Part shown: in pieces, positions 1 to 64,000 of the stretch
Layout: each line of letters starts with the position of its first letter
How positions within the stretch are numbered: position 1 is the first letter of the stretch
Sequence record: MK250021.1
Strand: one strand, 5' to 3'
Length of the DNA stretch: 64,000 bases
The notes under the pieces: generated by a model
Databases searched by the model: none
The model's input: only the letters and a program-made list of their open reading frames with translations
What the model was told of the DNA's origin: nothing
Made by a program: the position numbers and the translations under genes

Positions 1-330
1 CATTGATGCACATAGTGGTAATATTTTCTCCAATCTATAACCAAAAAATGAATCTGTTTCTGGTGTATCAAAATCCGTAATAACAAGAGATATTTCATCT
101 GACTGGACATATGCGAATTTACATCCTTGTATACATTCACATAAATATCTTGCGGTTTCATTCATAATATTAATGAATGTATCATCAAATGGTTTCTTGA
201 AATATTTTTTAATGGTTGATGAAAATGATCTACCGTCTAACATAACCATTACATAACTATTTGGCATTAACTTATAATCTGTTAAACCACGAAGATATAG
301 CATTCTATCTTCAATATTCTTAAATTTCAT
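1..330 (-). CDS. thg1: Thg1-like tRNA(His) guanylyltransferase / 3'-5' polymerase (runs off window start)
   Basis: Not in ORF track. Reads MKFKNIEDRMLY...VMLDGRSFS...FAYVQSDEISLVI, matching Thg1/TLP motifs DGxxF and YxQSDEIS. Confidence 0.85.
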   Translation of the reverse strand, partial: MKFKNIEDRMLYLRGLTDYKLMPNSYVMVMLDGRSFSSTIKKYFKKPFDDTFINIMNETARYLCECIQGCKFAYVQSDEISLVITDFDTPETDSFFGYRLEKILPLCASM

Positions 331-417
331 AATTATACAAATATAATAAAAGGATATTATCAAATAAATCAAATATTTGGTAATATCCTCATGTTATTAA
401 AAATTAAATATTCATTA

Positions 418-654
418 TTAATATACAAATTGAATCTTTGATTCAGCCATATTTGTGATACGCCATGAGAACATAGTACCACTCATTTGCTCAGTTACCT
501 TGTGTTCACAATTTGTAACATTTGTAGCCTCAACAAGATGCACTTCCTTAATTTTCTTAGGCTTACCATTATCTGGATTTTCTCCATCAATAACAACAGT
601 ACACATATAGAACTTATTGCCTTCTGATGGTTGCATTACTTTCATGTCTTCCAT
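418..654 (-). CDS. DUF4494-like small protein
   Basis: NGKPKKIKEVHLVEATNVTNCEHKV resembles the Bacteroidetes DUF4494 pattern (NGxxKKVxExYLVDAxSxTEAE). Confidence 0.5.
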   Translation of the reverse strand: MEDMKVMQPSEGNKFYMCTVVIDGENPDNGKPKKIKEVHLVEATNVTNCEHKVTEQMSGTMFSWRITNMAESKIQFVY

Positions 655-730
655 AAATTAAACAATTAAATTTGATTTTTTACTTCTTGCTTATCCTTCT
701 TAGTTTTAGTTTTTAAATTAATTATTTTTA

Positions 731-850
731 AAAAACCTATGTTTCTTGTTTCATAGACACACTACTTTTTAGTATAGTTATTATTTATAACTTCTGTCAT
801 CCATAGTTAGTATCTCCACAAGCGTAAATTCGGTAAAACTCAACCCTATT
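731..850 (-). ncRNA. Orphan TnpB omegaRNA-like scaffold (no adjacent tnpB)
   Basis: Near-identical to the 3' UTRs of both tnpB genes (AATAGGGTTGAGTTTTACCGAATTTACGCTTGTGGAGATAC...TATGAAACAAGAAACATAGGTTTTT), but starts right after the stop of the 851-1165 gene. Confidence 0.7.
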
Positions 851-1165
851 TTAAACTATTAAATTTAATTTTTTCTCTTCTTGCTTATCATTTTTATTCT
901 TCATATTCTTTCTACTTTCAAAAAGTTTCTTATCATATGGACTTAATTCCCTACAATTAGCACATATAAAAACTTTCAATGGAACTTGTGTAGTTTCTGA
1001 ACCTTGACCAATAAGCATACCAGGAACTTTCTTAAAAATAATACCAGGTATAAAAACCTCACATCCACAATTTGGACATACTTCTGAAGGATAATCTAAC
1101 GGATTTACCGCTGGCATATTTGCATTAGTACCAGCGGCATTTCCAAATAGTTTGCTATTTTCCAT
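851..1165 (-). CDS. Zinc-ribbon protein
   Basis: CPNC...CANC pairs; TAATG-type stop/start overlap with upstream S1-like gene. Confidence 0.7.
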   Translation of the reverse strand: MENSKLFGNAAGTNANMPAVNPLDYPSEVCPNCGCEVFIPGIIFKKVPGMLIGQGSETTQVPLKVFICANCRELSPYDKKLFESRKNMKNKNDKQEEKKLNLIV

Positions 1166-2274
1166 TAGTCAACTTTATTTTCTTCTTTTTCTGCATCAGC
1201 TGCAGCTTCTTCAGCCTCACGACGTGCAATAACAGCATCACGTTCATCAGATGGTACATCTGACAAAATTACACGATTCTTCTCAATCTTATGTACATAT
1301 ACCTGTACATTTGCACCTGCAGGAATTTCATTATTTCTCATTGCCTCGCGAGTCTCATCCTTTACAAGTGTCTTATGCAACATACCTGTAATAAACTCGT
1401 CAAGCTCGACGAACACACCAAATGAGGTTGTACCTGTTACTTTACCCTCAAATACATGGTCCTTATCATTCTCCAACAAATCCTCAAGTTCACGAAGCTT
1501 GACTGGAAGCATTGTTCTCAAGAACTTCTTACGTGATACAACAAAACCATAATTTGGATCATAAGATTCAATCATAACCTCAAACTTAGTACCAACCATG
1601 CTCTCAAAATCAGTTACACGGTTAGCTGCTGCCATTGAACCAGGCATAAATGCCTTAACCGTATTCATAATATCAACAACAAATCCACCCTTATTAGTAG
1701 ACAAAATTGTTGCGTAATATGCCTTAGACTTCTTGGTAATCTGTTCCTTCATCTCTCTCTCAAGAGTTTCAACATAACCATTCCAGATAGACGCTTTCTC
1801 AACATCACCCTCTGTAATCTTAGCATTCAAATCCATACCAAGAAGTTGTTCCTTAAACTTAGGGTCCTTCAATGCGGTTACAAACATATCCTTATCCATT
1901 GTCTTATCATCACCGACATTGAACTGATTAAAGAACTGATGTTCCTTATTAAGATCAACGATAACATTGTTAGAACCACCATTAATTGTCAACATCAATG
2001 TATCATCATCAATAGGATCAATATCAGAAATATGCACAAGTGCATTCTTAATAAGTTCCTTACTACCAATTACATGAACATTTGCATATGCATCATACAA
2101 ATCCTGTGCATAAGATTCATGACTATAAACTTTCTCGTTATTCTTTGTCTTAATATTCTTATTTACCTTAAGTGAAGTACCATTCCATCCATCATCATAT
2201 GGACTCCAATCAAATGAACCCGGTGTTGGTTCGCCCCATTCATAACGTTGGGTCAACTCATTAAATTTCGCCAT
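1165..2274 (-). CDS. Ribosomal protein S1-like protein (two S1/OB domains)
   Basis: ATILSTNKGGFVVDI...AFMPGS and FEGKVTGTTSFGVFVELDEFITGMLH are S1 repeat signatures. Confidence 0.8.
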   Translation of the reverse strand: MAKFNELTQRYEWGEPTPGSFDWSPYDDGWNGTSLKVNKNIKTKNNEKVYSHESYAQDLYDAYANVHVIGSKELIKNALVHISDIDPIDDDTLMLTINGGSNNVIVDLNKEHQFFNQFNVGDDKTMDKDMFVTALKDPKFKEQLLGMDLNAKITEGDVEKASIWNGYVETLEREMKEQITKKSKAYYATILSTNKGGFVVDIMNTVKAFMPGSMAAANRVTDFESMVGTKFEVMIESYDPNYGFVVSRKKFLRTMLPVKLRELEDLLENDKDHVFEGKVTGTTSFGVFVELDEFITGMLHKTLVKDETREAMRNNEIPAGANVQVYVHKIEKNRVILSDVPSDERDAVIARREAEEAAADAEKEENKVD

Positions 2275-2343
2275 TAAATATTCGTTTTTAAAAAATTAAA
2301 CTTAAAATTATCAAAAATTAAAAATTATTAAATATTAAATTAA

Positions 2344-3222
2344 TTACTGTTGTACTGTTGAAAGAACAGTAAATGATGTTTGATCAGTTGATTCAATTCT
2401 TACCTTTTGCTTTGAATCATTAGGTAATGTAATAATAATACTCTCTGCATCACCTTTAAGATTTACTGCTGTAAAGAAATTACTTCTGTAAATAGGTATT
2501 GCATTTTCTGCACCTGTACCATCTTTCAAGAAACCAAGCAAATAATCATAAGATTCATTTGTATCATCATACGCATAAAGTGCCCATTTGCCTGTACCTT
2601 CATCAATCTTTGTATAGAACTTAATAATATCTTTCTTTGCATCTGTAACAAAAATAGAAGAAATATTAGTAAGATTCTTCAATACATTCATTGAAATCTC
2701 AAATGACATAGGATTTGCAATAACATTAATTCTATCAAAGAAAAGTTCATCTGATACTTGTTCAAACTCAGATATATTGCAATCCTTTACCTTCATTGTA
2801 TTTGTACGAGATTTAAGTCTAATAGACTGTGCATGGAACTCATCTCCTACATGTCCCTTATAAACATCAAAATCTACATTCAATTGAAAATCTGTATCCT
2901 TGAAAATATCGATAACGGAAATAAATCGTGGAAGAATCATAAAGATACCAATCTTAATTCTTACATTATATTTCTCATTCCATTCATCAAGAGAATATGC
3001 AACATTATCATTATCTCTGATATTCAAAATTTCCAATCCAGCATTTTCAAAAGAAATCTTTGCATATTTAACTACAGTATGATCTGCAGTAAAACCCTTT
3101 GAAACAAAGCATTGTTCTTTCAAATCACATTCTATGAGAAGTGAACTTTGGATTTCCTTAAAGGCTTTCAACCATGTAGAAAATCCTGCAGTTGTTCCTT
3201 TATTCTTAAATACTAAATTCAT
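2344..3222 (-). CDS. Putative sliding clamp (T4 gp45-like)
   Basis: By-eye similarity to gp45 segments (WLKAFKEIQSSLLI; IGIFMILPRFISVIDIF; FEISMNVLKNLTNIS) and similar size; no search run. Confidence 0.45.
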   Translation of the reverse strand: MNLVFKNKGTTAGFSTWLKAFKEIQSSLLIECDLKEQCFVSKGFTADHTVVKYAKISFENAGLEILNIRDNDNVAYSLDEWNEKYNVRIKIGIFMILPRFISVIDIFKDTDFQLNVDFDVYKGHVGDEFHAQSIRLKSRTNTMKVKDCNISEFEQVSDELFFDRINVIANPMSFEISMNVLKNLTNISSIFVTDAKKDIIKFYTKIDEGTGKWALYAYDDTNESYDYLLGFLKDGTGAENAIPIYRSNFFTAVNLKGDAESIIITLPNDSKQKVRIESTDQTSFTVLSTVQQ

Positions 3223-3527
3223 TATTAAATTATGTTAAAATTAAACGTTTATAATTATTAGATATTTAACTTAATAACAACATATACAAACTTTATAATA
3301 TATGTGAAGTTAACCTAAGAAACTATATTATAATATAGAAGATAATTATCTAAATCTTATCTTATCTTTTTTTAAAAAATATAAATTAATTTAAATTCTA
3401 TATGCATAATTTATAAACTAAATTCTTCCAATGACTTAAATTTATAAATACATAATGTATATAAAATAAATATATTCATATTTTAATATTTTATTTATTA
3501 TATTGATTAACTTATAAAAAGTTTATA

Positions 3528-4550
3528 TTAAATTCTTGAAAAATTTTTAATAATTGAATTTATACGTTTTGTATGTTTTAATTGTTGTTGTGTAGTTGGC
3601 CATTTAGTATATCCTCTGCTAAACCATGTATGAACAGCAATTAAATTTGTATCATAAAATTCATTTTTAATATCATTGCTATATATCGCTGATGTTAATC
3701 CCGATAAATCAAATGTACAATTATTTTTTACAAAATCTGAATCATATAAATCTGTACCAAACAAATAATATATAGGTGTATCAGATAAAATTACTAATGC
3801 TTGCTACAATATATAATATGGTTCAAAATTAGGTTCTTCTTCATCTTTATAACTATATGGAATTTGATGGGGTTCAATTTTATTATCAGGATCATCTCTT
3901 ACTGTTTTACAATAAGGTGTCTCATGATTTGGTAAATCAACTCTTGTTTCTCGAAATATCTTTGCATTAGAAATCATTTTCATTGATTCTCCATTCATAT
4001 ACTTATATAAATCTTTATCTTTATTGTTTATTAATTTATTGATAAATTCTTTATATAAAGTATTAGGATTTTTCTCAAATTCGTTTGATATATATGTAAT
4101 TATATTATTAAAAGAAATATTTTTATCTCTTAATAATTTAATATTCCAAAAACTTAAAAAAGTATTAATCATAAAACGACTATGATTCCTATGACAAAAT
4201 ACCCCACCATCTTGAGGACCTGCTATACAACAACCACTTTGTACAAAATTCTTAAATTCTTTTATTAAAGATTCAAAATCATTAATAAAACAATCCTCAT
4301 CTATATAAATTACATAATCAAAATTTTTATTAGATAACATATAACTAAACATTAATAAAAATGCATCTAACCCATAAAATGGCTTGTTATCTTTTATACC
4401 TGGAATAACCCAAAAATTTTGAATAGGTATATATTCTATATATGTCTTTAATGACGGTATTAACAATGAACTAGGTAAACATATTGAATTTGTTACAAAG
4501 CATACTTTATTCTATGATAACCATGTTTTAATCTCTACTATATTATCCAT
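3528..4550 (-). CDS. Glycosyltransferase-like protein (GT-A, DxD), 340 aa in code 15
   Basis: Track ORFs 3804-4466 and 3528-3764 join in frame through TAG; start MDNIVEIK at 4550; motif YVIYIDEDCFI. Confidence 0.6.
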
Positions 4551-4602
4551 TTAAATAAAATTAAATTATTGTATATATTTTACTTTAAATTAATAATAAA
4601 GT

Positions 4603-4911
4603 TTACAATGTTGATATATTAAAGCCACAATAACTCAATAAAATTACTATACGGATAAAATCTTGCATTTTAACATTTTCAAAATCTTTAACTTGCTCAA
4701 GATGTATCTTTAATAATTTTATATCTAATGGTTTATTTTCCTTATATAGTTTATATACATAATCATAACATATTTCAAAAAGTTCTTTTTCACTTTTAGG
4801 CATATCACCATTAAGAATAGTATTCTTCATTTCTAAAGAATAATGGTCAAAGTCCATTTTCTCAAGGGACTTTGACCATTCATTAAAATCTTGTTTATTT
4901 GTTGTGTTCAT
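4603..4911 (-). CDS. Hypothetical protein
   Basis: Co-oriented operon member with short overlap. Confidence 0.6.
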   Translation of the reverse strand: MNTTNKQDFNEWSKSLEKMDFDHYSLEMKNTILNGDMPKSEKELFEICYDYVYKLYKENKPLDIKLLKIHLEQVKDFENVKMQDFIRIVILLSYCGFNISTL

Positions 4912-5620
4912 AATACTTTCTATACTCTTTGTATAATTTATCTATAATCAATTGGTTATCTAAATTTTCAATATGAATTTCATTTACCATTGCACATAAT
5001 TTCCATAATTCATATTGATTAATACCAGATTTTTCATAATCATGATACCATGTAGTTTCAGGAAACATCCATCCATCATCCTCGCCAATACCAAATATAT
5101 GAATATCATTATGTAATTTATCTATAATTAATGATACACCACCATATGATTGACAATGACTATTATATGTAAAATGGTAAAGTCTTATAGAAGCTTCATC
5201 ATAAAACCCTTTATCATAACAACCAAATGAATCCATCATATTACCTAAATAACACGGATCATAATCATATTCATATTTAACTTCTGCTAAATCATTATAC
5301 CAACGTGGTTGTCGATTTTTAATAACACCTATTTGAATAAGTTTATCTTCAATATCCTTATTATAAGGCCAATATTGCCATAAACAATTGCATCCATAAT
5401 GAGTTAATTCAGCAAATTTATATATATCATTCTGAATACATTCAAAGAATGGTGCATATTGCGTTTTATCTATATTATTTTCTTCAAAATATTTAAGATC
5501 ATAACCACAACAACTACCATCTGCATCGGCAAGTAAATCTTCTTTCTGTTTATCAGATAATTCAGTTTTATTAAATATATATGGTAACCATTCAGAGCCT
5601 TTATTATAATCTAGAATCAT
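4895..5620 (-). CDS. Hypothetical protein
   Basis: 241-aa open frame with ATGA overlap. Confidence 0.7.
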   Translation of the reverse strand: MILDYNKGSEWLPYIFNKTELSDKQKEDLLADADGSCCGYDLKYFEENNIDKTQYAPFFECIQNDIYKFAELTHYGCNCLWQYWPYNKDIEDKLIQIGVIKNRQPRWYNDLAEVKYEYDYDPCYLGNMMDSFGCYDKGFYDEASIRLYHFTYNSHCQSYGGVSLIIDKLHNDIHIFGIGEDDGWMFPETTWYHDYEKSGINQYELWKLCAMVNEIHIENLDNQLIIDKLYKEYRKYYEHNK

Positions 5621-5871
5621 ATGGTACCTCCTTTCTTTATTAATATAGGTTTATAATAATCCTGAAAAAATTCAGGACATGCTAAAGGATTAAATTCATT
5701 AGCTTTACGTAAATCTATATTTTCCCTTACATTTTTACAAAAAGGTTTAAGTACAGAAATTATATCATCTTCAAATATCTTTTCGCCTGTATTAATATCA
5801 ACTAAACCAGTCCATGCAACATCTGATCTTTCAGATACCCATTGATTATTTTTATTTAGCCATGTTCTCAT
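5617..5871 (-). CDS. YopX-like small protein
   Basis: WTGLVDINTGEKIFEDDII resembles YopX TGLxDxNGxEIYEGDI. Confidence 0.45.
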   Translation of the reverse strand: MRTWLNKNNQWVSERSDVAWTGLVDINTGEKIFEDDIISVLKPFCKNVRENIDLRKANEFNPLACPEFFQDYYKPILIKKGGTI

Positions 5872-5993
5872 TGTATAATTATCTTTTAGTTTTACATTTA
5901 ATTATACAAGATATTGAATAGAACAATAAATATATATATTCTATCCAATATCAGGCCGCCAGTTTCATTTATAGTTTGAAACAAACTTTTTAT

Positions 5994-6131
5994 TTATCGT
6001 ACATCACCAGTAAAAATTGCCCATATAAACTGAAGTACCATTCCGATAACTCCAAATACTACAGGAATAATTACACATGCAAGTGCAAATACAGCAATCG
6101 CTATGATGATACCAAGTAAAAACATTATCAT
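5994..6131 (-). CDS. Small membrane protein, 45 aa
   Basis: MIMFLLGIIIAIAVFALACVIIPVVFGVIGMVLQFIWAIFTGDVR; directly downstream of a TATCTTTG promoter; below track cutoff. Confidence 0.6.
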   Translation of the reverse strand: MIMFLLGIIIAIAVFALACVIIPVVFGVIGMVLQFIWAIFTGDVR

Positions 6132-6178
6132 AATCTTTATATTTAAATTGTTAATATTTATGTTTATTATTTACATTA

Positions 6179-6186
6179 CAAAGATA
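6179..6186 (-). promoter_or_regulatory. Bacteroidetes host-type (early) promoter -7 box TATCTTTG, representative copy
   Basis: Exact copies at 6179, 12027, 13360, 16228, 30694, 31016, 48266 (minus) and 40685, 44700 (plus), variant TATCTTCG at 51362; each just upstream of an operon start; matches TAnnTTTG. Confidence 0.8.
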
Positions 6187-6227
6187 CATAATATTTTCCT
6201 AAATAAAAAATATATTACCTAAAATTA

Positions 6228-6761
6228 TTAAGAATTTAAATAATTATGAAATGAACCATCATCAGAATCTCCAATAAGATTGTTCAATACATGCCAATAC
6301 TCAAGATAACGCTTTGCTTTCTCCATATCCTGTGTTTCTTTCTCCTTATGGTCAGATCTCCAAATATACTTAAATGAATTCAACTTACAGAAATCCATTG
6401 TTGCTTGTTTTCCAAATGTCTGAAGCATAGCTTCTATACATTGTAAGCCATTACCACCAGCGCCATAATGATTTGGATGTTCAACAACATTCAAATTCTG
6501 TGTACTAAAAATAGGATTTAATTTTGTCTTATGTAATTGTAAATGTGCAGGTTCATCCTTAAATACAATCTTCTCATAATTCAACGGTTCTCTATTCTAT
6601 TCAGCTACATTATCACTAATAGGTTCACCACATTTCTCGTCATTATCTGTTGCAACTTCATCGGTTCTATTAGAAACAAATACAATATCTTTATCATCCT
6701 TTGTACGTGTAGGTTCACCATATACAGGTTCCTATGTACGAGTTTCCTTATTATAACTCAT
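6228..6761 (-). CDS. DUF3310-family protein, 177 aa in code 15
   Basis: VEHPNHY...QCIEAM...FCKLNSFKYIWR...DMEKAKRYL; N-terminus extends through 2 TAG to MSYNKETRT. Confidence 0.75.
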
Positions 6762-6806
6762 ATTATATCAATTAGTTTTCATTTATAATTATACAGTAAA
6801 AATAAA

Positions 6807-7277
6807 TCATTGTTTAATAGATTTTAACGAAATTAATGTAGTTCCAGATAAATCTATTAAATCTTTTTCTTTTGATGAAAAATCTAATATATGTTGTGTA
6901 TGAGTTTCTTTAATTATACCATCGTTTTCCTATATAGGTTCTGGTTCAATTAACTAAGATAACTATTCATTATTATCTTTCTTATGTATCATATATAATG
7001 TATTCTGTTCTAACGCATCTTCTATTGAAAGCTCTTTAGTTGAACCATCAGCAAAATATGTTACGCTTGGTATTGGTGCATCTAAATCATAATACGTCTA
7101 AATAATATCATATTTAGAAGTATCTATATCATTTATACTTTTAATATTAGTTAAATCATCTTCATCATTATTTTCATCTACAATATCTGACGTAATATCA
7201 TTAACTCCTGTAAATTTTACTAATAGACAAAGAATAACAAAAAAACCTATACTTATTGATATTACTGGATCTATCAT
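6807..7277 (-). CDS. Membrane-anchored hypothetical protein, 156 aa in code 15
   Basis: Open only if 4 TAG are sense; N-terminal hydrophobic helix ISISIGFFVILCLLV. Confidence 0.6.
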
Positions 7278-7306
7278 AATCTCTTATTTTATTAAATTAA
7301 TAATTA

Positions 7307-7540
7307 TTATTTACTCTCAAAATTAATAGTTGATACATCTTCCACTTTTTCTTTTAAACTATCAACTGTTATTGTATGTGTATTCTGTTGCTCTTGTAAT
7401 GAGTCTACAATGAATTCCTGTGTTTGCTTAATATGCTTTAGCTTCTCTTCATAATCAATACGGAGACGATTTGCAATTACAAGCATCATTATAAATCCTA
7501 ATACAAATAAAACAATAAATACTGTTACTATTATATTCAT
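7307..7540 (-). CDS. Membrane-anchored coiled-coil small protein
   Basis: N-terminal TM helix then heptad-like region. Confidence 0.6.
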   Translation of the reverse strand: MNIIVTVFIVLFVLGFIMMLVIANRLRIDYEEKLKHIKQTQEFIVDSLQEQQNTHTITVDSLKEKVEDVSTINFESK

Positions 7541-7657
7541 ATTATTTTCTAATTAAAATTTTACTTTTTATTTATAGTATATTAAATCAATAAAGTTTAT
7601 ATATTAAAATAAAAAATGGATAGATAGTTAAACGAAAAAACTATCTATCCATCATAA

Positions 7658-8695
7658 TTATGCTTGATACGAATACTTGTCAAACAATGATTCAATATTA
7701 GAGGGATGCACAGCATTTATGCCGATTTCATTGCATTTTTTCAATGTATCATGGAAATCATCTATAAGACATACATCCTTAACATTCCACTTCATTTTAT
7801 GAGCAAACTGCTCAATAAAAACGTGCTTATAATTTTTATTTCCGACAAACATTCGGTTCTCAACAGGAATCTCTGGGAAATATTTATCAAGCCATTCATT
7901 CTTCTCATTCCACGCAATTGAATTAGCACATGCAGTCACAATATAAACATTCTTCATGTCATAATGTTTCTTAACAAAATCAATGATATGTTTAACAGGC
8001 TTCAAATTTTTAAATAGTTCGCTACTTACAAAATCTGAATTTCCGTTAATATCAAGTTTTACCTTGCCATAACAAGCTAATGTACCATCCATGTCAAGAA
8101 GTAAATACTTATTGGTAAAATAATCAACGCGAATGAATTCATCTACCAATGGGATGTACTTATTCTTACATGCTTCAATACGTAAATTTTTCTTATAAAT
8201 ATCTTCAATTGGAACTTTACGAGTTCTTCCTTGAAGTCTATTTATACAAACTTCTACAGGAGTATCAAAGAATATACAAGTAATCTTATCTACATTTTTA
8301 TTTCTTAAATAATCTATAATACTAAGATTATAATGATTATTAATTCCACCGCCGTCAAGAATAACATTACAATTAATCTTTGAACTATCTGCAATAGCAA
8401 AAATTATTTTTCGTGTTATTTGAACAGACTCTTCATGAACAACTTCCGGATGTTCATCAGTATAACCTTTTAACAATGGTTTAATTTCATCAGCAGAAAT
8501 TACTATTGTTTCATTTATACAAAGATTATCTTCAATTGTCTGAATAATTTTATCTAAATTACATTCATCAAATGGTTTATCTAAAATAGATGTTAACCAT
8601 TCAATGAGATGCAAAATATTTGGATAATTCTCTTGAAGATATGTACTTTTACCAGATGCAGGCAAACCGAGGAAGTATGAGAACTTACTGATCAT
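7658..8695 (-). CDS. Kinase-phosphatase fusion (AAA_33 P-loop + HAD), PNKP-like
   Basis: GLPASGKST Walker A, VILDGGG, C-terminal LLLDMDGTL and LIDD HAD motifs. Confidence 0.75.
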   Translation of the reverse strand: MISKFSYFLGLPASGKSTYLQENYPNILHLIEWLTSILDKPFDECNLDKIIQTIEDNLCINETIVISADEIKPLLKGYTDEHPEVVHEESVQITRKIIFAIADSSKINCNVILDGGGINNHYNLSIIDYLRNKNVDKITCIFFDTPVEVCINRLQGRTRKVPIEDIYKKNLRIEACKNKYIPLVDEFIRVDYFTNKYLLLDMDGTLACYGKVKLDINGNSDFVSSELFKNLKPVKHIIDFVKKHYDMKNVYIVTACANSIAWNEKNEWLDKYFPEIPVENRMFVGNKNYKHVFIEQFAHKMKWNVKDVCLIDDFHDTLKKCNEIGINAVHPSNIESLFDKYSYQA

Positions 8696-8700
8696 AACTA

Positions 8701-9639
8701 TTATAAATTAAATTGTTCTTTAATTTTATCCCATTTTCTATGTAATATATCAGAACATTGTATAGCATAATTATATAATTTAATAACATCATTTTTCCTT
8801 GAAAAATATGCTTGTATACAACCATGATTATCTATACGAAGATGAAAATTAATATTATAATACTAATCAATAATATCAAATAATTCAACATATAATGGTT
8901 TCCAACTAATATGATTACTTATTGATATTGATATACCTGTTCTTGATTTTGAAATACAACCATCACCATCTAAAAACCCTATTAAAAAATATATTAAATA
9001 CGTTTTATCATAGAATATAGAAATATTTGGTGAATTATATGTTTTCTACTTATCAATCAGATTAAATATTTTTTTCCATTTTTCACAAAAACATTTATCT
9101 CCTATACGTATACTACAAGTTGTATATTTTCCAAAAGTTGAATCTGCTTCACGTTCTCGAATAGTAGTATTTAACCTATTAGCTAATAACTAAAGATTAT
9201 TTTTATCTCTATTTGAAATAGAAATAATAAATTCATTTTTTTGTGATATACAACCATCTGCTATAAAAAATCCCCACCAATAATAGACTTCCTTATTATT
9301 TAAATTATTCATAAAACTTAAGTTTCCGTGTCTACGTCTATCTATATTATGAGGAAATTTCATACGTTCACACGCTTGAAATTGTATAGCATTATAACTA
9401 AGAGTTGGAAATGCATCTAATAATTCCTATTTAGATGCATTATACCATAACTCTTTTAGTTTTGCATTATTTTCATCAGTCCATTTAAAATTACAATGTA
9501 TTTGTAACTCATGTGCTTTTTTCTTTATAGCGCTTTTTGTTCTATTTGGTAATAAATTAATACATTCAGTTAATCCTGATATAGGATAATACTATTTTAA
9601 TATATTAATTTCATTTTCATTCCAAAATTTATACTACAT
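8701..9639 (-). CDS. Free-standing LAGLIDADG homing endonuclease with N-terminal HTH-like repeats, 312 aa in code 15
   Basis: Absent from track; YWWGFFIADGCI and FLIGFLDGDGCI motifs; starts ATG TAG. Confidence 0.8.
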
Positions 9640-9657
9640 AAAAAATATATTAATTTT

Positions 9658-11238
9658 TTAAATAGTTCCATCAAGTAATTTATGAACAGCGTCTTGACGC
9701 GTCTTCCGAATTTCAGCAAGTGTAAACTCTCTTACTAACTTACCATCTTCAAAAACAGTCTTCAATTCATTCTTATCTGATGCTTCCTCTTCAGGCGTTA
9801 CACGATCAACTGGTACATACTTACCATTGTCATCTTTTACAACCATAAGAAGTCCACGATGTGATTTCTTTGGCATACCACATACTGTCTTAGGATCCTT
9901 ATAAATTTCTATAGCTTTACCATCAACTTTACACCATGTAGACTTACAGGCTATGCCCAAAGAATCTCTGGATCGTACATTATAAGTAAAGCTTCCTATA
10001 CCTTCAATAAGGTTAGTTGCTGCAAAACCCTTATCTTCAAGCTGAGAATATGTATCCTTTTGTCGTTTCATATTAATTGAGTCTCCATAAAGAAGTCCAA
10101 TATGTGGATCAAGAATTTTATATCCTTTTTCATTAAATGTTCCACCGAACGTATTCCAAAGGAAATCATAAGAACCCATCTTTACAAATGGATCTTCTGC
10201 TTCTGGATCACCACAAATAATTTTAACAGGATCACCACTATCAGGACGAATTACTACACGTCCATTACGAGACATAATTTGCTCTTTATACTTAGGAACA
10301 ATCTTTGTCAAGAAATACCAATAATCATAACCATCTGCAACAATTGAAATAATACCATCTGGAAATTCATCAAGCATATTCTTAAAATAAACTTCATCAT
10401 TTGGCTTACCTGTTTCATCTGTTGCATTAGAGCACTCAATAGAATGTTCGGTAGCTGGGACAGTTGCTGCTATCAATTCTTTTTTAGGATCTGCATTATA
10501 ATAATACTCAATCATCTTAATTGCTGGAACTGTTTCAGAACCACAAAAAGAAGTAAGATGTGCCATACCAGAAACAATAGATGCTTCAAATGAACTCATT
10601 CCTCTCATAGAGAAATCATGACATAGAAATGCAAGATTAGACATATCGTTAGGATTATAAAAACCAGTTTTCATAGCATGTCTAACAAGTTCACGTTTAA
10701 ATACATCAGCTGTTGTTGCAGAAGTAATTGGAAGCCAAAGGACATTTGAAGTCAAAGACTCCAAATAATTTGTGAGCCAAGCAAAATCAGGATGTGTATT
10801 TGTGATTGTTAAAATAGGGCATCCGATTGGACAATATGAACCTTCAGGAAGTGCCTTAATACGAATAGGAAGATAACCAAGTTTATGCAATGCAATAATA
10901 TGATCAACTCCTACTTTCTTTGCAACTGCTTCTCCTAGAAATGTAGTTGTCAAATCTGTATAAGTTTTTCGTACAGTATCTTCATCAAGATTAAAGAAAT
11001 AATTATTAAATGTATTAATAAGATACTTCTTAATAAAATACTGAATACCAAACACAACTGCTCCCTCTGTAGCTTCCGGAAAATATTTATTACTACGAGG
11101 AGTAAAGTTACTGAAAAGTTGTGTCATTCCCTTAGGGTACATACAGTGATGACCAAGCTTGTAGCCATCTGTCATAAGCATTGCATTAAGAAGTATGTCT
11201 TCTACCAATACATGCTGTGAATCTTTTACGTTTGTCAT
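9658..11238 (-). CDS. nadV: Nicotinamide phosphoribosyltransferase (NAMPT)
   Basis: TDGYKLGH, HDFSMRG, VPATEHS, VIRPDSGDP, YGDSI, GIGSFTY. Confidence 0.93.
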   Translation of the reverse strand: MTNVKDSQHVLVEDILLNAMLMTDGYKLGHHCMYPKGMTQLFSNFTPRSNKYFPEATEGAVVFGIQYFIKKYLINTFNNYFFNLDEDTVRKTYTDLTTTFLGEAVAKKVGVDHIIALHKLGYLPIRIKALPEGSYCPIGCPILTITNTHPDFAWLTNYLESLTSNVLWLPITSATTADVFKRELVRHAMKTGFYNPNDMSNLAFLCHDFSMRGMSSFEASIVSGMAHLTSFCGSETVPAIKMIEYYYNADPKKELIAATVPATEHSIECSNATDETGKPNDEVYFKNMLDEFPDGIISIVADGYDYWYFLTKIVPKYKEQIMSRNGRVVIRPDSGDPVKIICGDPEAEDPFVKMGSYDFLWNTFGGTFNEKGYKILDPHIGLLYGDSINMKRQKDTYSQLEDKGFAATNLIEGIGSFTYNVRSRDSLGIACKSTWCKVDGKAIEIYKDPKTVCGMPKKSHRGLLMVVKDDNGKYVPVDRVTPEEEASDKNELKTVFEDGKLVREFTLAEIRKTRQDAVHKLLDGTI

Positions 11239-11433
11239 AAAATAATTTGTTTAAATTTTAATTTAATTACAATAATAATTTGTTTGTTTAATTATCTTGC
11301 AATCATTATTTATATATATTATTAAGTAAATTGTTTATAAAATTCATATTAAAAAAATAACATCCTATTTTCACAAACAAGATGTTAATAATTCAAAGAC
11401 ATATTTATTTGAAAATTAAGTTGTGAAATTAAT

Positions 11434-11979
11434 TTATGCAGCCTGTCGAACTTCCCAATCAATAATATCAACAACATACTTTTCCTTGTTGATAGAAATT
11501 GACTTAATATTCTTAAGTGAAAGTGTTCTATACTCAATAACAGAAGTACTTGCCTTTTTCTTTGGCATGAATCTCTTCATATACACTTCATCTTCTGCAG
11601 AAATCTTCTCACCATTAAGAATAATATTATTCTTTGAATAATTATTAGGAATGTAAATCAAACATACATTACCTGTACTAATATATTGCATAACAACATT
11701 CTTTACAAGATGACGGCGATTTGTATCTGTTGCCTTATAATCCTCACCAAGAATCTTACTCATTGTCTTTTCATAATCCTGTCCAAAATGGAAAGTAACT
11801 GAGAAATCTGTGCGTGGTTGAAATCCATCCTTAATATGTTCCTTAGGAAGACCATCTGTATTAAACTTATTCAACTTAATATCAGACTCACCATATACAG
11901 TGACATACTTACCGTTGCACTTTGCGTTAGACATAAGCTCGATAAACTCATCTACTGTTGTAATAATATTGTTGTTCAT
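11434..11979 (-). CDS. Hypothetical early protein
   Basis: Follows TATCTTTG promoter at 12027. Confidence 0.7.
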   Translation of the reverse strand: MNNNIITTVDEFIELMSNAKCNGKYVTVYGESDIKLNKFNTDGLPKEHIKDGFQPRTDFSVTFHFGQDYEKTMSKILGEDYKATDTNRRHLVKNVVMQYISTGNVCLIYIPNNYSKNNIILNGEKISAEDEVYMKRFMPKKKASTSVIEYRTLSLKNIKSISINKEKYVVDIIDWEVRQAA

Positions 11980-12215
11980 ATTCTTTATATTTTTAATTGT
12001 TCAACTTAATTGTTTTATTAACAATACAAAGATACATGTTTTATTTCAAATAAAAAAATATTAGAAGAAAAAATTAAATATTTTCTCTTAAAAATTTATC
12101 GATAAGTTTTTTAACACTATTACATTTATATTGTGTTTCTACATAACTACCTGTCCAATCAGTATGAACATGAAAATTCTCAAGAAACCAGTTTGCAATC
12201 TTTTCTTTATCCATA

Positions 12216-13357
12216 TCAATAATCTTCTGCATCTCGTGAAACTCTCATATTCTTTAAATCATTAATGAGTTTTTCACACTCTTTTAACAATACATATATA
12301 GTAGAAATAATTATCACTATAATAAATAATAATATTCCTAATGCTATATAAAACCCTGAATCTTCATAATTAGAAATAAACTTAAAACATGTAATTATAT
12401 ATGTAAAAGTAAATGGTATTACTAAACATAAAATCCAATTTATTATATGTCTCCATACATGTTTCTCTATATATTCGTTTCTCTCTTTATGTGATTTAAA
12501 CCATTTATTTTCCATATTTCCTATTTCTTTTTTACATCATCAATAGTTAGAATACGTCTCTTTTTAATATAAAATTTCTTTATAGATGGAGATTCCTGTA
12601 TTTCTTCAAATAATGAACATGGACTAAACCAATTATGTACAGTCTTAGCATATTCCATTGCTGTCTCTTCTGAATCGCAAACTGCAGATAATTCACGATT
12701 ATATTCGTCACATGTACGATAAACTTCTACAACTTCTTTCATAATTATATGTAATTTAAAATTAATTATTCAAATGTATATCATTAATACATAAAGGGAT
12801 AAAAATATAAAATATATTTTCTATATATAATGATAAAATCAAATTCCATAAATTATCTATAGTTAACATATTATAATACCAAAATCCCAATATAGTTAGT
12901 ACGCTACCTATGATAGAACATAAAATAGTAAATTTATATATTTGTTTCATTCTTTAATTTTTCTACCTAAAATATTTTTTAACATCCATACCAACATATT
13001 AAATGCAACCAATAATTTATTTTCTGTATCATCAGTCTCTTCTGAATGAACTATATTATCACCTTTCATATTTTCAAGTTTCACCGAATAACTATCAATA
13101 ACCATATAATATTCTGTACTCATAGTCAAATCTTCAATACGACGGTATAAATCTTGAAGAGTATATGTATAATAACCTAATTTATACTTAACTAATTGTT
13201 CACAATAATCTTTGTGCATATTTACATTATATTGATTTTTACCAATATAAATTAATGAAGCATCTGAAATATCAAGTCCAAGCTTCACCAATATATCCAT
13301 ATTATCTTTTGATAATGTAATTGTATTCTCTTTCATATATATAATTTTTATTAACAA
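12216..13357 (-). CDS. Early operon of four small hypothetical/membrane proteins (13357-12947, 12950-12762, 12742-12521, 12515-12216)
   Basis: Tightly packed co-oriented ORFs after promoter 13360; two carry TM helices. Confidence 0.65.
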
Positions 13358-13450
13358 TACAAAGATACATATTTTATTTTAAATAAAAAAGAGATATAAC
13401 AAAATAATCTGTTATACCTCTTATAAAATATATCTTAAAATAATAAAAAA

Positions 13451-14464
13451 TTACATAATATATTGTAAAAGCATCTATGTTTCCTCATCAGCTTTTAATT
13501 TTGGATATGCAGCTCTAAGTATCTGTAATACACGTGTTTCTGTCATTCCATGTTCTTCTGCAACTTGCCATGTATTCTTTTCACCACGTCCATTAATACC
13601 ATAGCAATCACATACAATTTCACCATCTCTTTCACCAAGAACTCTCTTTACATTATCTTCAAGTTCTCTTTCAAGATCAGCGTTATTAAGATTACTATCA
13701 GGGTCTTTAAATGTCCTATTAGCTGTTACATCACCTAATGTTGTTTTAGAATCATCATCATCCCCGTATGATTTATCCAAACTATTTGCACGTGTATTTG
13801 CTTCCATTGTTTGTGCAAATGTTTCATATTTCAAATCTGGATGTTTCTTTACGAGAACATTATAAATATCATCAATATCAGGTTCATAACCATTCTTATT
13901 ATATAATTGATCCTTGATACGAGCGGCTTCACGAGCAATACTACCCATATTACGGGGAACTGCCATATGTCCACCTACCTCATCAACAGCAGTCATAATT
14001 TCTCTACGAATATACCAAATAGCATAAGAAACAAAACGTACATCTTTACCTGGCAAACTTGGATCATATGTATCTGCTGCTTGCATAAGTCCTATATTTC
14101 CATATTGAATCATATCTTCCTTTGGTATATTAATATTTTTATACTTATTGACAACAGAAATAACAAATGGAAGATTTGCGGACACCAACTTATTCTTTGC
14201 CTTTTCAATTTCTCTCTTATTATCAGAATGTTGAATAATATCAGCAAGTTTCACTTCATCTGCATGTGATAATTGTTTTTTCTTATTAATAGCATGTAAA
14301 TATGCAATAGTAGACTTTGCTGTATTTTCATCCTGTGTAATAGCAAAATCATCATGCAAATCCATATGCATTCCATTATTAGCTTCATTGAGTTTCTTTC
14401 TAATAGTCTTAGAAACATTTCTCATGATACTTTCATACAATGTCTTCTTTTCATTTAACTTCAT
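13451..14464 (-). CDS. Sigma-70 family RNA polymerase sigma factor, 337 aa in code 15
   Basis: Region 2 LVSANLPFVISVVNKY...DMIQYGNIGLMQAADTYDP...FVSYAIWYIRREI; region 4 HTH; track stop at 13475 is TAG, next TAA at 13451. Confidence 0.9.
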
Positions 14465-14558
14465 ATCTTGATAAAAATTATTTCAATATTTTAAATATTT
14501 ATCTTAAAATAAAAATAGAGAATAGTTATCGCAACTACTCTCTATTTATAATTATCTA

Positions 14559-15116
14559 TTATTCTATATTTAATATTTGTTTAATCTTTACTATGTCATC
14601 CTGTGTTATACCTGAATAACTATCTATTTTTATAAAGTTATCCTGTTGATATGTCATCATATCATCATCGTCATCTACTATACAATAATCTATTCTTAAT
14701 TCATCATCTTTAAATTTAAAATAATCTTCATCATAAAATTGTTTATAGTTTCGCACATTTGTATTTCCGCTATACATAAGGAAATAATGAATTTCATTTC
14801 CTCTTATTGAGTGTTCATCATGATATTTTGGTGTTATACCTACTATATATTTAATTAAACATTTCAAATCTTTATACTTATCAAACGCATATTTTGTTGC
14901 TTCTAATGAAATCTCTCTCCATGACGATGATATAACTAATCTTACATTATAATTCTCACATAATTGTTCTATAAGTTTTACTGCATTTTTGTCTACAAAA
15001 TGATCACCATTTTCTTCATTTATATATTTCTTTCCTTCCTTTGTAAAACACCAATTCGCATATTGTTCAGAATTCAAAACACCGTCTATGTCTAAAAATA
15101 ATATTTTTATATTCAT
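14559..15116 (-). CDS. HAD-family phosphatase (HAD_SAK_2-like, RNA-repair associated)
   Basis: ILFLDIDGVLNS, RLVISSSWR, CIVDDDDDM, FIKIDSYSGIT. Confidence 0.75.
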   Translation of the reverse strand: MNIKILFLDIDGVLNSEQYANWCFTKEGKKYINEENGDHFVDKNAVKLIEQLCENYNVRLVISSSWREISLEATKYAFDKYKDLKCLIKYIVGITPKYHDEHSIRGNEIHYFLMYSGNTNVRNYKQFYDEDYFKFKDDELRIDYCIVDDDDDMMTYQQDNFIKIDSYSGITQDDIVKIKQILNIE

Positions 15117-15119
15117 TTA

Positions 15120-16180
15120 TTAATCTTCATCAAAATTATCATATATTGAAATCTTATTCTTCCTACGTTCTTTCTTAGGTTCTATACAAGGAAAACAATA
15201 CTCTCCTACATGCTTTATATATCTTTCATTCGTATATGTTGGTTCACCTTTAAAATTAAAATTCCGTTGTTCACCATATGCAATATGTTTCTTTTTCTTC
15301 CATTTAACAACTTTATCTTTCTGTACTTCTATATCTTGTAAATCCTTATGTTTATTCTTTACTTTAAATTTTTTATCACATTCTACTACAAAACTAGATG
15401 AACCCTTATTTACTTTATGTGTTTGATGATAACTTCTTGACATAATATAAATTTTTTATTTATAATCTTTCTATATTTATAACTTTATCTGCTAATAATG
15501 GTTTTAATGTTTTATTAAACGTGTTTTCACTTATAGAAATTTTTTTATATCTTAATTTATATTCTCGTGTATTACTTTCAAAAGGATTATTTACTTCATA
15601 TTTTAATTCAGAAGCAAAATATATTGTATAATATATATTTGGTCTAACAGAATCATATGTTCTACTTATATTCTTTTCTATATATACAATGGATTTAATA
15701 GGTAAAATTATATTACTACATTTTATATATTCTATATTATTTCCTTTACTATGATTTTTAAATTTTATCATTTTACTAAATATATCTTAAATCATCTGCA
15801 TAATCGCACATATCTAAAAATTCATTTTGAAGTTCACTATCTATAATAGTAAATGCTCTGACTTCATCATATGATTTCTTGTCTGGAATAACATCACACC
15901 AATCTGCATCCACATCATATACTTTATGCGTCGCTGTAGACATAACACGAATCATTGTTTTTTCTTTATATTCTTGTGTATATCCTAACGGTCCATATTC
16001 GTTAACTAATACTGTTTTCTTAAATGGCTTCATAATACATACAAGTCTTGTATTCATTTCATCTTTCTCACATGAATACATTCCTGGTATAAGCAATACT
16101 CTTTTACCTGTTGTTACATTTATATTATATTCACAGTTACTTCTGAGAAATATCAAATCACCAATATTAAAGCACATCAT
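15120..16180 (-). CDS. Three early hypothetical proteins (16180-15776, 15771-15460, 15443-15120)
   Basis: Operon after promoter 16228. Confidence 0.6.
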
Positions 16181-16418
16181 AATTCTTTATATTTTTAATT
16201 GTTTATATTCTTATTTTATTAACAATACAAAGATACACATTATTTTTGATATAAAAAAGAAAACATAAAGAAATATCAATTTTTATAGTAAAAACAATTA
16301 AAATTCTATAGAAATCTTATTAAATTTTATAATATTTTTTAAACAAGTATAGATAAGAAAAGTCTACCATGACTTACATCATAATAGACTTATAGTACAT
16401 CTTTAAAAATAATATCTG

Positions 16419-16514
16419 TGGATATAGATGGACTCGAACCACCATGTATCTGCCCTAGAATTATGATACAAACTAACATCATATTAGTCGCGTTTACCAT
16501 TTCGCCATATATCC
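16419..16514 (-). tRNA. Atypical class II tRNA-like gene (Leu-type body, apparent anticodon UGA)
   Basis: GGATATA/TATATCC acceptor, GCG/CGC D-stem with GG, ACTAA/TTAGT stem, loop TATGATG, long variable arm TGTATC/GATACA, T-loop TTCGAGT. Confidence 0.65.
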
Positions 16515-16520
16515 ATATAG

Positions 16521-16593
16521 CAGGCCTGATGAGATTCGAACTCACAACAACATGATTAAAATTCGTGTGCTCTACCAATTGAGCTACAGGCCC
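16521..16593 (-). tRNA. tRNA-Lys(UUU)
   Basis: GGGCCTG/CAGGCCT acceptor, GCTC/GAGC D-stem, loop ATTTTAA, T-loop TTCGAAT; one C-A mismatch in the anticodon stem. Confidence 0.9.
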
Positions 16594-16599
16594 AAAGTT

Positions 16600-16915
16600 C
16601 TATTTTAAATTTCCACGCAATAGAACTCCGAAGATTTGTAGATCTGTGTTCATGGTACTTAATCTAATGCTTGTTTTTAATACTGACGTGTTAACCTCTT
16701 CACCAAATCCCCGATTAAATAATATGTAATAGAGGGGATTCATGGGTTCGAACCATGGATAATCAGTAAAATCATGATATATCACGAATGACACCATGAC
16801 AATCTACGTTAACTGTAATACTAAAGCTCTTGACTCAATGCTAACGCTAAAATCTAGGATTCTGTTTATGCTAAATGTAATCAAGCTAATGCTTTAGTCA
16901 ATTTACATATGTTAT
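16600..16915 (-). ncRNA. Circularly permuted tRNA-like RNA (3' half 16767-16733 precedes 5' half 16712-16682) with extended flanking helices
   Basis: 3' half ACTGA-TTATC-CATGG-TTCGAAC-CCATG-AATCCCC-T; 20-nt spacer; 5' half GGGGATT-TG-GTGAAGAGGTTAACAC-G-TCAGT; all four stems pair with canonical lengths. Confidence 0.75.
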
Positions 16916-16967
16916 ATATGATATTATATTCAAAGTCTATTATTCATATCAAAAATATTTTTAAGAA

Positions 16968-16974
16968 ATAAATA
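16968..16974 (+). promoter_or_regulatory. T4-late-like promoter ATAAATA, representative copy
   Basis: About 25-50 nt upstream of virion/late-type genes: 14496, 20938, 22906, 24559, 25574, 27871, 48252, 51974 (minus); 16968, 36891, 55195, 63493 (plus). Short AT-rich motif, so some chance hits are expected. Confidence 0.6.
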
Positions 16975-17009
16975 TCATAAATGAATCGATAACATTTATT
17001 ATATAATAT

Positions 17010-18224
17010 ATGAATAAGAATTATAACAAACTATATGAAGAAATGATGTCAGATATTTCAGTTATCGTTAAAAAGAAAATAAATGAAGCATATGACAATC
17101 AGCTTCTCGAAGAATATGGTGCAAAGGATATGTTTAATGATATTATGAAAGAAGCATCAAAAGAAGGTAAAATCTTTTATAAGCATCTTAAATAGTTTAT
17201 AATTTATATCATCAAAAAATTACAAGAGACAGATCAATATAAGAAAGCTGAAAAACTTATGAATGCGTATGTTCAGAAAGTACAGAAATATATTGATGAA
17301 CATAAGAAGATTACTCCGAGACGTATGTTGAAAATTACTGTTGCTGTATTGACAATGTATGGTGGCGTTTCAATGATACAAGATTGTAAATAGATGATTA
17401 AATCTTTATAGGGTAATGTTGAAACTTATGAATAGAAAGTAGAAAATGTACCGGATGAAAAGCAACAAGAAGTAATAGTAGAAGAACCTGAAGATTTTGT
17501 TGTTGAAGTTAAAGATGAAGCAAAAGAAGAATTAAGTGTCAAGAAAGTATCTACTGAAGATATTAATAATACACCTGAAAAGAAATTTAAAGAAGACAAA
17601 AATTTCAATTTTAAGTCAAGTAATGAGGCTCGCGAATTTATTAAACATCATGAGTTATGTTTACTTTACCCTTATTACGCAAAACCCGAAGAGGAAGCAA
17701 AAGGAATGGTAACTATTGGTTATGGTCATGTTGTATTGGAATCAGATGGTGAATTATACAAGAAAGTATAGCAATTAAAAAAGAAAGGCTTAATTAAACA
17801 ATCATTTGTTACAAAAAATGGTAAAACTATTTTAAACCCTAATCATTGTAAAACCATTATAACAAAGACTGACGCAGATAAATTATTTTAGAAAGATATT
17901 AAGATTGCTGAATAGCGTGCATATAGAACTATACAAAATATGCCTACTGATGATGATAATGTTAAATATTATATGTTATATAATCAAAAAATAAGAGATG
18001 GTTTAACATCATTATGTTATAATGCTGGATAGCTTAAACATGAAAAATATACATTCATAACAAAAGGTCTTGCAAAATCTAGATATGATTATCAAGCATA
18101 GAAAATAAATGCAGGTGATTATAATGTATCCTTTAAATATTTCAAGAATATTAAAGATAATCCTAACAGAAGAAATGAGGAATATAAGTTATTCTTTATG
18201 AACGCAAATAAGTCTATGTCATAA
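17010..18224 (+). CDS. GH24 phage lysozyme with N-terminal extension, 404 aa in code 15
   Basis: Nine in-frame TAG; FIKHHELCLLYPY...GMVTIGYGH...GLTSLCYNAG...RRNEEYKLF. Confidence 0.8.
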
Positions 18225-18249
18225 TAAAAAATAAATTTTAATTAAATAT

Positions 18250-19602
18250 ATGAAAAAATTATTTGAAGCAAAATAGAAGCCATTAGTTGTTTATAATCCT
18301 GCTGATATTTTCATGAAATATAATATGAAACCTGGTGATTATGTTTCAATTGCATATGTATCAGATACATTATAGGGAGAAGGTGCTAACCCACTTGTAT
18401 CAAAACGTGGTTCAAAAAAGCAATGTTATAATATAAATTCAGAAACGGACGCATAGTTATAGCAATATATTAATGCTATGCCTAATAATAGAATTAAATA
18501 GTTATTAACAGAATTTAGGGAATCTACTAAATATCAAAGCTTTTTAAATGGCACTGCAAAGACAAAAACATGTATGCTTGATTTAACAACAGAACATATA
18601 CTTAAGATTAGTCATTTAACATGTAACTGGAAAGATTCTAAAGCATTAGCAAAATTTTATAAAAAATAGAATGATGCTGAATTAAATCTCCGTAGAGAAT
18701 TTGGTTTTGAAGACGGTTATGATAATAATTATGAACGTTTTTATAATCGTAAAGATGATAAACCGGTACCATTGGATGATAGAACACCAGAAGAAAAAGA
18801 AAACGATAAAAATTGGAGAGATTCTTATAATGGTAGAAATGTAATGCCTCGTATCAAGAAAAATGGTAATGAATATAATATTGCAACTATTATTCCAGGA
18901 ATTTATGCAAATTTAAATAAACCTGGTAATATTGCATTACGTTTTGCATATAACAGTCGTTCAAGTCATACAGATTCCGATTATTATTATGTAAATGGAG
19001 ATGGTACATTATTTAAGCTTGATATGGCATTTATTACATTCTTAACATATGCATATAAAAAGAATGCTATGTCTTCTGATAATACCGAAGAAAAGTCATA
19101 TGTGTCAGATGAAGAAAAAGAATTTGTTTTAAGATTAAAGCAACTAGTAAAAGATGCACCTAGTACTGCTGAAATGACACTTAAAACAGATAGCATATTA
19201 TTTATGAAATCTACTGCACGTACGTCAAAAAATGCAAAGGTATCAGAAAATGTACCATTTGTTTGGATTAATACTAATGCTGTTGTAAATAAGTATGATT
19301 TTGTAAATCCTTCTGATTTAAATAATGTTATTAAAAATCTTGTTTATTCTATAGATGATACTAATGTTAATGCGACAATTGAAAATATAAATGTTAAAGG
19401 CAAATCTATTTCAGATTTAGTTTCAACAACTGATGGTAAAGTAACTGCAGATCCGACAGAAGTAAGAAAGAGATTAGGTATTGCAGAAGCATTAAGATGT
19501 ATTGCATATAAATATACAATAGAGAAGAAAAAGAAAGCACTTTATGAATCAATAATGAGTAAAGTTGCAAAAACTATTAAAAGAAAGTTACAATTAATTT
19601 AA
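18250..19602 (+). CDS. Hypothetical late protein, 450 aa in code 15, C-terminal LYESIM motif
   Basis: ATG 18250 is in frame with track ORF 18772 through TAG codons. Confidence 0.7.
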
Positions 19603-19650
19603 AATAATAAAAGAGATAGAATAACCAAAATTCTATCTCTTTTTTATATA

Positions 19651-20907
19651 TTAAAATCTTATAAATGAAACTACTTTTGCTTTTACATTTGGATCTGCAA
19701 TCTTAAATACCTTGTCAGGATTTACCTATAACATAATATTCGATTCACCTTTATCTGTAACAGAAGAAGTCCAATATCTTCCTGAACCAATAATATCTTC
19801 AACTTTATTTAATTCTGGTAAAGTTGGCAAATATGCATGTTCTGTAATTTCTTGTTTTACCTCATTAATTTGTGCATCATTCAAACCGGTTAAATTCAAT
19901 TTCTTCATAGGTAATGATTTGGCAGCAGAAGCGGCATTGTTACCGTTATCAGAAAGAATGTTTGTATAAAATTCTCCTTTAACTTCTTCTTGATAATAAT
20001 AATTTGATCCTGCTGTAATCTATAATTTCTAACTAGCACCAACTAATTTCTTCTTGAAGTAATAATCATCATATACACCATTATTTCCTGCATTACCTAA
20101 TGTTACTGTTTCATCACTCATAACCATAAATACAGGTTTCTTATCTAATGTCTTATATGTAGTTAATACGCACTTAGCTATTGCATTCTATGCATCATTA
20201 CTTAATACCAAACCATCATTTTCATCCCATACTAAGAAATCACCGATATTTGCTTTCCTTAATGAATTACCAACTGTTTTAAAGTATGGTTTCATACTAT
20301 CATACTTTTCACCTATTGTTATAGGTTCTTCATCAATATCATCTTCCATAGATACATCATCATAATCTGGATAATCATTAGATGTTTCTTCTGAATCGAT
20401 ATTATCATCTTCTGAATTATCAACAACAGGTTCTTCATGTTGTTTAATAGAATCATCAAAACCTCTACTTACTTTAACTGGTTCATCAACAACTTCTGGT
20501 TCATCATCTACTGTATCATCCGTTGAAACATCATCATAATCCGGATAATCTTGCTTTACAGGTTCTTGTGAAATTTCACCATCAAATTTACCACCATTTT
20601 CAACATATAATTTCTATATTGATGTTATATCACCACCTGCATTTATATATGCGTCACCAATATTTTTATATGCTTTCAACTTATCAATATCAGAAATATT
20701 ATGTGGACATTCAACTTTCATAGTAAGCAAACCTGCAACATATTTCTGAAGAAGGATTTCCTTTGAGTCTTTCTTCATAACTCGGGCATCTTCACCTAAT
20801 GTTGAACGCATACGACTTGACATAGAACTCATAGAAGCCCAAATCTTCGGATCTATTGTTCTCTATACACGTGCTTCGTTTAATATATTATTTTTAAATG
20901 TTCTCAT
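19651..20907 (-). CDS. Acidic-repeat protein with C-terminal YLPTLPEL...YWTSS (DUF1566/Lcl-like) motif, 418 aa in code 15
   Basis: Joins track ORFs 20614-20832 and 19726-19908 through TAG; starts MRTFKNNILNEA. Confidence 0.65.
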
Positions 20908-21082
20908 TTAATATTAAAATAATTATTTTACTTATGATATTTATCTTTTATAATAAAATAAGAGATTTAGAATTAAATAATTCAATTATAGCATATTCAT
21001 ACAAAAATAGGAGTAAACATAATTATCTTATATTTACTCCTATGTATTTATTTATTATTCTAAATCAAAAATTGCCTTAAAA

Positions 21083-22867
21083 TTAATTAAGTTCCAACCA
21101 AGTTACACGTTTGTCAAGTTTTGCAACAAGTTTTGCAAGAGCTTCGATTGTCTTCTCATTGTATACATCAATTGATTTCTCTACATCTTCACCAGCAAAC
21201 TGAACAGTGTAAGTTGTCTTACCGCCTGTAACATTAAGAGCAAACTCCTCATTAACATCTGCTTCTGCAGGAACTGTAATTGCAACATCGTTATCAGCAG
21301 AATTAACAGCAACTGCCTTATTTTCAACTGTTTGTAAACGTGTTTCGTGATCATTGAATGCATCTGCGATTACCTCTTCATCAGATACTAATTCACCTGC
21401 AACGTCAGCTGCAGTAGCAAGACCGGTTGCATTATTATTTGTACCTGCAACCCATTTACCAGAATCTGTATTCTTTGTAAGACCAACTGAACCAAGAGCA
21501 GAAGTCTTAACTTCAACTTCATGATTATCAACTGCAACAAAATTCTCAGAACCTGCCTTTACAGAAAGTTTAGGAAGTTCTGCATGTACTACTTTAATCT
21601 TACCATTTTCCTGTGAAACTGCAGATACATACTTACCTTCTTCTGCGTTATCTGTAACATCAAGTGCTTCAATTGCAGAAGTTGCAGCTTTTTCTGTAGT
21701 CTTGATAGACTTAGCTAAACTTGCAATCTGTGCATCAACCTTATCACCTTCAACAGCAACAGTATCATCAGTTGCAACAATAGCTTCAGCTGCAACACCA
21801 TTAGCTTCAAGATTAGCAGAATCAACAGTCAAATTACCATTTGCATCAACATGTACTCCCGATACATATTTACCATCACCAGCAGTTGCATCACTTACAG
21901 CATGTTTCTTAGCTTCAAGATCTTCCAATCTCTTATGAATACCAGTAGCTGCTGTGCTTGCATCAGACGGTGTACCAATTTCTGCTTTATTATGAGCAAC
22001 ATCTGCAATAAGTTCTTTACCAGTTTCAGTTTCATCTACCTCTTTAAACCAATCAATAACTTCAACTACCTTATTGATTACATTATCTTCATCAGGATTC
22101 TATACATCACCCATAATAGTTTCAATATTAGTGACACGTGTATCTAACTTACCTTCTGCTGTTGTAGCACGATCTGCTTCTTTAGCAATCTTTCCAAATG
22201 CAGTTTCCTAAGTCTTATCATCATCAACAGTGCCAAGAAGTTCTGCGGAAGCAATGTCGTCCTCTGAAATGGTTACTACTTTCTTATCAGAAACTGCAAC
22301 CTTTACATGACCGGTTTCTTTCTTTTCTACAGTTGTATAATCAGCATTCTCAAGTTCATCAATACGATCTGAAAGTTCACCTTCTGCTGTTGTAGCACGA
22401 TCTGTTTCCTTTGCGATAGCGCCAAATACAGTATCTACATCCTTTGAATCTGCTTTAGATCCAACAGTTGTTTCCAATGTAGAAACTCTATCAGCAAGGC
22501 TCTTAAGTTTAGTATCAGCTGAAACAGGAATATCAAGAGTCTTAACAGTCTTATCTGTATCAACATAAGAAACAGTAACAGTTGCTTCAGATTTAACTTC
22601 ACCTGTAATTCCATCAATATTAGCAGGAGTAGATTTAATATTTAAAATCTTTGAAGAAACAATCTTACCACGAGCAACGATAGCGCCTGTATTATTTGCT
22701 TCATCATAACCAAAATAAATAACACCATCATCAGGAGTTCCTACTTTTTCAAGTACCTTATCAAGTGTACCATAACCAAAGTTTACTTCTACACCATCGC
22801 CAGCAATAGGAGCACCAAATATAACAGGAGTATTATCCTTATTTGATTTCTTAATTGTAATAGCCAT
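21083..22867 (-). CDS. Fibre-like virion protein A, 594 aa in code 15
   Basis: Joins 22208-22867 and 21083-21928 through TAG; DRATTAEG coiled-coil repeats; ends VTWLELN. Confidence 0.7.
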
Positions 22868-22986
22868 ATTATTAATTAAGTTTTATATTTTATTTTTTAC
22901 TATAATATTTATTCAAAAAAATGGAGAAACATTAATAAAAACGTTTCTCCATTATATTAAAAATTAATTACTAAATTCTGTTAAAA

Positions 22987-24531
22987 TCAGAGTTCTTCCC
23001 ATGTCAAAAGACCAGCAAGATATGTGTCATTTGCTTGAAGTTGATTTAATGCAGTATTTAAACCTGTATAGAATTTATCATTAGCAACGTCAACAGTAAC
23101 TTCTGCTTCAACACCGTCCTTACTTGTTGTAAGTTTCAATGTATTGAACTGCTCGTTATCTGCTTTAGGAGCTTCAAGAGCAGCATCCTTTACATATGAA
23201 GCTTCAATAGCATTAACAGAAGCATCAGTCTTTTCAAGATGAGCACCAATTGATGTATCTTCTGCTTTAAGTTCGTCAAAAGTAGACTTAATTCCAAGAG
23301 AAGTATCAACATATGTTGTTACAGCATCTGCATCAAGTGATACAACACCATTCTCTACCTTAATATACTTACCATCACCCTTGAATGTTTCAAAAATTTC
23401 TGTAAAATCAAGATAAACATCAGAATCTTTCGCAGATTCAGTTTTTGACGGTTTTGTATTAAGAACAAGGTGTAAATATGAATGACCATATTTAATCTTA
23501 AATCCAAGACGTGCTTGTTCCCATGTACCATCCTGATTCTCTGACCATGGAAGCATTGCTGCAGATGTTACTTCATCACCGTAATTAACAGTTGCTGAAT
23601 TACCCCATTGATCTGAGTCACTACCATATACAATTTCTGGACCTCCTTCTTTAACATACTTAAATGTACATACATGTGCGCCAGATACCAAGAAATCCTT
23701 AGCAATATTGATCTTATCACCAACAGGAGAAACTGTGCCATCAGGAGCAGTTTGCATTAATTGATATTCAGCTGCATATGTTTTCTCGCCATCAGTTTGT
23801 TCCATCTGATCATCAGAAACTTTCTTAATTGCATATGTAGAAACTTTAAGTGCATCATCAACAACCTTTACTGTTGTATCATCAACTTTAACACCTACTG
23901 TATATGTCTGATAATCATTAGCACCCTTTGTAGGAGTTACTGTAATTGCACCATTTGCTGCTTCAGAAACAACATCGCTCTTAAGATGAGTTTCAATACC
24001 GGATACCGAAGTATCCAAACGAGTAGTATCTTCAGTATGAAGTGCTTCCAAATCATCAATCTATTTCTGAAGATTAGATTGAGCTGCTTTAATCATTTCC
24101 TGAACAGTTGCAGTATCAATAATATCAAACTCTGTTGTCCATGTCTTCGTCTTTGTTTGATTATCAACAGGATCTGTTGCACTACCGAACCATTTAACCA
24201 TTACCTTATCAGCAACTTTCTCTGTTGTAGATTCTACATATTTACCTGTTGATGGATCAAAATGTTTCTTTGCAACCTCATTTGTTGTAATATCAAGGAT
24301 CTTAGAAGATACAAGTTGATTACCAACAAATATCATACCGGAATCACCAGCAGCGTCATATACGAAACGTAATTTAGCGTCAGAATCTGCAGCATCATAA
24401 ATACCAATCACTTTGCCTTCATCAAACGCGCCACTCAAAAAGTGTACTTCCTTACCTGCAATAGTTGCATCAGCAACCTAATCTGTTAACTTTGTTGCTT
24501 CATTAGCACCATAAACCATTTTATTTGTCAT
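22987..24531 (-). CDS. Fibre-like virion protein B, 514 aa in code 15
   Basis: Joins 24061-24438 and 22987-24051; shares GxIxxGxxLVSSKILDI N-domain with A; ends LTWEEL. Confidence 0.7.
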
Positions 24532-24583
24532 ATTAAATTTTTATAGATTTAATTTTAATATTTATTAATGTTTTAAAAAATTA

Positions 24584-25549
24584 TTATTTATATATCTCTT
24601 CCCATTTCAATTGGTCTTCCACAATAGTCAATCTATCATTAATAGATGAATCTGTATTCATGAATTCATTTATATGTGAATCATAATCTTTAAGATCTAA
24701 TGTAACTGTCTTAATAAGACTACTATCAAGTGAATGTGTAACATCCTTAATTACTGTACCATCTTTCAATGTCAATACACCTTCAACTAAATCAATCTTA
24801 TCAATAGGTTCAGGCCAAATTTTCGCTTCAATCTTATTTGAATCCTTAACATAATTAAGCTGTTTCAAAACCATGTCAGTTACTTCAATCTTAGATGAAT
24901 CTGTTTGTTCTTCATCACCTTTAAATAAAGTGAATGTTTGTTTGAAACCATTCTCATATGTACCTGAATCCTTATGAATTGTATAATTATATTTGCCTTT
25001 ATCCAAATCATCGATTAACTGTACATAAGAAGTATCTATAGTATTGACTCTATCAAAAAGAGTATCAACAGAAGTATCTATAAATGTAAGATGTTCATTT
25101 ATATCTGTAATAGAAGTATCAATAACATTTAATCTTTCATATACATCATTAAATGAAGCATTCATTTTTTCTGTAATAGAAGAATCAAACTATTCTAGTT
25201 TTTCTTTTACTTCATCTAATTCTTTCTATGAAACAATATTTGTTTTTACAGTTGCAAGTTTACCAGAATCATTTACATATTTGAGAGATAAAGTTACAAC
25301 ACCATCTACTGAAGCAAGAGATATATCTTTAACTTTAGATGTAAGTTCAAGATCACCCAAGAAGATACCTGTAAGCAATTCTGAATTCTTAGACTTACCA
25401 AAATACAAAGTATGTGGATCCTTATTCTTAGTATTTACAATATCAACATAACGACCTTCTATGAACTCAACTTCATCATGTGGTTTACATTTTTTATTTG
25501 GGTCAAAAACATGTAATACATGCTGAGGTGGACGTATATCTTTATTCAT
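24584..25549 (-). CDS. Fibre-like virion protein C, 321 aa in code 15
   Basis: Joins 25226-25549 and 24584-25165; related N-domain, IDTS repeats; ends LKWEEIYK. Confidence 0.65.
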
Positions 25550-25660
25550 TTAAATATAACATGTTATTTTTATTATTTATTATAAAATAAAAAATGAGTA
25601 ATAATACTATATCATTACAATATAAAAATTATTATTCATTTTCCAATATTTTATTTTCAA

Positions 25661-27847
25661 TTATTCATTTCTATTTATATTATATTTATCTAAAAGATAA
25701 TTTGCAAAATCTTCTTTTTCCTATGTTTTATTATTAAATCTAAAAAAGAAATTAAGATTAAGACCTACTTTTCCACCTTGCAAATAATTAGTTGGCCAAA
25801 GTCTTACCATCTTATTCATTACATATTCCTCTATTGTCTTGAATCTATAATGATTTAACCTTGCATTTTCCCATGTACTATTATTTATTAAAATAGAATT
25901 CTATGTTAATTTACCGGCTGTAGTTACACAAACAACATCATGATTTCTTATCATACCATGTGGAGAATCAAAAGTTCCATTTTTTATACATGTCTTAACT
26001 ATAACTTTTGTATTAACTGAATGTCGATTTGTAATAGGTAAATAATCAGTAAATCTCTTTATTGAATAATTATTATCTTCGACCTTTAATATTTCTGAAT
26101 CTGTATATTGTCTCCAACAAACTCTTATTGTATTAATACCTCTGTCATTATACATATCTTGAGATAAAAATTCATGTATATCATTGCAATTTAATTCTAA
26201 AAATTCATCAATATCAAAATATGCGATCCAATCATATTCATCTTTATATGTATTATAACAATCTGTATATGATGGAATCTATGCTTCAAATTTTCCTCTC
26301 CAATCTTTTAATATTACATATCCAGAATCTATATAATCAGCAATAACATCTTCAAAATGTTCCCCGTCAATATCATTATTATCATATAAAACTATATTGT
26401 CAAATCCTATTGATTTATGATGTTCAACAAATTCTCTTATATAATTATTTTCCATTTTTCCTATACAGCATAATAAAACTTTTCCTGTATACCGTTTTAT
26501 CTCATTCTACATATTTAGATATTTTAATTTTATTGGACATACATCAACTAATTTCTATAAATCAATATTAAATGTTGAATTGTAATTTTCTTTCAATAAT
26601 AATAAATTATCTGTAGTTGTATCATCATTTATTAAATAAGGTTCATAATATGGTTTATTAATAGATAAAAAGAAATCTTCATATTTTAAATCTTGATCTA
26701 TACTCTCACCAATTGATACCCATATATTAGGAATTCTGAAAGTTTCTGAAATAATTAATCCGTGTAGACTTTCTGAAACTATAAAATCACATTCTCTAAT
26801 TTGCTTAATAATATCTTTCCATGATTTATATTTTTTAAAATTTATTATCTATACATTTTCATCATCTTTAAATTTAAATAATAATTCTGATTTTATATGT
26901 GAATGATGCGGTATAATTCCTAATTTATATTTTCTTAAAACATAAGGATTATAATAATATGGAATTAATAATGCAGGATCACCATAAATTTCAGGACATT
27001 CAATTCCAGATTCTATACATATTTCTCTTGTTTTTGGTCCACGAACTGCATGAACTTTATATGGCTTATTTTCTAATAATTTATATCTTAACATTCCTGA
27101 TCCCCACACTTCTGTGTATTCATTTATATACTTATCTATAAATATTGATCCAATCATTAAATAATTTGTTGTTAACTAATTATCATATTTTTTATGTTTC
27201 TTTCGTGTTATATTAGGTAAAAAAGAAAAATTTATATCATCACCAAAATTATTAACTCTTAAATTACCGTTTTTATATAAAAATACCCACCCATTTAAAT
27301 ATATTATATCATCATTATTTATGTCTTCAGTATAATCTACATCATTTAGGTTTGATACTAATGATACAGAAGAATTAGATTTTAAAATGTAACTAATTAT
27401 ATTATCTTTTACTTTACTTTCTTCCTTTGTTTTATCTTTAAACTATTTACTATTAATAATAACATTTTTATTTTTAATAATATCCTATTTCTCTTTAAGA
27501 ATTTCCTAAATTGGTTTTACTTTAGACTCAATAGTAGGTATCATGATATTGGAAACATAAGCATACGTTTCCTTATTTGTTTTTATATTGTTAATATTAA
27601 TTTTTGTATTATTTCCTTTATGTTCTTTTTCTTTATTATCATAATTAACAAATGTTTTCATATTAGGTTTCGTAACATTACCTAATATGTACTTATCAGG
27701 ATTATATGTACCTTGTAACTAATTTATATTATTAGTCACTGATGAGAATCCGTCCTAATTATAATAAACACCAGCATTCTAGGCGTAACTTCTATTTTTT
27801 GAAAAATATGCTTTATCTATCTTCTATACATTTTTAATTGGAAACAT
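25661..27847 (-). CDS. Polysaccharide pyruvyltransferase + GT2/GT92-like glycosyltransferase fusion, 728 aa in code 15
   Basis: NFGDDIN, AVRGPKT, YGDPALL, SLHGLII (pyruvyltransferase), then ENNYIREFVEHHKSIGFDNIVLYDNN...WIAYFDIDEFL...LNHYRFKT (GT); frame continuous through TAGs. Confidence 0.75.
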
Positions 27848-27971
27848 ACAGATATAAAATTATTTTAATATATTTATTTTAAATAGAAAAGGATAGACTA
27901 TTCTCTACGAACAATCTATCCTTAATTTAATATGAAAAACCCGAAATTAAGTTTTGAACTTAAGTTTATAT

Positions 27972-29231
27972 TTACTTATTCACTGCAAGAATTGCACATG
28001 AACTATTAACAAGGAGATTTACATTTCCCTTAAATTCATTAATAGTTCTCTTATCTGTATAACTCATTGCAGATCGCATATAATCAATCATATTATCAGT
28101 CCACTGTTTTACTGTTTCTTTCACTGTAATATACTTTGTACAACCTTCTGAAGTCTTTGTTTTTGCTGATGGATTAATTAACTTTTGAGCCTTCTTTGTG
28201 GACATTCCATAAGACTCTTTTGTAATAGTCTTCATATCCTTAATAAAGTCTTTTTTCTGTTTTTCAAGTTCATCTGAAATAACAGGATTTTCAGAATTTA
28301 ATCCTTCCCAAATATTAAGAATGTCTTCTACTCCATTATTAATAATACCATCTTTATAAAAATAAAGATAATGATTATTATAACTTTCAATATTCAATGG
28401 TGCTGTTGACTCAAGAAGTCCTGTAAACAAACTTCCAATCATTACATAATCTGCACCAAGACCTAATGCTTTAATTACATCTGCATAACCACGAATACCA
28501 CCATCTGCAACAAGGTAAGGATGTGACTTAAAATAACTTGTTGGATTATCATTTTCATCAAATCCCTTGTCAGCAATATTCTTATAATATTTACACTTAT
28601 CAATCAATGATGCAATAGGATAATGAATTGAAGAATTTGAAGTAGTTAAACACACGGATCCGCTTCCTATAGACAGTCTGATATAGTCCACGCGAGCATG
28701 CTTACAAATCCACTCATAAGTTTCAGGATTAGCGATATTACCTGTCATTACAATGAGTTTATAATTACTATTATCAGCAATATCCTTTGCCTTATTAATA
28801 GTCTCATACAAACTTTCCATATGGCCATTTGCTAAATCCACACAAATCCTATATGTTCGATTATATCCAGAAAATATTTCATCAGGTGACATCATCTTAT
28901 GATCAACAAAAACATATTCAAACTCTTTCAATGACAATGCAACCCAATCGCCATCATCCATAAATGGTTTAATATATTCCATACGTTTTACAATATCACC
29001 ATTTGGATCTGCTCCAATATTTCGTGGAATCATTGGATGAATCTTATTCAACTTCCAAATGTTAATATTATATTCATTCGTAATAGTAGACATAGGTGCA
29101 GTAAACAGTGGTAGATACTTATCATCTTCCACAAATGGATTACATTCCTTTCTACTCTTAATTGAACTAATAACAGCAGGTTCAATTGTCAAATCATTAT
29201 ATGAATACTTTGTATCTTTAATAATCGGCAT
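27972..29231 (-). CDS. IMPDH/GMP reductase family enzyme
   Basis: PLFTAPMS, VDLANGH, SIGSGSVCLTT, VADGGIRGYADVIKALGLGADYVMIGSLF. Confidence 0.85.
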   Translation of the reverse strand: MPIIKDTKYSYNDLTIEPAVISSIKSRKECNPFVEDDKYLPLFTAPMSTITNEYNINIWKLNKIHPMIPRNIGADPNGDIVKRMEYIKPFMDDGDWVALSLKEFEYVFVDHKMMSPDEIFSGYNRTYRICVDLANGHMESLYETINKAKDIADNSNYKLIVMTGNIANPETYEWICKHARVDYIRLSIGSGSVCLTTSNSSIHYPIASLIDKCKYYKNIADKGFDENDNPTSYFKSHPYLVADGGIRGYADVIKALGLGADYVMIGSLFTGLLESTAPLNIESYNNHYLYFYKDGIINNGVEDILNIWEGLNSENPVISDELEKQKKDFIKDMKTITKESYGMSTKKAQKLINPSAKTKTSEGCTKYITVKETVKQWTDNMIDYMRSAMSYTDKRTINEFKGNVNLLVNSSCAILAVNK

Positions 29232-29267
29232 TTTTATTCTTTTATTATTTCTAAATATTATATATAA

Positions 29268-30989
29268 TTAAATACTCTTTGTCTTATTAATTACCATTGT
29301 AATAAAATCATGTCTCTCTACATAATCCTTACTCTGACAATCATGTTTTACCAACAGATATGCATCGATAACTTTCTCTATAAAATCATGATCGTATCGT
29401 TTTTCAAGTCCCTCTTCAAAACCTGTTTCATATCCATTATTATATTCTTCTTGCAAATCTTTTTCTGTCATAATTATATTACTGTTTTATTTTATTACCA
29501 AAATACAATAGGACTATCACTTTGATTAGTAATCAATAATCTTCTATTAGTTGGACAAGATGGATAATCACTCAATCGATGAACACCGCCTACCATCATT
29601 CTTCTAGAATCTGAACATCCATAATGTGGTTGACAAAAATCATAATGAATACGAATAAACTTAAAATCATCATTAACTTCTACTGATGTAATAGACAATG
29701 AATCAACATTAATATAATGAGAATTTTCAATATTATTATTCAAACTATTATTATGCATCTTAATCCATTCCATATCATTCTTAATAGCTGAAGTTAAATC
29801 AATACTCAAAAACACAGAATATGTATCAACCATCTCTGGAGATTCATGGTCTGCTTCTGTAAAGAAATCAAGAAATACTCGTTTATCGATTATATCACCT
29901 TTCTTATATTCATCACGCATTGTAGCTACATGATCAATAACTAGATCGCTCTTATTCTTTGATTTATTTGAGTCTCCATGTTCATCTACCCATTTGATAT
30001 ACATGCCTCCTCTATTCTTAGGATAAAAAACTTTTGTCATAATTTTTATTTTAATCAGTTATATATTTTGCTTTATAAGTTTTATAATTATTAATAATAT
30101 TAATCCATTCTTCTTTTGTAAGTCCAGTTATTTCACAACCTTTTTTATAATCAAACATATTAATTTCTCCAGACATTTGAAGATGATAATATGCATCGAA
30201 TTTCTCTTCTGTAATTTCTACTTTCATATATTAATTATATTATTTGTTATTATTAATCATATCAATAAGTTTACCGACATTATCATAAAGTGTTCCCAAC
30301 TCATAAAATGCCATAAATTGATTTGATACTTTATGATATGTAGGATTACATACATTTATATCAATGAACAGATTTTCACAAAGGTTTGAAATATACATTG
30401 ATTTCTTATCTTTCTTTTTCGATATTTTTTCAGCTAATGGTTTCAATCGAGAATTTGCAAACTTAATTACGTCATTATAATAATTTACAATGCCCTGTTC
30501 ATACTCATAATCTGATACATATACAGTATTCTTATTTAATGTAAGAACATAATAATCAGAACACATATCAGATGTTCGTGTTACATGTAATTTATTATCT
30601 GCATTTGCAATTACACACATGAATGAAAGAACCAATGTTATAAATATATGTTTCATTTTATATTATTTTAAATTATTGTTTTAATTAACAATACAAAGAT
30701 ACATATTTTATTTTGAATAAAAAAATTAATATGAAATTATTTTACTAATTTGTGAACAATATCCAAACCATTCTTTACCTTTATATATAACACAGAAATC
30801 TCCATTTATATTAAGAACTCGTTGACCAGCAGAATTAAATACTGCTATAATTTCGCAATCGACAAAACCTTTATCACCTCTATCTTCGTTCATTAAATGA
30901 ATATTAATAATAGTTCCAACACGAATATCTCGTATAGTGAAATGCTTTTTATCAATATCGTCTTTATTATTTTTATTAAACTTAATCAT
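29268..30989 (-). CDS. Four hypothetical proteins (30989-30726; 30656-30240 with signal peptide; 30040-29495; 29471-29268)
   Basis: Co-oriented; two preceded by TATCTTTG promoters. Confidence 0.6.
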
Positions 30990-31112
30990 ATATTATTTTA
31001 TTAATGTTTATATAACAAAGATACATATAATTTTATAAAAAAGAAAAAGAGATACTATAAAAATACAGTATCTCTTTAAATTAAATTATTAATTAAACTT
31101 TCTAAAAACTTA

Positions 31113-32156
31113 TTACTTTACAGTAACAATAGCAACACGACCAAAATCATCATCCATACCATGACCTGTAGCATCAGTTACCTTAACACCACGAGACTCA
31201 AGATACTTCTTAACTGCTGTTGCACGAGCATCAGACAATGCCTTATTATGCTTCTTAGCACTCTTAGGTTCCTGAGATGCATAAGCGTCTACAACTACAG
31301 TTGTTCCTTCAGGAATTGCATCAAGTACAGACTTACACTTTGCACTCAAATTTGAGCTATTAAACTTAAATGGTGCAACAAATACATTCTGTGCAAAACC
31401 ACTTGCATTTATAACAGGTTTCTCTACAATCTTCTCAATTACCTGTGGCTCACGAGACTCAAGTTCATTAATCTTTTTATTAAGAGCATCAATCTCTGCC
31501 TGATCATAAAGCTTTGCCTTTGCAAATGAACGTGTTCCATTTGAATTCTTGAAACGATAAACAACACCTGCAGTAATCTCAAAACTACCATTCTTCTTTA
31601 CAAGCTTGCCATTATCAATATCATTCCATACAACAGAAGGATTTACAACAATACCCCATGCACGCTCCTTACCAAGATTAAAATTAAACTCTGCACCAGC
31701 ACGATAAGTCATCCAGTTATTATGATCTGCACCATAACCTGCAGTCTGATGACCCCAACCAAGACCTGTATAAACAACAGGTTCAAAGAACTTACGTGTT
31801 CCATCAAACTTAAATACATTAGCAAGATTTACCTTACCATAACCACTTACATTTACATAATCAAATGCAGTGTATGTATTATAACTACCATGACCTGTTC
31901 CAATAAGTGTACGACCTTCAATACCAAATCCCAACCATGGTGTTACATACTTATCTGCACCAACTACAATAATAGGTGCCATTGCTGTATGACCACTATA
32001 GAAATTGTCAAATGATGTAAGAACACCACCCTGAAGTGTTACTGAAACATTATCAGTAAACTTACTAGAACCTGCATAATCATTCTGTACCTGTGCATTA
32101 ATTGTACCAATTGCAAATGTAAACATTGCAATCAACATAAAAATAAACTTCTTCAT
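31113..32156 (-). CDS. ompA: OmpA-family outer membrane protein
   Basis: Signal peptide MKKFIFMLIAMFTFAIGTINA, beta-barrel-like alternating strands, C-terminal HNKALSDARATAVKKYLESRG. Confidence 0.8.
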   Translation of the reverse strand: MKKFIFMLIAMFTFAIGTINAQVQNDYAGSSKFTDNVSVTLQGGVLTSFDNFYSGHTAMAPIIVVGADKYVTPWLGFGIEGRTLIGTGHGSYNTYTAFDYVNVSGYGKVNLANVFKFDGTRKFFEPVVYTGLGWGHQTAGYGADHNNWMTYRAGAEFNFNLGKERAWGIVVNPSVVWNDIDNGKLVKKNGSFEITAGVVYRFKNSNGTRSFAKAKLYDQAEIDALNKKINELESREPQVIEKIVEKPVINASGFAQNVFVAPFKFNSSNLSAKCKSVLDAIPEGTTVVVDAYASQEPKSAKKHNKALSDARATAVKKYLESRGVKVTDATGHGMDDDFGRVAIVTVK

Positions 32157-32318
32157 AGTTTTTCTTTTAATTTAAAATTTGTTATTAACTAAAAAATTAT
32201 TTGTTTAAAATATTTGATTTATTAAAAATCATTATCATAATAATATATAATAAACTTCTTAAAAAGTTTACATTTTATAAAAATAAACTTCTTCATAGTT
32301 TTAGTTTTTATTTATACT

Positions 32319-32416
32319 AAAAACCTATATTTCTTGTTTCATAAATACATTATATATTAAATTTATATATAATTCATATCTCCACAAGCTTAAATTCGGT
32401 AAAACTCAACCCTATT
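32319..32416 (-). ncRNA. TnpB omegaRNA-like scaffold (shortened internal stem)
   Basis: Conserved 5' GGGTTGAG...GCTTGTGGAG and 3' GAAACAAGAAATATAGGTTTTT blocks downstream of tnpB. Confidence 0.7.
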
Positions 32417-32431
32417 TAATATTTTAAATAA

Positions 32432-33565
32432 TTATAAATTAATTTGTCTTAATCCTTCTGATAAAATATTCAAAGAAGCATTATAATCTCTATCTATTAA
32501 AGATTTACAATGTGGACATATCCACTTGCGCTAACTTAGTTTTAAATCTTTATAAATATATCCACAATTATGACATGTCTTTGATGAAGGATAGAATCTA
32601 TCTATTATAACTAAATTTTTATTATACCTATTACACTTATATTCAAGTTGTCGTCTGAACTCAAATAAACTTAATTCCTATATGGACTTAGATAGTTTAT
32701 GATTAGACATCATACCATTTACATTTAAATCTTCAATACAGATAACTTGGTTCTCATTAACTAGTTTTGAAGTTATTTGATGTAAATAATTTAATCTCTA
32801 ATTCTTTATTTTCTCATGAACTTTTGCAATTTTAACTCTTACTTTATTTCTATTAATACTGTCTTTCTATTTCTTAAATAATTGCCTCTATAATTTCTTT
32901 AATTTATTTTCTTGATTTTTATAAAAATGCTTATTCTCATATCTATTTCCATTTGAATCAACAATAAAATCTTTAATTCCTAAATCTAATCCTATTACAT
33001 TATCTAACTTTTCTTTTTCTTTAATATTATAATCAATACATATTGATAGATAATATTTGTTTGTAGAAGTTTTAGTAAGAGTAACAAAATGAATTTTATC
33101 TTGATTATGATTTAAATATATTTCATCTTTTCTTGAACACTTAAATAATATATTTTTTAACTACTTTATTAAAGTTATTCTATTTCCTCTAATTTTTTTA
33201 TTTTTAAACTTAAACATTGAATTAGTAAATCTGCAAGATTGTTTAGCATCTTTTTTAGATTTGAATTTAGGATAATATGTATATGATTTTAAAAAATTAT
33301 CATATGCTTTAATTACATCTATCATTGATTGCTATAAACATGCATTATATACATCATTTAAAAAAGAATATTCATCTTGCTTCCTTAAAGAAACTAAATA
33401 TTTACCTAACTATGATAAAGAAACAGATTGCTTATATTGTTTATATATTAATTTTTTATAATCTAATAATTTATTATATATAAATCTACAACAACCTAAT
33501 TGTTTAGAAATAAATTCTTTCTAAGCAACATCAGGATATATTCTTATTTTAATAGATTTGATCAT
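32432..33565 (-). mobile_element. tnpB: TnpB RNA-guided endonuclease (IS200/IS605/IS607-type), 377 aa in code 15; no tnpA
   Basis: MIKSIKIRIYP...GCCRFIYN; RuvC GLDLG, IEDL, DRDYNAS; Zn finger CHNC/CPHC; open only with TAG=Q. Confidence 0.9.
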
Positions 33566-33634
33566 ATACAATAAAATTATTTATATAATATAAAATTAAC
33601 TTCTTAAAAAGTTTACATTTTATAGAAATATTTT

Positions 33635-34303
33635 TCAAATTGGTTTTGGACAAAGTTTAACTAACTTACTTCTCAACGAATTTAATATAGGTTTAAACTT
33701 AGTTTTATATTCATCCCAATTATTACCCATCATTTGAATCTTTATCCAATATGAATTTGCTTCACTATAATCATATATCTTTCCATATTCTGCAATTTGA
33801 ATACCAAACATATATAATCTTATACAATGAAAAATAGATTTTTTTGCTCTATATAAATCATAATCTTTTTCTATAATTAATTTCTTATGACATTTTGCAT
33901 ATGAGTTATTAACAATAGAAGAAATAACTTTCCTTAATTTCCATTTATCAAGAATGAAATAATTCGCGTATAACGAGTTAAATTTTTCAAAACTATCATA
34001 CATACTACTTTTCATAAATAAGCTCTCTAACGCGATTATATGATGTTCATATAGCATCTTTTTAAATGTATTATTATTGATAATCTGAAAATCAAAATCA
34101 ATAGCATTTCCATCAAATACATGAAGTTCCGTTATACCATTATAATCATCTGTTAATTTAATATCATCATCTACAATAACAATAATATCCTTATCTGATT
34201 TTTCATTATTAGTTCCATATACATAAGATCCATGCATAAAAGATAATATATAATGTTCACGTATATTTAATGGTAAACATTCCTTTATAAGTTTCCAATC
34301 CAT
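33635..34303 (-). CDS. Pol-beta superfamily nucleotidyltransferase
   Basis: HGSYVYGTNNEKSDKDIIVIV (GS...DxD). Confidence 0.75.
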   Translation of the reverse strand: MDWKLIKECLPLNIREHYILSFMHGSYVYGTNNEKSDKDIIVIVDDDIKLTDDYNGITELHVFDGNAIDFDFQIINNNTFKKMLYEHHIIALESLFMKSSMYDSFEKFNSLYANYFILDKWKLRKVISSIVNNSYAKCHKKLIIEKDYDLYRAKKSIFHCIRLYMFGIQIAEYGKIYDYSEANSYWIKIQMMGNNWDEYKTKFKPILNSLRSKLVKLCPKPI

Positions 34304-34306
34304 AAA

Positions 34307-35079
34307 TCATTCAACTAAATCATATTCTAACTTATGAAATATTATTCTCTTTTCCTTTAAAAGTTTATCCAATAATTCATTAAAATCAAATTTAACGGTA
34401 GTTAATGAATCATATACTAAATTTGGTACTTTATATAATTTGAATAATTGCTCAAAATTCGCAATTATACCATTATAAAGTTTTTTCTCTGATGTATATG
34501 TATGTTTACCTTTATAATTAAGAATAAGTTTACCATCTAATGTAGCATACCACATATATTTCTTCTTATTATTCTTATTAATTAAAGGCTTTGTTATTTG
34601 ATCAAAAAATGAATCATCTATATCTATCTCATCATTTAACTCTATTTTATTATCATGGTTAAAATCAATACGTTTCTCAATATTAATCTTTACTTTCATT
34701 TTATTATCTTTGTATTTAAAAGAACACATGGTTTACCGATATAAAAAACACCAGGAATTTCCTTAAATTCTTTCATTAGTTTTTTAGTTTCACGTTTTAA
34801 TTTATTCAAATATGTTTTATATGCTTTCTCTCTGTTATGGTCTATCCATGCATCATAATAATCTTGTCTAGAAAAATCTTCACGCTTTTTATCATACCAT
34901 TCTATATCAGTAAACTTATTAATGTATATTTCTATCGCTTCTTCTATAGAATTAGCTGATATATGATAAGTTTCAGTTATTACTTTAACATCATCTTCAT
35001 AATCGTCTTCTTCTATAGATATGTCTGTATAACAAAATATCTTTAATGTATTATTTTGATTTTTAAACTTTACACTCAT
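34307..35079 (-). CDS. Two hypothetical proteins (35079-34696; about 34729-34307)
   Basis: Co-oriented operon members. Confidence 0.55.
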
Positions 35080-35190
35080 TTATAATATTAATTAGTTATA
35101 CTCTTTATATGTAATATAAAATAAAAAAGTCTTAACATATTATAATAATATAATACATTAAGACTAAAAACTTAAAAATAACATGAAAAA

Positions 35191-35715
35191 TTATTTCTTA
35201 TTATTACAATTAACAATAACCTTATTATATACATCTAATAATATATTATCATTATTAAATGCTATATCTATATCAGATGTAAAAATCATTGATAATGGAA
35301 TAAACATTATATCATCAACTTCATTAGGTTCAGAATGTTCACTTGTTAATTCATAATCATCTATTATTCCTGGAAGAATTGCATAATAAATTACGCTTAC
35401 ATTCTGTCGCTTTGTATCTGGAATTGAATTAATGGCATAAAAATTCATCAATACTCTTGGGATAGAAATACCTGTTTCTTCAAAGGTCTCTCTCATTCCA
35501 CATTGACATAAATCCTCATCATGATCCAAATAACCAGCTGGAACATTCCACCTTCCTACATTTGATGGACATCCTTTACCGCGTTTATTAATTAATGCAC
35601 ACCAATTTTCATCTGAATCTTTACAGAATACACAAGTCGCAACAGTTATTGAACGAGAATACCAATATTTTTCACCGTTATATTCAAACTCAAAATTTCG
35701 TAATCTCTGTTTCAT
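35191..35715 (-). CDS. Nudix hydrolase
   Basis: Nudix box AGYLDHDEDLCQCGMRETFEETGI. Confidence 0.85.
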   Translation of the reverse strand: MKQRLRNFEFEYNGEKYWYSRSITVATCVFCKDSDENWCALINKRGKGCPSNVGRWNVPAGYLDHDEDLCQCGMRETFEETGISIPRVLMNFYAINSIPDTKRQNVSVIYYAILPGIIDDYELTSEHSEPNEVDDIMFIPLSMIFTSDIDIAFNNDNILLDVYNKVIVNCNNKK

Positions 35716-35734
35716 TTATTAATATAATTTTATT

Positions 35735-36268
35735 TTAAAATGTTCCTGTAGAACCAGCCATTCCATCTGCCCTATCAGATTTCTCTATCTTATTATAATC
35801 ATCTTCACTCATTTCTTTCCAATCTGTATCAAGATAAATCTGATGGATAAACTGAACAAGTTTCTGACCTGTCTGAACTGTAATATCTGTATTTCCATTA
35901 TTACAAAGATTAATATGAACTTCTCCCTGGTAATCTGCATCAATAGTATTTGCCATTACATCAAGATGATATTTAGAAGCGACACCAGATTTATTTGTTG
36001 CTTGAAGATATGTTCTTTTATCATTAATCCAAACTTTAATACCAGATGGAATCATTACTTGCTCACCTGCAGGAATAGTAATAAACAAATCATCATCCTT
36101 AATATTATAGAAAATTTTGTTACCTTCATTCTTCTTAATCAAATCAACAAGAAACTCCTAATTATAGAAAGGTACGAAAAAATCAGTTCCTGCATCATGA
36201 CTATTAGCTCTATTTGGCAACTTAACATTTCTAACTCTTGTAAACTATACTGTAGTATTATAACTCAT
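35735..36268 (-). CDS. dut: Trimeric dUTPase, 177 aa in code 15
   Basis: N-terminal LPNRANSHDAGTDF recovered through 2 TAG; NKSGVA, TIDADYQGEV, RADGMAGSTG. Confidence 0.9.
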
Positions 36269-36380
36269 TCTTTATATTAAAAATAATTTTTATATTATAT
36301 GAATATATGTTAATAAAGTTTAACAAAATAATTATTAATAATACTTAAAAAATATTTTCAAAAATAGTAGACTTTTTTCA

Positions 36381-36865
36381 NNNNNNNNNNNNNNNNNNNN
36401 NNNNNNNNNNNNNNNNNNNNNNNNNNNNNNNNNNNNNNNNNNNNNNNNNNNNNNNNNNNNNNNNNNNNNNNNNNNNNNNNNNNNNNNNNNNNNNNNNNNN
36501 NNNNNNNNNNNNNNNNNNNNNNNNNNNNNNNNNNNNNNNNNNNNNNNNNNNNNNNNNNNNNNNNNNNNNNNNNNNNNNNNNNNNNNNNNNNNNNNNNNNN
36601 NNNNNNNNNNNNNNNNNNNNNNNNNNNNNNNNNNNNNNNNNNNNNNNNNNNNNNNNNNNNNNNNNNNNNNNNNNNNNNNNNNNNNNNNNNNNNNNNNNNN
36701 NNNNNNNNNNNNNNNNNNNNNNNNNNNNNNNNNNNNNNNNNNNNNNNNNNNNNNNNNNNNNNNNNNNNNNNNNNNNNNNNNNNNNNNNNNNNNNNNNNNN
36801 NNNNNNNNNNNNNNNNNNNNNNNNNNNNNNNNNNNNNNNNNNNNNNNNNNNNNNNNNNNNNNNNN
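36381..36865. other. Assembly gap or masked region (485 N)
   Basis: Run of N. Confidence 0.99.
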
Positions 36866-36921
36866 AATTCTATATACATTTATTATATAGATAAATATTC
36901 AAATATTCTTTTTTTAATTTA

Positions 36922-37833
36922 ATGAAATTTAATTTTGATAAATCTATTAATGAAAAATTATCTTTTTTATATGAATCATTATTTGATGATGAAACTGATG
37001 ATATTCTTAATAATGATGAAGAATCTCCGTTGAGTAATGTTTATAATGATGAAAAATAGTTTAATGATTTTTTAAATGATTGTAATAAATTAGATTTATT
37101 TTATAGATAGTGGAATTCTGAAAAATATATAGAAAGATTATAGGAAGAAAAGAAAATTAATCATAGTAATGTGATTTATCTTAAACAATTAAGTTTAGCT
37201 TTTAAAGATTAGAAATAGTTTGATAAATTTTGTAATATGTTCGATTGTTATCCAACATTAAAATTATATATAGGATATTTAGAATTAGATATGAATTTTG
37301 ATAGAAATGGAATACCTAATATAAAATTTAATTTTAATAATTTTAATAATACATTTATTGATATTGATACTATTTCTATATATGGCGGAATATTTGAAAA
37401 TTTAGAAGGAATTAATGAAACAATATCATTGAAAAATATTCATTTTAATAATTCTTATGTTAAGTCAATAAATGGATTATTAGGAAGCGTTAGAATATTG
37501 GATTTTTTATATAATAAACCTATTGAATCCGTTACTGATTGGAGTAATTTATAGAATATGACAAAACTTTATAGGTTAACCGTTGATTATACAGAGTGGA
37601 AATTTATTGGTATAGATCATCTTTTACATTTTAATAATATACCAGAAAACATATTAGATATAAAGGAAGTTAATTTTATAAATCATGATGCATTTGGTAA
37701 ATTAAGATATTATAAGAATTATATAAAAAATATGTTTATAGAGGAAAATCCTAATGTTAAAGGTAAACTTAAATCTAATATTATTAGACAACTTCAAGGT
37801 AATTATGAACCTATATTACATGGGAGAAAATAA
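36922..37833 (+). CDS. LxESLFDD-family late protein with LRR-like repeats, 303 aa in code 15
   Basis: Joins 37237-37554 and 37558-37833; starts MKFNFDKSINEKLSFLYESLFDD. Confidence 0.65.
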
Positions 37834-37956
37834 TATATTGAATATTTCTTCTGTATTGTGTTAAAATTAATTAAGGTTAATAACTATAAGGTAAAGAGAT
37901 TTGATTGCGATACGGAGAAGATATGGTATCAAATTTTGAGTTTTATTAAATTATGT

Positions 37957-37985
37957 TAAACTATTAAAAATATATTTTATATAAT
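37957..37985 (+). promoter_or_regulatory. Putative phage middle promoter TAAAC-N17/18-TATAAT, representative copy
   Basis: Same spacing at 45733 and 52988 (plus), 36322 and 6816 (minus). Confidence 0.6.
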
Positions 37986-38006
37986 AAACAAATAAAAGTT
38001 TAATAT

Positions 38007-39116
38007 ATGAGAAAATATTTTGAAGTTCCTGATATTATAACTGATGATTTTATTATATAGAATTTTAAATTAAAGAATACAGAAAATGATATTAATCCTA
38101 GTAGGGCAAGTAAGATATTTTTAAATTAGTATCCAACTATTAAAGAATATATAGAAAATAGATATGTGGATTCAGAATCCACATATGAAACTTTTTATAG
38201 AATATTTCATCATATTGAACATAGACCTAAATGTAAGGCATGTGGTAAAGTTTTAGAATTTCATCATAACCATAAATTTAGAGAATATTGTTCATAGAAA
38301 TGTGTATAGAATTTTGAAGATGTTATATAGAAGAAATCAAAAACAAGAAAAAGAAAAGTAACAGAATATAAATATTTGGGAAAAGATTTTTATCAAGAAG
38401 TTAGGAAGAAAATAGAAGATACCTGTTTAAAAAGATATGGTACAAAATATCCTACGTAGTGTGATGAAATAAAAGAAAAAGTTAAGCAAACTAATATAAA
38501 AAGATTAGGTGTTCCATATACAGCTTAGAATAAAAAGTGTTTAGAAAAGATGAAGCAAACCTGTATAGAGAGATATGGAGTAGACCATAATTTTAAAATT
38601 CCAGGTATGAAGGAACATATTAAGGAAACTTGGATTGAAAAATACGGTTGCGAAAATCCTATGTAGAATAAAGATATATTATAGAAAAATTTTGATTCAA
38701 AGAAAAAACATAATTCATACAGATAGTCAAAATCAGAAGAATCATTACATGAATATCTTTGTAATAAATATGGAGCAAATGATATATTAAGATAGTATAA
38801 ATCTGATTTATATCCATATCATTGTGACTTTTATATTAAAAGTTTGGATTTGTATATTGAATTGCAAGGTTATTGGTCACATGGTTATCATCCATTTAAT
38901 CCTAATGATAAAAATGATATTGAACGTTTAAATGAATTAATGTTAAGAAAAGATAAAACAGGTTATTCACATGCTATTGATGTATGGACTGTTAGAGATG
39001 TCAATAAGAGAAATACGGCAAAAGAAAATAATTTAAATTATTTGGAACTATTTGCAGTTAAAAAAGAAGATTTAATTAATAAATTTGAAGAATACATAAA
39101 AAATAAAAAAATTTAA
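38007..39116 (+). CDS. Free-standing homing endonuclease (Zn finger, KYG repeats, C-terminal PD-(D/E)XK/Vsr-like domain), 369 aa in code 15
   Basis: CKACG...YCSQKC; TCLKRYG, TCIERYG, TWIEKYG repeats; SKSEE...CDFYIKSLDLYIELQGYWSHG. Confidence 0.75.
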
Positions 39117-39119
39117 TAT

Positions 39120-39679
39120 ATGAATGAAAGCTATAAAAATCAACATAAACCATCAAGAAATTCAAGGTTTAAACAAGGTTATTTTCATCCAAAACATCCA
39201 GAAAAATGGGTGACTAAAACCAACGAATATAGAAGTTCGTGGGAATTTTTTTTTTTTTTATGGATTGGTGTGACAGAAATCCTTAGGTTTTGAGAGTTGG
39301 TTCAGAACCATGTGCTATATAGTATAGAGATCCTGTTGCTAATTTGGAATATTGTCATCAACATCATTTGGATCCAAATAATCCTTAGAACTGGAAGATT
39401 AGAAAATATTATGTTGATATGTGGGTTGAGTTTAAAAAGAAAGATGGTGAAGTTATAAAAGTGTTTATTGAGATTAAACCTTATGCACAAACAATTAAAC
39501 CTGAACCATTGAAACCTGGAGCGAAGTTAAAAGAAGTTAATCGTTATAATAGAGAAATGAAAACATTTTTGACTAACCAAGCAAAATGGAGAGCAGCAAA
39601 ATATGAGTTTAAAAAACGCGGAGTTTAGTTTCAGGTGTGGACAGAACGCGAATTAAGTGATAAATTAAAATTGTTTTAA
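39120..39679 (+). CDS. T4 gp4-like head completion nuclease, frame broken at a T14 run (39246-39259)
   Basis: QGYFHPKHPEKW...YRSSWE / MDWCDRNP...SEP...IEIKPYAQT...NQAKWRAA...FQVWTE. Confidence 0.8.
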
Positions 39680-39686
39680 TTTAATT

Positions 39687-40604
39687 ATGAATAAGAATAT
39701 TAGACGATTAATAGAATCTCTATTTGATGATGATATATTAGATGATATTAGTAAACCAGATAATTCTGATATGATTTTTGATAAAATAAGTTCAACTGAT
39801 ATTGTAAAGCCTTTATTGGATAAGATAGTAGATAGATCCGAGAATAATGATTTAGCAATATTTTTCAACGCATATAAAACATTACCATAGTTATCCGAAA
39901 TATCAAAAAGTTATAAGAATGGAATAAACATAGGTTATGTTAGAATTTCATTATATAAAGGAAATGTAAAATATTTTAAAGAATTATTTGATATATTATT
40001 GGATTATGATATTCATTTTAGTATAAACGTATTAGAATTTTCATTAGAAAATAAAACTGATAAGGTATATTCAATTAAAGATTTATTTGATTTTGAAAAA
40101 TATAAAAGTATTTTAAAAATAAAAGATTTTGTAGTTAGTTATGGGAGATTAAAAGATTTTAAAGGATTTCCGTCTTATATAGAAAACGAAATTTATTTAA
40201 ATTGGATTAAAGAAGTAAATTCATTAGAAGGATTTCCAATAACAAAAAATAACTTATCTTTATATTTTAATAATAGTGTATTACCGGATGATTGGACCGG
40301 ATGCCCACATAAATTACAAGAATTAAATTTTCAACCGGAATTACCATCTATGTTATTTAATGTAGAGGATGAAGTTAATTCTATTGTTAATAGTATGGGT
40401 AATTTAAAAAATATACCATATGATTTAACATTTGAAAGAGATAATATGAGTAGAGGATGTAATCTATATATAGGATGCATGCTTGTAGATCCTTCATGGA
40501 AGACAGAGGTTAAAAAAGAAATAAGAAAATATATAGGAAATTGCTTAAAAACACAATATAAAAATATAACTAATTTAAAAAAAAAAATTATGTTATAGTA
40601 TTAA
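39687..40604 (+). CDS. LxESLFDD-family late protein with SLEGxP repeats, 305 aa in code 15
   Basis: Joins 39687-39890 and 39999-40598; LKDFKGFP, VNSLEGFP, WTGCP. Confidence 0.65.
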
Positions 40605-40721
40605 AATGACTTAATTTATTTATAAAAATCACAAAATTATATTAATTTATAGTTTTGTGATTTTTTATTTTATAATAATATGTGTATCTTTGAATTATAA
40701 ATTAAAAAAATGTAATTTATT

Positions 40722-43700
40722 ATGGATAAGAATACATTAAAAAAACAGATGAACCAAATTCATGATATAAATTTATCAAAGCGAATTGGTGAAGTTTGTG
40801 AGTGTCCAGTATGTGGCAATTCTTTCGTTAAGAAACATATTAAACATGTTTATTGTGGAGGACGTGATAATCAGACATGTAAGAATGCTTATAATAATTT
40901 CATGCGTTATAATACTGTTTATGATTTTGGGAGATTTGTTAATTTGAAAAATAAAAATAAAAATAATAATGTCACTACTAAATCAACAAAATCATTTAAT
41001 AAGTATATGTCTTTTTCATTTGGCAATGATTCTTCATTATCAGATAAGTCGAATAAAGAGTTAAATGAAGTTAAAGATACTTCTAAGTATGTTAGTGAAA
41101 CTTTAAGTGTAGATAAACAAGTATTAAAGAATATTGAGTCTTCATTAGAAACTCGTATTAGAGAAAAAATTGAAAAAGAGTTTGAATATGAATATAAGAA
41201 TAAATTAGAGAAAGAATATAATAAAGGTTATAATAAAGTATGTGCTAACTATGAAGAAGCAAAAAATGGGAAAATGCCGAATTTAATGGTTGTGTTTAAA
41301 TAATGATGTATGTTGTTATTTTATAGATTTGATGATATTCCAAAAAATGAGAGGTCTTCAATTTTTTGGAGAGGCGAAGAAAAAATAGGTGAAGAAAAAG
41401 GAGTATCTGTTTATGAAGCTCATAAAAATATAAATGGAACATATTCACCAGTTTTACCTAATCCTATAAATGAAACAGGGTTTGATACTTTTATTCATTT
41501 AATTAGATATTATTCCGGTAACAAATATTTGGTAACAGGAGATTTATTAGATGACAGAGGAACAGATGGTGAACCATTAATTAAGAACGTTAAAATAATT
41601 AAGAAGTTATGAATAAAGAAGAACGTTATAAGAAGATAAATGATTTGATTCCACAAATCGAGTTAATTAAAGATACTATTTATAATATCGTATGGGAACC
41701 TCAGGAAGGTGATTTTGATAATCATTTCGACAATCTTCCAAAAGCAGAGAAGGTTGCTATCATAGGAATATTGAATGATGCAAATAGACTTAGTAATTCA
41801 GTTGCATGTTATGCACATTGGTTTGAACAAAAGTAAACATTTTCAATAATTTAGACTATAATTTATAGATTTGTTGTTAATTAGATAAAGTTTATGAAAA
41901 ATAATAAAGAAATTATTAAGGAATTTTATCCATATGTAAGTGATGCACTTAAGAAAATGGATAATGTTGATATAGAAACATTGCAGAATACATATAATAT
42001 TCTTAGTAATATGAATGATTATTCTGTTGATGAAGTTATTAATGCTCAAAAAATAGTTAAAGATATTATTAATAAAACTATTGATGAGTTTAAAGATAAA
42101 TTTATTAAGAATGTTTCATTTGATGATATTATTTTATATGCGCAGGTATCAAAATCTGTATTGAAAAATAATAATACAAAGAAGAATTTTTTTAATAATA
42201 CGGGTGTAACTATTGATACAAAAAATATAGTAGGAACTAAATCATTTGAAGCTATTCAACATGATTTGTTTGGTGGTGAACCAACTGTATATAAGAAGAA
42301 AAAGAAGTTTTCAAAAATTAATGATAAAGTTACACTTTATTCAAATATTCCTTATTTAACTCTTAAGAAAAATGAGCATTTATATCGTATAGCTACACTT
42401 ATTCCTTATAATAAGCAAGTAGTAGATGATAATGGTAAGAAAATAAAGGGATTAATCTATGGAATGCTTCCAACTATGTATTTTGTAACAGATAATAAGA
42501 AACGAGATTTTAGAATTGCTCGTAATAATTATATTAATATTGTAAGGTCTCAGAATGAAAAGTTGGTTAAGCATTATGAAGAAACTTACAATATTACGTT
42601 AGGTTATGATGTTTCAGCTAAAATGATTAAGTAATTATGGTAGCAACTTATATAGCATTTACATTTTTTGTATGTTTAGTATTATTATGTTTTACTATAA
42701 TACTTTTTATATGTATATCAGTATATGATAATATGGTACAATATAATGATCCAGGTCCATTTAAGAAATGGTTTTCAAGAATTATAATTTTTATTATATG
42801 CTATTTTTTTATAAATTGGACACATTATTTAATGTTTAAACCTATACGATTTATAAGTAGTGATGAACCTGTTTTAATAACAGGAAATAATGCTACATAT
42901 AGATATTATAATTATTTTCAAACAGATTCTGATGATGTAATTGTACATAAACCGATCTATATGAAAGGTATAATATATAAGGATAAAGTATCTAATTGTA
43001 GTGATAATGATAATAATGTTAATCATCATGATATTTGTATAAAGTCAGAAGATGGCAAACATATTGAAGAAGATTATCATTATAATCCTCAAATAGAAGA
43101 TTTACCTTTTGAAGAATATAAAAAACGTGTAGGATTTAAAAAGGTATTTTTTCCAGAGGAACGATATTATTTAATTTATTTTAGCAAATAAAAGTTTATG
43201 ATGAATATATTTTTAATTTTACATTTTATACCCGTAATTGTAGGACTATATATTTTTTATATAATACCTTATTTTACATTGAAAAAGAATTCATCATTAT
43301 ATGATTATTTTAATAATTTGGAGTTTATATCAATTCCATCTTTAACTATATTAACAATAGTACCAATATTTAATTATATTATATTGTTTAAATTAGTTGA
43401 AGAGTATAGTAATGATTCTGAAAAAGAAGAATGTTTAAATCAAACAGTATCTAATATATATGATTTCTTTAAAGAATTTTTTACAGCTTTATGGATGTTA
43501 TTTGTATGGTTGTTTGGTCTTAAGTATGTATTTAGATTTTTTAATAAAATATTAACACTTAAAATAAAGTAATTAAAAATGGAATTAACAAAGGAATATC
43601 TTTTAGATCATGGATATGAAACAAATCATCCTGATCGTGTTTTGTGTCGTTTTTATAAGACTAATAATGAATCTCCTGAGTGGCGAGTTAGTGTAGAACA

Positions 43701-43851
43701 GGAATATTTTCCATTGAGTAATAAACTTACATTCAATATTAATTGTTGGAAGTGTAATGAGAGTGGTGCTATTATTAAGCGTTCTTCTATAGGATATGCT
43801 ACAACAGTTGAAGAGTTGAATAATGTTATTGCTCTATGTGGAATCGAGTAA
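40722..43851 (+). CDS. Early operon of hypothetical proteins (40722 Zn-finger; 41310; 41609; 41894; 42637 and 43198 membrane; 43579)
   Basis: Follows TATCTTTG at 40685; no in-frame TAG in these ORFs. Confidence 0.65.
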
Positions 43852-44672
43852 TATTTAATATAAAGAATTTATGGTTTTGGTATTTAATAAATTATTATAC
43901 CAGAACCTATTTCAATAATTTAAAGAATATGATGGTTAAACCGTATATTAAAGAAGATAGAAAATTAACAGCTAAGAATCATATAGAAGAAATGGAAAAT
44001 TCTTTTCATCCTATGATTCAAACTTCTATTAGAGATTCTGTTGTATATACAGAGGATGATAATGTTTTAGATAAAAGAAATATTATTGTAGAAGATATAA
44101 AGACAGAAGATGCAGTTTTTAAGTATGGAGAAGATAAACATTTATGTGTATTGAATTTTTCAAGCTATAAATATCCTGGTGGAGGTTTCATTAAAGGTGC
44201 GATAGCTCAAGAAGAAGCATTATGTCATGCAAGTGATTTATATAATGTAATCTCCGATAAAAAATTTAATACATATTATGAACATAATCGACAAAATACT
44301 AACGGCGGATTATATAAGAATTTTGCTATCTATTCTCCAAATATTATTTTTAATAGAGTTGCTGATAATTTTATTTCTGTAGATGTAATTACATGTCCAG
44401 CACCAAATCTTTCACATTATGAAGGACATATTTATTATGCGATGAAAGCTATGAATGATAGAATAAAATTTATTCTTGATATTGCAGAGAAACATAAACA
44501 AAAGAATTTGGTTCTTGGTGCATTTGGATGCGGAGTATTTAAGAATGATCCTCAATTTGTTGCTGAAGTATTTAAGGAATTATTGGGATCTTCTAAATAT
44601 CATTTTGAAGCCATTATATTCGCAATACCGGGAGGAATTAATTATAAGAAATTTAAAGAAGTTTTTTCTTAA
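43836..44672 (+). CDS. TIGR02452/DUF2263 macrodomain, bacterial-type PARG-like (start may be near 43930)
   Basis: VLNFSSYKYPGGGFIKGAIAQEEALCHAS, VITCPAPN, LVLGAFGCGVFKNDP. Confidence 0.85.
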   Translation: MWNRVIFNIKNLWFWYLINYYTRTYFNNLKNMMVKPYIKEDRKLTAKNHIEEMENSFHPMIQTSIRDSVVYTEDDNVLDKRNIIVEDIKTEDAVFKYGEDKHLCVLNFSSYKYPGGGFIKGAIAQEEALCHASDLYNVISDKKFNTYYEHNRQNTNGGLYKNFAIYSPNIIFNRVADNFISVDVITCPAPNLSHYEGHIYYAMKAMNDRIKFILDIAEKHKQKNLVLGAFGCGVFKNDPQFVAEVFKELLGSSKYHFEAIIFAIPGGINYKKFKEVFS

Positions 44673-44747
44673 ATATTTTTTTATTTAAAATAAAATATGT
44701 ATCTTTGTATTGTTAATAAAATAATGAACAATTAAAATAACGAAGAT

Positions 44748-45647
44748 ATGAATAAGTCTCTTAAAATACAAATAACACTTCTTGTGGTTATTCTTACAGT
44801 AGGAATAATTATAGTTAACAACATTAAATCTAATGTTAACTATATTAATGAACCTTGTCCTCTTTGTGGTTCATCTGAGGTTCTTGATTTTGGTTATGAT
44901 AATATGAATGGTCAAGAACATGCTCATTGTGTTACTTGTGAAAGAGACTTCTACATTGATGTAGATTAAAAAGTTCCTACTGTTTTTTATAATGGTTAAA
45001 GAGTATTAGAGAATATTCTTTAACCATTTTCTTTTATATATATAAACAATTATTTAATTATTTAATATAAAATATAGAGATGATAAATTTTAAAAAGAAA
45101 CATGTTGAACGGACATATTTTTCTGTTATAATGTCATGGGTATATACAGGATATAAATATGATTCTGTTTCTGATGCAACAAATAATTTAAGAAAAGCAA
45201 TAGAATATATAGAAAACAATAAATCTGATTTATATTTTGATGAAATTATATCATCTGGATTAGGCTCAATAGCATCAGGAAATTATACAGATACTATTAT
45301 TAGACCATATCTTATAGTAAGGAGAAATTATTGGGATGATATGTTTAAAACAGAACATGAAAAAAATATATATAAACAAATAATAAATTTAACAATACCT
45401 TAAAAATATGATTTATGAAATGAATGTTAAAGAAGAACCAGATATTTTTAATGAATTAAAAAAATATCTTCAAAATACATATAAACTTTCTGTTGTTGAA
45501 TCTATTAATTTAATAGGTAAAATAGAAAATTTAATTAGAAAAGAAACCGATAAAATTATAAAAAATAGAAAACCATTTGAAATTGATTTTAATAAAATTG
45601 ATTTAGATGATATTTTAGATGTTGATTTTTTAGATGATAAAAAATAA
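44748..45647 (+). CDS. Three small hypothetical proteins (44748 membrane-anchored Zn-ribbon; 45080; 45408)
   Basis: First follows promoter 44700; CPLCG...CVTC. Confidence 0.6.
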
Positions 45648-45857
45648 TTAATTATAGAAAATATTTTTCATTTAAAAAATAATTTAGATAAATAATATAA
45701 GAAATAAGTTTAATAACTTTGGTAGGTTGGTTTAAACTATTTTTATAATTTGAATATAATATATAATTAAAGATATTTATAGATCGTTTATATTAATAAT
45801 TTGTATCAACCTACCAATTTTATACAAATTAAAATATAAACGATTTTTTATTATATT

Positions 45858-46991
45858 ATGTTAAAGTCTATTAAAATACGAATATATCCTGATAATGTTT
45901 AGAAAGAATTTATTTCTAAACAGTTAGGTTGTTGTAGACTTATATATAATAAATTATTGGATTATAAGAAGTCATAGTATGAGTAGAATAAACAATCTGT
46001 TTCTTTATCACAGTTAGGTAAATATTTAACTAATTTAAAGAAACTAAATGAATATTCTTTTTTAAATGATGTTTATTCTTAGTGTTTATAGCAATCTATA
46101 ATGGATATGATTAAAGCATATGATAATTTCTTTAAATTACATAATGGTTATCCTAAATTTAAATCAAAGAAAGATACTAAACAAACATGTAGATTTACAA
46201 ATACTATATTTAAATTTAAGAAAAAGAAAATTAATGGTAATAGGATAACATTAATTAAATAGTTATAGAATATATTATTTAAATGTTCAAAAAGAGATGA
46301 AATATATTTAAATCATAATCAGGATAAAATCCATTTTATTACTCTTACTAAAACATCTACTGAAAAATATTATCTATCTATTTGTATTGAGTATAATATT
46401 TATAAAAAAGAAAAGTTAGATACAGTAATAGGTCTTGATTTAGGTATTAAAGACTTTATAGTAGATTCTAATGGAAATAGATATGAGAATAAACATTTTT
46501 ATAAAAACCAAGAAAAGAAATTAAAGAAATTATAGAGGAAACTTTCTAAAAAGTAGAAAGGAAGTAATAATAGAAATAAAGTTAGAATTAAATTAGCTAA
46601 CGTTCATGAAAAAATAGCTAATCAAAGAAGCACATATTTACATCAAATTAGTTCAAAATTAGTTAACGAGAACCAAGTTATCTGTATTGAAGATTTAAAT
46701 GTAAATGGTATGATGTCTAATCATAAATTAGCTAAATCTATATAGGACTTAAGTTTCTATGAATTTAGACGTTAGTTAGAATATAAATGTAGATAGAATG
46801 GAAGACAATTAATGATTATAGATAGATTTTATCCTTCTTCTAAAACATGTCACAATTGTGGATATATTTATAAAAGTTTAAAATTAAATGAACGCGACTG
46901 GATATGTCCACATTGTAGATCTCTAATAGATAGAGATTATAATGCTTCATTAAATATTTTAACTGAAGGATTAAGACAAATTAATTTATAA
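45858..46991 (+). mobile_element. tnpB: TnpB RNA-guided endonuclease paralog, 377 aa in code 15; no tnpA
   Basis: Same length as and highly similar to 32432-33565; RuvC D/E/D residues intact. Confidence 0.9.
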
Positions 46992-47007
46992 TTTATATAA
47001 AATATTA

Positions 47008-47128
47008 AATAGGGTTGAGTTTACCCGAATTTACGCTTGCGGAGATACCAACTATGGATGAAAGAAATTACATTCATGTAATTATACTAAAAAGTAGTGT
47101 GTCTATGAAACAAGAAACACAGGTTTTT
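47008..47128 (+). ncRNA. TnpB omegaRNA-like scaffold
   Basis: AATAGGGTTGAGTTTACCCGAATTTACGCTTGCGGAG...GAAACAAGAAACACAGGTTTTT, homologous to the 731-850 and 32319-32416 copies. Confidence 0.7.
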
Positions 47129-47150
47129 AAAATTAATTGAAAACAAAACT

Positions 47151-47621
47151 ATGAGTTTGTACAAATATCCAAGTATACATGGTTTGAAGGATATTGCAAT
47201 GATTTATAATGATTCTGAATGGGATAATGCAAAACTTAAAGTGTGGGATCCTGAATATCAAAGAGAATATAATATATCATTTACAGGTTCTACAAGACCA
47301 ACTGAAACTGAACCAGGTATAGTAAGTTTCAATATATCAAAAGTAAAAGACGAAAAATCTGCTGATGAAAAATCAATAGATATTTATTTAGATAAAAGAT
47401 TTCCTAATATATCTAAATTAGAGAGAAACAAATATGAATTGATTTTTAGAGCAGGTGTTGAATATGGAAAGAATGTAAGTAAAAAAGATTTACTTAAAGA
47501 ATTATTTAAATCACCATGTGAAAAATGTGGTAGTTATATGATGTCAGATAATTGTATTTGTAATAAATTATATAACTATTGTGATTTTATAGAAGAAATA
47601 AAGAAAAGGATAGAGAAATAA
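47151..47621 (+). CDS. Hypothetical protein with C-terminal Cys cluster
   Basis: ATG abuts the omegaRNA right flank; CEKC...CIC. Confidence 0.6.
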   Translation: MSLYKYPSIHGLKDIAMIYNDSEWDNAKLKVWDPEYQREYNISFTGSTRPTETEPGIVSFNISKVKDEKSADEKSIDIYLDKRFPNISKLERNKYELIFRAGVEYGKNVSKKDLLKELFKSPCEKCGSYMMSDNCICNKLYNYCDFIEEIKKRIEK

Positions 47622-47646
47622 GAATCTCTATCCTTTATTATTTTAT

Positions 47647-48219
47647 TTAATATTCATCATCGTCATCCCATTCATCGTCAGAATCATCATAATCTTCCTC
47701 TTCATCATCAAAATTAGAATCAGAAAGATAAATTTCTTCTATAACTACTTGATTAACTTTGAATACCATAAGTCCTTCTGAAAATTCAAGTTCAATATCA
47801 ATTTCACCATCTTCATTTGCAGGGAATATTTGAATACTTTCATCTTGTTTTAATTCAATTTCAGGTTTACAATAGGCAATATCAAAAATACCTATTGTAC
47901 CAGAATCTACATCATATTTTTGATTTGTCATAGAATCATATGTACCATCGCCATATTGAGTTCCTTGAATAATACCTATAACTTCCTCATCATTTTCAAG
48001 AATTCCATCAGGATATTTCTTTGCACCCCATACATTATCATAAATATCTTCTGTTAAACAATAACATGGATCACCAATAACAAGTGATTCTACATTTGTT
48101 AATGTTACATAATAACGTCCACTTGTTTGTGTATATTTCTCATTAATTGATTTCTTTACAGATTTTGATACTGATTTCATTATACTTTCATATAATGATT
48201 TCTTTTGTTTATTATTCAT
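47647..48219 (-). CDS. DUF4241-like protein with N-terminal LYESIM tag
   Basis: LVIGDPCY, GTQYGDGTY, YDVDSGTIGI. Confidence 0.55.
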   Translation of the reverse strand: MNNKQKKSLYESIMKSVSKSVKKSINEKYTQTSGRYYVTLTNVESLVIGDPCYCLTEDIYDNVWGAKKYPDGILENDEEVIGIIQGTQYGDGTYDSMTNQKYDVDSGTIGIFDIAYCKPEIELKQDESIQIFPANEDGEIDIELEFSEGLMVFKVNQVVIEEIYLSDSNFDDEEEDYDDSDDEWDDDDEY

Positions 48220-48334
48220 AATGTTATGTAAATTAAAAAAATTATTTTTAGTATTTATCTTTTAACAAAGATACATAAAATTTTTTAAATAAAAAAGAGA
48301 TGTAATTTAATTATTACATCTCTTAAATTATTAA

Positions 48335-48637
48335 TTATCCATCATATCCGTATTTACCGAATACATGAACAATTTCACCGCTTTTAGTTGTATAAGATTT
48401 ATCATAAGATTCTAGATCATAATCACCGAAGTAATCATCATATGATTTATATCTCCAGCTATCTTCTGTAATATCTTCCTCTGATATAGAATCTTTTGAA
48501 ACTAATTTATTATGATCTCTATCAAGAACATATGTTCCATTTTTCCATCCATTATATTCATCATCTGATGCAAATGTCAATGAATGTGTAGAACTTGAGT
48601 TAGTTTCAAATACACTTTTTCTTACTTGAATTCTCAT
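48335..48637 (-). CDS. FETNSSSTH-motif protein 4
   Basis: MRIQVRKSVFETNSSSTHSL. Confidence 0.8.
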   Translation of the reverse strand: MRIQVRKSVFETNSSSTHSLTFASDDEYNGWKNGTYVLDRDHNKLVSKDSISEEDITEDSWRYKSYDDYFGDYDLESYDKSYTTKSGEIVHVFGKYGYDG

Positions 48638-48655
48638 TATATATTAATATATATT

Positions 48656-49219
48656 TTAATTACTCTTATAGTATTCCCATGATTTTCCAAAATTTGGACA
48701 ATCCAACTCTTCATCACTATTATCATTACCTGTTGATACATAACTATTATAATCAAACAAATAATTCATAAGTTTCTTTTCATCACTTATAATATCTGTA
48801 AGAAAATCACCTACTTCATTTCCATGATCTATATAACCACTATCTTCTTCATCATCATTATTCATAAATTTAATATAAGTATATTCACTACCATCATCAT
48901 ATTTATGAACTTTAACTTTCATATTAGCAGCATATGGAAATAGTGCTTTAATATTATGTTTTGCAAGAATATCTGTAATTGATTTAATTGCATTATTTAC
49001 TTTATCAATATTATTCCAATAACAACTTGTAATTGCTTCCCATAGATATTCTGCTTTAGTAGCAGTGTCAAAATGAATATCAAAATCCCATCCAAATTCG
49101 CCTTTACCAAATATTACTTTATCAGGAAATTCATTAATATCAGATTTCTTAATAATGGAAATAGAATGTGTTGAACTTGAATTTGTTTCAAATACACTAC
49201 GTCTAACTTGTACTTTCAT
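48656..49219 (-). CDS. FETNSSSTH-motif protein 3
   Basis: MKVQVRRSVFETNSSSTHSI. Confidence 0.8.
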   Translation of the reverse strand: MKVQVRRSVFETNSSSTHSISIIKKSDINEFPDKVIFGKGEFGWDFDIHFDTATKAEYLWEAITSCYWNNIDKVNNAIKSITDILAKHNIKALFPYAANMKVKVHKYDDGSEYTYIKFMNNDDEEDSGYIDHGNEVGDFLTDIISDEKKLMNYLFDYNSYVSTGNDNSDEELDCPNFGKSWEYYKSN

Positions 49220-49243
49220 TTTATTTTATAAAATTAATAATTA

Positions 49244-49909
49244 TTAAATAATATAAATCTTTGGTTTATAATAAGGTGCATAAGCTTCATCGGCATAAGT
49301 AATAGTATTATTATCATCCATAATATTCCAAAAATATTCATTGAATTTTTCTACTGTTAACCAACCACCATTTTCACCAATATTTTCAAAAAACTTTTTA
49401 TTTGTATCTGTATTTTTTGTAAATTCAACATATGAACCATATTCAAGTTGATTCTTAACATCTTGAATATCATACCCATGTTGTTTTGCAATCTTCTTTA
49501 TATACTCTACAAACTTCTTATATACTTCTGTATCTTCTAACCAATCATCATGATTATCCTCAAAATAATGGTTTCTATATTCAGCTCTATTATAATCTTC
49601 AATATAATATGCATTGTTATTTAATTCCATTGCAATATATTGAAGTTTAGCAACCCAATTATTAATGATATAATAAATATTAGTCATTTCATCACCATTT
49701 TCGAAATCAATACCACGAAGAATAAATGTATGTTCTATAATATAATCCTTTGGATTAAATATACCACAGTCCATATTATCCTTATATTGCTCAAAAATAG
49801 CTTTATATACAATATCTTTTACATCATCAATTGTTCCATGTGTAATTTGTAAAGAATGTGTTGAACTTGAGTTTGTTTCAAATACACCTCGTCTAATTTG
49901 TACTTTCAT
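49244..49909 (-). CDS. FETNSSSTH-motif protein 2
   Basis: MKVQIRRGVFETNSSSTHSL. Confidence 0.8.
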   Translation of the reverse strand: MKVQIRRGVFETNSSSTHSLQITHGTIDDVKDIVYKAIFEQYKDNMDCGIFNPKDYIIEHTFILRGIDFENGDEMTNIYYIINNWVAKLQYIAMELNNNAYYIEDYNRAEYRNHYFEDNHDDWLEDTEVYKKFVEYIKKIAKQHGYDIQDVKNQLEYGSYVEFTKNTDTNKKFFENIGENGGWLTVEKFNEYFWNIMDDNNTITYADEAYAPYYKPKIYII

Positions 49910-50409
49910 TAATCTGGTTCTATATAAATTTTTGTATGTTCATGATTTAAATCTTTATCGTAATTGAAATAATCCCTATCAAATATGTCAACTTTTGATT
50001 CATCATTAAAAATATATTCTAACAATAATTGCTCAAAGTCTTCATCTTTTTCATCAAATAGGTCATTAAATACATCTTCATACCCATAGCTATAATTATC
50101 ATATTCTCCCGTTTCTGAAATAAGGAATACACAATTAATATCATATTTAGATAATACTTTTTCAATGCGATATTTAGTAGACATAAAATGAGATAGATTA
50201 TCACCAAATGTCATATAGTCAAATAAGTTATCTAATCTATCTTGAAAATGATTACCTTTATCTCTTTCTCGCCAAGGTAAACCAAATTTAAGTGTAGTTC
50301 CTGCATATAATTTAAGAATTTTATCATCTACAGGTTTTGTACATATAGTTAATGTATGTGTTGAACTTGAATTAGTTTCAAATACACTATGCCTTATTTG
50401 AATTTTCAT
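49909..50409 (-). CDS. FETNSSSTH-motif protein 1
   Basis: MKIQIRHSVFETNSSSTHTL. Confidence 0.8.
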   Translation of the reverse strand: MKIQIRHSVFETNSSSTHTLTICTKPVDDKILKLYAGTTLKFGLPWRERDKGNHFQDRLDNLFDYMTFGDNLSHFMSTKYRIEKVLSKYDINCVFLISETGEYDNYSYGYEDVFNDLFDEKDEDFEQLLLEYIFNDESKVDIFDRDYFNYDKDLNHEHTKIYIEPD

Positions 50410-50432
50410 AATTTTCCTATTGTTTTATATTA

Positions 50433-51317
50433 TTACTTATTATATTTGTTTCTAATAAATTGAAACATTTCATCCATAGTCTTATCACCTATAGGGAATC
50501 TTTCTTTAGAAATTGAATTCTTTGCAAATTCACCCTTTACTAAATCAATATAAAATGTATAACCACCATCATCTCCCATGTAGAATTCATTCCATTCATC
50601 ATCGGACATAATACGTTTTACATCAAGTTGCTTAATTGCTAGATTATCAAAACTTAATACTTTAAACTTCTCCGTAATTTCCTTAAGATTATCAAAGATA
50701 TATTTACGATTTGTTTCAATCATATCATTATGTTCCTTATGGAAATTAACTCCTCGTTGTAAATCTTTATATCCAAGGAGAAGAACTTTAAGATTATGAT
50801 TTGCCAACTTATTAATGTCATCTTCAGATAAAATTCCTACAATAGTATGAAGAACTGTATTAGGAATACTATTCATTTTCTGGATAAGTTCATCAGATGG
50901 TTTTACCAACGAAACACCAATACCATATACGAGTTTATTATCAGACCAATCCTTTAATTTATCATAATTATCAAAGAATTGTTTTTGATTTACTGTAATA
51001 TTAGCAAATACTTTCTTCGATTTAAGGAAATTAAGGAACTTATCAAGATCAGGGTGATCAAGGTCATTACCATTCAATGCAATTTCTGTATATGGATGAA
51101 GTGTATTTATAAATGGATATGCAAACAAGTCACCGTGTTTCCCATGTGGTGAACATCCCTCGTAGCACCACAAACATCCGATTTTACACTTATCTGTTAA
51201 TTTACAGTCTACATTTTCACTATATGCTGGAATAAACTCATCATCATTTGTACGACGAATTTTTGTTCCATCACCCAAAATTGTTACGATATAATTACCA
51301 TTCTTATAACTTGGCAT
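50433..51317 (-). CDS. Radical SAM enzyme
   Basis: CxxxCxxC (CKIGCLWC), EIALNGND, ANITVN, GIGVS; no SPASM CxxC cluster visible. Confidence 0.85.
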   Translation of the reverse strand: MPSYKNGNYIVTILGDGTKIRRTNDDEFIPAYSENVDCKLTDKCKIGCLWCYEGCSPHGKHGDLFAYPFINTLHPYTEIALNGNDLDHPDLDKFLNFLKSKKVFANITVNQKQFFDNYDKLKDWSDNKLVYGIGVSLVKPSDELIQKMNSIPNTVLHTIVGILSEDDINKLANHNLKVLLLGYKDLQRGVNFHKEHNDMIETNRKYIFDNLKEITEKFKVLSFDNLAIKQLDVKRIMSDDEWNEFYMGDDGGYTFYIDLVKGEFAKNSISKERFPIGDKTMDEMFQFIRNKYNK

Positions 51318-51446
51318 AATTTCTTTATTTTAAAAAATTAATAAATTTAAATTTAATATCACGAAGATACATAATTTGTTTATATATAAAAAAGAAAATA
51401 GAGAATATCTAACATTAATTAGTAAATATTCTCTATTTTAAAAAAT

Positions 51447-51944
51447 TTATAATTCTATTATTTCTAATTTATTATAAGGTATTATTCCATTATAAAAATA
51501 TGTTGGATCTATTTCATCTTCAGATTCTTCATCATATATGTTGTTTTGATCTAAAGAAAGTTTATTTAAATCAATATCAGATGTTTTAATTTTAAATACA
51601 ATAATTTCTAATTCTTTTTCATATCGATCTTCATATTCTTCAGCAAACTCTTCAAAATCATCGGAACATTCCAAATATGATTCCGCAACATATTCATCTG
51701 TTGCTAAAAAAACACCATGACTTATATTTTCATATGGCGTATTTTCATAATTCCAAAATCGTTTCTTTGGTATTTTTGCACCTAACCCATTTTTCTTTAT
51801 TGAACGCAAATAACAAGATGGAGTTGCATGATAAAAATATTCAGGTATATTATAATTGATTGTTTCATTAATTGATTTCTTTACAGATTTAGAAATAGAT
51901 TTTATTATATTTTCATATAATGTTTTCTTTTGTATAGAATTCAT
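51447..51944 (-). CDS. ADP-ribosyltransferase-fold protein (Tpt1/KptA- or DUF952-like) with N-terminal LYE tag
   Basis: YHATP...SIKKNGL, GVFLAT...AESY, IVFKI. Confidence 0.6.
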   Translation of the reverse strand: MNSIQKKTLYENIIKSISKSVKKSINETINYNIPEYFYHATPSCYLRSIKKNGLGAKIPKKRFWNYENTPYENISHGVFLATDEYVAESYLECSDDFEEFAEEYEDRYEKELEIIVFKIKTSDIDLNKLSLDQNNIYDEESEDEIDPTYFYNGIIPYNKLEIIEL

Positions 51945-52089
51945 AATTTTACATAAATTAAATTTTATTTTTATATTTATATGATGATATACAATGTAAA
52001 TTTATAATAAATAATACATTAAATAAGACATTTTTATAATTATAGAATATTTAATAATAGGTAAGGTAGAATATTAAAAGATTTAAATT

Positions 52090-52694
52090 ATGACGACATT
52101 TATATATATTATATTTTTATGTTTTTATATAGCATTTGGAATAACAATATTTGGAATTTGTTATCGGTATAACTTTTTAAATATGAGAGATGAATATATA
52201 AGAGATAAACGTGCTAATTCAGAAAATGAATTTGTATTTTTAACAATAACATTTTGGCCGTTTTTACTTATTATTATTTTATTTATTTGTATACCTAAAA
52301 GGATTATAGAATCATTAATTAAAAATATTGATGAAGAATTAAAAATAGATAATAAATTACATAAAAATAATAAAGTAACTAATAGTATTAATTTATGATA
52401 CAAAATAAAATGATAACTTTATCAAAAAGTTATGAATATACAGATTACTATTGCGAGTTTGTTAAATATAAGAATAAAATATTTAAAATTCTTGTGCAAT
52501 CAACAGGAACAAGAATTACAGCACATATATTTATAGTCAATAAATATGGAATATCGGAGATAGCAGAAGGTTCAGATTTTGAAGAAAATATCCGTCATTT
52601 TGATATTAATAACTCTACAAGTAAAGATATAAAGCATAAATATATATTAAAACAACTCAAATATGCTAAGGATTTTATTACTAAGATATTTTAA
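52090..52694 (+). CDS. Two hypothetical proteins (52090 membrane; 52395)
   Basis: ATGA overlap. Confidence 0.55.
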
Positions 52695-52722
52695 TAAATA
52701 TTTAAAGACTTAGTAATTAACG

Positions 52723-52986
52723 ATGAATCCATTAACATATTTGATTTTATTTTTATAGAATATATTTTATATAATAGAAGGTTACAGTAAATGGCTATTT
52801 GATATTGTAACATTCAAGGAAAATCGATTATCAAAAAAGCGAATGGCAATCTGTAATAAATGTGAACATAATAAACATGGAATATGTGAGTTATGTGGAT
52901 GTATTCTTAAAGCAAAAACAAGAGTAGATTTTATATTAGATAATAATGGAATAACGATAGACGGATGTCCAAAAAGGAAATGGTAA
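52723..52986 (+). CDS. Cys-rich Zn-binding protein, 87 aa in code 15
   Basis: RMAICNKC...CELCGCILKAK...CPKRKW; one TAG. Confidence 0.65.
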
Positions 52987-53044
52987 TTAAACTATTTCCT
53001 TTTTTCTTTATATAATAATATATGTAAAAATAGAATTATTTAAA

Positions 53045-53542
53045 ATGAAAGATATATCAACAGATATTAAGAGAGAAATGAATGAAATACAAGATAGGAT
53101 AGGTGCATTTCATGATACCGGAGTAACAGATGATGGTATGATGAAAACTAAACCTTCTATAACCATATGTGTTGATTTTGATGGTACAATGGTAAAGCAT
53201 GAATATCCTAATATTGGAGAAGAAGCAGAAGGTTGTATCGAAACATTGAAAAGGTGGATAAATGATTATAACGTAGGTATTATTTTGGATACCATGAGAT
53301 CTGATGAAACTTTAGATGAAGCTGTTAAATGGTGTAAAGAAAATGGTATTAAACTTTATGGAATAAGTAAGGATCCAACACAAGAAAAATGGACAAATTC
53401 ACCGAAGGCATATGCTCCATTTTCTATTGATGACAGGAATGTCGGATGTCCATTAGTATATGGAAAATCAAAACGACCATATGTGGATTGGAAAAAGATT
53501 GTAGAAATTTTTGAACCGGTTATTAAAATGTTTGTGGAATGA
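53045..53542 (+). CDS. HAD phosphatase (BT0820-like)
   Basis: ICVDFDGTMVKHEYPNIG, SIDDRN. Confidence 0.75.
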   Translation: MKDISTDIKREMNEIQDRIGAFHDTGVTDDGMMKTKPSITICVDFDGTMVKHEYPNIGEEAEGCIETLKRWINDYNVGIILDTMRSDETLDEAVKWCKENGIKLYGISKDPTQEKWTNSPKAYAPFSIDDRNVGCPLVYGKSKRPYVDWKKIVEIFEPVIKMFVE

Positions 53543-54291
53543 TAAAGTTTAAAAAAGAAAAGTCAAATAAAAAATATATAGAAGTTATTCCTATTGAATA
53601 CAATATGTATGAATTTCTTCATAATATGAACAGTTATAAACATATAAATTTATTTGATGTTATTACGAAATCAACTGATACTGATATAAAGAGATTCATT
53701 AAAGAACACCCTATTATTGATAACATTATTAATAATAGAAATAATAGAAATAAATTAACTATTAAAAGAACTATATTACCTATAAACAGTGTATGTGAAT
53801 TTTCCGAGATAGAAAAATTCACATGTGTTGGCGATAAACCTATATATTTCTTTAAGGCTACATTTTTACAACAAGAATATGATGCTATATATTTAACTGA
53901 TGAAAATCTTTTTGAATTGTTTAATTTACAAGAATAAATTATGATTAAGTTTAAAGATAATAATGATAATTTCTTGAGAGTTACTATAATATCACCTGTC
54001 ACTTATGAATTAATATCTTTATTAGATAAAGAAAATGTTGATATAAGTGCAGTGTATAATTACAAGGATTTAAATAGAATTATTAAAGAACATGATTGTA
54101 TCATGGATGAACTTAGGTATTATATGTGTAATAGGATGAATCAATTAATAAATTATAAAAATATAGTTAAAGTTCAGAATATTACAAAAATTAATTGTCT
54201 AGGAATTGATGATACCTATTTTCTATATATAGACGGATGTTATTATCTTACGAATGATATAAATTTTATACAAAAATATATAAAGAGATAA
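53539..54291 (+). CDS. Two related hypothetical proteins (53539; 53941)
   Basis: Both start MIKFK and align loosely. Confidence 0.55.
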
Positions 54292-54295
54292 GTGT

Positions 54296-55141
54296 ATGTA
54301 GTACGAAAATACTATTGTAATTAATTTGGTTGCTGGACCATGTGCAGGAAAATCAACTATAGCAAGTGGTATATTCTATAAGTTAAAGATGAAAGGAATT
54401 GATTGTGAACAAACTTTGGAATATGCAAAGGATCGAGTATGGGAAGGAAGTTACTCTACAATGGATGATTAGATCTATATGTTTGGAAAACAATATCATA
54501 GAGTATGGAGATTGAATCATAAAGTTTAGGTAATTATTTCAGATAGTCCATTGATATTATCTATTCATTATGCGAAATTTGAGAGTAACTATTTTGAGAA
54601 CTTTGTTATTGAGCAATTTAATAAGTTTAATAACATTACTTATTTTATTGAACGAGATACAGAATATAATGAGAATGGTAGGGTTCATTCATTAGATGCC
54701 GCAATGAAAGCAGATTAGGAATTAAAGGATATTCTTAATAAACATGATATTAAATATTCAACGGTAAAGACAACAGAGGCAACCGATATTATTACAGATT
54801 AGATTTTATAGAAATTAGAAGATATGAAGAAAATTAAAAAAGATACCGTTGTTACTCTTTATGAATCTAAATGTTATAATGGAGATGAAAGAGACGAAAA
54901 CGGAGAATCTAAACTTCATATGATAAAATATACAGCTAATAATATGTATAATTATTTAACTCAACAATTGACATTATTTGCCGGTAGTGATGTAGATAAG
55001 AAATTAATTTGTGAGTTATGTAAGAAAAATGAAAAAGATGAAAATAAGAAATTTATTTGTTATTATACAATAAATAAAGAACATTATACATGTATTCAAA
55101 AAGTTGATTATTTAGGAACTGTGACATATATATTGGATTAA
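54296..55141 (+). CDS. AAA_28/NadR-like P-loop kinase, in frame with the 54824 ORF in code 15
   Basis: INLVAGPCAGKST, EYAKDRVWEG, ISDSPL, NGRVHS; starts ATG TAG. Confidence 0.75.
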
Positions 55142-55142
55142 G

Positions 55143-55185
55143 ATAAAGGGATATAGATTAAATTATATGAATCTATATCCCTTTA
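55143..55185. terminator. Intrinsic terminator hairpin, representative of many
   Basis: ATAAAGGGATATAGATT...AATCTATATCCCTTTAT; similar hairpins near 7615, 13390, 14515, 19612, 22920, 27888, 31047, 47605, 48295, 51396, 58618. Confidence 0.7.
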
Positions 55186-55229
55186 TTATTTAAAATAAAT
55201 AATGAAATATTGTATGAATATTTTAATTT

Positions 55230-57503
55230 ATGGAAGATAACAATGTGAATAATATAATTTAGAATGATGAAAGTGAAGTTTCAATATAGTCTACTATAAG
55301 TTCAGCAGAAGGAAACTTGAATTTTTCACAAAATAGAGATGAAACTACGGGTTCTGGAGGAGGCGGAGGTTCATCTTTAAGTGGTAGTTCTACATCGGGA
55401 AATACTTCATCAAATTCAAGTGGTAGTGAATCATCTCAATTAGCGAGTGATAATTTAACACCTATATTATTGATATTAGGTGATAGTCCAGATCCTGAAC
55501 CAGATGTTGAGGAAGAACCTGTATTGTTGGAAGAAGATAATTTATAGCAATATACTATTGCACAAAATGGTTAGGAACCATATCACGTAATAATAGGTAA
55601 TTCTGGGTGTACTAATAAAGTTGATGAAGAGCATATTATAGTTATACAAGAAGGTGATAATATTATAAATAATAACAATAATATTATTGCAATAACTGCT
55701 AAAATAGATTAGAGTTGGTGTCATGTTGTTTTTGAACATCCTTTAAATTCACCATTATAGTTGGGAACTCCATATAAATTAAATTCTGATAATTTTAGTA
55801 GTGAAGATAATGAAAGAACTATTGTTCCTATGATAACATGTGAGCAAAATTCAGGTCCTCAAAGAACAGCAAATATTATATTTTGCATTGATGGTATAGA
55901 ATCAGATTTAAAAATAGGAATTACTCAAAATGCAGGTAATTATAGCGAAGAACCAGTTATTATTAAATATAAATCTGTTGAAAATGGTGTTATAAAGTAT
56001 GATATATTAGATAGTAACAAAACATATTATATTCATAAAAATAGTAACTATATATTTAGTGACAGAACAAATATGAGTGAGAACCCTTTATTATTTGGAT
56101 TAAGAGATAGTAATAATAATATAAATGGTAATTTAAAAAATTCAGATAGTTCTTATACATTTGAATCAGAACCAGAAGGGTATAATATGGTAATAACAGA
56201 TAATAATACTGCTACAACAACAAATACAGCATATCTCATGATTATAACACAGCCGCAAACGGTTGATATAAATCAAGTAATAACATTTAAATATAATAAT
56301 ATTGATTTTATAAAGGTTAAATATTCAGAATCATAGAAAGATTATAAAACATCTATAAAAATATGTAAATTAGAGAATTTATAGAATTATAAAGAAACAT
56401 CAGGATATAATATATATTTATTTAATTCTGATATAGGAACGACTGCAAATATAAAAACATCATTTACTGTATGTAGTACTGTAAAATTACATAGTTACGG
56501 CAGTAATGATGATATTAGTAATGGACGAATTGTTGCATGTATACGTCTAGATAAAAATACAGATAAAATTCCAGAAAATAATATAAGTGATTTAAATGAT
56601 GATAATGATGATATATGGCATTAGTTAAAACCTGTTGGTACCACATTAACATCAACATTATTTAAAGAAACATATAAAGATATATATTTATAGGATTGGA
56701 CAAATTTGAAAGTTTATAATTATTCTGCTGAAACAATAACTAACGTTGAAGAAAATTAGAATATATATGTATATATTGTAAAGGATTCTAAATATAATAA
56801 AGTTGGCGTTATTAATTTTGGCGGAACAATGGGACAAAATGGATATTTGGGTTTATTTAATTATTATTATACGTCTTTATAGGCTTGCACATATAATACA
56901 TATTGGATTTGCTGGTGTCATTGGTATGGAGATACAAATGACAGTTATTATGATAATTCTGGTGATACAATAACAGAAACAGAAACAATAAATGCAACAT
57001 TTAAAAATAAACAATTTGGAACATTTGATTTATACTTTGTTGCAATGAATGAACGAGGTGATGATAATGATATACATGATATTGATATTGCGAATAAAAT
57101 AATAAATTCTGGAAAAAATTATAAAAAGTATAATATTCCTTCAGGTACTTATAATTTTAATATGAATAAAATAATGGGTCTTGTATTTCATCCAGAAAAT
57201 TCGTCTATAAATGAAATTAAAACATTTAGAGAAATATATGATACATTATAGTTTAAAAATAATAATCATTATTATGATATAATAAGTGTATATAAAGATT
57301 ATTATGTTATAGATTTGAATAATGTTTGTAATGATATAAATGGAAATATCATTAATTTAAATGAATTTTATACAGATATGATGTATTAGATATATATTTT
57401 TACAAAAGTAAATGGTTCATTAATATATATAGGTATACTTTCTTATGGACATGTTAATACTAAACAAAATTGGGGAAATATTGCATGTTATAGCGAGGGT
57501 TAA
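55230..57503 (+). CDS. Large virion/adhesin-like protein with BACON-like segments, 757 aa in code 15
   Basis: Joins 55317, 55761 and 57045 fragments; Ser/Gly-rich linker; RTANIIF...IGITQ. Confidence 0.6.
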
Positions 57504-57566
57504 TTACGTAAAATAATACATAGAATTTCATAAGTCAATATAGATACAGAAAGTTTTGAATAATCT

Positions 57567-58613
57567 ATGTTGAATAATATTATATATGGTTCTAATTCTA
57601 GTTTACCTGATTTAAATGGACCTTAGTAGTCATCATGGATTGGTCCAGGTGATATTGATTGCGAATTACCAGGTCCAAGTATAAATCCAAGTTTAAATAC
57701 GTCTATTGGTGAATTAGTAGATAGTAGTTTTATTATAAAAGATCCAAGTAGTTCCAGTAGTTCTAGAAGTTATATAAAATGGCAAGATTGTCCGTATACA
57801 ATAACATTAGCAGCAACAACAGGAACTGCCATATCTAATAGATGTTTAAATAAAACAGCTAGTATATTAAAATCAAATTATGTATATTTAGGATATACAG
57901 ATACAGATGGAAATTTTAAAAATAAATTAAAAACCGGTTTATCATTAAATACAATAAATGATGATACAAGTATTGCTTTAACATGCGATACTCTTGGATG
58001 TACGGGATATATAAAAGGACAAACTGATGATAATACGGGTGCTTTAATATATTATAGTTTAAATACATTTAGTAATAGTAGAACTGTTACATTTAGTTTA
58101 AATAAATTACCATTATTTAAAATATCATAGACATATAAAGCTCCAGTTCCATATCTATATTTAAATATAACAACTAGTTATAATGAAAATAATGCTTATG
58201 CATTATTTAATGACTCTGTTGCTGATATACCATAGTTTACGACAACAGGTCTAAATATCTATTTACAAATTGATTCATAGAACTTAAGTGGAAGTACACG
58301 TTCATATATATTAGGTTTTTATACAAATGATAGATATGCATTTAATACAGAACTTACTGTTAGTCAAATTAGTAGTAACATAGAACATGTAAGTGGTATA
58401 AATGTTGGAGGCTTTGGAAATTATTATATTTTAAGCATGCCTCATACTGTAAATGTTTATAATGGAGATAGTAGAAGCACTACTACTATAAGTGTTGGAG
58501 ATGATATTTATTTTTATAAAGTTTTAGGTTCAACTTATATATATGCTTTTAAGGTTAATTTTAGTGATACTACATTAACCGGTAAATATAAAATTAAACA
58601 GGTAACATCTTAA
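57567..58613 (+). CDS. Beta-rich virion/adhesin-like protein, 348 aa in code 15
   Basis: Absent from track; continuous frame through TAGs; RTVTFSL...KISQ. Confidence 0.55.
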
Positions 58614-58710
58614 CATAAAAGGAGAATTATTCTTAATTCTCCTTTATTTTATTATAACTTTTTCAACCTTTTATAATATAATATATAAATCTATAATTTT
58701 ATAGTTATTA

Positions 58711-60630
58711 ATGGAATATACGATAGAATCAATAAAACAAAATATAGTATGTTGGGTTGAAGATCATTTAGGATTAGATTTTACATTTAGAAAATATTAG
58801 TTGGAATCTATAATGTTTATTATTAAATCTATTCTTAATGATGATAGGGAAACTTCAATTATCGAGGCTCCAACTGGTTCAGGTAAGTCACTTATCTGTA
58901 TTATATCTGCAGGTGTACTTTCAACATATTATAAGAAATCATCATATATACTTTGTTCAGATCTTTTCCTTTGGCAACAATACGCGGATTTTATAGATAA
59001 GAAATCATTAAGAGAATTCGGATATATAAAAGGCGCAATAGGAAATTATACATGCTTTGTTAATAAACAAGATTTAAGTTGTGGAAGGTGCAAGTTAGCG
59101 AAAGTTTCATATGGTCAATTAAAGGATAAGAATTGGAGAGAACGAAATATGTTTACATGCGTTGAGAGATGTAAATATATGCAAGATAGATTCAGAGCTG
59201 AACGTTCAAACGTTACACTTATGACATATCAACTTTGGCTTCATCATATGAATCTAGTTAATTCAAAAGCAGCTGGTTCACATCCATTTCTGAAGAGAGA
59301 TGTAATATTTTGTGATGAGTGTCATAATATTCCTGATTTGGTTCAACAATTCTGTGCGCCAACATTAAGGGATCAATCTCATGTAAATAAAATAATGGAT
59401 ATTCTTAATTACGCAGAGGAAAACAATATTGAGATTAAAACTATATTAAAACATATAGATCCAGAATTATATAAATATGATTATTATTTAAAGATATATG
59501 AGAAGAATAAGGATAATAGATATACAAACATGTTTGATAACTCTATTATTAAAGATAGGTTGGATATTATATTTACAGGTCTTAATTTTTATCATGATAA
59601 TGCTAAACAGATTTTAGACTTATTAAAAATGTTCCGAGATATTCTCTCTATTGTTTCTGTTGTGAATGAATCAATGGAAGATGAAATTCAACATGAATCA
59701 TTATTCAATACAAGGAATATGGATAAAGGATTAGAAACATTATCTAAGAGGTTAACATGGTTTCAAACATTCGGAAATTCTTTTGAGGACTTTATGGAAT
59801 CTATAAAGAAATCAGGAATTGAATATATGTTAATGGAAGTTAATATCAATCCAGAAACAAGAGAACGAATATTTCAGTTTAATTGTGCTAAAGAGGATTA
59901 TCTTTGTAGTGAGTATCTTTTATCACATGCTAATAATAAAGTTTTACTATCAGCGACTGTTGGATCGCATCATGCTTTCGATGAGAATATAGGGATAAAG
60001 TATACAAAACAACATGAGTCTTTTTTCTCAAAGATTCCGTCTACATTTGATTTTACACATTCACCTATATATTACATACCAAAATATAAAATGAATTATG
60101 CCAATAAACAACATGATTTTCCGTTTATTCAACAGATGTCATGTAAGATTATAAATGCACATATTAATAACAGAGGTATAATTCATACAGGGTCATATGA
60201 GAATGCAAGATTCTTTTATAATGCATGTCCACGAGAAATTCAAAAAAGATTATTCTTATATGGAACACCAAAGCAAAAGGAAGAGATAATGCCTGATTTT
60301 AAGAAATCATTGAATGGCATATTAGTTGGTCCAACATTAACGGAAGGTATAGATTTACCGAATGATTATTGTAGATTCATTATATTGATGAAAGTTCCAT
60401 ATCCTAATATAACAAGTAAGATAGTAAAGAAGAAATTAGAATTATTCCCTTTATGGTATAACAGTACGACAAGTAATGTGATAATTCAGGCTATTGGTAG
60501 AGGCGTAAGAAATGAACATGATTATTGTACAACATATATATTGGATGGGTGTTTCGGTAATCTTTATCAACAAACAAAAGATCAATATTCACCTGAATTA
60601 CAAAACAGAATAAAAGTCATATATAGTTAA
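58711..60630 (+). CDS. DinG/YoaA-like SF2 helicase, 639 aa in code 15
   Basis: Q-motif FRKY(TAG), EAPTGSGKS, Cys cluster, DECH, SAT, EGIDLP, QAIGRGVR. Confidence 0.88.
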
Positions 60631-60631
60631 T

Positions 60632-60973
60632 ATGTATAACCAAGATATATATTTAAAAAGTTCAGGAATATTGTTCGCTAAAGAATTTGAGAGAGTTGTT
60701 CATGGAGGTAGAGGAGATTATGTCGAATTTACACGTGAACAAATTATTCCAAAACTTTATTATAAATTCGATGAAGAACATAATGAATTTGATATAAATA
60801 ACTTTGAAAAATATAACGGATATTATTATCATTGGTTATATCCGTTATATGATACTGAAACAAAAATATATTTTCAATTGAAAACAGTTAAATACGCAGA
60901 TTATAAATTATATCATTTTTATGTAAGTCCTGAGCTTTTAATAAATTTCAAAGATCCAGAAAGTTTATTTTGA
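60632..60973 (+). CDS. Hypothetical protein
   Basis: ERVVHGGRGDYVEF. Confidence 0.65.
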   Translation: MYNQDIYLKSSGILFAKEFERVVHGGRGDYVEFTREQIIPKLYYKFDEEHNEFDINNFEKYNGYYYHWLYPLYDTETKIYFQLKTVKYADYKLYHFYVSPELLINFKDPESLF

Positions 60974-60978
60974 ATAAT

Positions 60979-61923
60979 ATGAAAGATAAGAAAATATTAA
61001 TATTAACGATGTGTTGTAATCAAGATTTATTCTAGCAATAGGAATATAGATTACGAACATAGTTATATGCTAAAGATATATTAGATAATAAATACGATAA
61101 TGTAGATTATTGGACATATACTGCATCAACCGATGGTAAATATCATGTAAATAAAAAATTACATAAAATAGAAGTTCCATGTGATGACACTTTATATGGT
61201 ACATATGATAAGACATATAAGGTATTTAAATTATTAAATCAATTTAATATAGAATATGATTATATATTAAGAACAAATTGTTCAACATATATTAATATTC
61301 CATTATTAAAGTTATTTGTAAATAATTTAAATAATTATAGATTAATATATTCAAATTCTATATATTGTAGTAAAGACGGATGTGGACCATACCAATGGAG
61401 TTTGTATGGATTAGGGAATTCATTGTTGTTATCTAAATTTTGGGTTTCTATTATTATAAAAAATAATGTTAATAATCTAACGAAATTCAATTATAATAAA
61501 TTATCAACAGATTCCGTTTATACTGTTGATGATAATGCTATAGGATTTACAGTGAACTGTTTTTGCTTGCAGAATAATTGGGATATATGTGATATATGGA
61601 AATCATGGAAAGCACCATTACAAAACAAAATACCGGTTCAACCATATAATTATATATGTATTCCTTTTAGAGAATATAAAACAAGAGAGAATGAAATAAA
61701 AAATTCATTATTTATACATGATGAAATAACTAAATATAAAGATGGTTATACAAATGAATATGTAAATAGTTTATCAGATAACATGTGGTTTCATATATTG
61801 GATTTTGAACAAGGCATGCATTCTATAGTTGATAGAAAATTAGGTGAACAATTTATGGATTTTGTATATGTTCCGAGATATATAGAGAGAATAAAAGAAC
61901 AAGAAAATAAAGCATAGAAATAA
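60979..61923 (+). CDS. Glycosyltransferase-like protein (GT31-like), 314 aa in code 15
   Basis: DDTLYGTYDKT...YDYILRTNCSTYINIPLL; TAA at 61921 overlaps next ATG (TAATG), supporting TAG read-through. Confidence 0.6.
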
Positions 61924-62132
61924 TGGTAGATATAGATTACGTTAAGGGTAATGTACGAGATGGTTGGATGTTGAATCCAAATGAAAAAGTCGTTAAGGGA
62001 ATTATTAAGGGAATTAACCGTTGTAACGGTGATTGTCCATGTAATAATGATTCTGATGAAAAACATTGTCCATGTTCAAATTATAGAACAAAGGATAAGT
62101 GTTGTTGCAAGTTATATGTTAAGAAAGATTAA
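61923..62132 (+). CDS. Ferredoxin:thioredoxin reductase catalytic-chain-like protein
   Basis: NPNEKVV...CPC...CPC...CCCKLYVK. Confidence 0.7.
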   Translation: MVDIDYVKGNVRDGWMLNPNEKVVKGIIKGINRCNGDCPCNNDSDEKHCPCSNYRTKDKCCCKLYVKKD

Positions 62133-62151
62133 TTTTAATTAAATAAGAAAT

Positions 62152-63385
62152 ATGGCAAAACATACAATAGATATAATTAATTCAGATAATTCAACATTGA
62201 AGATGTTTTCTATAGAAGATGATATATCAGAACAAGTTACATTTTCAACTGATGGATTATATCCATGTATTGAATTATCAAAAGATATATTGAATAAGTA
62301 TAAGGAACAAAATAAACTTTATTATATTCATACATACGGTGATATTTATAATCTTATTGATGATGTAAATATGACAGTTATTGTATATAATAAAGAAGAT
62401 GAACAATATCATGTGGGTATTGTTAACATGATTAACAAAAAGCATATAGAATCAAGCGACTATATTAAATTTATTGATTTAACAAAACGAATTAAAAGTG
62501 ATGTTGAATACTGGATTCCAAAATATTGTTGCTATAATTATGAGAAGTTCCATACATATCAGACAAGTTTGTTATATTTGTTTGATACAATGAAAGAATC
62601 TCAAGTTGATATGTTAAATGATATTATTCAGAGATATAAGTTTAAGATGTCTAAAGAAAAAGCAATAGTTATAACTTTAAATAATAAAGAGTTATACCAA
62701 CAGAAATTTGATAAGATATTTAATGAACGAGTAACTGAATTGAAAGAAGAAATTACGGATCAACTTCAAGATGAATTATCTAAAGCAGAATCTAATATCA
62801 AAAGTTTGACCAATAAGATTACTTATGTTCAAGAAGATTTAAATAAAGTTGAAAATGGAACTGATAACGTATGATGATTTCAAAAATAATGAATTCAATA
62901 CCGTATATGGCGTAATATATACATCAGAATTAAAAGATGGTATATTACCAGTAGCTGATGATATAGCTGTAGGTAATATGAAAATATCTGATTTATTGAA
63001 ACCAGTAAAACCGGCAGAATTCACTATTATAAAGAAAAGTGAAATACTTTTATCTAATAATTTACTTATAAAATATATAATAGATCCTCCATATCATGAT
63101 TGGATGAATAAAGATATTCCATATGAATTTTATCGTGAATGTAGACATTCACCAGATGTTTTTGGAATTATATATAATGTTACGACAAAGGAATTAAAGT
63201 CTCCTACTGAATTTGGTAGAAATAGAGATATTCATTTATTTACTACAAAGGAAGAATGTAATAATTTTATTGATTCATGTAATAAAATTATATTGGATAG
63301 AATAATAAAATATTATAATGAAAAGATTTCACAGTATACTTCTACTGTAAATGAAATTAAAGCAAAATTTGATAGTATTTTATAA
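62152..63385 (+). CDS. Two hypothetical proteins (62152; about 62849)
   Basis: Long open frames; first has a C-terminal coiled coil. Confidence 0.6.
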
Positions 63386-63520
63386 GAATTTTATTGGGTT
63401 TTACTTAATTTTTCTCAATATTTTTGAAGTTTTATTAAAGTTATAAGAATTTTAATAAAACTTCATTTTTATTTTATATGTGTTTATACTAGATAAATAA
63501 TAAAAATGATTTTTTAATAA

Positions 63521-63796
63521 ATGGAACCAAAGAAACATACTTCACGTGATGGTGGTTTAGACGTAGTAGATGTTAACGATACACCAGAGGACGTATATAT
63601 GGATTCATTCTTAGAAGATGGCGATGACGGTTTTGTAGAGAATTTGGAACCAGATAAGATGCCAGCAGAAGACTTAAGAATTGAAGCATTGAAGAGAGCT
63701 ATAGATATTGCAAAACTTATGAGTAATGTTACTACACAGGATGTTATTAACATTGCGGCTAAAATTGCTGATTATATCAGTAACACACAAATTTAA
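63521..63796 (+). CDS. Small acidic late protein, paralog 1
   Basis: LRIEALKRAIDIAKLMSNVTTQDV. Confidence 0.7.
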   Translation: MEPKKHTSRDGGLDVVDVNDTPEDVYMDSFLEDGDDGFVENLEPDKMPAEDLRIEALKRAIDIAKLMSNVTTQDVINIAAKIADYISNTQI

Positions 63797-63820
63797 AATA
63801 TACATATTTAATATATAACA

Positions 63821-64000
63821 ATGAATACAACAACATTAAAAGAAAGATTAGGTCTTGATGAAGACGCTGTTTTCGAAGATGGAGCGGCAACTGCAACAGA
63901 TGATGGTATGACTGATGAGGAACTTAAGATCGAATCTTTGAAGATCGCTACAAATATCGGTAAACTTATGAGTAATGTAACAACAGAAGATATTGTTAGT
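63821..64000 (+). CDS. Small acidic late protein, paralog 2 (runs off window end)
   Basis: LKIESLKIATNIGKLMSNVTTEDI. Confidence 0.65.
   Translation, partial: MNTTTLKERLGLDEDAVFEDGAATATDDGMTDEELKIESLKIATNIGKLMSNVTTEDIVS

What the first reader, a model, noticed from the sequence alone, without database searches (positions are those of the whole stretch)
658..895. Orphan omegaRNA followed by a decayed copy of the upstream gene's 3' end
Seen: the scaffold (850-731) starts right after the stop of the Zn-ribbon gene with no tnpB. Just past it (about 705-658) is a diverged duplicate of that gene's last ~45 nt: functional GATAAGCAAGAAGAGAAAAAATTAAATTTAATAGTTTAA vs relic GATAAGCAAGAAGTAAAAAATCAAATTTAATTGTTTAA. 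Inference: a cassette inserted inside the gene, supplied a replacement C-terminus and left the old end downstream; tnpB was then lost. The RNA may guide the two intact TnpBs in trans, giving transposase-free RNA-guided homing between co-infecting phages.
Basis: partly seen in the sequence, partly recalled or inferred. Interest (0 to 1): 0.72.

Follow-up and report, generated by a model that had tools for sequence, protein, structure and literature searches.

The report
Solo TnpB guide-RNA module in megaphage
A 142-base guide-RNA scaffold of a TnpB mobile element sits alone, without its nuclease gene, between two genes of a Lak megaphage, flanked by a working copy and a broken copy of the upstream gene's end; it is a real scar of an old insertion and repair, and nothing shows that it still acts.

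Summary
The window is Prevotella phage Lak-B2. Window 850..709 (- strand) belongs to a structured RNA family with 13 copies in four Lak genomes. Twelve copies lie directly 3' of an intact TAG-recoded tnpB; this copy alone has none, yet it scores as well as the linked copies. It is flanked by a diverged direct repeat of the last 38-46 nt of the Zn-ribbon gene (889..851 working, 695..658 relic). At least five other Lak lineages carry the uninterrupted allele, with the gene end followed within 5-15 nt by the next gene. The relic keeps the ancestral bases, and the working copy has two derived changes. All Lak-B genomes and contigs examined carry the insertion. No allele with tnpB at this site was found. 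Two other Lak-B2 loci show "gene end, tnpB, scaffold, relic" without a left end, so the pattern recurs. Best reading: an element entered the gene's last codons, and recombination with an intact allele rebuilt the gene and removed the left end and tnpB. Trans-guiding by the genome's four TnpBs is possible but untested, and its guide matches no known empty allele. The phages hold no TnpA. Protein-less omegaRNA elements (PATEs) are already described. Interest is moderate.

The parts
851..1165 (-). Zn-ribbon gene (104 aa, two CxxC pairs), the host gene of the insertion
   Evidence: ORF. Homologues of 93-104 aa in other Lak lineages all end in (S/T)N(L/I)I(V/I/L); only Lak-B has L before NLIV.
851..889 (-). 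Working copy of the duplicated gene end (upstream repeat copy; homology may reach 896)
   Evidence: It carries two derived changes (TCA to TTA, ATT to ATA) relative to all other lineages.
709..850 (-). Solo omegaRNA-like scaffold (right-end module of the Lak TnpB family)
   Evidence: Homology. Covariance model score 145 bits. It keeps 86 of 88 columns that are invariant in the tnpB-linked copies, and keeps all 19 consensus base pairs.
776..792 (-). Variable hairpin of the scaffold (6-bp stem)
   Evidence: Every copy has a hairpin here with its own stem sequence, so the changes are compensatory.
709..737 (-). Terminal hairpin of the scaffold (GGTTTTT...AAAAAC)
   Evidence: Present in the orphan and in the 326k, 233k, 218k and 169k copies, with differing inner pairs.
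696..708 (-). Junction zone: TAAAACT, shared by the Lak-B2 copies, then AAGAAG. The boundary between scaffold and guide or target lies within it.
   Evidence: The exact boundary cannot be fixed to better than about 7-10 nt.
658..695 (-). Relic of the Zn-ribbon gene end (downstream repeat copy), which is also the putative guide and the native lead-in to the next gene
   Evidence: It keeps the ancestral bases shared by all empty alleles and has a 1-nt loss that breaks the frame.
418..654 (-). Downstream gene (78 aa, DUF4494 in relatives). In empty alleles it starts 5-15 nt after the Zn-ribbon stop.
32432..33565 (-). tnpB copy 2 (9 in-frame TAG read as Q), with no left end
32297..32416 (-). Scaffold of copy 2. 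It is degenerate: the central conserved motifs are replaced.
   Evidence: It scores only 64 bits with the covariance model.
45858..46991 (+). tnpB copy 3 (12 in-frame TAG read as Q), with a conserved left end upstream
47008..47150 (+). Scaffold of copy 3, which abuts the ATG of the next gene (47151)
   Evidence: 157 bits.

Best explanation
Window 850..709 is the right-end guide-RNA (omegaRNA) module of a TnpB element family resident in Lak megaphages. Here it is left as a solo remnant. Inferred history: an element (left end, tnpB, scaffold) entered the last 15 or so codons of the Zn-ribbon gene in the ancestor of Lak-B, so that the rest of the gene became the sequence next to the scaffold, the guide position. 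A recombination with an intact allele in a co-replicating genome then joined the complete gene end to the start of the scaffold. That one step rebuilt the gene, removed the left end and tnpB, and left the old gene end downstream as a relic. The relic still gives the next gene its native lead-in. Shown: family membership, uniqueness of the orphan, the duplication, the empty alleles, the polarity of the two copies, and the recurrence of the layout. Inferred: the order of events and the type of recombination. The module lies inside an operon in the sense orientation, so it is probably transcribed, but a present function is not shown. I take it to be mainly a fixed scar.
For: Identity: 13 family copies exist in four Lak genomes, and 12 lie directly 3' of a full-length tnpB. 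The TnpBs pass NF040570 with 310 and 344 bits against a cut-off of 100. They match ISDra2 TnpB at E 2.5e-59 and have D/E/D and zinc-finger residues in place. The scaffold has a conserved fold with compensatory pairs, which the orphan keeps. Insertion: empty alleles occur in Lak-A1/A2/C1, in three IMG/VR contigs and six metagenome contigs of that allele type, in contigs of three sequencing runs, and in the P0004, P0005 and P0007 lineages. Polarity: the relic keeps the ancestral TCA and ATT, and the working copy is derived. Age: the insertion is present in all nine Lak-B genomes, four IMG/VR contigs and one ENA contig at 99% identity or more. Recurrence: Lak-B2 record positions 92k and 218k carry 'target, tnpB, scaffold, repeated target' with no left end. 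Their repeats span about 60-70 nt, and each beat all 2000 shuffles. Exchange between genomes: at 92k the two repeat copies differ at 5 of 54 positions, all at third codon positions and all synonymous. They therefore diverged as working genes in different lineages before being joined. Lak phages are reported to recombine extensively (PMC6784885, abstract). The phages hold no TnpA.
Against: No allele with tnpB at this site, and no interrupted allele, was found in any collection. The intermediate is therefore hypothetical. The microhomology at the orphan's left junction is only about 4-9 loosely matching bases in AT-rich sequence. The scaffold core is as well kept as in the linked copies (86 of 88 invariant columns). 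That could mean it is still used, or simply that too little time has passed: the relic itself has only 1-2 changes in 38 nt, so the two rates cannot be told apart.
Confidence: 0.55

Rival explanations
1. One-step templated insertion. A break at the end of the Zn-ribbon gene was repaired by copying only the scaffold from a tnpB element elsewhere in the genome and then switching back to the gene through a short match. tnpB was never at this locus.
For: The native site reads ATGAAGAA(T/G). The flank of copy 2 reads ATGAAGAAG directly after the same 13-nt scaffold end, AAAAACTAAAACT. The first 22 nt of the orphan core are identical to copy 2. No allele with tnpB at this locus was found. Full elements with a left end also carry short target repeats of 10 nt and about 21 nt, which fits break repair better than TnpA transposition.
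Against: The matches are short and lie in lysine-codon-rich, AT-rich sequence. The 92k and 218k loci show that the same layout arises with tnpB included. No direct trace of template switching is available.
Confidence: 0.25
2. The solo RNA is active: it is cut out of the operon transcript, loaded by one of the four paralogous TnpBs, and directs cleavage of uninterrupted alleles in co-infecting phages. The insertion is then copied in by repair, which amounts to transposase-free homing.
For: The scaffold is intact and scores like the linked copies. It is co-oriented inside an operon. Four intact TnpBs about 80% identical to each other sit beside scaffolds 79-87% identical to the orphan. No TnpA is present, so any spread must use another route. 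Protein-less omegaRNA elements served in trans are described (PMC10055086). The working gene copy mismatches the guide at three positions, two of them in the first six bases, as self-protection would require.
Against: The guide matches only its own relic in four Lak genomes and in IMG/VR. Every known empty allele differs from it by indels or many mismatches. The insertion is fixed in every Lak-B genome and contig examined, so no target population is known. No expression data exist. The TAM is unknown. The scaffold-guide boundary is uncertain by about 7 nt.
Confidence: 0.17
3. The retained RNA has been taken over for a cis role in the operon, for example as a TnpB-binding or processing site, or as a structured spacer that sets expression of the downstream DUF4494 gene.
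For: In all empty alleles the two genes are 5-15 nt apart. In Lak-B they are 196 nt apart and the arrangement is fixed. TnpB is known to process its own transcript at the scaffold (PMC10278001).
Against: No evidence of any kind bears on it. Fixation is equally explained by descent.
Confidence: 0.05
4. Assembly artefact or chance resemblance.
For: None.
Against: The same structure occurs in nine independent Lak-B genomes, four IMG/VR contigs and one ENA contig. Shuffle tests and the covariance model score are far beyond chance.
Confidence: 0.01

Closest known systems
IS200/IS605-family TnpB elements with a right-end omegaRNA (ISDra2 type)
   Same: TnpB of the same family (NF040570; ISDra2 structures at E 2.5e-59). 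A structured RNA begins just after the tnpB stop and ends at the junction with flanking DNA. The elements lie co-oriented just upstream of genes.
   Different: The phage genomes hold no TnpA. The tnpB genes are written in the phage's TAG=Q code. The elements are flanked by direct repeats of target of 10 to about 70 nt, which TnpA transposition does not produce. Three of the five Lak-B2 copies lack a left end, and the studied copy also lacks tnpB.
PATEs, protein-less IS200/IS605 derivatives that encode omegaRNAs (Meers et al. 2023, PMC10055086)
   Same: An omegaRNA-bearing unit with no protein gene that would need TnpB supplied in trans.
   Different: PATEs keep both transposon ends and can be moved by TnpA. 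This unit has only the right-end RNA module, no left end, and long target repeats. It is a remnant, not a mini-transposon.
Integrating elements that carry a copy of the 3' end of their target gene (for example islands and prophages in tRNA genes)
   Same: A working gene end on one side and a displaced copy of that end on the other side of the insert.
   Different: In those elements the duplicate is carried by the element and joined by a site-specific recombinase. Here both copies are the phage's own allele sequences, and no recombinase site is evident.
Solo LTRs and other solo-end remnants of mobile elements
   Same: One terminal module remains after recombination removes the coding body.
   Different: Solo LTRs arise by recombination between the element's own two ends. 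Here the recombination involved host-gene sequence.

Membership tests
TnpB omegaRNA (right-end guide RNA) | Sequence and secondary structure shared with the RNA region directly 3' of tnpB genes | tested here: met
   145 bits with the family model, all 19 consensus pairs kept, and both hairpins present.
TnpB omegaRNA (right-end guide RNA) | Encoded at or overlapping the 3' end of a tnpB gene | tested here: not met
   tblastn under code 15 finds no tnpB within 1.5 kb. The scaffold starts at the stop codon of an unrelated Zn-ribbon gene.
TnpB omegaRNA (right-end guide RNA) | The sequence just 3' of the scaffold is the flanking target, as seen in the empty site | tested here: inconclusive
   The sequence after the scaffold is the old gene end. 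A 7-nt TAAACT-type linker shared by the Lak-B2 copies, together with ambiguous alignment, leaves the boundary uncertain.
TnpB omegaRNA (right-end guide RNA) | Transcribed, processed and bound by TnpB; directs TAM-dependent cleavage | not testable with these tools
   No RNA run covers the locus. The TAM could not be derived from the few junctions.
IS200/IS605 transposon | Left and right ends both present | tested here: not met
   The conserved left end of about 220 nt seen at the 326k, 233k, 169k and 473k copies is absent here.
IS200/IS605 transposon | Insertion without target-site duplication | tested here: not met
   38-46-nt repeat here. A 10-nt repeat and a repeat of about 21 nt flank full elements.
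IS200/IS605 transposon | Y1 transposase TnpA available | tested here: not met
   NF033573 has no match over cut-off in Lak-B2, C1 or A1, while it is found in 5 of the 14 control genomes. A host-encoded TnpA was not examined.
PATE | Both transposon ends around a protein-less core | tested here: not met
   Only the right-end RNA module is present.
RNA-guided endonuclease TnpB (the two window genes) | Family model above cut-off, RuvC D/E/D and zinc finger intact | tested here: met
   The only in-frame stops are TAG, as in many other genes of the window.
Rfam RNA families | Match to any curated family | tested here: not met
   No hit at gathering thresholds in the window and none at E up to 1 in three loci.

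The most novel reading that the evidence does not exclude
Lak megaphage TnpB modules spread with no transposase at all. A TnpB-made break, or another break, is repaired by copying 'tnpB, scaffold, flank' or 'scaffold, flank' from another genome or locus through short matches, leaving target repeats of 10 to about 70 nt. The solo scaffold is still loaded by paralogous TnpBs and acts as a drive or exclusion guide against uninterrupted alleles of co-infecting relatives.
Probability: 0.12. Interest if true: 0.8.

Novelty: new variant of a known kind. Interest (0 to 1): 0.5.

Why it matters
TnpB elements are the ancestors of Cas12, and their known life cycle needs a TnpA transposase plus RNA-guided homing. 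This 550-kb phage lineage keeps four or five TnpB-type modules in its own genetic code with no TnpA. Each of the six insertions whose two flanks could be compared shows a direct repeat of target, and three have lost the left end. Together this is a natural series: full element, element without a left end, and solo guide RNA. The series points to recombination, rather than transposition, shaping the modules. It also shows how a phage can repair a gene hit by such an element. The solo scaffold is a ready test case for whether omegaRNAs can be served in trans in a virus.

Tried and rejected
- **Whole genome:** none is held for the window, so the Lak records were searched through locus handles instead.
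- **Rfam:** no family matches the scaffold.
- **Search for an intermediate allele** (tnpB at this site, or an interrupted gene): GenBank phages, IMG/VR, metagenome contigs, the protein index and contigs of four sequencing runs gave only the Lak-B form or empty forms.
- **Expression:** the only clear RNA run covers the neighbouring S1-domain gene of a relative and a 37-nt core of another scaffold family, not this locus.
- **Selection on the orphan:** 86 of 88 invariant columns are kept, but the relic has only 1-2 changes in 38 nt, so constraint cannot be separated from young age.
- **Guide targets:** there are none beyond its own relic. A pattern search for the third empty allele type found nothing in IMG/VR.
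- **TAM:** the bases 5' of the repeats at the few clean junctions do not agree, so no TAM is proposed.
- **Idea that the variable left-end stem is target-derived:** rejected, because the left end starts about 70 nt upstream of the stem.
- **First frame reading of the 92k relic:** it was wrong and was corrected by script.
- **Retrocopy origin (RNA-mediated):** considered because the units without a left end resemble transcripts, but no reverse transcriptase was sought and nothing supports it.

Full report
**Where the window lies.** The first 2400 bases are 100% identical to Prevotella phage Lak-B2 (MK250021.1, 549,839 bp). Window position p corresponds to record position 186,000 + p. Genes around the finding run on the - strand. 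Many ORFs of the window are open only if TAG is read as Q, as published for Lak phages (PMC6784885).

**The observation.**
- The Zn-ribbon ORF is 1165..851, with its stop at 853..851.
The next gene starts at 654.
- The two strings agree at 35 of 38 positions with one 1-nt gap. The best local alignment of the two flanks is 40 of 46 positions and beat all 2000 dinucleotide shuffles.
- The segment between them matches the sequence directly after two tnpB genes of the window. The 22-mer at 846..825 recurs exactly at 32412..32391 and with two mismatches at 47012..47033. A 25-mer at 755..731 recurs at both places too. No such match occurred in 100 shuffles.

**The TnpB family.**
- Read with TAG=Q, 33565..32432 (-) and 45858..46991 (+) give proteins of about 375 aa.
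- Both pass NCBIfam NF040570 (310 and 344 bits against a cut-off of 100) and match IS200/IS605 TnpB best.
- P0002 matches ISDra2 TnpB structures at E 2.5e-59. The RuvC D/E/D motifs and the CxxC..CxxC finger are in place.
- Lak-B2 has four such genes, Lak-C1 three and Lak-A1 four. All are interrupted only by TAG.
- No IS200/IS605 TnpA is present in the three genomes searched (Lak-B2, C1 and A1).
- The two Lak papers checked do not mention TnpB or transposases.

**The scaffold family.**
- BLAST and a covariance model built here find 13 copies in Lak-B2, C1, A1 and A2.
- Twelve copies sit directly 3' of a full-length tnpB. The window copy at 850..709 is the only one without.
- It scores 145 bits and the linked copies score 126-157 bits. 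The copy after tnpB 2 is degenerate and scores only 64 bits.
- The consensus fold has 19 pairs, four of them with compensatory changes. The orphan keeps them all, one as a G-U wobble.
- Of 88 columns invariant in five closely related linked copies, the orphan keeps 86.
- Each copy also has a variable hairpin with its own stem sequence and a terminal GGTTTTT..AAAAAC hairpin. The orphan has both.
- Rfam holds no matching family.

**Empty alleles and polarity.**
- Lak-A1, A2 and C1 have one gene end followed by 6 nt and the ATG of the next gene.
- The same holds in three IMG/VR contigs and six metagenome contigs of that allele type.
- It also holds in the lineages of P0004, P0005 and P0007, where the gap between the genes is 5-15 nt.
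- Contigs of three sequencing runs from other samples skip 681 to 894 with 10 letters between. They are closer to Lak-B, differing at about 6% of aligned bases in run X5, and so form a third empty type.
- All these alleles end with the codons TCA AAT TTA ATT. The relic has these bases and the working copy has TTA and ATA. At the protein level only Lak-B has L where all others have S or T.
- The downstream copy is therefore the old end. It has since lost one base, which breaks its frame.
- All nine Lak-B genomes, four IMG/VR contigs and one ENA contig carry the insertion at 99% identity or more. The event is therefore older than the sampled Lak-B radiation and younger than the split from the third empty lineage.

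**The layout recurs.**
- At Lak-B2 record position 92k, the order is: upstream gene end, 8 nt, tnpB, scaffold, then a copy of the last 54 nt or more of that gene. Lak-A1 has the single-copy empty site.
- At 218k (window copy 2), tnpB and its scaffold are flanked by a repeat of about 60-80 nt of intergenic DNA. An exact 26-nt copy of the start of the next gene also follows the scaffold. Lak-A and Lak-C are empty here.
- Both loci lack the conserved left end of about 220 nt that the other four element types carry.
- At 92k the two repeat copies differ at five of 54 positions. All five are at third codon positions and both copies translate to the same 17 residues. If changes fell evenly over the three codon positions, the chance of that is about 0.004.
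- The two 92k copies therefore diverged as working genes in different lineages and were later joined by recombination between genomes. Extensive recombination among Lak genomes is reported (PMC6784885, abstract).
- Full elements also carry repeats. A clean filled-versus-empty pair at 95-99% identity (Lak-A1 169k against Lak-C1) shows a 10-nt repeat. Lak-A1 473k against Lak-B2 shows a repeat of about 21 nt.
- TnpA-type transposition makes no such repeats (established knowledge of IS200/IS605, as summarised in PMC10055086).

**How it most likely came about (inference).**
- An element entered the last codons of the Zn-ribbon gene, so that the rest of the gene lay next to the scaffold.
- Recombination with an intact allele then joined the full gene end to a point inside the element. 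That point was the tnpB start at 92k and 218k, and the scaffold start here.
- Weak matches exist at the junctions. The native sequence after the stop codon resembles the scaffold start here, and resembles the end of the left end plus the tnpB start at 92k.
- The product has an intact gene, so it would be favoured.
- A one-step copy of the scaffold alone through short matches is the main rival. The native site and the flank of copy 2 share ATGAAGAA, and the two copies have the same 13-nt scaffold end.

**Present function.**
- The scaffold is in sense orientation between two closely linked genes. I read no terminator-like hairpin between them, and the first hairpin followed by a run of T lies after the downstream gene. 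Transcription of the scaffold is therefore likely but not shown.
- The 20-nt guide candidate matches only its own relic in four Lak genomes. The working gene end has three mismatches.
- In IMG/VR the 19-mer occurs only in the four Lak-B-type contigs.
- Known empty alleles differ from the guide by indels or many mismatches.
- No RNA run covers the locus.
- Trans use by the four TnpBs is thus possible in principle, as proposed for PATEs (PMC10055086), but it has no known target today.

**Comparison and verdict.** The module works like, and descends from, an IS200/IS605 omegaRNA. As a unit it fails the tests for a transposon or a PATE: it has no left end, no tnpB, and long target repeats. It is best filed as a solo right-end remnant. 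It belongs to a phage-resident TnpB population without TnpA that is shaped by recombination.

Noticed in passing
window 45700-45860 (+); L010, L007 and L011 upstream of tnpB: The conserved left end of the full elements has a 10-12-bp stem closing a loop of about 90 nt. The loop is nearly identical between copies. The stem arms differ at many positions in every copy but stay perfectly complementary (for example GGTAGGTTG/CAACCTACC and GGCGATTG/CAATCGCC). The arms lie inside the element.
   Followed up: partly
window 32275-32300 and 32135-32160 (-): An exact 26-nt copy of the start of the OmpA-like gene (AAAACT plus the first 20 nt of the ORF) sits directly after scaffold 2, about 140 nt upstream of the real start. 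Scaffold 2 itself has lost the central conserved motifs, although its tnpB is intact.
   Followed up: partly
L012 (Lak-C1 211k) against L066 (Lak-A1 empty); L016 (Lak-A1 292k): A second TnpB family (49% identity) shows the main insertion plus a separate in-frame 12-nt insertion, TTAACATACTGT, about 30 nt downstream in the next gene. The same 12-mer follows the Lak-A1 292k copy at a similar distance.
   Followed up: partly
window 12005-12075, 13338-13408, 16206-16276, 30672-30742, 30994-31064, 48244-48314, 6165-6246: A repeated intergenic motif of about 20 nt (on the - strand: ATGTATCTTTGTAT...) contains TAnnTTTG, the Bacteroidetes -7 promoter box. These are probably phage promoters.
   Followed up: no
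window 16419-16514 (-) and 16520-16593 (-): Two adjacent tRNA genes. One has an insert of about 25 nt, which looks like an intron; ARAGORN misses it and Rfam finds it. The other is tRNA-Lys(UUU). Intron-bearing tRNAs are reported for Lak phages (PMC6784885).
   Followed up: no
window-wide, for example 25661-27847, 55230-57503, 38007-39116: Many long ORFs need TAG=Q (up to 14 TAG per gene), while the operon around the finding has none. The tnpB genes carry 8-17 TAG, so they can be made only when TAG is being read through.
   Followed up: no
window 48544-50409 (-): Four neighbouring genes share a conserved stretch of about 94 nt at their 5' ends (65-72% identity to the reference copy), forming a tandem paralogue array.
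   Followed up: no
Lak-A1 record 296477-297577 (-): A fourth, more divergent TnpB in Lak-A1 (165 bits, 4 TAG) has no scaffold that the family model detects.
   Followed up: no
window 418-372 (-): A hairpin with a 9-bp stem followed by a run of T lies after the DUF4494 gene. It is the likely terminator of the S1-domain / Zn-ribbon / DUF4494 operon, which places the solo scaffold inside the transcript.
   Followed up: no

Follow-up and report, generated by a model that had tools for sequence, protein, structure and literature searches.

Leader-bearing genes of the Lak-B2 window

The window, that is, the whole stretch of 64,000 nucleotides analysed here, is part of the 550-kb genome of the Prevotella megaphage Lak-B2 (record MK250021.1), in which TAG codes for Gln. 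Lak phages are uncultivated gut megaphages, and their host is a Bacteroidota bacterium. Four proteins of the window (a sigma-70 family factor, a lysozyme, a protein with a predicted ADP-ribosyltransferase (ART) fold and an acidic protein) open with a common leader of 27 residues, with the consensus M-x4-KK-x-LYESIM-x2-VSK-x-VK-x2-(L/I)NE. A fifth copy lies at the C-terminus of another protein, and a truncated form opens a sixth. An earlier, sequence-only reading of this DNA had quoted five of these peptides, and all five are indeed present once TAG is read as Gln. A 30-column profile built from these five window peptides and run in a six-frame scan of the Lak-B2 genome found them with E values of 1e-12 to 1e-17, far beyond chance.

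The sigma factor gene (13451-14464, minus strand; leader codons 1-27 at 14384-14464) has an ATAAATA box (14496-14502, minus strand) 38 nt upstream of its start. Its product matches Sigma70_r2 with 44.6 bits, above the cut-off, and regions 3 and 4 fall just under theirs; the match to phrog_351 (E 2e-42) covers residues 12-326. Translation continues through its only TAG (codon 330): the C-terminus of the Lak-A1 and Lak-C1 orthologues, which carry 4-5 TAG codons and a diverged leader ending in LNE, is conserved past the position of this TAG. The lysozyme gene (17010-18224, plus strand; box at 16968-16974, plus strand, 42 nt upstream; 9 TAG codons) encodes a protein whose leader (17010-17087) is followed by a hydrophobic stretch and an acidic linker, with a Phage_lysozyme domain at the C-terminus. 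Its orthologues in Lak-A1 and Lak-C1 are tagged too.

Two shorter genes on the minus strand complete the set of N-terminal copies, and both are devoid of TAG codons. The first (47647-48219; leader 48139-48219; box 48252-48258) encodes an acidic protein of 190 residues belonging to phrog_20074, with a weak DUF4241-like lead and tagged orthologues in Lak-A1 and Lak-C1. The second (51447-51944; leader 51864-51944; box 51974-51980) encodes a protein of 165 residues in which the leader, predicted to be a single helix, is followed by a short linker and the ART-fold domain. The structural model of this protein (pLDDT 86.6) aligns with Tpt1/KptA (Z 9.2, 89 aligned residues, rmsd 2.5) and with DarT (Z 7.7) in VIA-align. 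The top Foldseek rows are all ART-fold proteins, none reaching E 1e-3, and the Atlas leads are DarT, RES, DUF3990 and Arr. The model thus indicates an ADP-ribosyltransferase fold. Among 40 homologues an invariant H-A-T and several acidic and aromatic residues are conserved. The protein has no match in Lak-A1 or Lak-C1.

The C-terminal copy (about 19519-19599) belongs to a protein of 450 residues (18250-19602, plus strand; 6 TAG codons) for which Pfam and PHROG searches gave no match. The peptide is where it had been reported, but the NE site is not: the protein ends in KRKLQLI. This C-terminal copy is kept in Lak-A1 and Lak-C1, and another is found in the homologue P0227. Such copies fit poorly with the plain model of a propeptide cut off the N-terminus.

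Two weaker ends in NE had also been pointed out, and they fared differently. The first, MRTFKNNILNE (20875-20907), opens a protein of 418 residues (19651-20907, minus strand; box 20938-20944) that looks like a truncated member, because its Lak-B2 paralogues at 7792-9252 and 39800-41425 both bear full, diverged leaders. The second, in the gene at 36922-37833 (plus strand; box 36891-36897), was rejected as a member: its N-terminus (…LYESLFDDE…) belongs to a second family, L-I/M-E-S-L-F-D-D, common to 39687-40604 and two further Lak-B2 genes. An assembly gap or masked stretch (a run of N, 36381-36865) lies nearby, within a divergent intergenic region. No tag-bearing frame runs across it; a TAA at 36892-36894, already past the gap, bounds the reading frame of 36922-37833, whose box likewise lies past it. 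None of the RNA runs searched for the window stretch contains it.

A portable leader with a sharp boundary

Scanning the genome and its relatives with the profile revealed a phenomenon much larger than first noted. Genomes of Lak clades A, B and C carry 10-12 copies each, almost all of them running from the start Met to the (L/I)NE, and a clear gap separates members from noise (bit scores of 43.7 vs 26.3). A wider search of 1.84 billion representatives matched 932 protein clusters. Among the best 150 of these 932, the strict leader pattern is found in 147 and LY at residue 9 in 119, and the leader nearly always starts at residue 1. In the 147, the last three residues are LNE (103), INE (38) or I/L-D-E (5), and 109 have S, A, D, N or G directly past the Glu.

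The leader has a sharp boundary. From Met through Glu the columns hold 1.4-4.7 bits of information, and directly past the Glu conservation collapses, to 0.8 and then to less than 0.35 bits. Two L/I-x-E sites lie inside these limits, LYE and the terminal (L/I)NE. The resemblance to a substrate of the T4 prohead protease, proposed from the sequence, is upheld by the L/I-x-E end, by the small residues past the Glu and by the presence of a gp21-type protease gene in the genome. The proposed amphipathic character is only weakly borne out. Indeed, the leader is predicted to form one helix, and it is basic (net charge of about +4), but its hydrophobic moment is ordinary, being matched by 19% of shuffles.

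The proteins behind the leader had been described as unrelated folds, and they are: Sigma70_r2/phrog_351, Phage_lysozyme, the ART fold and phrog_20074 are found in the window, and 87 BLAST-unlinked families among 113 cargos beyond it. The leader is portable, a module attached to unrelated proteins. Many of the cargos are small, acidic (78% are acidic) and without known family. The ART cargo persists in 71 relatives, where the leader is swapped or placed at the opposite end.

Putative late promoter boxes and head proteins

The four N-terminal copies of the window had been noted to sit behind ATAAATA boxes, and the boxes lie 36-42 nt upstream in all four. In the whole genome, 114 of 599 genes have such a box 26-48 nt ahead of the start, vs about 1.4% by chance, with a positional peak at 25-44 nt, and the box is associated with TAG-using genes (odds ratio 7.4, p 1e-19). 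It precedes all eight strong N-tagged genes of Lak-B2 (p 1.4e-6) and all 14 N-tagged genes of Lak-A1 and Lak-C1, making 22 of 22 over three clades. It also precedes the protease gene, and the capsid gene has a box 61 nt upstream. Lak encodes a gp55-like late sigma (phrog_234, E 4e-11; 30% identity to T4 gp55, E 0.007). The box at a set upstream distance and the gp55-type sigma together have the sequence characteristics of a T4-type late promoter. The core is that of TATAAATA, the late promoter that gp55 reads in T4, but in Lak the preceding base is A in 60% and T in 22%, the phage infects a Bacteroidota bacterium and the boxes are predicted from sequence.

Late expression of the tagged proteins, as had been suggested, would fit the promoter box but not codon use throughout. 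In six small tagged genes none of the 24 Gln codons is TAG, vs 34% in other small genes with a late box (P about 4.5e-5). Since these small genes avoid TAG, their late status is marked by the promoter box alone.

Several head proteins of Lak resemble those of T4. The prohead protease scores 56-58 bits against PF03420 (Peptidase_S77; cut-off 27) in Lak-B2, Lak-A1 and Lak-C1, shares 31% identity with T4 gp21 (E 2e-10), and matches PDB 5jbl; where the 5jbl sequence has Ala, Lak keeps the His and Ser. Lak thus encodes a prohead protease of the T4 gp21 type with its catalytic His and Ser. The N-terminus of this protease reads …LTLNE-S. The N-terminal region of the gp23-like capsid protein contains AYES, IYES and an LNE at residues 62-64; T4 gp23 has a propeptide of 65 residues, and an LTE at 63-65. 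The 23% pairwise identity of the two capsid proteins is too weak for placing a cleavage site. Moreover, [LI]NE is commoner than expected across the whole Lak proteome (observed/expected 1.59), so the LNE near the capsid and protease N-termini could be due to chance. A coiled-coil scaffold candidate adjoins the protease gene, and it opens with a diverged leader ending in LSE-A.

Possible roles of the leader

Taken together, we favor the view that the leader is most likely an address label which loads the tagged proteins into the capsid, and it is probably a propeptide that, as in T4, targets the prohead core, here in a longer version peculiar to the Lak lineage. In late infection the gp55-like sigma would read the ATAAATA promoters, and the head genes and tagged genes would be expressed together. 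The basic N-terminal helix of 27 residues would then dock each protein on the assembling prohead core, its partner there probably being an acidic scaffold/protease complex. Cleavage by the gp21-type protease past the Glu conserved in (L/I)NE, and probably past LYE as well, would release the cargo within the head and break the leader into small peptides. The cargos (the sigma-70 factor, the lysozyme, the enzyme with the ART fold and a large number of small acidic proteins) would remain alongside the DNA and, as the earlier reading had proposed by analogy with T4, pass with it into the next host. Late synthesis of a sigma factor would be easiest to understand if the protein travels on to a new cell.

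The leader could instead be a docking or localization helix for another partner (the membrane, a chaperone, the host RNA polymerase or a phage compartment), with (L/I)NE as a binding surface that is not cut. A basic helix would suit such a role, as would the C-terminal copies, where cleavage past the leader would not remove it, and the small tagged genes, as they avoid TAG, could be made ahead of the code switch. However, 27 near-invariant residues on hundreds of cargos argue for a specific protein partner and not for lipid, and the ordinary hydrophobic moment also speaks against this reading. So do the exact placement of the boundary at a Glu with small residues behind it, the phage having a protease of a Glu-specific family, and the link of the leader to a promoter box that the protease gene also has. 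We consider this explanation rather unlikely.

It is likewise unlikely, and a shade more so in our judgment, that the leader serves assembly only, bringing to the prohead core parts of the core or scaffold that are degraded or expelled at maturation, with no delivery of effectors. Related sequences are indeed carried by the coiled-coil scaffold-like protein beside the protease and by the capsid propeptide, and the many small, acidic, family-less cargos rather recall the core proteins of T4, which are fragmented and mostly removed from the head. However, a sigma-70 factor, a lysozyme and an ART-fold protein have no plausible role in a scaffold. Furthermore, internal [LI]NE is in slight deficit in the cargos (observed/expected 0.85, on small numbers, vs 1.59 in the proteome), which would fit with their survival.

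Two further explanations are very improbable. Because the motif opens the coding regions at their extreme 5′ end and follows a common promoter box, its conservation might reflect DNA or RNA (an element for translation initiation, a downstream box, or a homology arm used in swapping cassettes), but identical leader residues use the same codon as often as expected from genome codon usage (195 observed vs 194.2 expected), Ser and Leu change from one unrelated codon family to another, nucleotide identity averages 67%, and the peptide is found at C-termini too; since synonymous codons are free, selection acts on the peptide. Nor can we give much credit to the tagged proteins being diverged paralogues of one family with the leader as its best-conserved part: some are truly paralogous, like 19651-20907 and its two Lak-B2 relatives, but the sigma-70, lysozyme and ART folds, the unlinked families and an ART cargo kept while its leader is swapped or moved all oppose it.

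The targeting propeptide that we favor has its closest likeness in T4, where the capsid-targeting sequences of IPI, IPII and IPIII and the Alt propeptide are short N-terminal leaders on unrelated proteins, ending in the L/I-x-E motif of gp21. This protease cleaves after L/I-X-E, removing N-terminal propeptides of 7-65 residues, and the first 10 residues of IPIII are enough for packaging. As in T4, Lak has a gp21-family protease, a gp23-family capsid protein and a T4-like late promoter box. Alt is itself an ADP-ribosyltransferase, packaged and cleaved by gp21, and one Lak cargo is modeled with that fold. However, compared by length alone, the Lak leader has 27 residues, with two L-x-E sites, vs the 10 of IPIII, and is therefore a variant and not a member of the T4 sequence family. 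Lak also differs in having 10-12 tagged genes per genome, with hundreds of cargo families across the lineage, in the occurrence of C-terminal copies, in a sigma-70 factor and a lysozyme among its cargos, and in being known from its genes alone. Furthermore, the internal proteins of T4 are basic, whereas the Lak cargos are mostly acidic.

In the giant phages phiKZ, 201phi2-1 and SPN3US, head and ejection proteins carry N-terminal propeptides, and a gp21-related protease (gp175/gp245) cleaves many internal head proteins after Glu, at the motif S/A-x-E, vs L/I-x-E in Lak. The propeptides of these giant phages are believed to direct proteins to the prohead interior, and paralogues can have identical N-termini, but most of these propeptides exceed 100 residues and they have no single portable consensus, unlike the Lak leader of 27. 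These phages package a multi-subunit RNA polymerase, where the candidate cargo of Lak is a sigma factor.

Encapsulin cargo-loading peptides, short, conserved and found at either terminus, route unrelated enzymes inside an HK97-fold shell. The analogy with the Lak leader is functional only, as encapsulins involve no protease step, DNA or ejection and the peptide sequences are unrelated.

It is quite possible, though by no means assured, that this one readable label loads a large and fast-changing set of proteins into the Lak head for injection with the DNA, among them, besides hundreds of small acidic proteins, a sigma-70-family factor, a lysozyme and an ADP-ribosyltransferase-like enzyme. If so, the injected sigma factor would reprogram the host RNA polymerase at entry and the lysozyme would be a wall-cutting enzyme. 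Metagenomes alone would then suffice to list, by this label, the host-takeover and anti-defence proteins that an uncultivated phage lineage injects.

A shared leader on unrelated proteins

A peptide LYESIM...(I/L)NE had been read from the sequence alone on several late proteins with no other resemblance. In full it is a 27-residue leader, M-x4-KK-x-LYESIM-x2-VSK-x-VK-x2-(L/I)NE, and the five peptides then quoted are all present in the window: at the N-terminus of a sigma factor (13451-14464, minus strand), of a lysozyme (17010-18224, plus strand) and of the products of 47647-48219 and 51447-51944 (both minus strand), and at the C-terminus of the product of 18250-19602 (plus strand). When the five are aligned, L-Y-E is common to all, with a constant 16-residue spacing to N-E. 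The profile built from them was scanned in six frames over the whole Lak-B2, Lak-A1 and Lak-C1 genomes, the last two representing clades A and C, and gave 10-12 strong matches per genome (E 1e-8 to 1e-19), set apart from the next scores by a clear gap. Nearly all of these start at the initiator Met and finish in (L/I)NE, and the sequences downstream are unrelated; the sigma factor and lysozyme orthologues of clades A and C are also tagged. Against 1.84 billion representative proteins, the same profile retrieved 932 clusters at E<=1e-3, so that the sharing of this peptide by unrelated proteins is not only confirmed but greatly extended.

Among the best 150 of the 932 clusters, the strict pattern is found in 147, L-Y stands at residues 9-10 in 119, and the terminal Glu is followed in most by S, A, D, N or G; 141 of the 147 pattern-fitting proteins end the leader in LNE or INE. 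Column information lies between 1.4 and 4.7 bits from the Met through the Glu and is below 0.35 bits two residues past the Glu. Part of the conservation in the columns fixed by the filter is built in by that filter, which does not apply to the boundary or to the columns left unconstrained. The leader had also been described as amphipathic, which was only weakly borne out: its hydrophobic moment, 0.31, is equalled by 19% of shuffles. Its net charge is about +4, and 78% of the cargos are acidic (113 tagged proteins with a cargo of at least 40 residues).

Where the context of the metagenomic tagged genes is readable, it is that of huge phages that read TAG as Gln and carry T4-like replication genes (one contig of 717 kb); tagged proteins of the 'MTYNEKKS…' type were found on contigs of less than 2 kb only. 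A low-sensitivity tblastn search of GenBank phages with a 40-residue leader returned Lak-B orthologues only, and in the searchable literature we found no mention of the leader motif or of the Lak prohead protease.

What is conserved here is the peptide. Across the eight strong leaders of Lak-B2, residues that are identical share their codon in 195 cases, where the codon usage of the genome predicts 194.2, and the Ser and Leu codons change between codon families. As same-codon use is at expectation, selection acts on the leader peptide, and an RNA or DNA element as the cause of its conservation is rejected on this test. Descent of the tagged proteins from one paralogous family is likewise rejected, on account of the 87 cargo families without a BLASTP link among the 113 proteins and of the swapping of leader and cargo on the ADP-ribosyltransferase homologues (see below).

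Outside the window, the Lak-B2 record carries at 42649-42738 (minus strand) a leader followed by only 7 residues, in a frame of 34 aa. The frame at the matching place is 143 aa long in related IMG/VR Lak fragments, and the Lak-B2 copy is probably a truncated tagged gene. The metagenomic proteins P0008, P0020, P0030, P0044, P0109, P0128 and P0147 have two leaders, or an internal leader with a Met about 8 residues upstream, and represent genuine fusions or else pairs of genes that were called as one; the halves of P0109 are joined without an intervening stop or TAG.

Genetic code and neighbouring genes

The window matches Prevotella phage Lak-B2/B4 at 100% identity; these are uncultivated megaphages of about 550 kb, window position x being record position x+186000; the Lak-B2 record was used only for sequence outside the window. 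G+C is about 25%, and many long frames are open only with TAG as a sense codon. Code-15 recoding has already been described for Lak, where according to that study it is concentrated in the regions encoding structural proteins. All our translations read TAG as Gln because the genome itself shows sense use: codon 330 of the sigma gene, for example, is TAG in Lak-B2 and Arg in the Lak-A1 and Lak-C1 orthologues, and the residues C-terminal of it are conserved. In-frame TAG is restricted to a subset of genes, reaching 14 in 25661-27847 and in 55230-57503, and two multi-kb blocks of the window (40722-45647 and 47151-52694) are free of it, corresponding to the known Lak code-15 mosaic.

A run of N at 36381-36865 separates a minus-strand from a plus-strand gene block; since no tag-bearing frame spans it, continuity over this run is irrelevant to the leader finding. 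The frame of 36922-37833 is closed by a TAA at 36892-36894, downstream of the run, and its promoter-like box is also positioned after the run. This gene had been listed as a weaker, xxNE-ending member of the leader group and belongs instead to another N-terminal family. Its motif, L-(I/M)-E-S-L-F-D-D-(D/E) followed by an acidic run, begins several TAG-using proteins of 300-500 aa (window 36922-37833 and 39687-40604; Lak-B2 278260-279774 and 501526-503001) and may be another leader class.

Transposase genes of the IS605 OrfB/TnpB-like kind are found at 32432-33571 (minus strand; phrog_506, E 1e-118) and 45858-46991 (plus strand; phrog_506, E 1e-123). They contain 9 and 12 in-frame TAG respectively, and both mobile elements use the phage's own code. 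Between two tagged genes and on the same strand lie four tandem paralogues (48335-50409, minus strand) with the common start M-(K/R)-(V/I)-Q-(V/I)-R-x-x-VFETNSSSTHS and no match in Pfam. The window also encodes a 728-aa protein in which a polysaccharide pyruvyl transferase is fused to a GT92/GT2 glycosyltransferase (25661-27847, minus strand; 14 TAG, late box) and a homing-endonuclease-like protein (38007-39116, plus strand; phrog_3339, 11 TAG).

A late-promoter-like box and the cargo proteins

Of 599 crude Lak-B2 genes, 114 have the box ATAAATA 26-48 nt upstream, where about 1.4% would be expected. Its position peaks sharply, with an A-rich spot 4-5 nt past it, and it is commoner ahead of genes that use TAG, by a factor of 7.4 (p 1e-19). 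In T4, the late promoter reads TATAAATA. Every strong N-tagged gene stands behind the box in Lak-B2 (8/8, p 1.4e-6), as do all those of Lak-A1 and Lak-C1 (14/14). The box also precedes the prohead protease gene, which therefore shares a promoter class with the N-tagged genes; that of the capsid gene is further upstream, at 61 nt. Lak-B2 has a gp55-like late sigma (phrog_234, E 4e-11), encoded outside the window at record 405724-406110 (plus strand), with its own ATAAATA box and 3 TAG codons. Despite their late box, six small tagged genes (47647-48219, 51447-51944 and four more in Lak-B2) encode all 24 of their Gln without TAG; in other small late-box genes TAG makes up 34% of the Gln codons (P about 4.5e-5).

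The tagged sigma is of the sigma-70 family, its region 2 exceeding the Pfam cut-off, and it matches phrog_351 at E 2e-42. The production of such a factor from a late promoter would be best explained by its carriage into the next cell. In the lysozyme the leader is accompanied by a hydrophobic segment, an acidic linker and then the Phage_lysozyme domain, in that order; 47647-48219 encodes an acidic protein of unknown function, and most cargos have no match in Pfam and PHROGs. For 51447-51944, AlphaFold2 gave a pLDDT of 36 without an alignment and of 86.6 with 40 homologues. In the predicted model the leader is one helix (residues 3-28), followed by a linker and a globular domain that matches only ADP-ribosyltransferase-fold proteins (Tpt1/KptA, Z 9.2; DarT, Z 7.7; then pertussis S1, Arr and RES), and the Atlas leads are consistent with this fold.

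No match to this cargo was found in Lak-A1 or Lak-C1; 71 relatives occur in other Lak-like contigs. On these the Lak leader gives way to other short leaders; one 660-kb phage has it at the C-terminus instead. This indicates that leader and cargo recombine freely. The alternative N-terminal leaders, borne by homologues from more distant Lak-like phages, are of the types …IIKETINEYL… and …LTESD..IVKES..LKE… and are patterned like the Lak leader; this suggests that gut phages have a broader leader family.

A putative capsid-targeting propeptide

The sequence-only reading took the leader for a candidate head-packaging signal, comparing it with the capsid-targeting sequence (CTS) of T4 internal proteins, which the prohead protease removes after Glu. 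T4 gp21 cleaves behind the Glu of L/I-X-E, taking off N-terminal propeptides 7-65 residues long; the ten N-terminal residues of IPIII are enough to load foreign proteins into the head. The ADP-ribosyltransferase Alt is packaged there too, and is processed and ejected. Lak has a gp21-family prohead protease (PF03420 at 56-58 bits in three clades; 31% identity to T4 gp21), which retains the His and Ser replaced by alanine in the 5jbl sequence, and a gp23-family capsid protein. The two best-conserved parts of the leader are both L/I-x-E, namely LYE-S and (L/I)NE followed by a small residue. Near its N-terminus the Lak capsid protein has IYES at residues 29-32 and LNE at 62-64; T4 gp23 has LTE at 63-65 and a propeptide 65 residues long. 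The protease itself starts with …LTLNE-S, and an adjoining coiled-coil scaffold candidate at Lak-B2 503479-504732 carries diverged leader motifs. As [LI]NE is over-represented in the whole Lak proteome, these sites in the capsid protein and protease are suggestive only. A MAFFT alignment of the capsid N-terminus with T4 gp23 was too weak to position the cleavage site, and phmmer found no match to the capsid protein in the PDB. Internal [LI]NE occurs 10 times in the cargos against 11.7 expected, a weak depletion trend only. The long acidic tail of the protease would be a plausible docking partner for the basic leader.

The best-supported reading, which we regard as reasonably probable, is that the leader is a putative capsid-targeting propeptide. 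It would then represent a new version of the T4 propeptide, longer and in far wider use, and if so the tagged proteins would, by analogy, be packed in the head and carried with the DNA. In 18250-19602 the copy is C-terminal, devoid of NE and conserved in all clades, and it may reflect docking without release, or trimming at LYE; T4 gp21 and Alt also undergo C-terminal processing.

T4 packages Alt, and N4 and phiKZ-like phages package RNA polymerases; to our knowledge, a packaged sigma-70-type factor is known in no other phage. Like the T4 CTS, the leader could find use as a tool, and it offers metaproteomics a concrete target, peptides beginning directly after (L/I)NE. Lak phages, which have never been grown, are among the largest known and are common in human and animal guts. 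Should the leader be a packaging label, it would directly mark the genes for DNA-travelling proteins among some 600 mostly unannotated ones, and more than 900 metagenomic protein clusters would become candidate injected effectors.

What the first reader, a model, noticed from the sequence alone, without database searches (positions are those of the whole stretch)
16600..16915. Circularly permuted tRNA-like gene in a phage
Seen: positions 39-73 (16767-16733) lie upstream of positions 1-31 (16712-16682), separated by a 20-nt spacer. The halves give a perfect 7-bp acceptor GGGGATT/AATCCCC, D-stem GTG/CAC with GG, G15:C48, anticodon stem TCAGT/ACTGA and T-arm CATGG-TTCGAAC-CCATG. Instead of a closed anticodon loop, leader and trailer pair further (TCATGGTG 16792-16799 with TACCATGA 16650-16657; GTAGAT 16802-16807 with ATCTAC 16638-16643). 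Established: permuted tRNAs are known from some algae and archaea, two-piece tmRNAs from some bacteria; I know of none like this in phages but cannot search. Standard scanners would probably miss it. Inference: RNase P and 3' trimming give a two-piece RNA; it may be spliced to a tRNA (5'-side loop would read UAA) or stay two-piece as a decoy or tmRNA-like RNA.
Basis: partly seen in the sequence, partly recalled or inferred. Interest (0 to 1): 0.9.

Follow-up and report, generated by a model that had tools for sequence, protein, structure and literature searches.

The report
Permuted tRNA-mimic RNA in Lak megaphage
A giant gut phage carries a conserved small-RNA gene whose tRNA-shaped fold is encoded back to front; it resembles bacterial Y RNAs more than a working tRNA, and it belongs to a previously undescribed family shared with other phages.

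Summary
A complete tRNA body is encoded as 3' half, 20-nt spacer, 5' half. The anticodon stem runs into a leader/trailer helix instead of a loop. ARAGORN and Rfam miss it. Re-joined in tRNA order, all 18 family members are called tRNAs.

The structure is under selection. Across 18 sequences from several clades, 97% of pair cells are paired, against 70% in shuffles. 24 of 33 pairs change on both sides.

It is probably not a decoding tRNA, because the anticodon-position triplet differs between clades. It is not the phage's tmRNA. It has no G3:U70, tmRNA models do not match, and Lak has a canonical tmRNA plus SmpB elsewhere.

The closest precedent is the YrlA class of Y RNAs. M. smegmatis YrlA has the same permuted tRNA module, is cut by RNase P and receives CCA.

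In every non-Lak relative examined, the element lies directly downstream of a Ro60-like RNA-binding gene and a DUF7873 gene. Lak lacks the Ro60-like gene.

Best reading: a new Y-RNA-like, probably two-piece, tRNA mimic. Its function is inferred, not shown.

The parts
16830..16901 (-). Upstream block. It is closed by TTGACT (16901-16896) pairing with AGTCAA (16835-16830) and is rich in TTAGC/NAGCNT hexamer repeats. It is nearly invariant among Lak clades.
   Evidence: Only 2-3 substitutions in about 105 nt between Lak clades, although the tRNA stems are completely changed. Shared with non-Lak phages. One compensatory change, CTGACT/AGTCAG, in L154. Covered at 100% identity by a contig from an RNA library.
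16802..16807 (-). Helix H1, 5' strand (GTAGAT).
   Evidence: All 6 pairs change on both sides across clades (helix 1).
16792..16799 (-). Helix H2, 5' strand (TCATGGTG).
   Evidence: 4 of 7 modelled pairs change on both sides. Two more compensatory pairs in relatives from runs X8 and X12.
16772..16787 (-). Small hairpin in the 5' side of the internal loop (TCGTGA-TATA-TCATGA).
   Evidence: Minimum-free-energy fold. A hairpin of different sequence sits at the same place in L063, L163 and group 2.
16733..16767 (-). tRNA positions 39-73: 3' strand of the anticodon-stem equivalent, variable loop with C48, T arm, acceptor 3' strand, discriminator T. No CCA is encoded.
   Evidence: helices 3, 4 and 5 covary.
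16713..16732 (-). Spacer closing the acceptor stem. It is probably excised: an RNase P site lies 5' of G16712 and 3' trimming would follow T16733.
   Evidence: Length and sequence are hypervariable: 17-27 nt in short forms and 67-130 nt in others. The base before G1 is T in 8 of 9 clade types (C in Lak-B) and the base after the discriminator is always C. Cleavage itself is inferred, not shown.
16682..16712 (-). tRNA positions 1-31: acceptor 5' strand GGGGATT, U8, D arm (A14, G15, G18G19, A21), 5' strand of the anticodon-stem equivalent TCAGT.
   Evidence: The D arm is invariant in 18 sequences but is replaced by an ordinary 4-bp D arm in L241.
16658..16681 (-). Single-stranded 3' side of the internal loop. 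It holds the conserved motif GCATTAGATTAA (16670-16659), which is GCNTTAGCNTRA in other clades.
   Evidence: The motif is present in every clade. It reads Ala-Leu-X-stop, and it also matches the hexamer repeats of the upstream block.
16638..16657 (-). H2 3' strand (TACCATGA), asymmetric internal loop ACACAG with conserved (T)GAAC, and H1 3' strand (ATCTAC).
   Evidence: The TGAAC(G) bases are conserved in all clades.
16596..16627 (-). Downstream hairpin (AGTTCTATT / AATAGAACT) whose 14-nt loop is invariant in Lak.
   Evidence: Compensatory changes between Lak-B and Lak-A/C with the loop unchanged. An analogous hairpin occurs in other clades.
16521..16593 (-). tRNA-Lys(UUU), starting 2 nt after the hairpin and probably co-transcribed.
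   Evidence: ARAGORN and Rfam, 63 bits.
16419..16514 (-). A 96-nt tRNA-like gene with a long extra arm containing an invariant TTCTAGG. It recurs after the element in all clades.
   Evidence: Rfam tRNA at 45 bits, missed by ARAGORN. Alignment A9.

Best explanation
The element is a phage non-coding RNA of the Y-RNA type, and it is not a decoding tRNA. Its core is a circularly permuted tRNA mimic. It is transcribed on the minus strand together with the tRNAs that follow it. It folds into a cloverleaf-like four-way junction in which the acceptor stem is closed by a dispensable spacer. The anticodon stem continues into a stem / internal loop / stem module (H2, loop with GAAC, H1) formed by leader and trailer. 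RNase P most likely cuts 5' of G16712. The 3' end after T16733 is most likely trimmed and given CCA. That would leave two pieces held together by about 26 base pairs and the D/T-loop contacts, as shown experimentally for M. smegmatis YrlA. The resulting L-shaped RNA has no anticodon. It would act as a scaffold or decoy. The leader/trailer helix and conserved single-stranded motifs would bind a Ro60-type RNA-binding protein. That protein is phage-encoded in the non-Lak relatives. In Lak it may be the host's Rsr, or no such protein at all. The tRNA-like domain would engage proteins that recognise tRNAs, such as processing or modification enzymes, PNPase or anticodon nucleases. Shown here: the structure, its conservation, and the synteny with Ro60-like and DUF7873 genes outside Lak. 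Inferred: transcription, cleavage, CCA addition, protein binding and biological role.
For: The structure is proven by covariation. The tRNA body is canonical. The spacer is hypervariable in length and sequence, while the RNase P and 3'-end contexts are kept: T before G1 in 8 of 9 clade types, and C after the discriminator as in the neighbouring tRNA-Lys. Precedent: YrlA Y RNAs have the same permuted tRNA module, and M. smegmatis YrlA, with a 7-bp acceptor, is cut by RNase P in vitro and in vivo and receives CCA (PMC4201824). In all 27 non-Lak loci with the element, a DUF7873 gene ends 14-54 nt upstream on the same strand. A 600-aa protein lies directly before it wherever the locus extends that far, which is all but three short loci. 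That protein's AlphaFold model (pLDDT 74) has Ro60/Rsr/TROVE structures as its top 13 full-length Foldseek matches, at E 5e-7 to 4e-4, including D. radiodurans Rsr and a phage Ro60. It also matches PHROG 850 'RNA-binding protein' at 1e-29. This meets the genomic criterion used for YrlA: same strand, within 4 kb of Ro60. Phage Ro60 with adjacent Y-like RNAs that co-opt host PNPase is documented (PMC12135203). In a cultured cyanophage, the homologous Ro60-like gene is followed by five stem-bounded small modules, one of which contains a T arm.
Against: Lak itself has no TROVE or Ro60-like gene. Pfam TROVE, single-protein and 41-sequence profile searches of whole Lak genomes were all negative. The Rfam YrlA model does not hit the element. 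The Ro60-contact motif GNCGAAN0-1G is absent; the conserved bases are different (TGAAC on the 3' strand) and lie on the other side of the helix. Foldseek TM-scores for the Ro60-like protein are low, 0.3-0.4. No read-level evidence of transcription, ends or CCA was obtained. The only RNA-library signal is one low-depth contig over the upstream block. The large, nearly invariant upstream block and the conserved GCNTTAGCNTRA motif are not explained by the Y-RNA model.
Confidence: 0.5

Rival explanations
1. A free-standing tRNA decoy. The anticodon-less, L-shaped, CCA-tailed RNA would competitively bind host anti-phage nucleases or other factors that target tRNAs (anticodon nucleases of the PrrC/RloC/PARIS kind), independently of any Ro60-type protein.
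For: The tRNA body is canonical and has nothing to cleave at the anticodon. In Lak it sits directly beside tRNA-Lys(UUU), which from my own knowledge is the classic anticodon-nuclease target. It persists in Lak without a Ro60-like gene. A gene with an RNA-repair-type HAD domain (HAD_SAK_2) lies 1.3 kb downstream. Hughes et al. proposed such a competitive-inhibitor role for YrlA (PMC7790460).
Against: It does not explain the strict synteny with Ro60-like and DUF7873 genes outside Lak, the conserved leader/trailer loop bases, or the upstream block. No anticodon nuclease of the host is known here.
Confidence: 0.2
2. A cis-acting leader of the tRNA operon. The tRNA-like fold and flanking helices would only serve processing or stability of the polycistronic tRNA precursor, for example as an RNase P entry site or a 5' protection element, with no function in trans.
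For: It always sits at the head of a tRNA array or pair, 2 nt to a few tens of nt from the next tRNA. An RNA-library contig joins a tRNA 3' end directly to the block in a relative.
Against: The sequence invariance of the upstream block, the D arm, the hairpin loop and the single-stranded motif across clades, while all stems drift, points to specific trans contacts. The synteny with an RNA-binding protein points the same way.
Confidence: 0.15
3. A minimal two-piece tmRNA-like rescue RNA. After processing and charging it would enter stalled ribosomes, and the conserved GCN-TTA-NNN-TAA in the 3' loop would serve as a 3-codon tag frame.
For: The permuted tRNA-like domain with a long helix matches two-piece tmRNA topology. 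The A-rich stretch followed by GCA TTA GAT TAA resembles a resume codon and a tag ending in ...ALA. The frame and stop are kept in all clades, with a second in-frame TGA 6 nt later in most. Lak encodes SmpB.
Against: Position 3:70 is never G:U (G:C or C:G in all clades). The D arm and 5-bp anticodon stem are canonical, where SmpB should sit. tmRNA_permuted, mt-tmRNA and tmRNA models do not match. Lak already has a canonical tmRNA with G3:U70, A73 and a ...MAA tag. Group-2 phages have the element but no SmpB. The same hexamer motif is repeated many times in the upstream block, where a coding reading is inconsistent.
Confidence: 0.08
4. A true permuted tRNA gene. Leader and trailer would be removed and the ends ligated, for example by an RtcB- or Rnl-type ligase, to give a normal decoding tRNA as in Cyanidioschyzon.
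For: It has a perfect tRNA body in permuted order with a leader/trailer helix. Several further permuted tRNA-like units occur in related phages' tRNA arrays, one His-like with G-1/C73 and one with encoded A73-CCA.
Against: There is no conserved anticodon on either side of the junction. The leader/trailer helix is not a bulge-helix-bulge motif. From my own knowledge, bacteria lack the splicing endonuclease. No group I intron signal was found. The conserved loop bases would be discarded in this model.
Confidence: 0.04
5. A non-functional remnant of two tandem copies of one tRNA gene, or an assembly artefact.
For: Tandem identical tRNA genes do give the same 3'-half/5'-half juxtaposition, as in the tRNA-His pairs.
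Against: In those pairs the model matches only positions 45-137 and complete tRNAs flank them. Here there is no D arm upstream and no T arm downstream. All stems co-vary between the halves across many clades. The stretch occurs in many independent assemblies.
Confidence: 0.01

Closest known systems
YrlA-type bacterial and phage Y RNAs, especially Mycobacterium smegmatis YrlA (Chen et al. 2014, PMC4201824; Rfam RF02553)
   Same: A circularly permuted tRNA-like module: T arm, closed 'acceptor' stem, then D arm, with the RNA ends on the anticodon side in a terminal stem. Canonical tertiary-pair nucleotides, including the 15:48 Levitt pair. The M. smegmatis RNA has a 7-bp acceptor, is cut by RNase P and receives CCA, giving two pieces. 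It is encoded next to a Ro60-type gene on the same strand, as here in all non-Lak relatives, and it is found in phages.
   Different: There is no sequence or covariance-model similarity. The GNCGAAN0-1G Ro60 motif is absent. The partner outside Lak is a DUF2828/DUF7788 protein that Pfam TROVE does not recognise, and an extra DUF7873 gene is always interposed. Lak has no such protein. The spacer is much longer (17-130 nt). There are also a large conserved upstream block, a conserved single-stranded GCNTTAGCNTRA motif and a downstream hairpin.
Thermus phage phiLo Ro60 with Yrl1/Yrl2 (PMC12135203)
   Same: A phage-encoded Ro60-fold protein with adjacent small RNAs built as a 5'-3' stem flanking an internal bulge. 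The proposed role is hijacking of host PNPase.
   Different: Those RNAs carry a CGAA motif and are not described as permuted tRNA bodies. The protein is a recognisable TROVE member.
Circularly permuted tRNA genes of Cyanidioschyzon merolae and other algae and archaea (from my own knowledge: Soma et al. 2007)
   Same: The 3' half is encoded upstream of the 5' half, the intervening sequence is removed by RNase P and 3' processing, and leader and trailer pair.
   Different: Those genes mature through a BHB motif, splicing endonuclease and ligation into a circular intermediate, and they yield normal decoding tRNAs with conserved anticodons. None of this is seen here.
Two-piece (permuted) tmRNA of Alphaproteobacteria, some Betaproteobacteria, cyanobacteria and mitochondria (PMC11915505)
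   Same: A permuted gene, a processed two-piece RNA held together by helices, a tRNA-like domain without an anticodon, and a short frame-like motif ending in a stop codon.
   Different: There is no G3:U70/A73 alanine identity. The D arm and anticodon stem are canonical. There are no pseudoknots and no model match. The phage has a separate genuine tmRNA.

Membership tests
YrlA-type Y RNA (RF02553; Chen et al. 2014) | tRNA-like domain in permuted order (T arm, closed acceptor-like stem, D arm) with the RNA ends on the anticodon side | tested here: met
YrlA-type Y RNA (RF02553; Chen et al. 2014) | Ro60-contact motif GNCGAAN0-1G near the 5' end | tested here: not met
   No such motif occurs in any clade. 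The conserved bases are (T)GAAC(G) on the 3' strand and a weak YGAATT near the small hairpin.
YrlA-type Y RNA (RF02553; Chen et al. 2014) | Encoded within about 4 kb of a Ro60 (TROVE) ortholog on the same strand | tested here: inconclusive
   Not met in Lak: no TROVE or Ro60-like gene anywhere in the genome. Met in all non-Lak relatives that reach far enough, for a Ro60-fold DUF2828/DUF7788 protein, though Pfam TROVE does not recognise that protein.
YrlA-type Y RNA (RF02553; Chen et al. 2014) | Scores at or above the Rfam gathering threshold (69 bits) | tested here: not met
   There is no hit on the element. The weak 13-24-bit hits lie on ordinary tRNAs.
YrlA-type Y RNA (RF02553; Chen et al. 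2014) | Bound by Ro60/Rsr in vivo | not testable with these tools
   Needs co-immunoprecipitation or EMSA.
Permuted two-piece tmRNA | Alanine identity (G3:U70, usually A73) | tested here: not met
   Position 3:70 is G:C or C:G in all clades, and the discriminator is T or G.
Permuted two-piece tmRNA | Match to tmRNA_permuted (RF04321), mt-tmRNA (RF02544) or tmRNA (RF00023) | tested here: not met
   No hit on the Lak element. Sub-noise hits of at most 19 bits were seen in two group-2 contigs and may or may not overlap their elements.
Permuted two-piece tmRNA | Tag reading frame with a resume codon and a stop | tested here: inconclusive
   A 3-6-codon frame ending in TAA/TGA is kept in all clades. 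The same hexamer recurs non-codingly in the upstream block.
Permuted two-piece tmRNA | It is the genome's partner RNA for SmpB | tested here: not met
   Lak has SmpB and a canonical one-piece tmRNA elsewhere. Group-2 phages have the element without SmpB.
Circularly permuted tRNA gene (algal/archaeal type) | 3' half upstream of 5' half, with both forming a canonical tRNA body | tested here: met
Circularly permuted tRNA gene (algal/archaeal type) | A conserved anticodon restored at the junction | tested here: not met
   The triplet at position 34-36 differs between clades. The 7 nt upstream of the 3' half are not conserved either.
Circularly permuted tRNA gene (algal/archaeal type) | Bulge-helix-bulge motif formed by leader and trailer | tested here: not met
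   Leader and trailer form 8-bp and 6-bp helices separated by a 2/6-nt asymmetric loop, next to 24/24-nt internal loops. There is no 3-4-3 BHB.
Ordinary tRNA gene | Detected in native order by tRNA scanners | tested here: not met
   ARAGORN finds none. Rfam tRNA gives a 15.3-bit partial hit.

The most novel reading that the evidence does not exclude
The element would define a new class of phage ribonucleoprotein RNAs: two-piece, CCA-tailed tRNA mimics with an extra hexamer-repeat domain. They would work with a divergent Ro60-fold protein (DUF2828/DUF7788) and DUF7873. They would belong to a wider, undescribed set of stem-bounded modules in phage tRNA arrays: stem plus TACAGCAA, several of which enclose other permuted tRNA bodies. 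In Lak the RNA would act without the phage protein, for example by capturing host Rsr or PNPase or by neutralising a tRNA-directed defence.
Probability: 0.3. Interest if true: 0.85.

Novelty: new variant of a known kind. Interest (0 to 1): 0.62.

Why it matters
Y RNAs and Ro60 are conserved from bacteria to humans, yet their functions are poorly understood. Only a handful of bacterial or phage systems have been studied. This family would add an abundant, easily recognised and strongly covarying example from gut phages. One homologue of the protein partner occurs in a cultured cyanophage, and many sequence variants are available. It would link an uncharacterised phage protein family (DUF2828/DUF7788, DUF7873) to a specific RNA. 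It would also show that tRNA arrays of large phages hold several permuted tRNA-like genes that annotation pipelines miss. For Lak megaphages it adds a conserved non-coding gene to genomes that are still deposited without annotation. If the RNA proves to be a decoy or scaffold aimed at host RNA decay or tRNA-directed defence, it would be a new counter-defence principle.

Tried and rejected
(1) Rfam at gathering and permissive thresholds gave no known family on the element: no ribozyme, intron, T-box or tmRNA.

(2) The YrlA, tmRNA_permuted, mt-tmRNA and tmRNA models on whole records gave only noise or other loci.

(3) SmpB in Lak looked like support for a tmRNA role. The canonical Lak tmRNA found afterwards neutralised that clue.

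(4) Pfam TROVE, the group-2 Ro60-like protein and its 41-sequence profile all found nothing in Lak genomes.

(5) DUF7873 exists in Lak but about 166 kb away, with no adjacent RNA or large same-strand partner.

(6) The single-sequence AlphaFold model of the 600-aa protein was unusable, with pLDDT 36. phmmer against the PDB found nothing. The alignment-based model worked.

(7) One IMG/VR scan was wasted on a pattern with one N too many. The 16-mer scans gave mostly chance hits that had to be sorted by script. The metagenome scan returned mainly ordinary tandem tRNA pairs.

(8) Public reads gave only assembled contigs, so ends, strand, CCA addition and cleavage could not be read.

(9) A coding reading of the upstream block, as repeated Ala-Leu-Ala-stop, is not consistent across clades.

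(10) Burroughs & Aravind 2016, which mentions a novel tRNA-like RNA in repair systems, is not held and could not be read.

(11) Single-strand folding energy alone is unremarkable, z = -1.5. The evidence for structure comes from covariation, not from energy.
Full report
**Source.** The window is identical over the tested 801 bases to Prevotella megaphages Lak-B2, B4 and B7. It is 98-99% identical to the other Lak-B genomes and about 79% identical to Lak-A and Lak-C. These records carry no annotation. The feature lies on the minus strand.

**Observation check.**
- Leader: H1 5' strand 16807-16802, H2 5' strand 16799-16792, and a small hairpin at 16787-16772.
- 3' half: tRNA positions 39-73 at 16767-16733.
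- Spacer: 20 nt at 16732-16713.
- 5' half: tRNA positions 1-31 at 16712-16682.
- Trailer: a 24-nt single strand, the H2 3' strand at 16657-16650, a 6-nt loop and the H1 3' strand at 16643-16638.

The body has U8, A14, G15:C48, G18G19, A21, a TTCGAAC T loop, a 7-bp acceptor and a 5-bp T stem. ARAGORN reports only the neighbouring tRNA-Lys in the whole window. Rfam gives nothing above threshold on the element. When the halves are re-joined in tRNA order, ARAGORN calls a 73-76-nt tRNA in all 18 family members tested.

**The structure is real.** Lak-A/C differ from Lak-B by compensatory changes in the acceptor stem, the T stem, H2 and the downstream hairpin. A 553-kb Lak-like contig (L063) has completely different acceptor, anticodon-stem, T-stem, H2 and H1 sequences that all still pair. 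I built a covariance model from three Lak sequences with the full proposed structure, 33 pairs. It recovers 18 distinct sequences full-length at 56-228 bits. Ordinary tandem tRNA pairs match only the tRNA core.

On the resulting alignment:
- 97.0% of cells pair, against 69.6% in column shuffles (0 of 500 reach it) and 31-46% when partners are slid.
- 24 of 33 pairs change on both sides.
- Five of six helices are supported. The D stem is invariant.

That alignment is fitted to the model, which favours the structure. However, the same compensations are visible in plain MAFFT alignments and in two further relatives from public runs. An artefact or a decayed tandem duplication is excluded.

**Extent of the family.** An invariant stretch of the upstream region led to a second, very different group of 95-190-kb viral contigs. 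It also led to single contigs L154, L163 and L241. All share this order:
- an upstream block closed by YTGACT...AGTCAR and full of TTAGC-type hexamers;
- H1, a 2-3-nt bulge and H2;
- a small hairpin;
- the 3' tRNA half, a spacer of 17 to about 130 nt, and the 5' tRNA half;
- a single strand containing GCNTTAGCNTRA;
- the H2 3' strand, a loop beginning (T)GAAC(G), and the H1 3' strand;
- a hairpin, then a normal tRNA, then an odd long-arm tRNA-like gene.

There is one copy per genome. Between Lak clades the upstream block differs by only 2-3 bases, while all tRNA stems have turned over.

**Processing (inferred).** The spacer is the only part free to vary in both length and sequence. The base before G1 is T in 8 of 9 clade types (C in Lak-B, the window's own type). 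The base after the discriminator is always C, exactly as after the adjacent tRNA-Lys, and CCA is not encoded. A 7-bp acceptor stacked on a canonical T arm is the main RNase P determinant. There is also direct experimental precedent. M. smegmatis YrlA has a permuted tRNA-like module with a 7-bp acceptor, is cut by RNase P in vitro and in vivo, and then receives CCA (PMC4201824).

I could not verify cleavage. The public runs that hold the stretch are available only as contigs. The single RNA-library run shows one low-depth contig over the upstream block, joined to the 3' end of a tRNA. That could be a relative with another gene order, a tandem unit or a circular RNA.

**What it is not.**
- *A decoding tRNA.* The triplet at the anticodon position differs between clades (att, taa, cac, tta, ttc, tag, ata). 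The bases on the other side of the junction are not conserved either. There is no BHB motif and no intron signal.
- *The phage's tmRNA.* Position 3:70 is never G:U. The D arm and anticodon stem are canonical. Three tmRNA models fail. Lak encodes SmpB together with a canonical one-piece tmRNA with G3:U70, A73 and a tag ending in MAA. The short Ala-Leu-X-stop frame in the 3' loop is conserved and keeps a small probability for a tmRNA-like role. But the same hexamer recurs many times in the upstream block, where no consistent frame exists.

**Link to Ro60-type proteins.** In all 27 non-Lak loci that hold the element, a DUF7873 gene ends 14-54 nt upstream on the same strand. A 600-aa DUF2828/DUF7788 gene lies directly before it wherever the locus reaches that far. 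This includes relatives whose proteins are only 46-61% identical.

The 600-aa protein has a helical N-terminal part and a vWA domain with a MIDAS motif. Its alignment-based AlphaFold model (pLDDT 74) has Ro60, Rsr and TROVE structures as its 13 best full-length Foldseek matches. Generic vWA domains come only after them. TM-scores are modest, 0.3-0.4. It also matches PHROG 850, 'RNA-binding protein'.

Its closest named homologue is in the cultured Leptolyngbya phage Lbo-JY46. There the gene is followed by five tandem small modules. Each is closed by a short stem, with TACAGCAAA after the 5' strand and (C)TGATAAG after the 3' strand. One module holds a T arm. The same stem-plus-TACAGCAA signature occurs repeatedly in the group-2 tRNA arrays, and the longer units enclose other permuted tRNA-like bodies.

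This is the genomic pattern of Y RNAs: several small stem-closed RNAs next to a Ro60 gene, some with tRNA-like domains. It is documented in bacteria and phages (PMC4201824; PMC12135203; PMC7824862).

**The Lak case.** Lak has the RNA but no Ro60-like gene by any search. Its DUF7873 gene is about 166 kb away. The window shows only chance-level TACAGCAA matches. The Lak copy is thus an orphan of the cassette. The control search shows that Bacteroides thetaiotaomicron encodes a TROVE protein, so a host Rsr partner is conceivable for a Prevotella phage. I could not test Prevotella itself. Nearby Lak genes include a sigma-70-like ORF (by eye, not searched), an RNA-repair-type HAD protein (HAD_SAK_2) and a lysozyme-domain protein.

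**Most likely mechanism.**
1. Shown: a conserved cloverleaf-like junction with a closed acceptor and a leader/trailer stem-loop-stem.
2. Inferred: co-transcription with the tRNAs, then RNase P and 3' processing at the spacer and CCA addition, giving a two-piece L-shaped RNA without an anticodon.
3. Inferred: binding of a Ro60-fold protein, and perhaps DUF7873, to the helix/loop and single-stranded motifs, while the tRNA-like domain recruits or blocks tRNA-recognising proteins. That would make it a Y-RNA-like scaffold or decoy.

I put 0.5 on this reading, 0.2 on a Ro60-independent decoy, 0.15 on a purely cis-acting operon leader, 0.08 on a tmRNA-like RNA, 0.04 on a true permuted tRNA and 0.01 on remnant or artefact.

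**Novelty.** The architecture is known: YrlA, which is also found in phages and is even processed into two pieces in one species. The finding is therefore not categorically new. But the element fails the sequence, motif and model tests for YrlA membership. Its partner proteins are uncharacterised DUF families. It carries extra conserved domains. It also belongs to a wider set of unannotated permuted tRNA-like units in phage tRNA arrays. I found no description of it in the searchable literature. I rate it a new variant of a known kind, with interest 0.62.

Noticed in passing
window 16419-16514 (-): A 96-nt tRNA-like gene with a long extra arm. Rfam tRNA scores 45 bits and ARAGORN misses it. A counterpart follows the element and its tRNA in every clade. 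TTCTAGG in the extra arm is invariant, but the 'anticodon' arm is variable and sometimes non-canonical, so it may be another non-decoding tRNA mimic.
   Followed up: partly
window 16521-16593 (-) and the equivalent tRNA in L045, L021, L154, L163: The tRNA directly after the element appears to be one lineage whose anticodon differs by clade: Lys UUU in Lak, Lys CUU, 'Glu' UUC, Gln UUG, and amber suppressor CUA in L163. In Lak-B1/B3-type genomes its anticodon loop has an extra T, giving an 8-nt loop.
   Followed up: no
L045:6400-6563, L044:5320-5473, L021:202-382(-), L022:11773-11928, L051:5200-5355: A second kind of permuted tRNA-like unit lies between tRNA-Pro and tRNA-Ala in group-2 arrays. 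It has a leader/trailer helix GAATACT/AGTATTC, TTACAGCAA, and T arm GTAGG-TTCGATT-CCTAC. Its acceptor covaries (CCTCCCC/GGGGAGG, CCTTCCC/GGGAAGG, CCCTCCT/AGGAGGG). It encodes A73 plus CCA and has no D stem.
   Followed up: partly
L045:8290-8440, L051:7080-7230: A third kind of permuted tRNA-like unit looks derived from tRNA-His: G-1, C73, acceptor CAACCTC/GAGGTTG and a His-type D arm. It is closed by AGAAGTCT/AGACTTCT with TTACAGCAAC.
   Followed up: partly
L245:4655-5020 (Leptolyngbya phage Lbo-JY46); L044, L045, L021, L051, L242, L243 (many sites): Repeated modules of the form TAAG(A) - 6-8-nt stem strand - TACAGCAA(A) ... complementary strand - CTG, spanning 37-174 nt. Five lie in tandem right after the cyanophage's Ro60-like gene, and many lie between tRNA genes in group-2 arrays. 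They are candidate Y-like RNAs, or processing signals.
   Followed up: partly
window 16814-16906 joined to 16420-16482 (run X18): A 171-nt contig from an RNA-seq library joins the 3' end of the long-arm tRNA-like gene directly to the start of the upstream block ('goes back 487'). It could be a relative with another gene order, a tandem unit or a circular RNA. Contigs cannot decide which.
   Followed up: no
Lak-B2 record MK250021.1: 417475-417884 (+) and 118712-119143 (+), outside the window: Lak encodes a canonical one-piece tmRNA (Rfam 47.3 bits, exactly at threshold; ARAGORN misses it; tag ...FRMAA) and its own SmpB at 186 bits.
   Followed up: yes
window 14559-15116 (-); 13451-14464 (-); 17010-18224 (+): Neighbouring genes. 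A 185-aa protein carries the HAD domain of 'Swiss Army Knife' RNA-repair proteins (HAD_SAK_2, 5e-18). A 337-aa ORF looks like a sigma-70-type factor by eye; it was not searched. A 404-aa protein has a phage-lysozyme domain. Many ORFs need TAG read as a sense codon.
   Followed up: partly
L021:3146-3366(-), L023:2701-2977, L026:4719-5024(-), L027:12701-13003, L241:6261-6458: In many group-2 members the acceptor-closing spacer is 67-130 nt long and contains its own hairpins. This looks like an insertion into the loop that is presumably excised.
   Followed up: no
L243:6330-6699, L244:3477-3846: Another phage group with the Ro60-like gene carries a standard tmRNA (ARAGORN tag GDTEGTPMMRAAA) inside its tRNA array.
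   Followed up: no

Follow-up and report, generated by a model that had tools for sequence, protein, structure and literature searches.

Positions 48,335 to 51,317 of the stretch analysed here (the window, 64,000 nucleotides of sequence record MK250021.1) hold a five-gene operon on the minus strand of the Lak megaphage Prevotella phage Lak-B2/B4/B5: a radical SAM (rSAM) enzyme is followed by four proteins with a shared N-terminal segment, referred to below as the tag (Table 1). All five genes start with ATG, stop at TAA and hold no in-frame TAG, so TAG recoding in the window, which a stop-codon reading test did not decide, does not matter here. Gaps between genes are 18-24 nt, and the genes for the 166-aa and 221-aa proteins overlap by one base (TAATG). 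The four tagged proteins are 75-85% identical over residues 1-20 and 100% identical over residues 9-18 (VFETNSSSTH), against 14-26% over the rest. The identical residues are encoded by different synonymous codons (2-5 synonymous differences per pair in the first 20 codons), which points to selection on the protein and not recent gene conversion. The motif occurs exactly four times in the window and four times in the whole 549,839-bp Lak-B2 genome, where a reversed-pattern control gave 0. The promoter variant at 51362 is a real repeated element: TTATGTATCTTYG has 7 matches in the window against 0.65 expected, and 0 of 100 shuffles reach 7. Strong hairpins flank the unit on both sides. The observation made in a preliminary description of the sequence, that of an rSAM gene heading four genes with a near-invariant N-terminus and no TAG, is therefore confirmed, with one correction: that description had the proteins diverging after the tag, but they do not all diverge freely, since the 187-aa protein is a full-length member of a large conserved family (the long type) and the 166-aa protein is a degenerate copy of it.

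Table 1. Features of the rSAM operon and its borders (window coordinates)
Coordinates	Strand	Feature	Supporting observations
51395..51439	-	Terminator-like hairpin plus T-run ending the upstream 165-aa gene; marks the 5' boundary of the unit	RNA fold -16.7 kcal/mol, z = -4.99; 0 of 200 shuffles fold as well
51362..51374	-	Promoter-like repeated motif TTATGTATCTTCG, about 45 nt upstream of the rSAM start codon; promoter function inferred	A second copy at 48266-48278 precedes the next gene
50433..51317	-	Radical SAM enzyme, 294 aa; N-terminal three-strand beta-meander (residues 3-23), cluster motif C44-x3-C48-x2-C51, no cysteine after residue 55	phrog_16999 'Fe-S oxidoreductase', 5.4e-35 over residues 28-271; 5583 homologues; AF2 model pLDDT 88.8; nearest solved structures SkfB (Z 17.8) and SuiB (Z 17.1)
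49909..50409	-	166-aa tagged protein, degenerate paralogue of the long type; GYIDH replaced by GYEDV, TGNDN and C-terminal KGN motifs absent	hhalign against the long-type profile: 137 columns, probability 98.9, E 2.1e-17
49244..49909	-	221-aa tagged protein; only residues 1-25 shared with the long-type family; Lak-clade type ending ...KPKIYII	hhalign aligns 25 columns only; orthologues of 223 and 227 aa in Lak-like contigs L013 and L014
48656..49219	-	187-aa canonical long-type partner; invariant R6, F10, E11, T12, N13, S14-16, H18, D131, H132, T163, N165, D166, N167, K185, N187	325 homologues at full-length coverage, none with a Pfam domain; phrog_28997, 1e-19 over residues 2-168; AF2 pLDDT 92.4, but 52 for residues 1-10 and 75 for residues 11-20; no PDB fold match
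48335..48637	-	100-aa canonical short-type partner (tag ... TxSGExVxVFGKYGYDG at the C-terminus)	Only residues 1-28 align to the long-type profile; short-type consensus built from 55 sequences; counterpart P0121 in L002, an unrelated contig, ends ...FGYYGYDG
48295..48324	-	Intrinsic-terminator-like hairpin (12-bp stem, T-run) closing the five-gene unit	Terminator scan: 3 sites against 0.5 expected; fold -13.7 kcal/mol, z = -5.81

The first gene belongs to the radical SAM superfamily. Its cluster motif, CKIGCLWC (CxxxCxxC), is conserved among homologues (C51 is invariant, and C44 and C48 are kept at 90% or more), the AF2 model aligns to rSAM structures over 220-276 residues with Z up to 17.8, and homologues carry PF04055. 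Where superfamily members have a SAM-binding GGE-type motif after strand 2, the Lak enzyme has ALNGND (G83 and N84 invariant, D85 near-invariant), a variant that, judged from sequence alone, may plausibly bind SAM; the Salmonella phage Arash homologue has the canonical LGGGEP. The best structural matches are peptide- or protein-modifying enzymes (SkfB Z 17.8, SuiB 17.1, EpeE 15.2, ChlB 14.3, anSME 14.1), although viperin scores 14.5 and MoaA 12.5, and the margin between peptide maturases and nucleotide-acting rSAMs is only 2-3 units. Sequence searches of the PDB with the rSAM, its profile and the long-type profile found nothing significant: a marginal hit of the rSAM C-terminus to T4 holin T (6pxe, E 9.4e-4) weakened to 0.12 with the profile and is treated as chance. 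The phrog_16999 label is only generic, and phrog_28997, which the other three tagged proteins match mainly through the tag, has no assigned function.

The long-type protein models confidently but resembles no solved fold. Foldseek against the PDB gave no hit at E <= 0.001 (E > 0.1), and VIA-align against 48,161 chains gave a best Z of 3.3. BFVD returned one uncharacterised Myoviridae protein, and a language-model atlas search gave no named neighbour. The ESM Atlas returned only viral hypothetical clusters plus one weak row, a cluster of 261-aa proteins with a Tad2-like domain that matches at TM 0.56 over 134 residues. Several resemblances of the tag were considered (a flavodoxin-like FMN loop, a PP-loop/HIGH nucleotidyltransferase motif, metallophosphoesterase motifs, and pyruvoyl or Ntn-type self-processing), but the confident model matches none of those folds.

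The pairing of the rSAM with tagged proteins extends far beyond Lak. In 77 of 80 IMG/VR viral loci holding a relative of the 187-aa protein, an rSAM homologue lies within 10 kb, usually under 2 kb away and in the same orientation; the one exception with full flanks (locus L061) carries the rSAM about 23 kb away on the same contig. Conversely, 77 of 78 loci centred on the rSAM have tagged ORFs within 6 kb. In a second collection, of genome contigs, 63 of 78 loci have the rSAM within 6 kb, and of 5 of the 15 exceptions that were re-examined, 4 have it elsewhere in the same assembly. Most apparent exceptions are truncated contigs or carry the partner elsewhere in the same record or assembly. Many of the viral loci come from one metagenome (3300045988), so these counts are not fully independent. 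Common occurrence of the motif proteins without the rSAM had been named in advance as grounds for rejecting a link between them, and it was not seen. The cassette is present in Microcystis phage Ma-LMM01 (gp130 with gp128) and in the unrelated contig L002, and it often sits among replication and repair genes. No other gene family is near-universal in the neighbourhood: the next best is in 25 of 81 loci, while PNK-like kinase, DNA methyltransferase, NifS-like desulfurase, Thg1 and a second rSAM each occur in only 13-20 of 81, many from one sample.

Fusions give independent support. At least 102 protein clusters (446-823 aa, 99 of them carrying PF04055), including Arash gp146c, join the long-type domain to the N-terminus of the rSAM, and nearly all keep the tag about 10 residues from Met1. 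Elsewhere a single rSAM accompanies tandem arrays of up to nine or ten tagged genes. This breadth bears on one reading of the shared N-terminus, that it is a sorting signal (a capsid-targeting or compartment-import peptide, for example, with V-F-E as a protease site) with no chemical link to the rSAM. The two genes flanking the Lak operon share a different N-terminal 27-residue segment, so shared N-termini may be a Lak habit, and V-F-E resembles the (L/I)-x-E prohead-protease sites of T4. However, the tag tracks the rSAM across unrelated phages (Lak, a cyanophage, a Salmonella phage and many metagenomic lineages) and is fused to it, the Glu is Ala in all listed fusions, and the invariant residues lie after the supposed cleavage site. 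A sorting role is already disfavoured and very unlikely.

Taken together, these data are best explained by a phage-specific two-component radical SAM system. What the analysis establishes is the coupling: one rSAM is near-obligately encoded with one or more proteins that begin with M-x(4-5)-R-x-x-[VT]-F-[EA]-T-N-S-S-S-x-H, the core pair is the rSAM plus the long-type partner, extra paralogues that share only the tag form tandem arrays, and the fusions mean that the two components act together physically. What the tag does is inferred, from sequence and predicted structure alone. In the favoured but tentative view, the N-terminal tail is the part that enters the rSAM active site: a beta-strand-like K-x-Q-[IV]-R segment would dock, perhaps on the conserved N-terminal three-strand sheet of the rSAM, placing the invariant T-N-S-S-S-x-H loop next to SAM and the [4Fe-4S] cluster, and the 5'-deoxyadenosyl radical would abstract a hydrogen from one of the Ser/Thr residues. 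The resulting modification, of undefined chemistry and cellular target, would mature the long-type protein, whose other invariant Asp/His/Asn/Lys residues look like an active site built around that loop, and would also mark the accessory paralogues. Consistent with this, the 221-aa and 100-aa proteins share only 25-28 residues with the long type, one rSAM accompanies arrays of up to nine or ten tagged genes, AF2 leaves residues 1-15 of the 187-aa protein unstructured (pLDDT 52-75, against 87-98 for the rest of the model), and the nearest structural neighbours of the rSAM are peptide maturases. The change of E11 to Ala in the fusions fits a docking contact that is not needed once the domains are joined. 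Three complex predictions of the rSAM with 4Fe-4S, SAM and the 187-aa protein scored 0.87, 0.02 and 0.30, with a median below the 0.32 mark, and carry no weight either way.

The main rival, somewhat less likely and itself doubtful, is that the tagged proteins are not substrates but subunits or domains of the rSAM enzyme. The tail would dock into the rSAM and supply part of a composite active site, or simply anchor the partner, while the variable C-terminal parts bind different small-molecule, nucleotide or nucleic-acid substrates. The fusions fit this view equally well: enzyme-substrate fusions are unusual (fusions more often join subunits or successive enzymes), and the fusion loci carry no extra tagged genes. 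The long type is also present in the great majority of loci, and its invariant D131/H132, T163/N165/D166/N167 and K185/N187 are typical of a ligand-binding or catalytic site, so it could be a catalytic or specificity domain. The fused forms, moreover, give weak viperin-family hits (pVip 1e-12), viperin-like enzymes score Z 14.5, and the cassette often sits among replication and repair genes. On the other hand, nine or ten alternative subunits for one enzyme is hard to rationalise; the 221-aa and short-type proteins share nothing but 25-28 residues with the long type; an invariant run of small polar residues is not what docking peptides usually look like; and all hits to nucleotide-acting rSAM families are far below their cutoffs.

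A further possibility, which seems unlikely, is that the tag is the family's own phosphate- or metal-binding loop (a Ser/Thr-rich anion nest following strand 1) and that the tagged proteins are independent enzymes or binders acting before or after the rSAM on a shared metabolite, without direct engagement of the tag by the rSAM. S16-H18 starts the first core beta-strand of the AF2 model, the residue composition (E/T/N/S/H plus DH and NDN) resembles phosphate- or metal-binding sites, and the Tad2-like match hints at nucleotide binding, although it is a single weak row. Against this, the loop is kept unchanged on at least three unrelated C-terminal scaffolds, including the 100-aa protein, which is not expected for a loop that needs the rest of the active site, and the fixed distance from Met1 and the low-confidence tail fit recognition by a partner better.

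Comparison with described systems shows partial resemblances. RiPP-type maturases with leader-bearing precursors (SkfB/SkfA, SuiB/SuiA, EpeE(YydG), PqqE/PqqA, MftC/MftA) are the best structural neighbours (Z 13.7-17.8), and there too one rSAM sits next to one or several tandem genes that share a conserved N-terminal segment and vary downstream. Here, however, the partners are proteins of 92-273 aa and not short peptides (the long type is a confident globular fold), the conserved segment is small-polar (TNSSSxH) and not a typical leader, and the partner is often fused to the enzyme. The rSAM has no recognisable PqqD-like winged-helix RRE domain (its N-terminus holds only the three short strands and no helices) and no SPASM/twitch cysteines for auxiliary clusters: its only cysteines are at positions 38, 44, 48, 51 and 55, and NCBIfam SPASM models match only the first ~100 residues of the rSAM core, at 14-45 bits against cutoffs of 265-850. 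All NCBIfam maturase hits are far below cutoff. In the anaerobic sulfatase-maturating enzyme (anSME/AtsB), an rSAM converts a Ser/Cys in a short conserved motif near the N-terminus of a folded enzyme into a catalytic residue, one maturase serves several paralogous enzymes, and the Asp/His/Asn/Lys invariants of the long type resemble a sulfatase-like active-site inventory, though this is a resemblance only. The motif F-[EA]-T-N-S-S-S-x-H is not C/S-x-P/A-x-R, the partner model matches no alkaline-phosphatase-superfamily or any other solved fold, and the rSAM lacks the two auxiliary clusters.

Glycyl-radical enzyme activases offer another parallel: a small rSAM acts on a folded partner, and a short paralogue sharing only the target motif (the GrcA/YfiD 'spare part' protein) coexists with the full-length enzyme, as with the short and long types here. 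Some homologues are annotated 'organic radical activating enzyme' by JGI. Yet the motif is N-terminal and not C-terminal, there is no invariant glycine in the tag or elsewhere in the long-type alignment (no RVxG), and PFL-AE and NrdG family hits are marginal (E 0.0014-0.022, below cutoffs). Viperin and MoaA-type nucleotide-acting enzymes, the relevant comparison if the partner-subunit view is correct, share the broad rSAM fold group, but the prokaryotic viperin model NF038283 scores 32-38 bits against a 180-bit cutoff and on the fused forms only, and these enzymes have no known tagged partner proteins.

The interpretation offered in the preliminary description is thus partly supported. Its core idea, that the rSAM and the motif proteins form one functional system, holds, whereas its proposal that the rSAM modifies the Ser/Thr/His motif remains an inference and its formylglycine analogy fails. 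Its suggestion of diversified effectors, perhaps anti-defence, has no support: there were no PADLOC or anti-defence family hits (NCBIfam and PADLOC gave none for any tagged protein and only generic sub-threshold rSAM hits, and the Lak rSAM has no PADLOC hit), and the long type looks like a conserved core partner with enzyme-like invariant residues, not a variable effector. Literature searches on the motif, on radical SAM enzymes in Lak or Ma-LMM01 and on phage rSAM anti-defence found nothing relevant, and the Arash paper does not discuss gp146c.

Both families are large (about 5,600 rSAM clusters at 90% identity, and 5,883 tagged-family clusters at 50% identity with E <= 1e-3) and effectively restricted to phages and phage-like contigs from gut, rumen, freshwater and other habitats, and neither has a Pfam, NCBIfam or literature description that could be found. 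Two culturable phages carry the system, Ma-LMM01 in split form and Arash in fused form, so it is accessible at the bench. The near-obligate pairing, the fusions and the invariant tag give a directly testable hypothesis for new radical SAM chemistry on protein substrates, or for a new two-domain rSAM enzyme, and the long-type partner appears to be a new fold. It is possible, though rather less likely than not, that this is a previously undescribed kind of protein maturation, in which a SPASM-less phage enzyme would install a new modification or protein-derived cofactor on the invariant N-terminal loop of folded proteins: one maturase would serve a core enzyme of novel fold plus arrays of up to about ten diversified tagged proteins, and in some lineages the enzyme would be fused to its own substrate domain and be self-maturing.

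The region compared is 100% identical to Prevotella phage Lak-B2, B4 and B5, which are megaphage genomes of about 550 kb assembled from baboon faeces, 98-99% identical to the other Lak-B genomes, and about 73% identical, over half its length, to Lak-A and Lak-C. The window has a G+C content of about 25%. The observation in the preliminary description was borne out, as the five minus-strand ORFs are exactly as it had reported them: a radical SAM (rSAM) gene followed by four genes whose products share an N-terminal tag. All five start at ATG, end at TAA and contain no TAG; they are separated by 18-24 nt, and the 166/221-aa pair overlaps by one base. A repeated promoter-like motif lies upstream of the unit (7 copies in the window against 0.65 expected), and where its copies were inspected (48266 and 51362) it lies just upstream of a gene start and just after a terminator hairpin; it is a likely phage promoter element. 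Strong terminator-like hairpins flank the unit (z = -5.0 and -5.8). The four downstream proteins are 100% identical over residues 9-18 (VFETNSSSTH) and 75-85% identical over residues 1-20, but only 14-26% identical afterwards; the synonymous codon differences inside the identical stretch point to selection on the protein sequence and not to recent copying. The tag motif occurs four times in the window and four times in the whole Lak-B2 genome, all in this operon. The two genes flanking the operon share an N-terminal segment of their own (MNxxQKKxLYExIxKSxSKSVKKSINE, about 22 of 27 residues identical) and little else, and so form a second pair with a shared N-terminus and divergent bodies in the same stretch.

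Coordinates of features in the window and in related contigs
Sequence	Coordinates	Strand	Feature
Window	47600-52000		Region compared with the Lak genomes
Window	51362-51374		Promoter-like motif TTATGTATCTTYG upstream of the unit
Window	6179, 13360, 30694, 31016, 44695, 48266, 51362		Copies of the motif (T/A)TATGTATCTT(T/C)G
Window	50433-51317	-	rSAM; residues 207-288 are its C-terminal part
Window	47647-48219	-	Flanking gene, 190 aa; matches phrog_20074 (4.5e-14), which has no assigned function
Window	51447-51944	-	Flanking gene, 165 aa
Window	46101-46991	+	Short ORFs that look like pieces of one TnpB/IS605 OrfB-like gene, which may be interrupted by stops or read with TAG recoded
Window	46812-46991	+	59-aa ORF among these, with the C-terminal zinc-ribbon pattern CHNCG...CPHC...DRDYNASLNI
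Window	36381-36865		Single run of 485 N (masked or a gap)
L240 and L255 (Fibrobacter-binned contig NZ_JBGUHR010000060.1)	L240 283-7000		Array of tagged genes
L003	6838-7638		Ma-LMM01 gp131
L002	10533-13202		Thg1, RlaP and PARG-like genes
L091	13468-16912		Stretch noted for Cas3 and a Cas7fv-like protein

The four tagged proteins are not four equally free-diverging effectors. The 187-aa protein is a full-length member of a large family of proteins of about 155-210 aa, here called the long type: it has 325 hits at 90% clustering, a profile search found 5,883 cluster representatives at 50% identity with E <= 1e-3 (of which 2,439 reach E <= 1e-10), and it matches phrog_28997 at 1e-19. Beyond the tag, the family has invariant D131-H132 (GYIDH), T163/N165/D166/N167 (TGNDN) and K185/N187 (a YYKGN C-terminus). 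The 166-aa protein is a degenerate long-type copy that aligns over 137 columns (hhalign E 2e-17), but in which the DH, GNDN and KGN residues are replaced. The 100-aa protein belongs to a second conserved class, the short type, with a consensus of tag ... W.GEL ... LETF..YTTPSGD..VAFG.YGYDG, and shares only 28 residues with the long type. The 221-aa protein, a Lak-clade type, shares only 25 residues with the long type. The tag is therefore a portable N-terminal module on at least three different bodies.

Whether tagged proteins commonly occur without the rSAM was the test that the preliminary description itself had proposed for its interpretation, and the pairing was examined in both directions. 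First, of 80 IMG/VR loci retrieved with the long-type profile, 77 hold a homologue of the Lak rSAM (36-98% identity) within 10 kb, nearly always within 2 kb and co-oriented. Two of the three exceptions sit near the end of the recovered sequence, in records only 9% and 11% complete, and the third (locus L061) has the rSAM about 23 kb away on the same contig (L172/L173), split into two pieces at the cluster-binding CxxxCxxC loop by an insertion of about 1.3 kb. Second, 75 of 78 loci retrieved with the rSAM profile hold tagged ORFs within 6 kb; two of the remaining three have a FESNSSSTH variant, and the last has only 787 bp of upstream flank. In an independent collection (species-representative genomes and MAGs, mostly gut and rumen), 63 of 78 loci have the rSAM within 6 kb, and of five of the 15 exceptions that were re-examined, four have it elsewhere in the same assembly. 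Many of the viral loci come from one metagenome, so the counts overstate independence, but the spread across Lak, a cyanophage, a Salmonella phage and many MAG lineages does not depend on that sample. The cassette also occurs in the cultured Microcystis phage Ma-LMM01 group, where gp130 is the long type and gp128 the rSAM, and in an unrelated 158-kb contig (L002) as long type, short type and rSAM in that order. No third gene family is close to universal in these neighbourhoods. A class II aminoacyl-tRNA-synthetase-like protein (gp131, annotated histidyl-tRNA synthetase) sits next to the cassette in Ma-LMM01, Thg1, RlaP and PARG-like genes follow it in L002, and Thg1 recurs in 14 of 81 loci. 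This may indicate a tRNA-repair neighbourhood, but it is not consistent across loci; occasional neighbours such as Thg1, RlaP, PARG, a PNK-like kinase and a NifS-like desulfurase are likewise suggestive but inconsistent.

In some phages the two partners are a single protein. Salmonella phage Arash gp146c (476 aa, annotated "methyltransferase") is a long-type domain (MYLTQIRYGFATNSSSSHS ... GYIDH ... GGNDN) joined to an rSAM domain (CDLACKFC). A length-restricted search with its N-terminal domain found 102 clusters of 446-823 aa, of which 99 carry PF04055, and nearly all of which keep the tag about 10 residues from Met1 and keep the GNDN motif. In these fusions Glu11 is Ala, and the three fusion loci examined contain no additional tagged ORFs. 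A huge-phage-like contig carrying the fused rSAM (L091, binned as Pacearchaeota) also encodes Cas3 and a Cas7fv-like protein a few kb downstream. The fusions, together with the enzyme-like invariant residues of the long type, pull towards a partner-subunit model, that is, a two-domain enzyme whose true substrate is something other than the tag; this reading is the main rival, only somewhat less likely than the tag as substrate site. A census of 158 loci shows the long type in the great majority: long type + rSAM + short type is the commonest pattern (69 loci), followed by long type + rSAM + another class (19) and long type + rSAM alone (16). The core is therefore long type plus rSAM, split or fused, and the other tagged paralogues are optional expansions. 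The Fibrobacter-binned contig has nine tagged genes (136-224 aa) in a row about 3 kb from the rSAM, plus a tenth beside it; there position 17 of the tag varies (M, A, T, E) while F-E-T-N-S-S-[SA]-x-H is kept.

The predicted structure of the long type is confident (pLDDT 92.4, pTM 0.87), but residues 1-10 score 52 and residues 11-20 score 75, and the first core strand starts at S16. The model matches nothing solved: Foldseek gave no hit at E <= 0.001, and VIA-align against 48,161 chains gave a best Z of 3.3, although it does match other viral hypothetical proteins. A missing match does not prove a new fold, but none is known to these libraries. The rSAM model (pLDDT 88.8) has an N-terminal three-strand meander and the usual partial barrel. 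Its best matches are SkfB (Z 17.8, acting on a peptide), SuiB (17.1, peptide), EpeE (15.2, peptide), a viperin-like enzyme (14.5, nucleotide), ChlB (14.3, peptide), BlsE (14.2, small molecule), anSME (14.1, protein), PqqE (13.7, peptide) and MoaA (12.5, nucleotide). The rSAM has no cysteines beyond residue 55, and so has no SPASM or twitch cluster, and curated family models hit only the generic core, far below their cutoffs. Its C-terminal part gave a marginal sequence hit to the soluble domain of T4 holin T (6pxe_T, E 9.4e-4), but with a family profile this dropped to E 0.12 and it is probably chance. Several rSAM homologues (protein entries P0128, P0131, P0132 and P0406) carry inteins (PF14890/PF07591), and an 823-aa fused form hits an intein-containing rSAM model; inteins usually home to conserved sites of important enzymes.

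Functional and physical coupling of the rSAM and the long-type domain is as well supported as comparative genomics allows and can be taken as shown, while that the rSAM acts on the tag is an inference. Unrelated bodies carry the same invariant, strictly N-terminal, small-polar tag; one rSAM serves arrays of tagged genes; the tail is not packed in the monomer model; and the rSAM resembles peptide maturases. These observations are best explained by the rSAM engaging the tag directly, and the most economical reading is that the tag is the substrate site of the rSAM, as the preliminary description had proposed. This reading is favoured only tentatively. A pathway-neighbour model, in which the tagged proteins would act before or after the rSAM without direct engagement of the tag, is less likely than the partner-subunit model, and a sorting signal is very unlikely; these readings together do not exhaust the possibilities. 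The interpretation in the preliminary description is thus partly supported: its substrate site remains the leading hypothesis, but nothing here indicates the anti-defence role that it had suggested.

No Pfam, NCBIfam or PADLOC family was found for the tagged proteins, the PHROG has no assigned function, and no paper in the literature searched contains the motif or discusses this rSAM. The general logic of an rSAM with tagged protein partners is known from sulfatase maturation, glycyl-radical activation and RiPPs, but membership of each of those systems fails at a defining feature. The phage system therefore appears to be a variation on that logic, with a real, if tentative, chance of being new protein chemistry.
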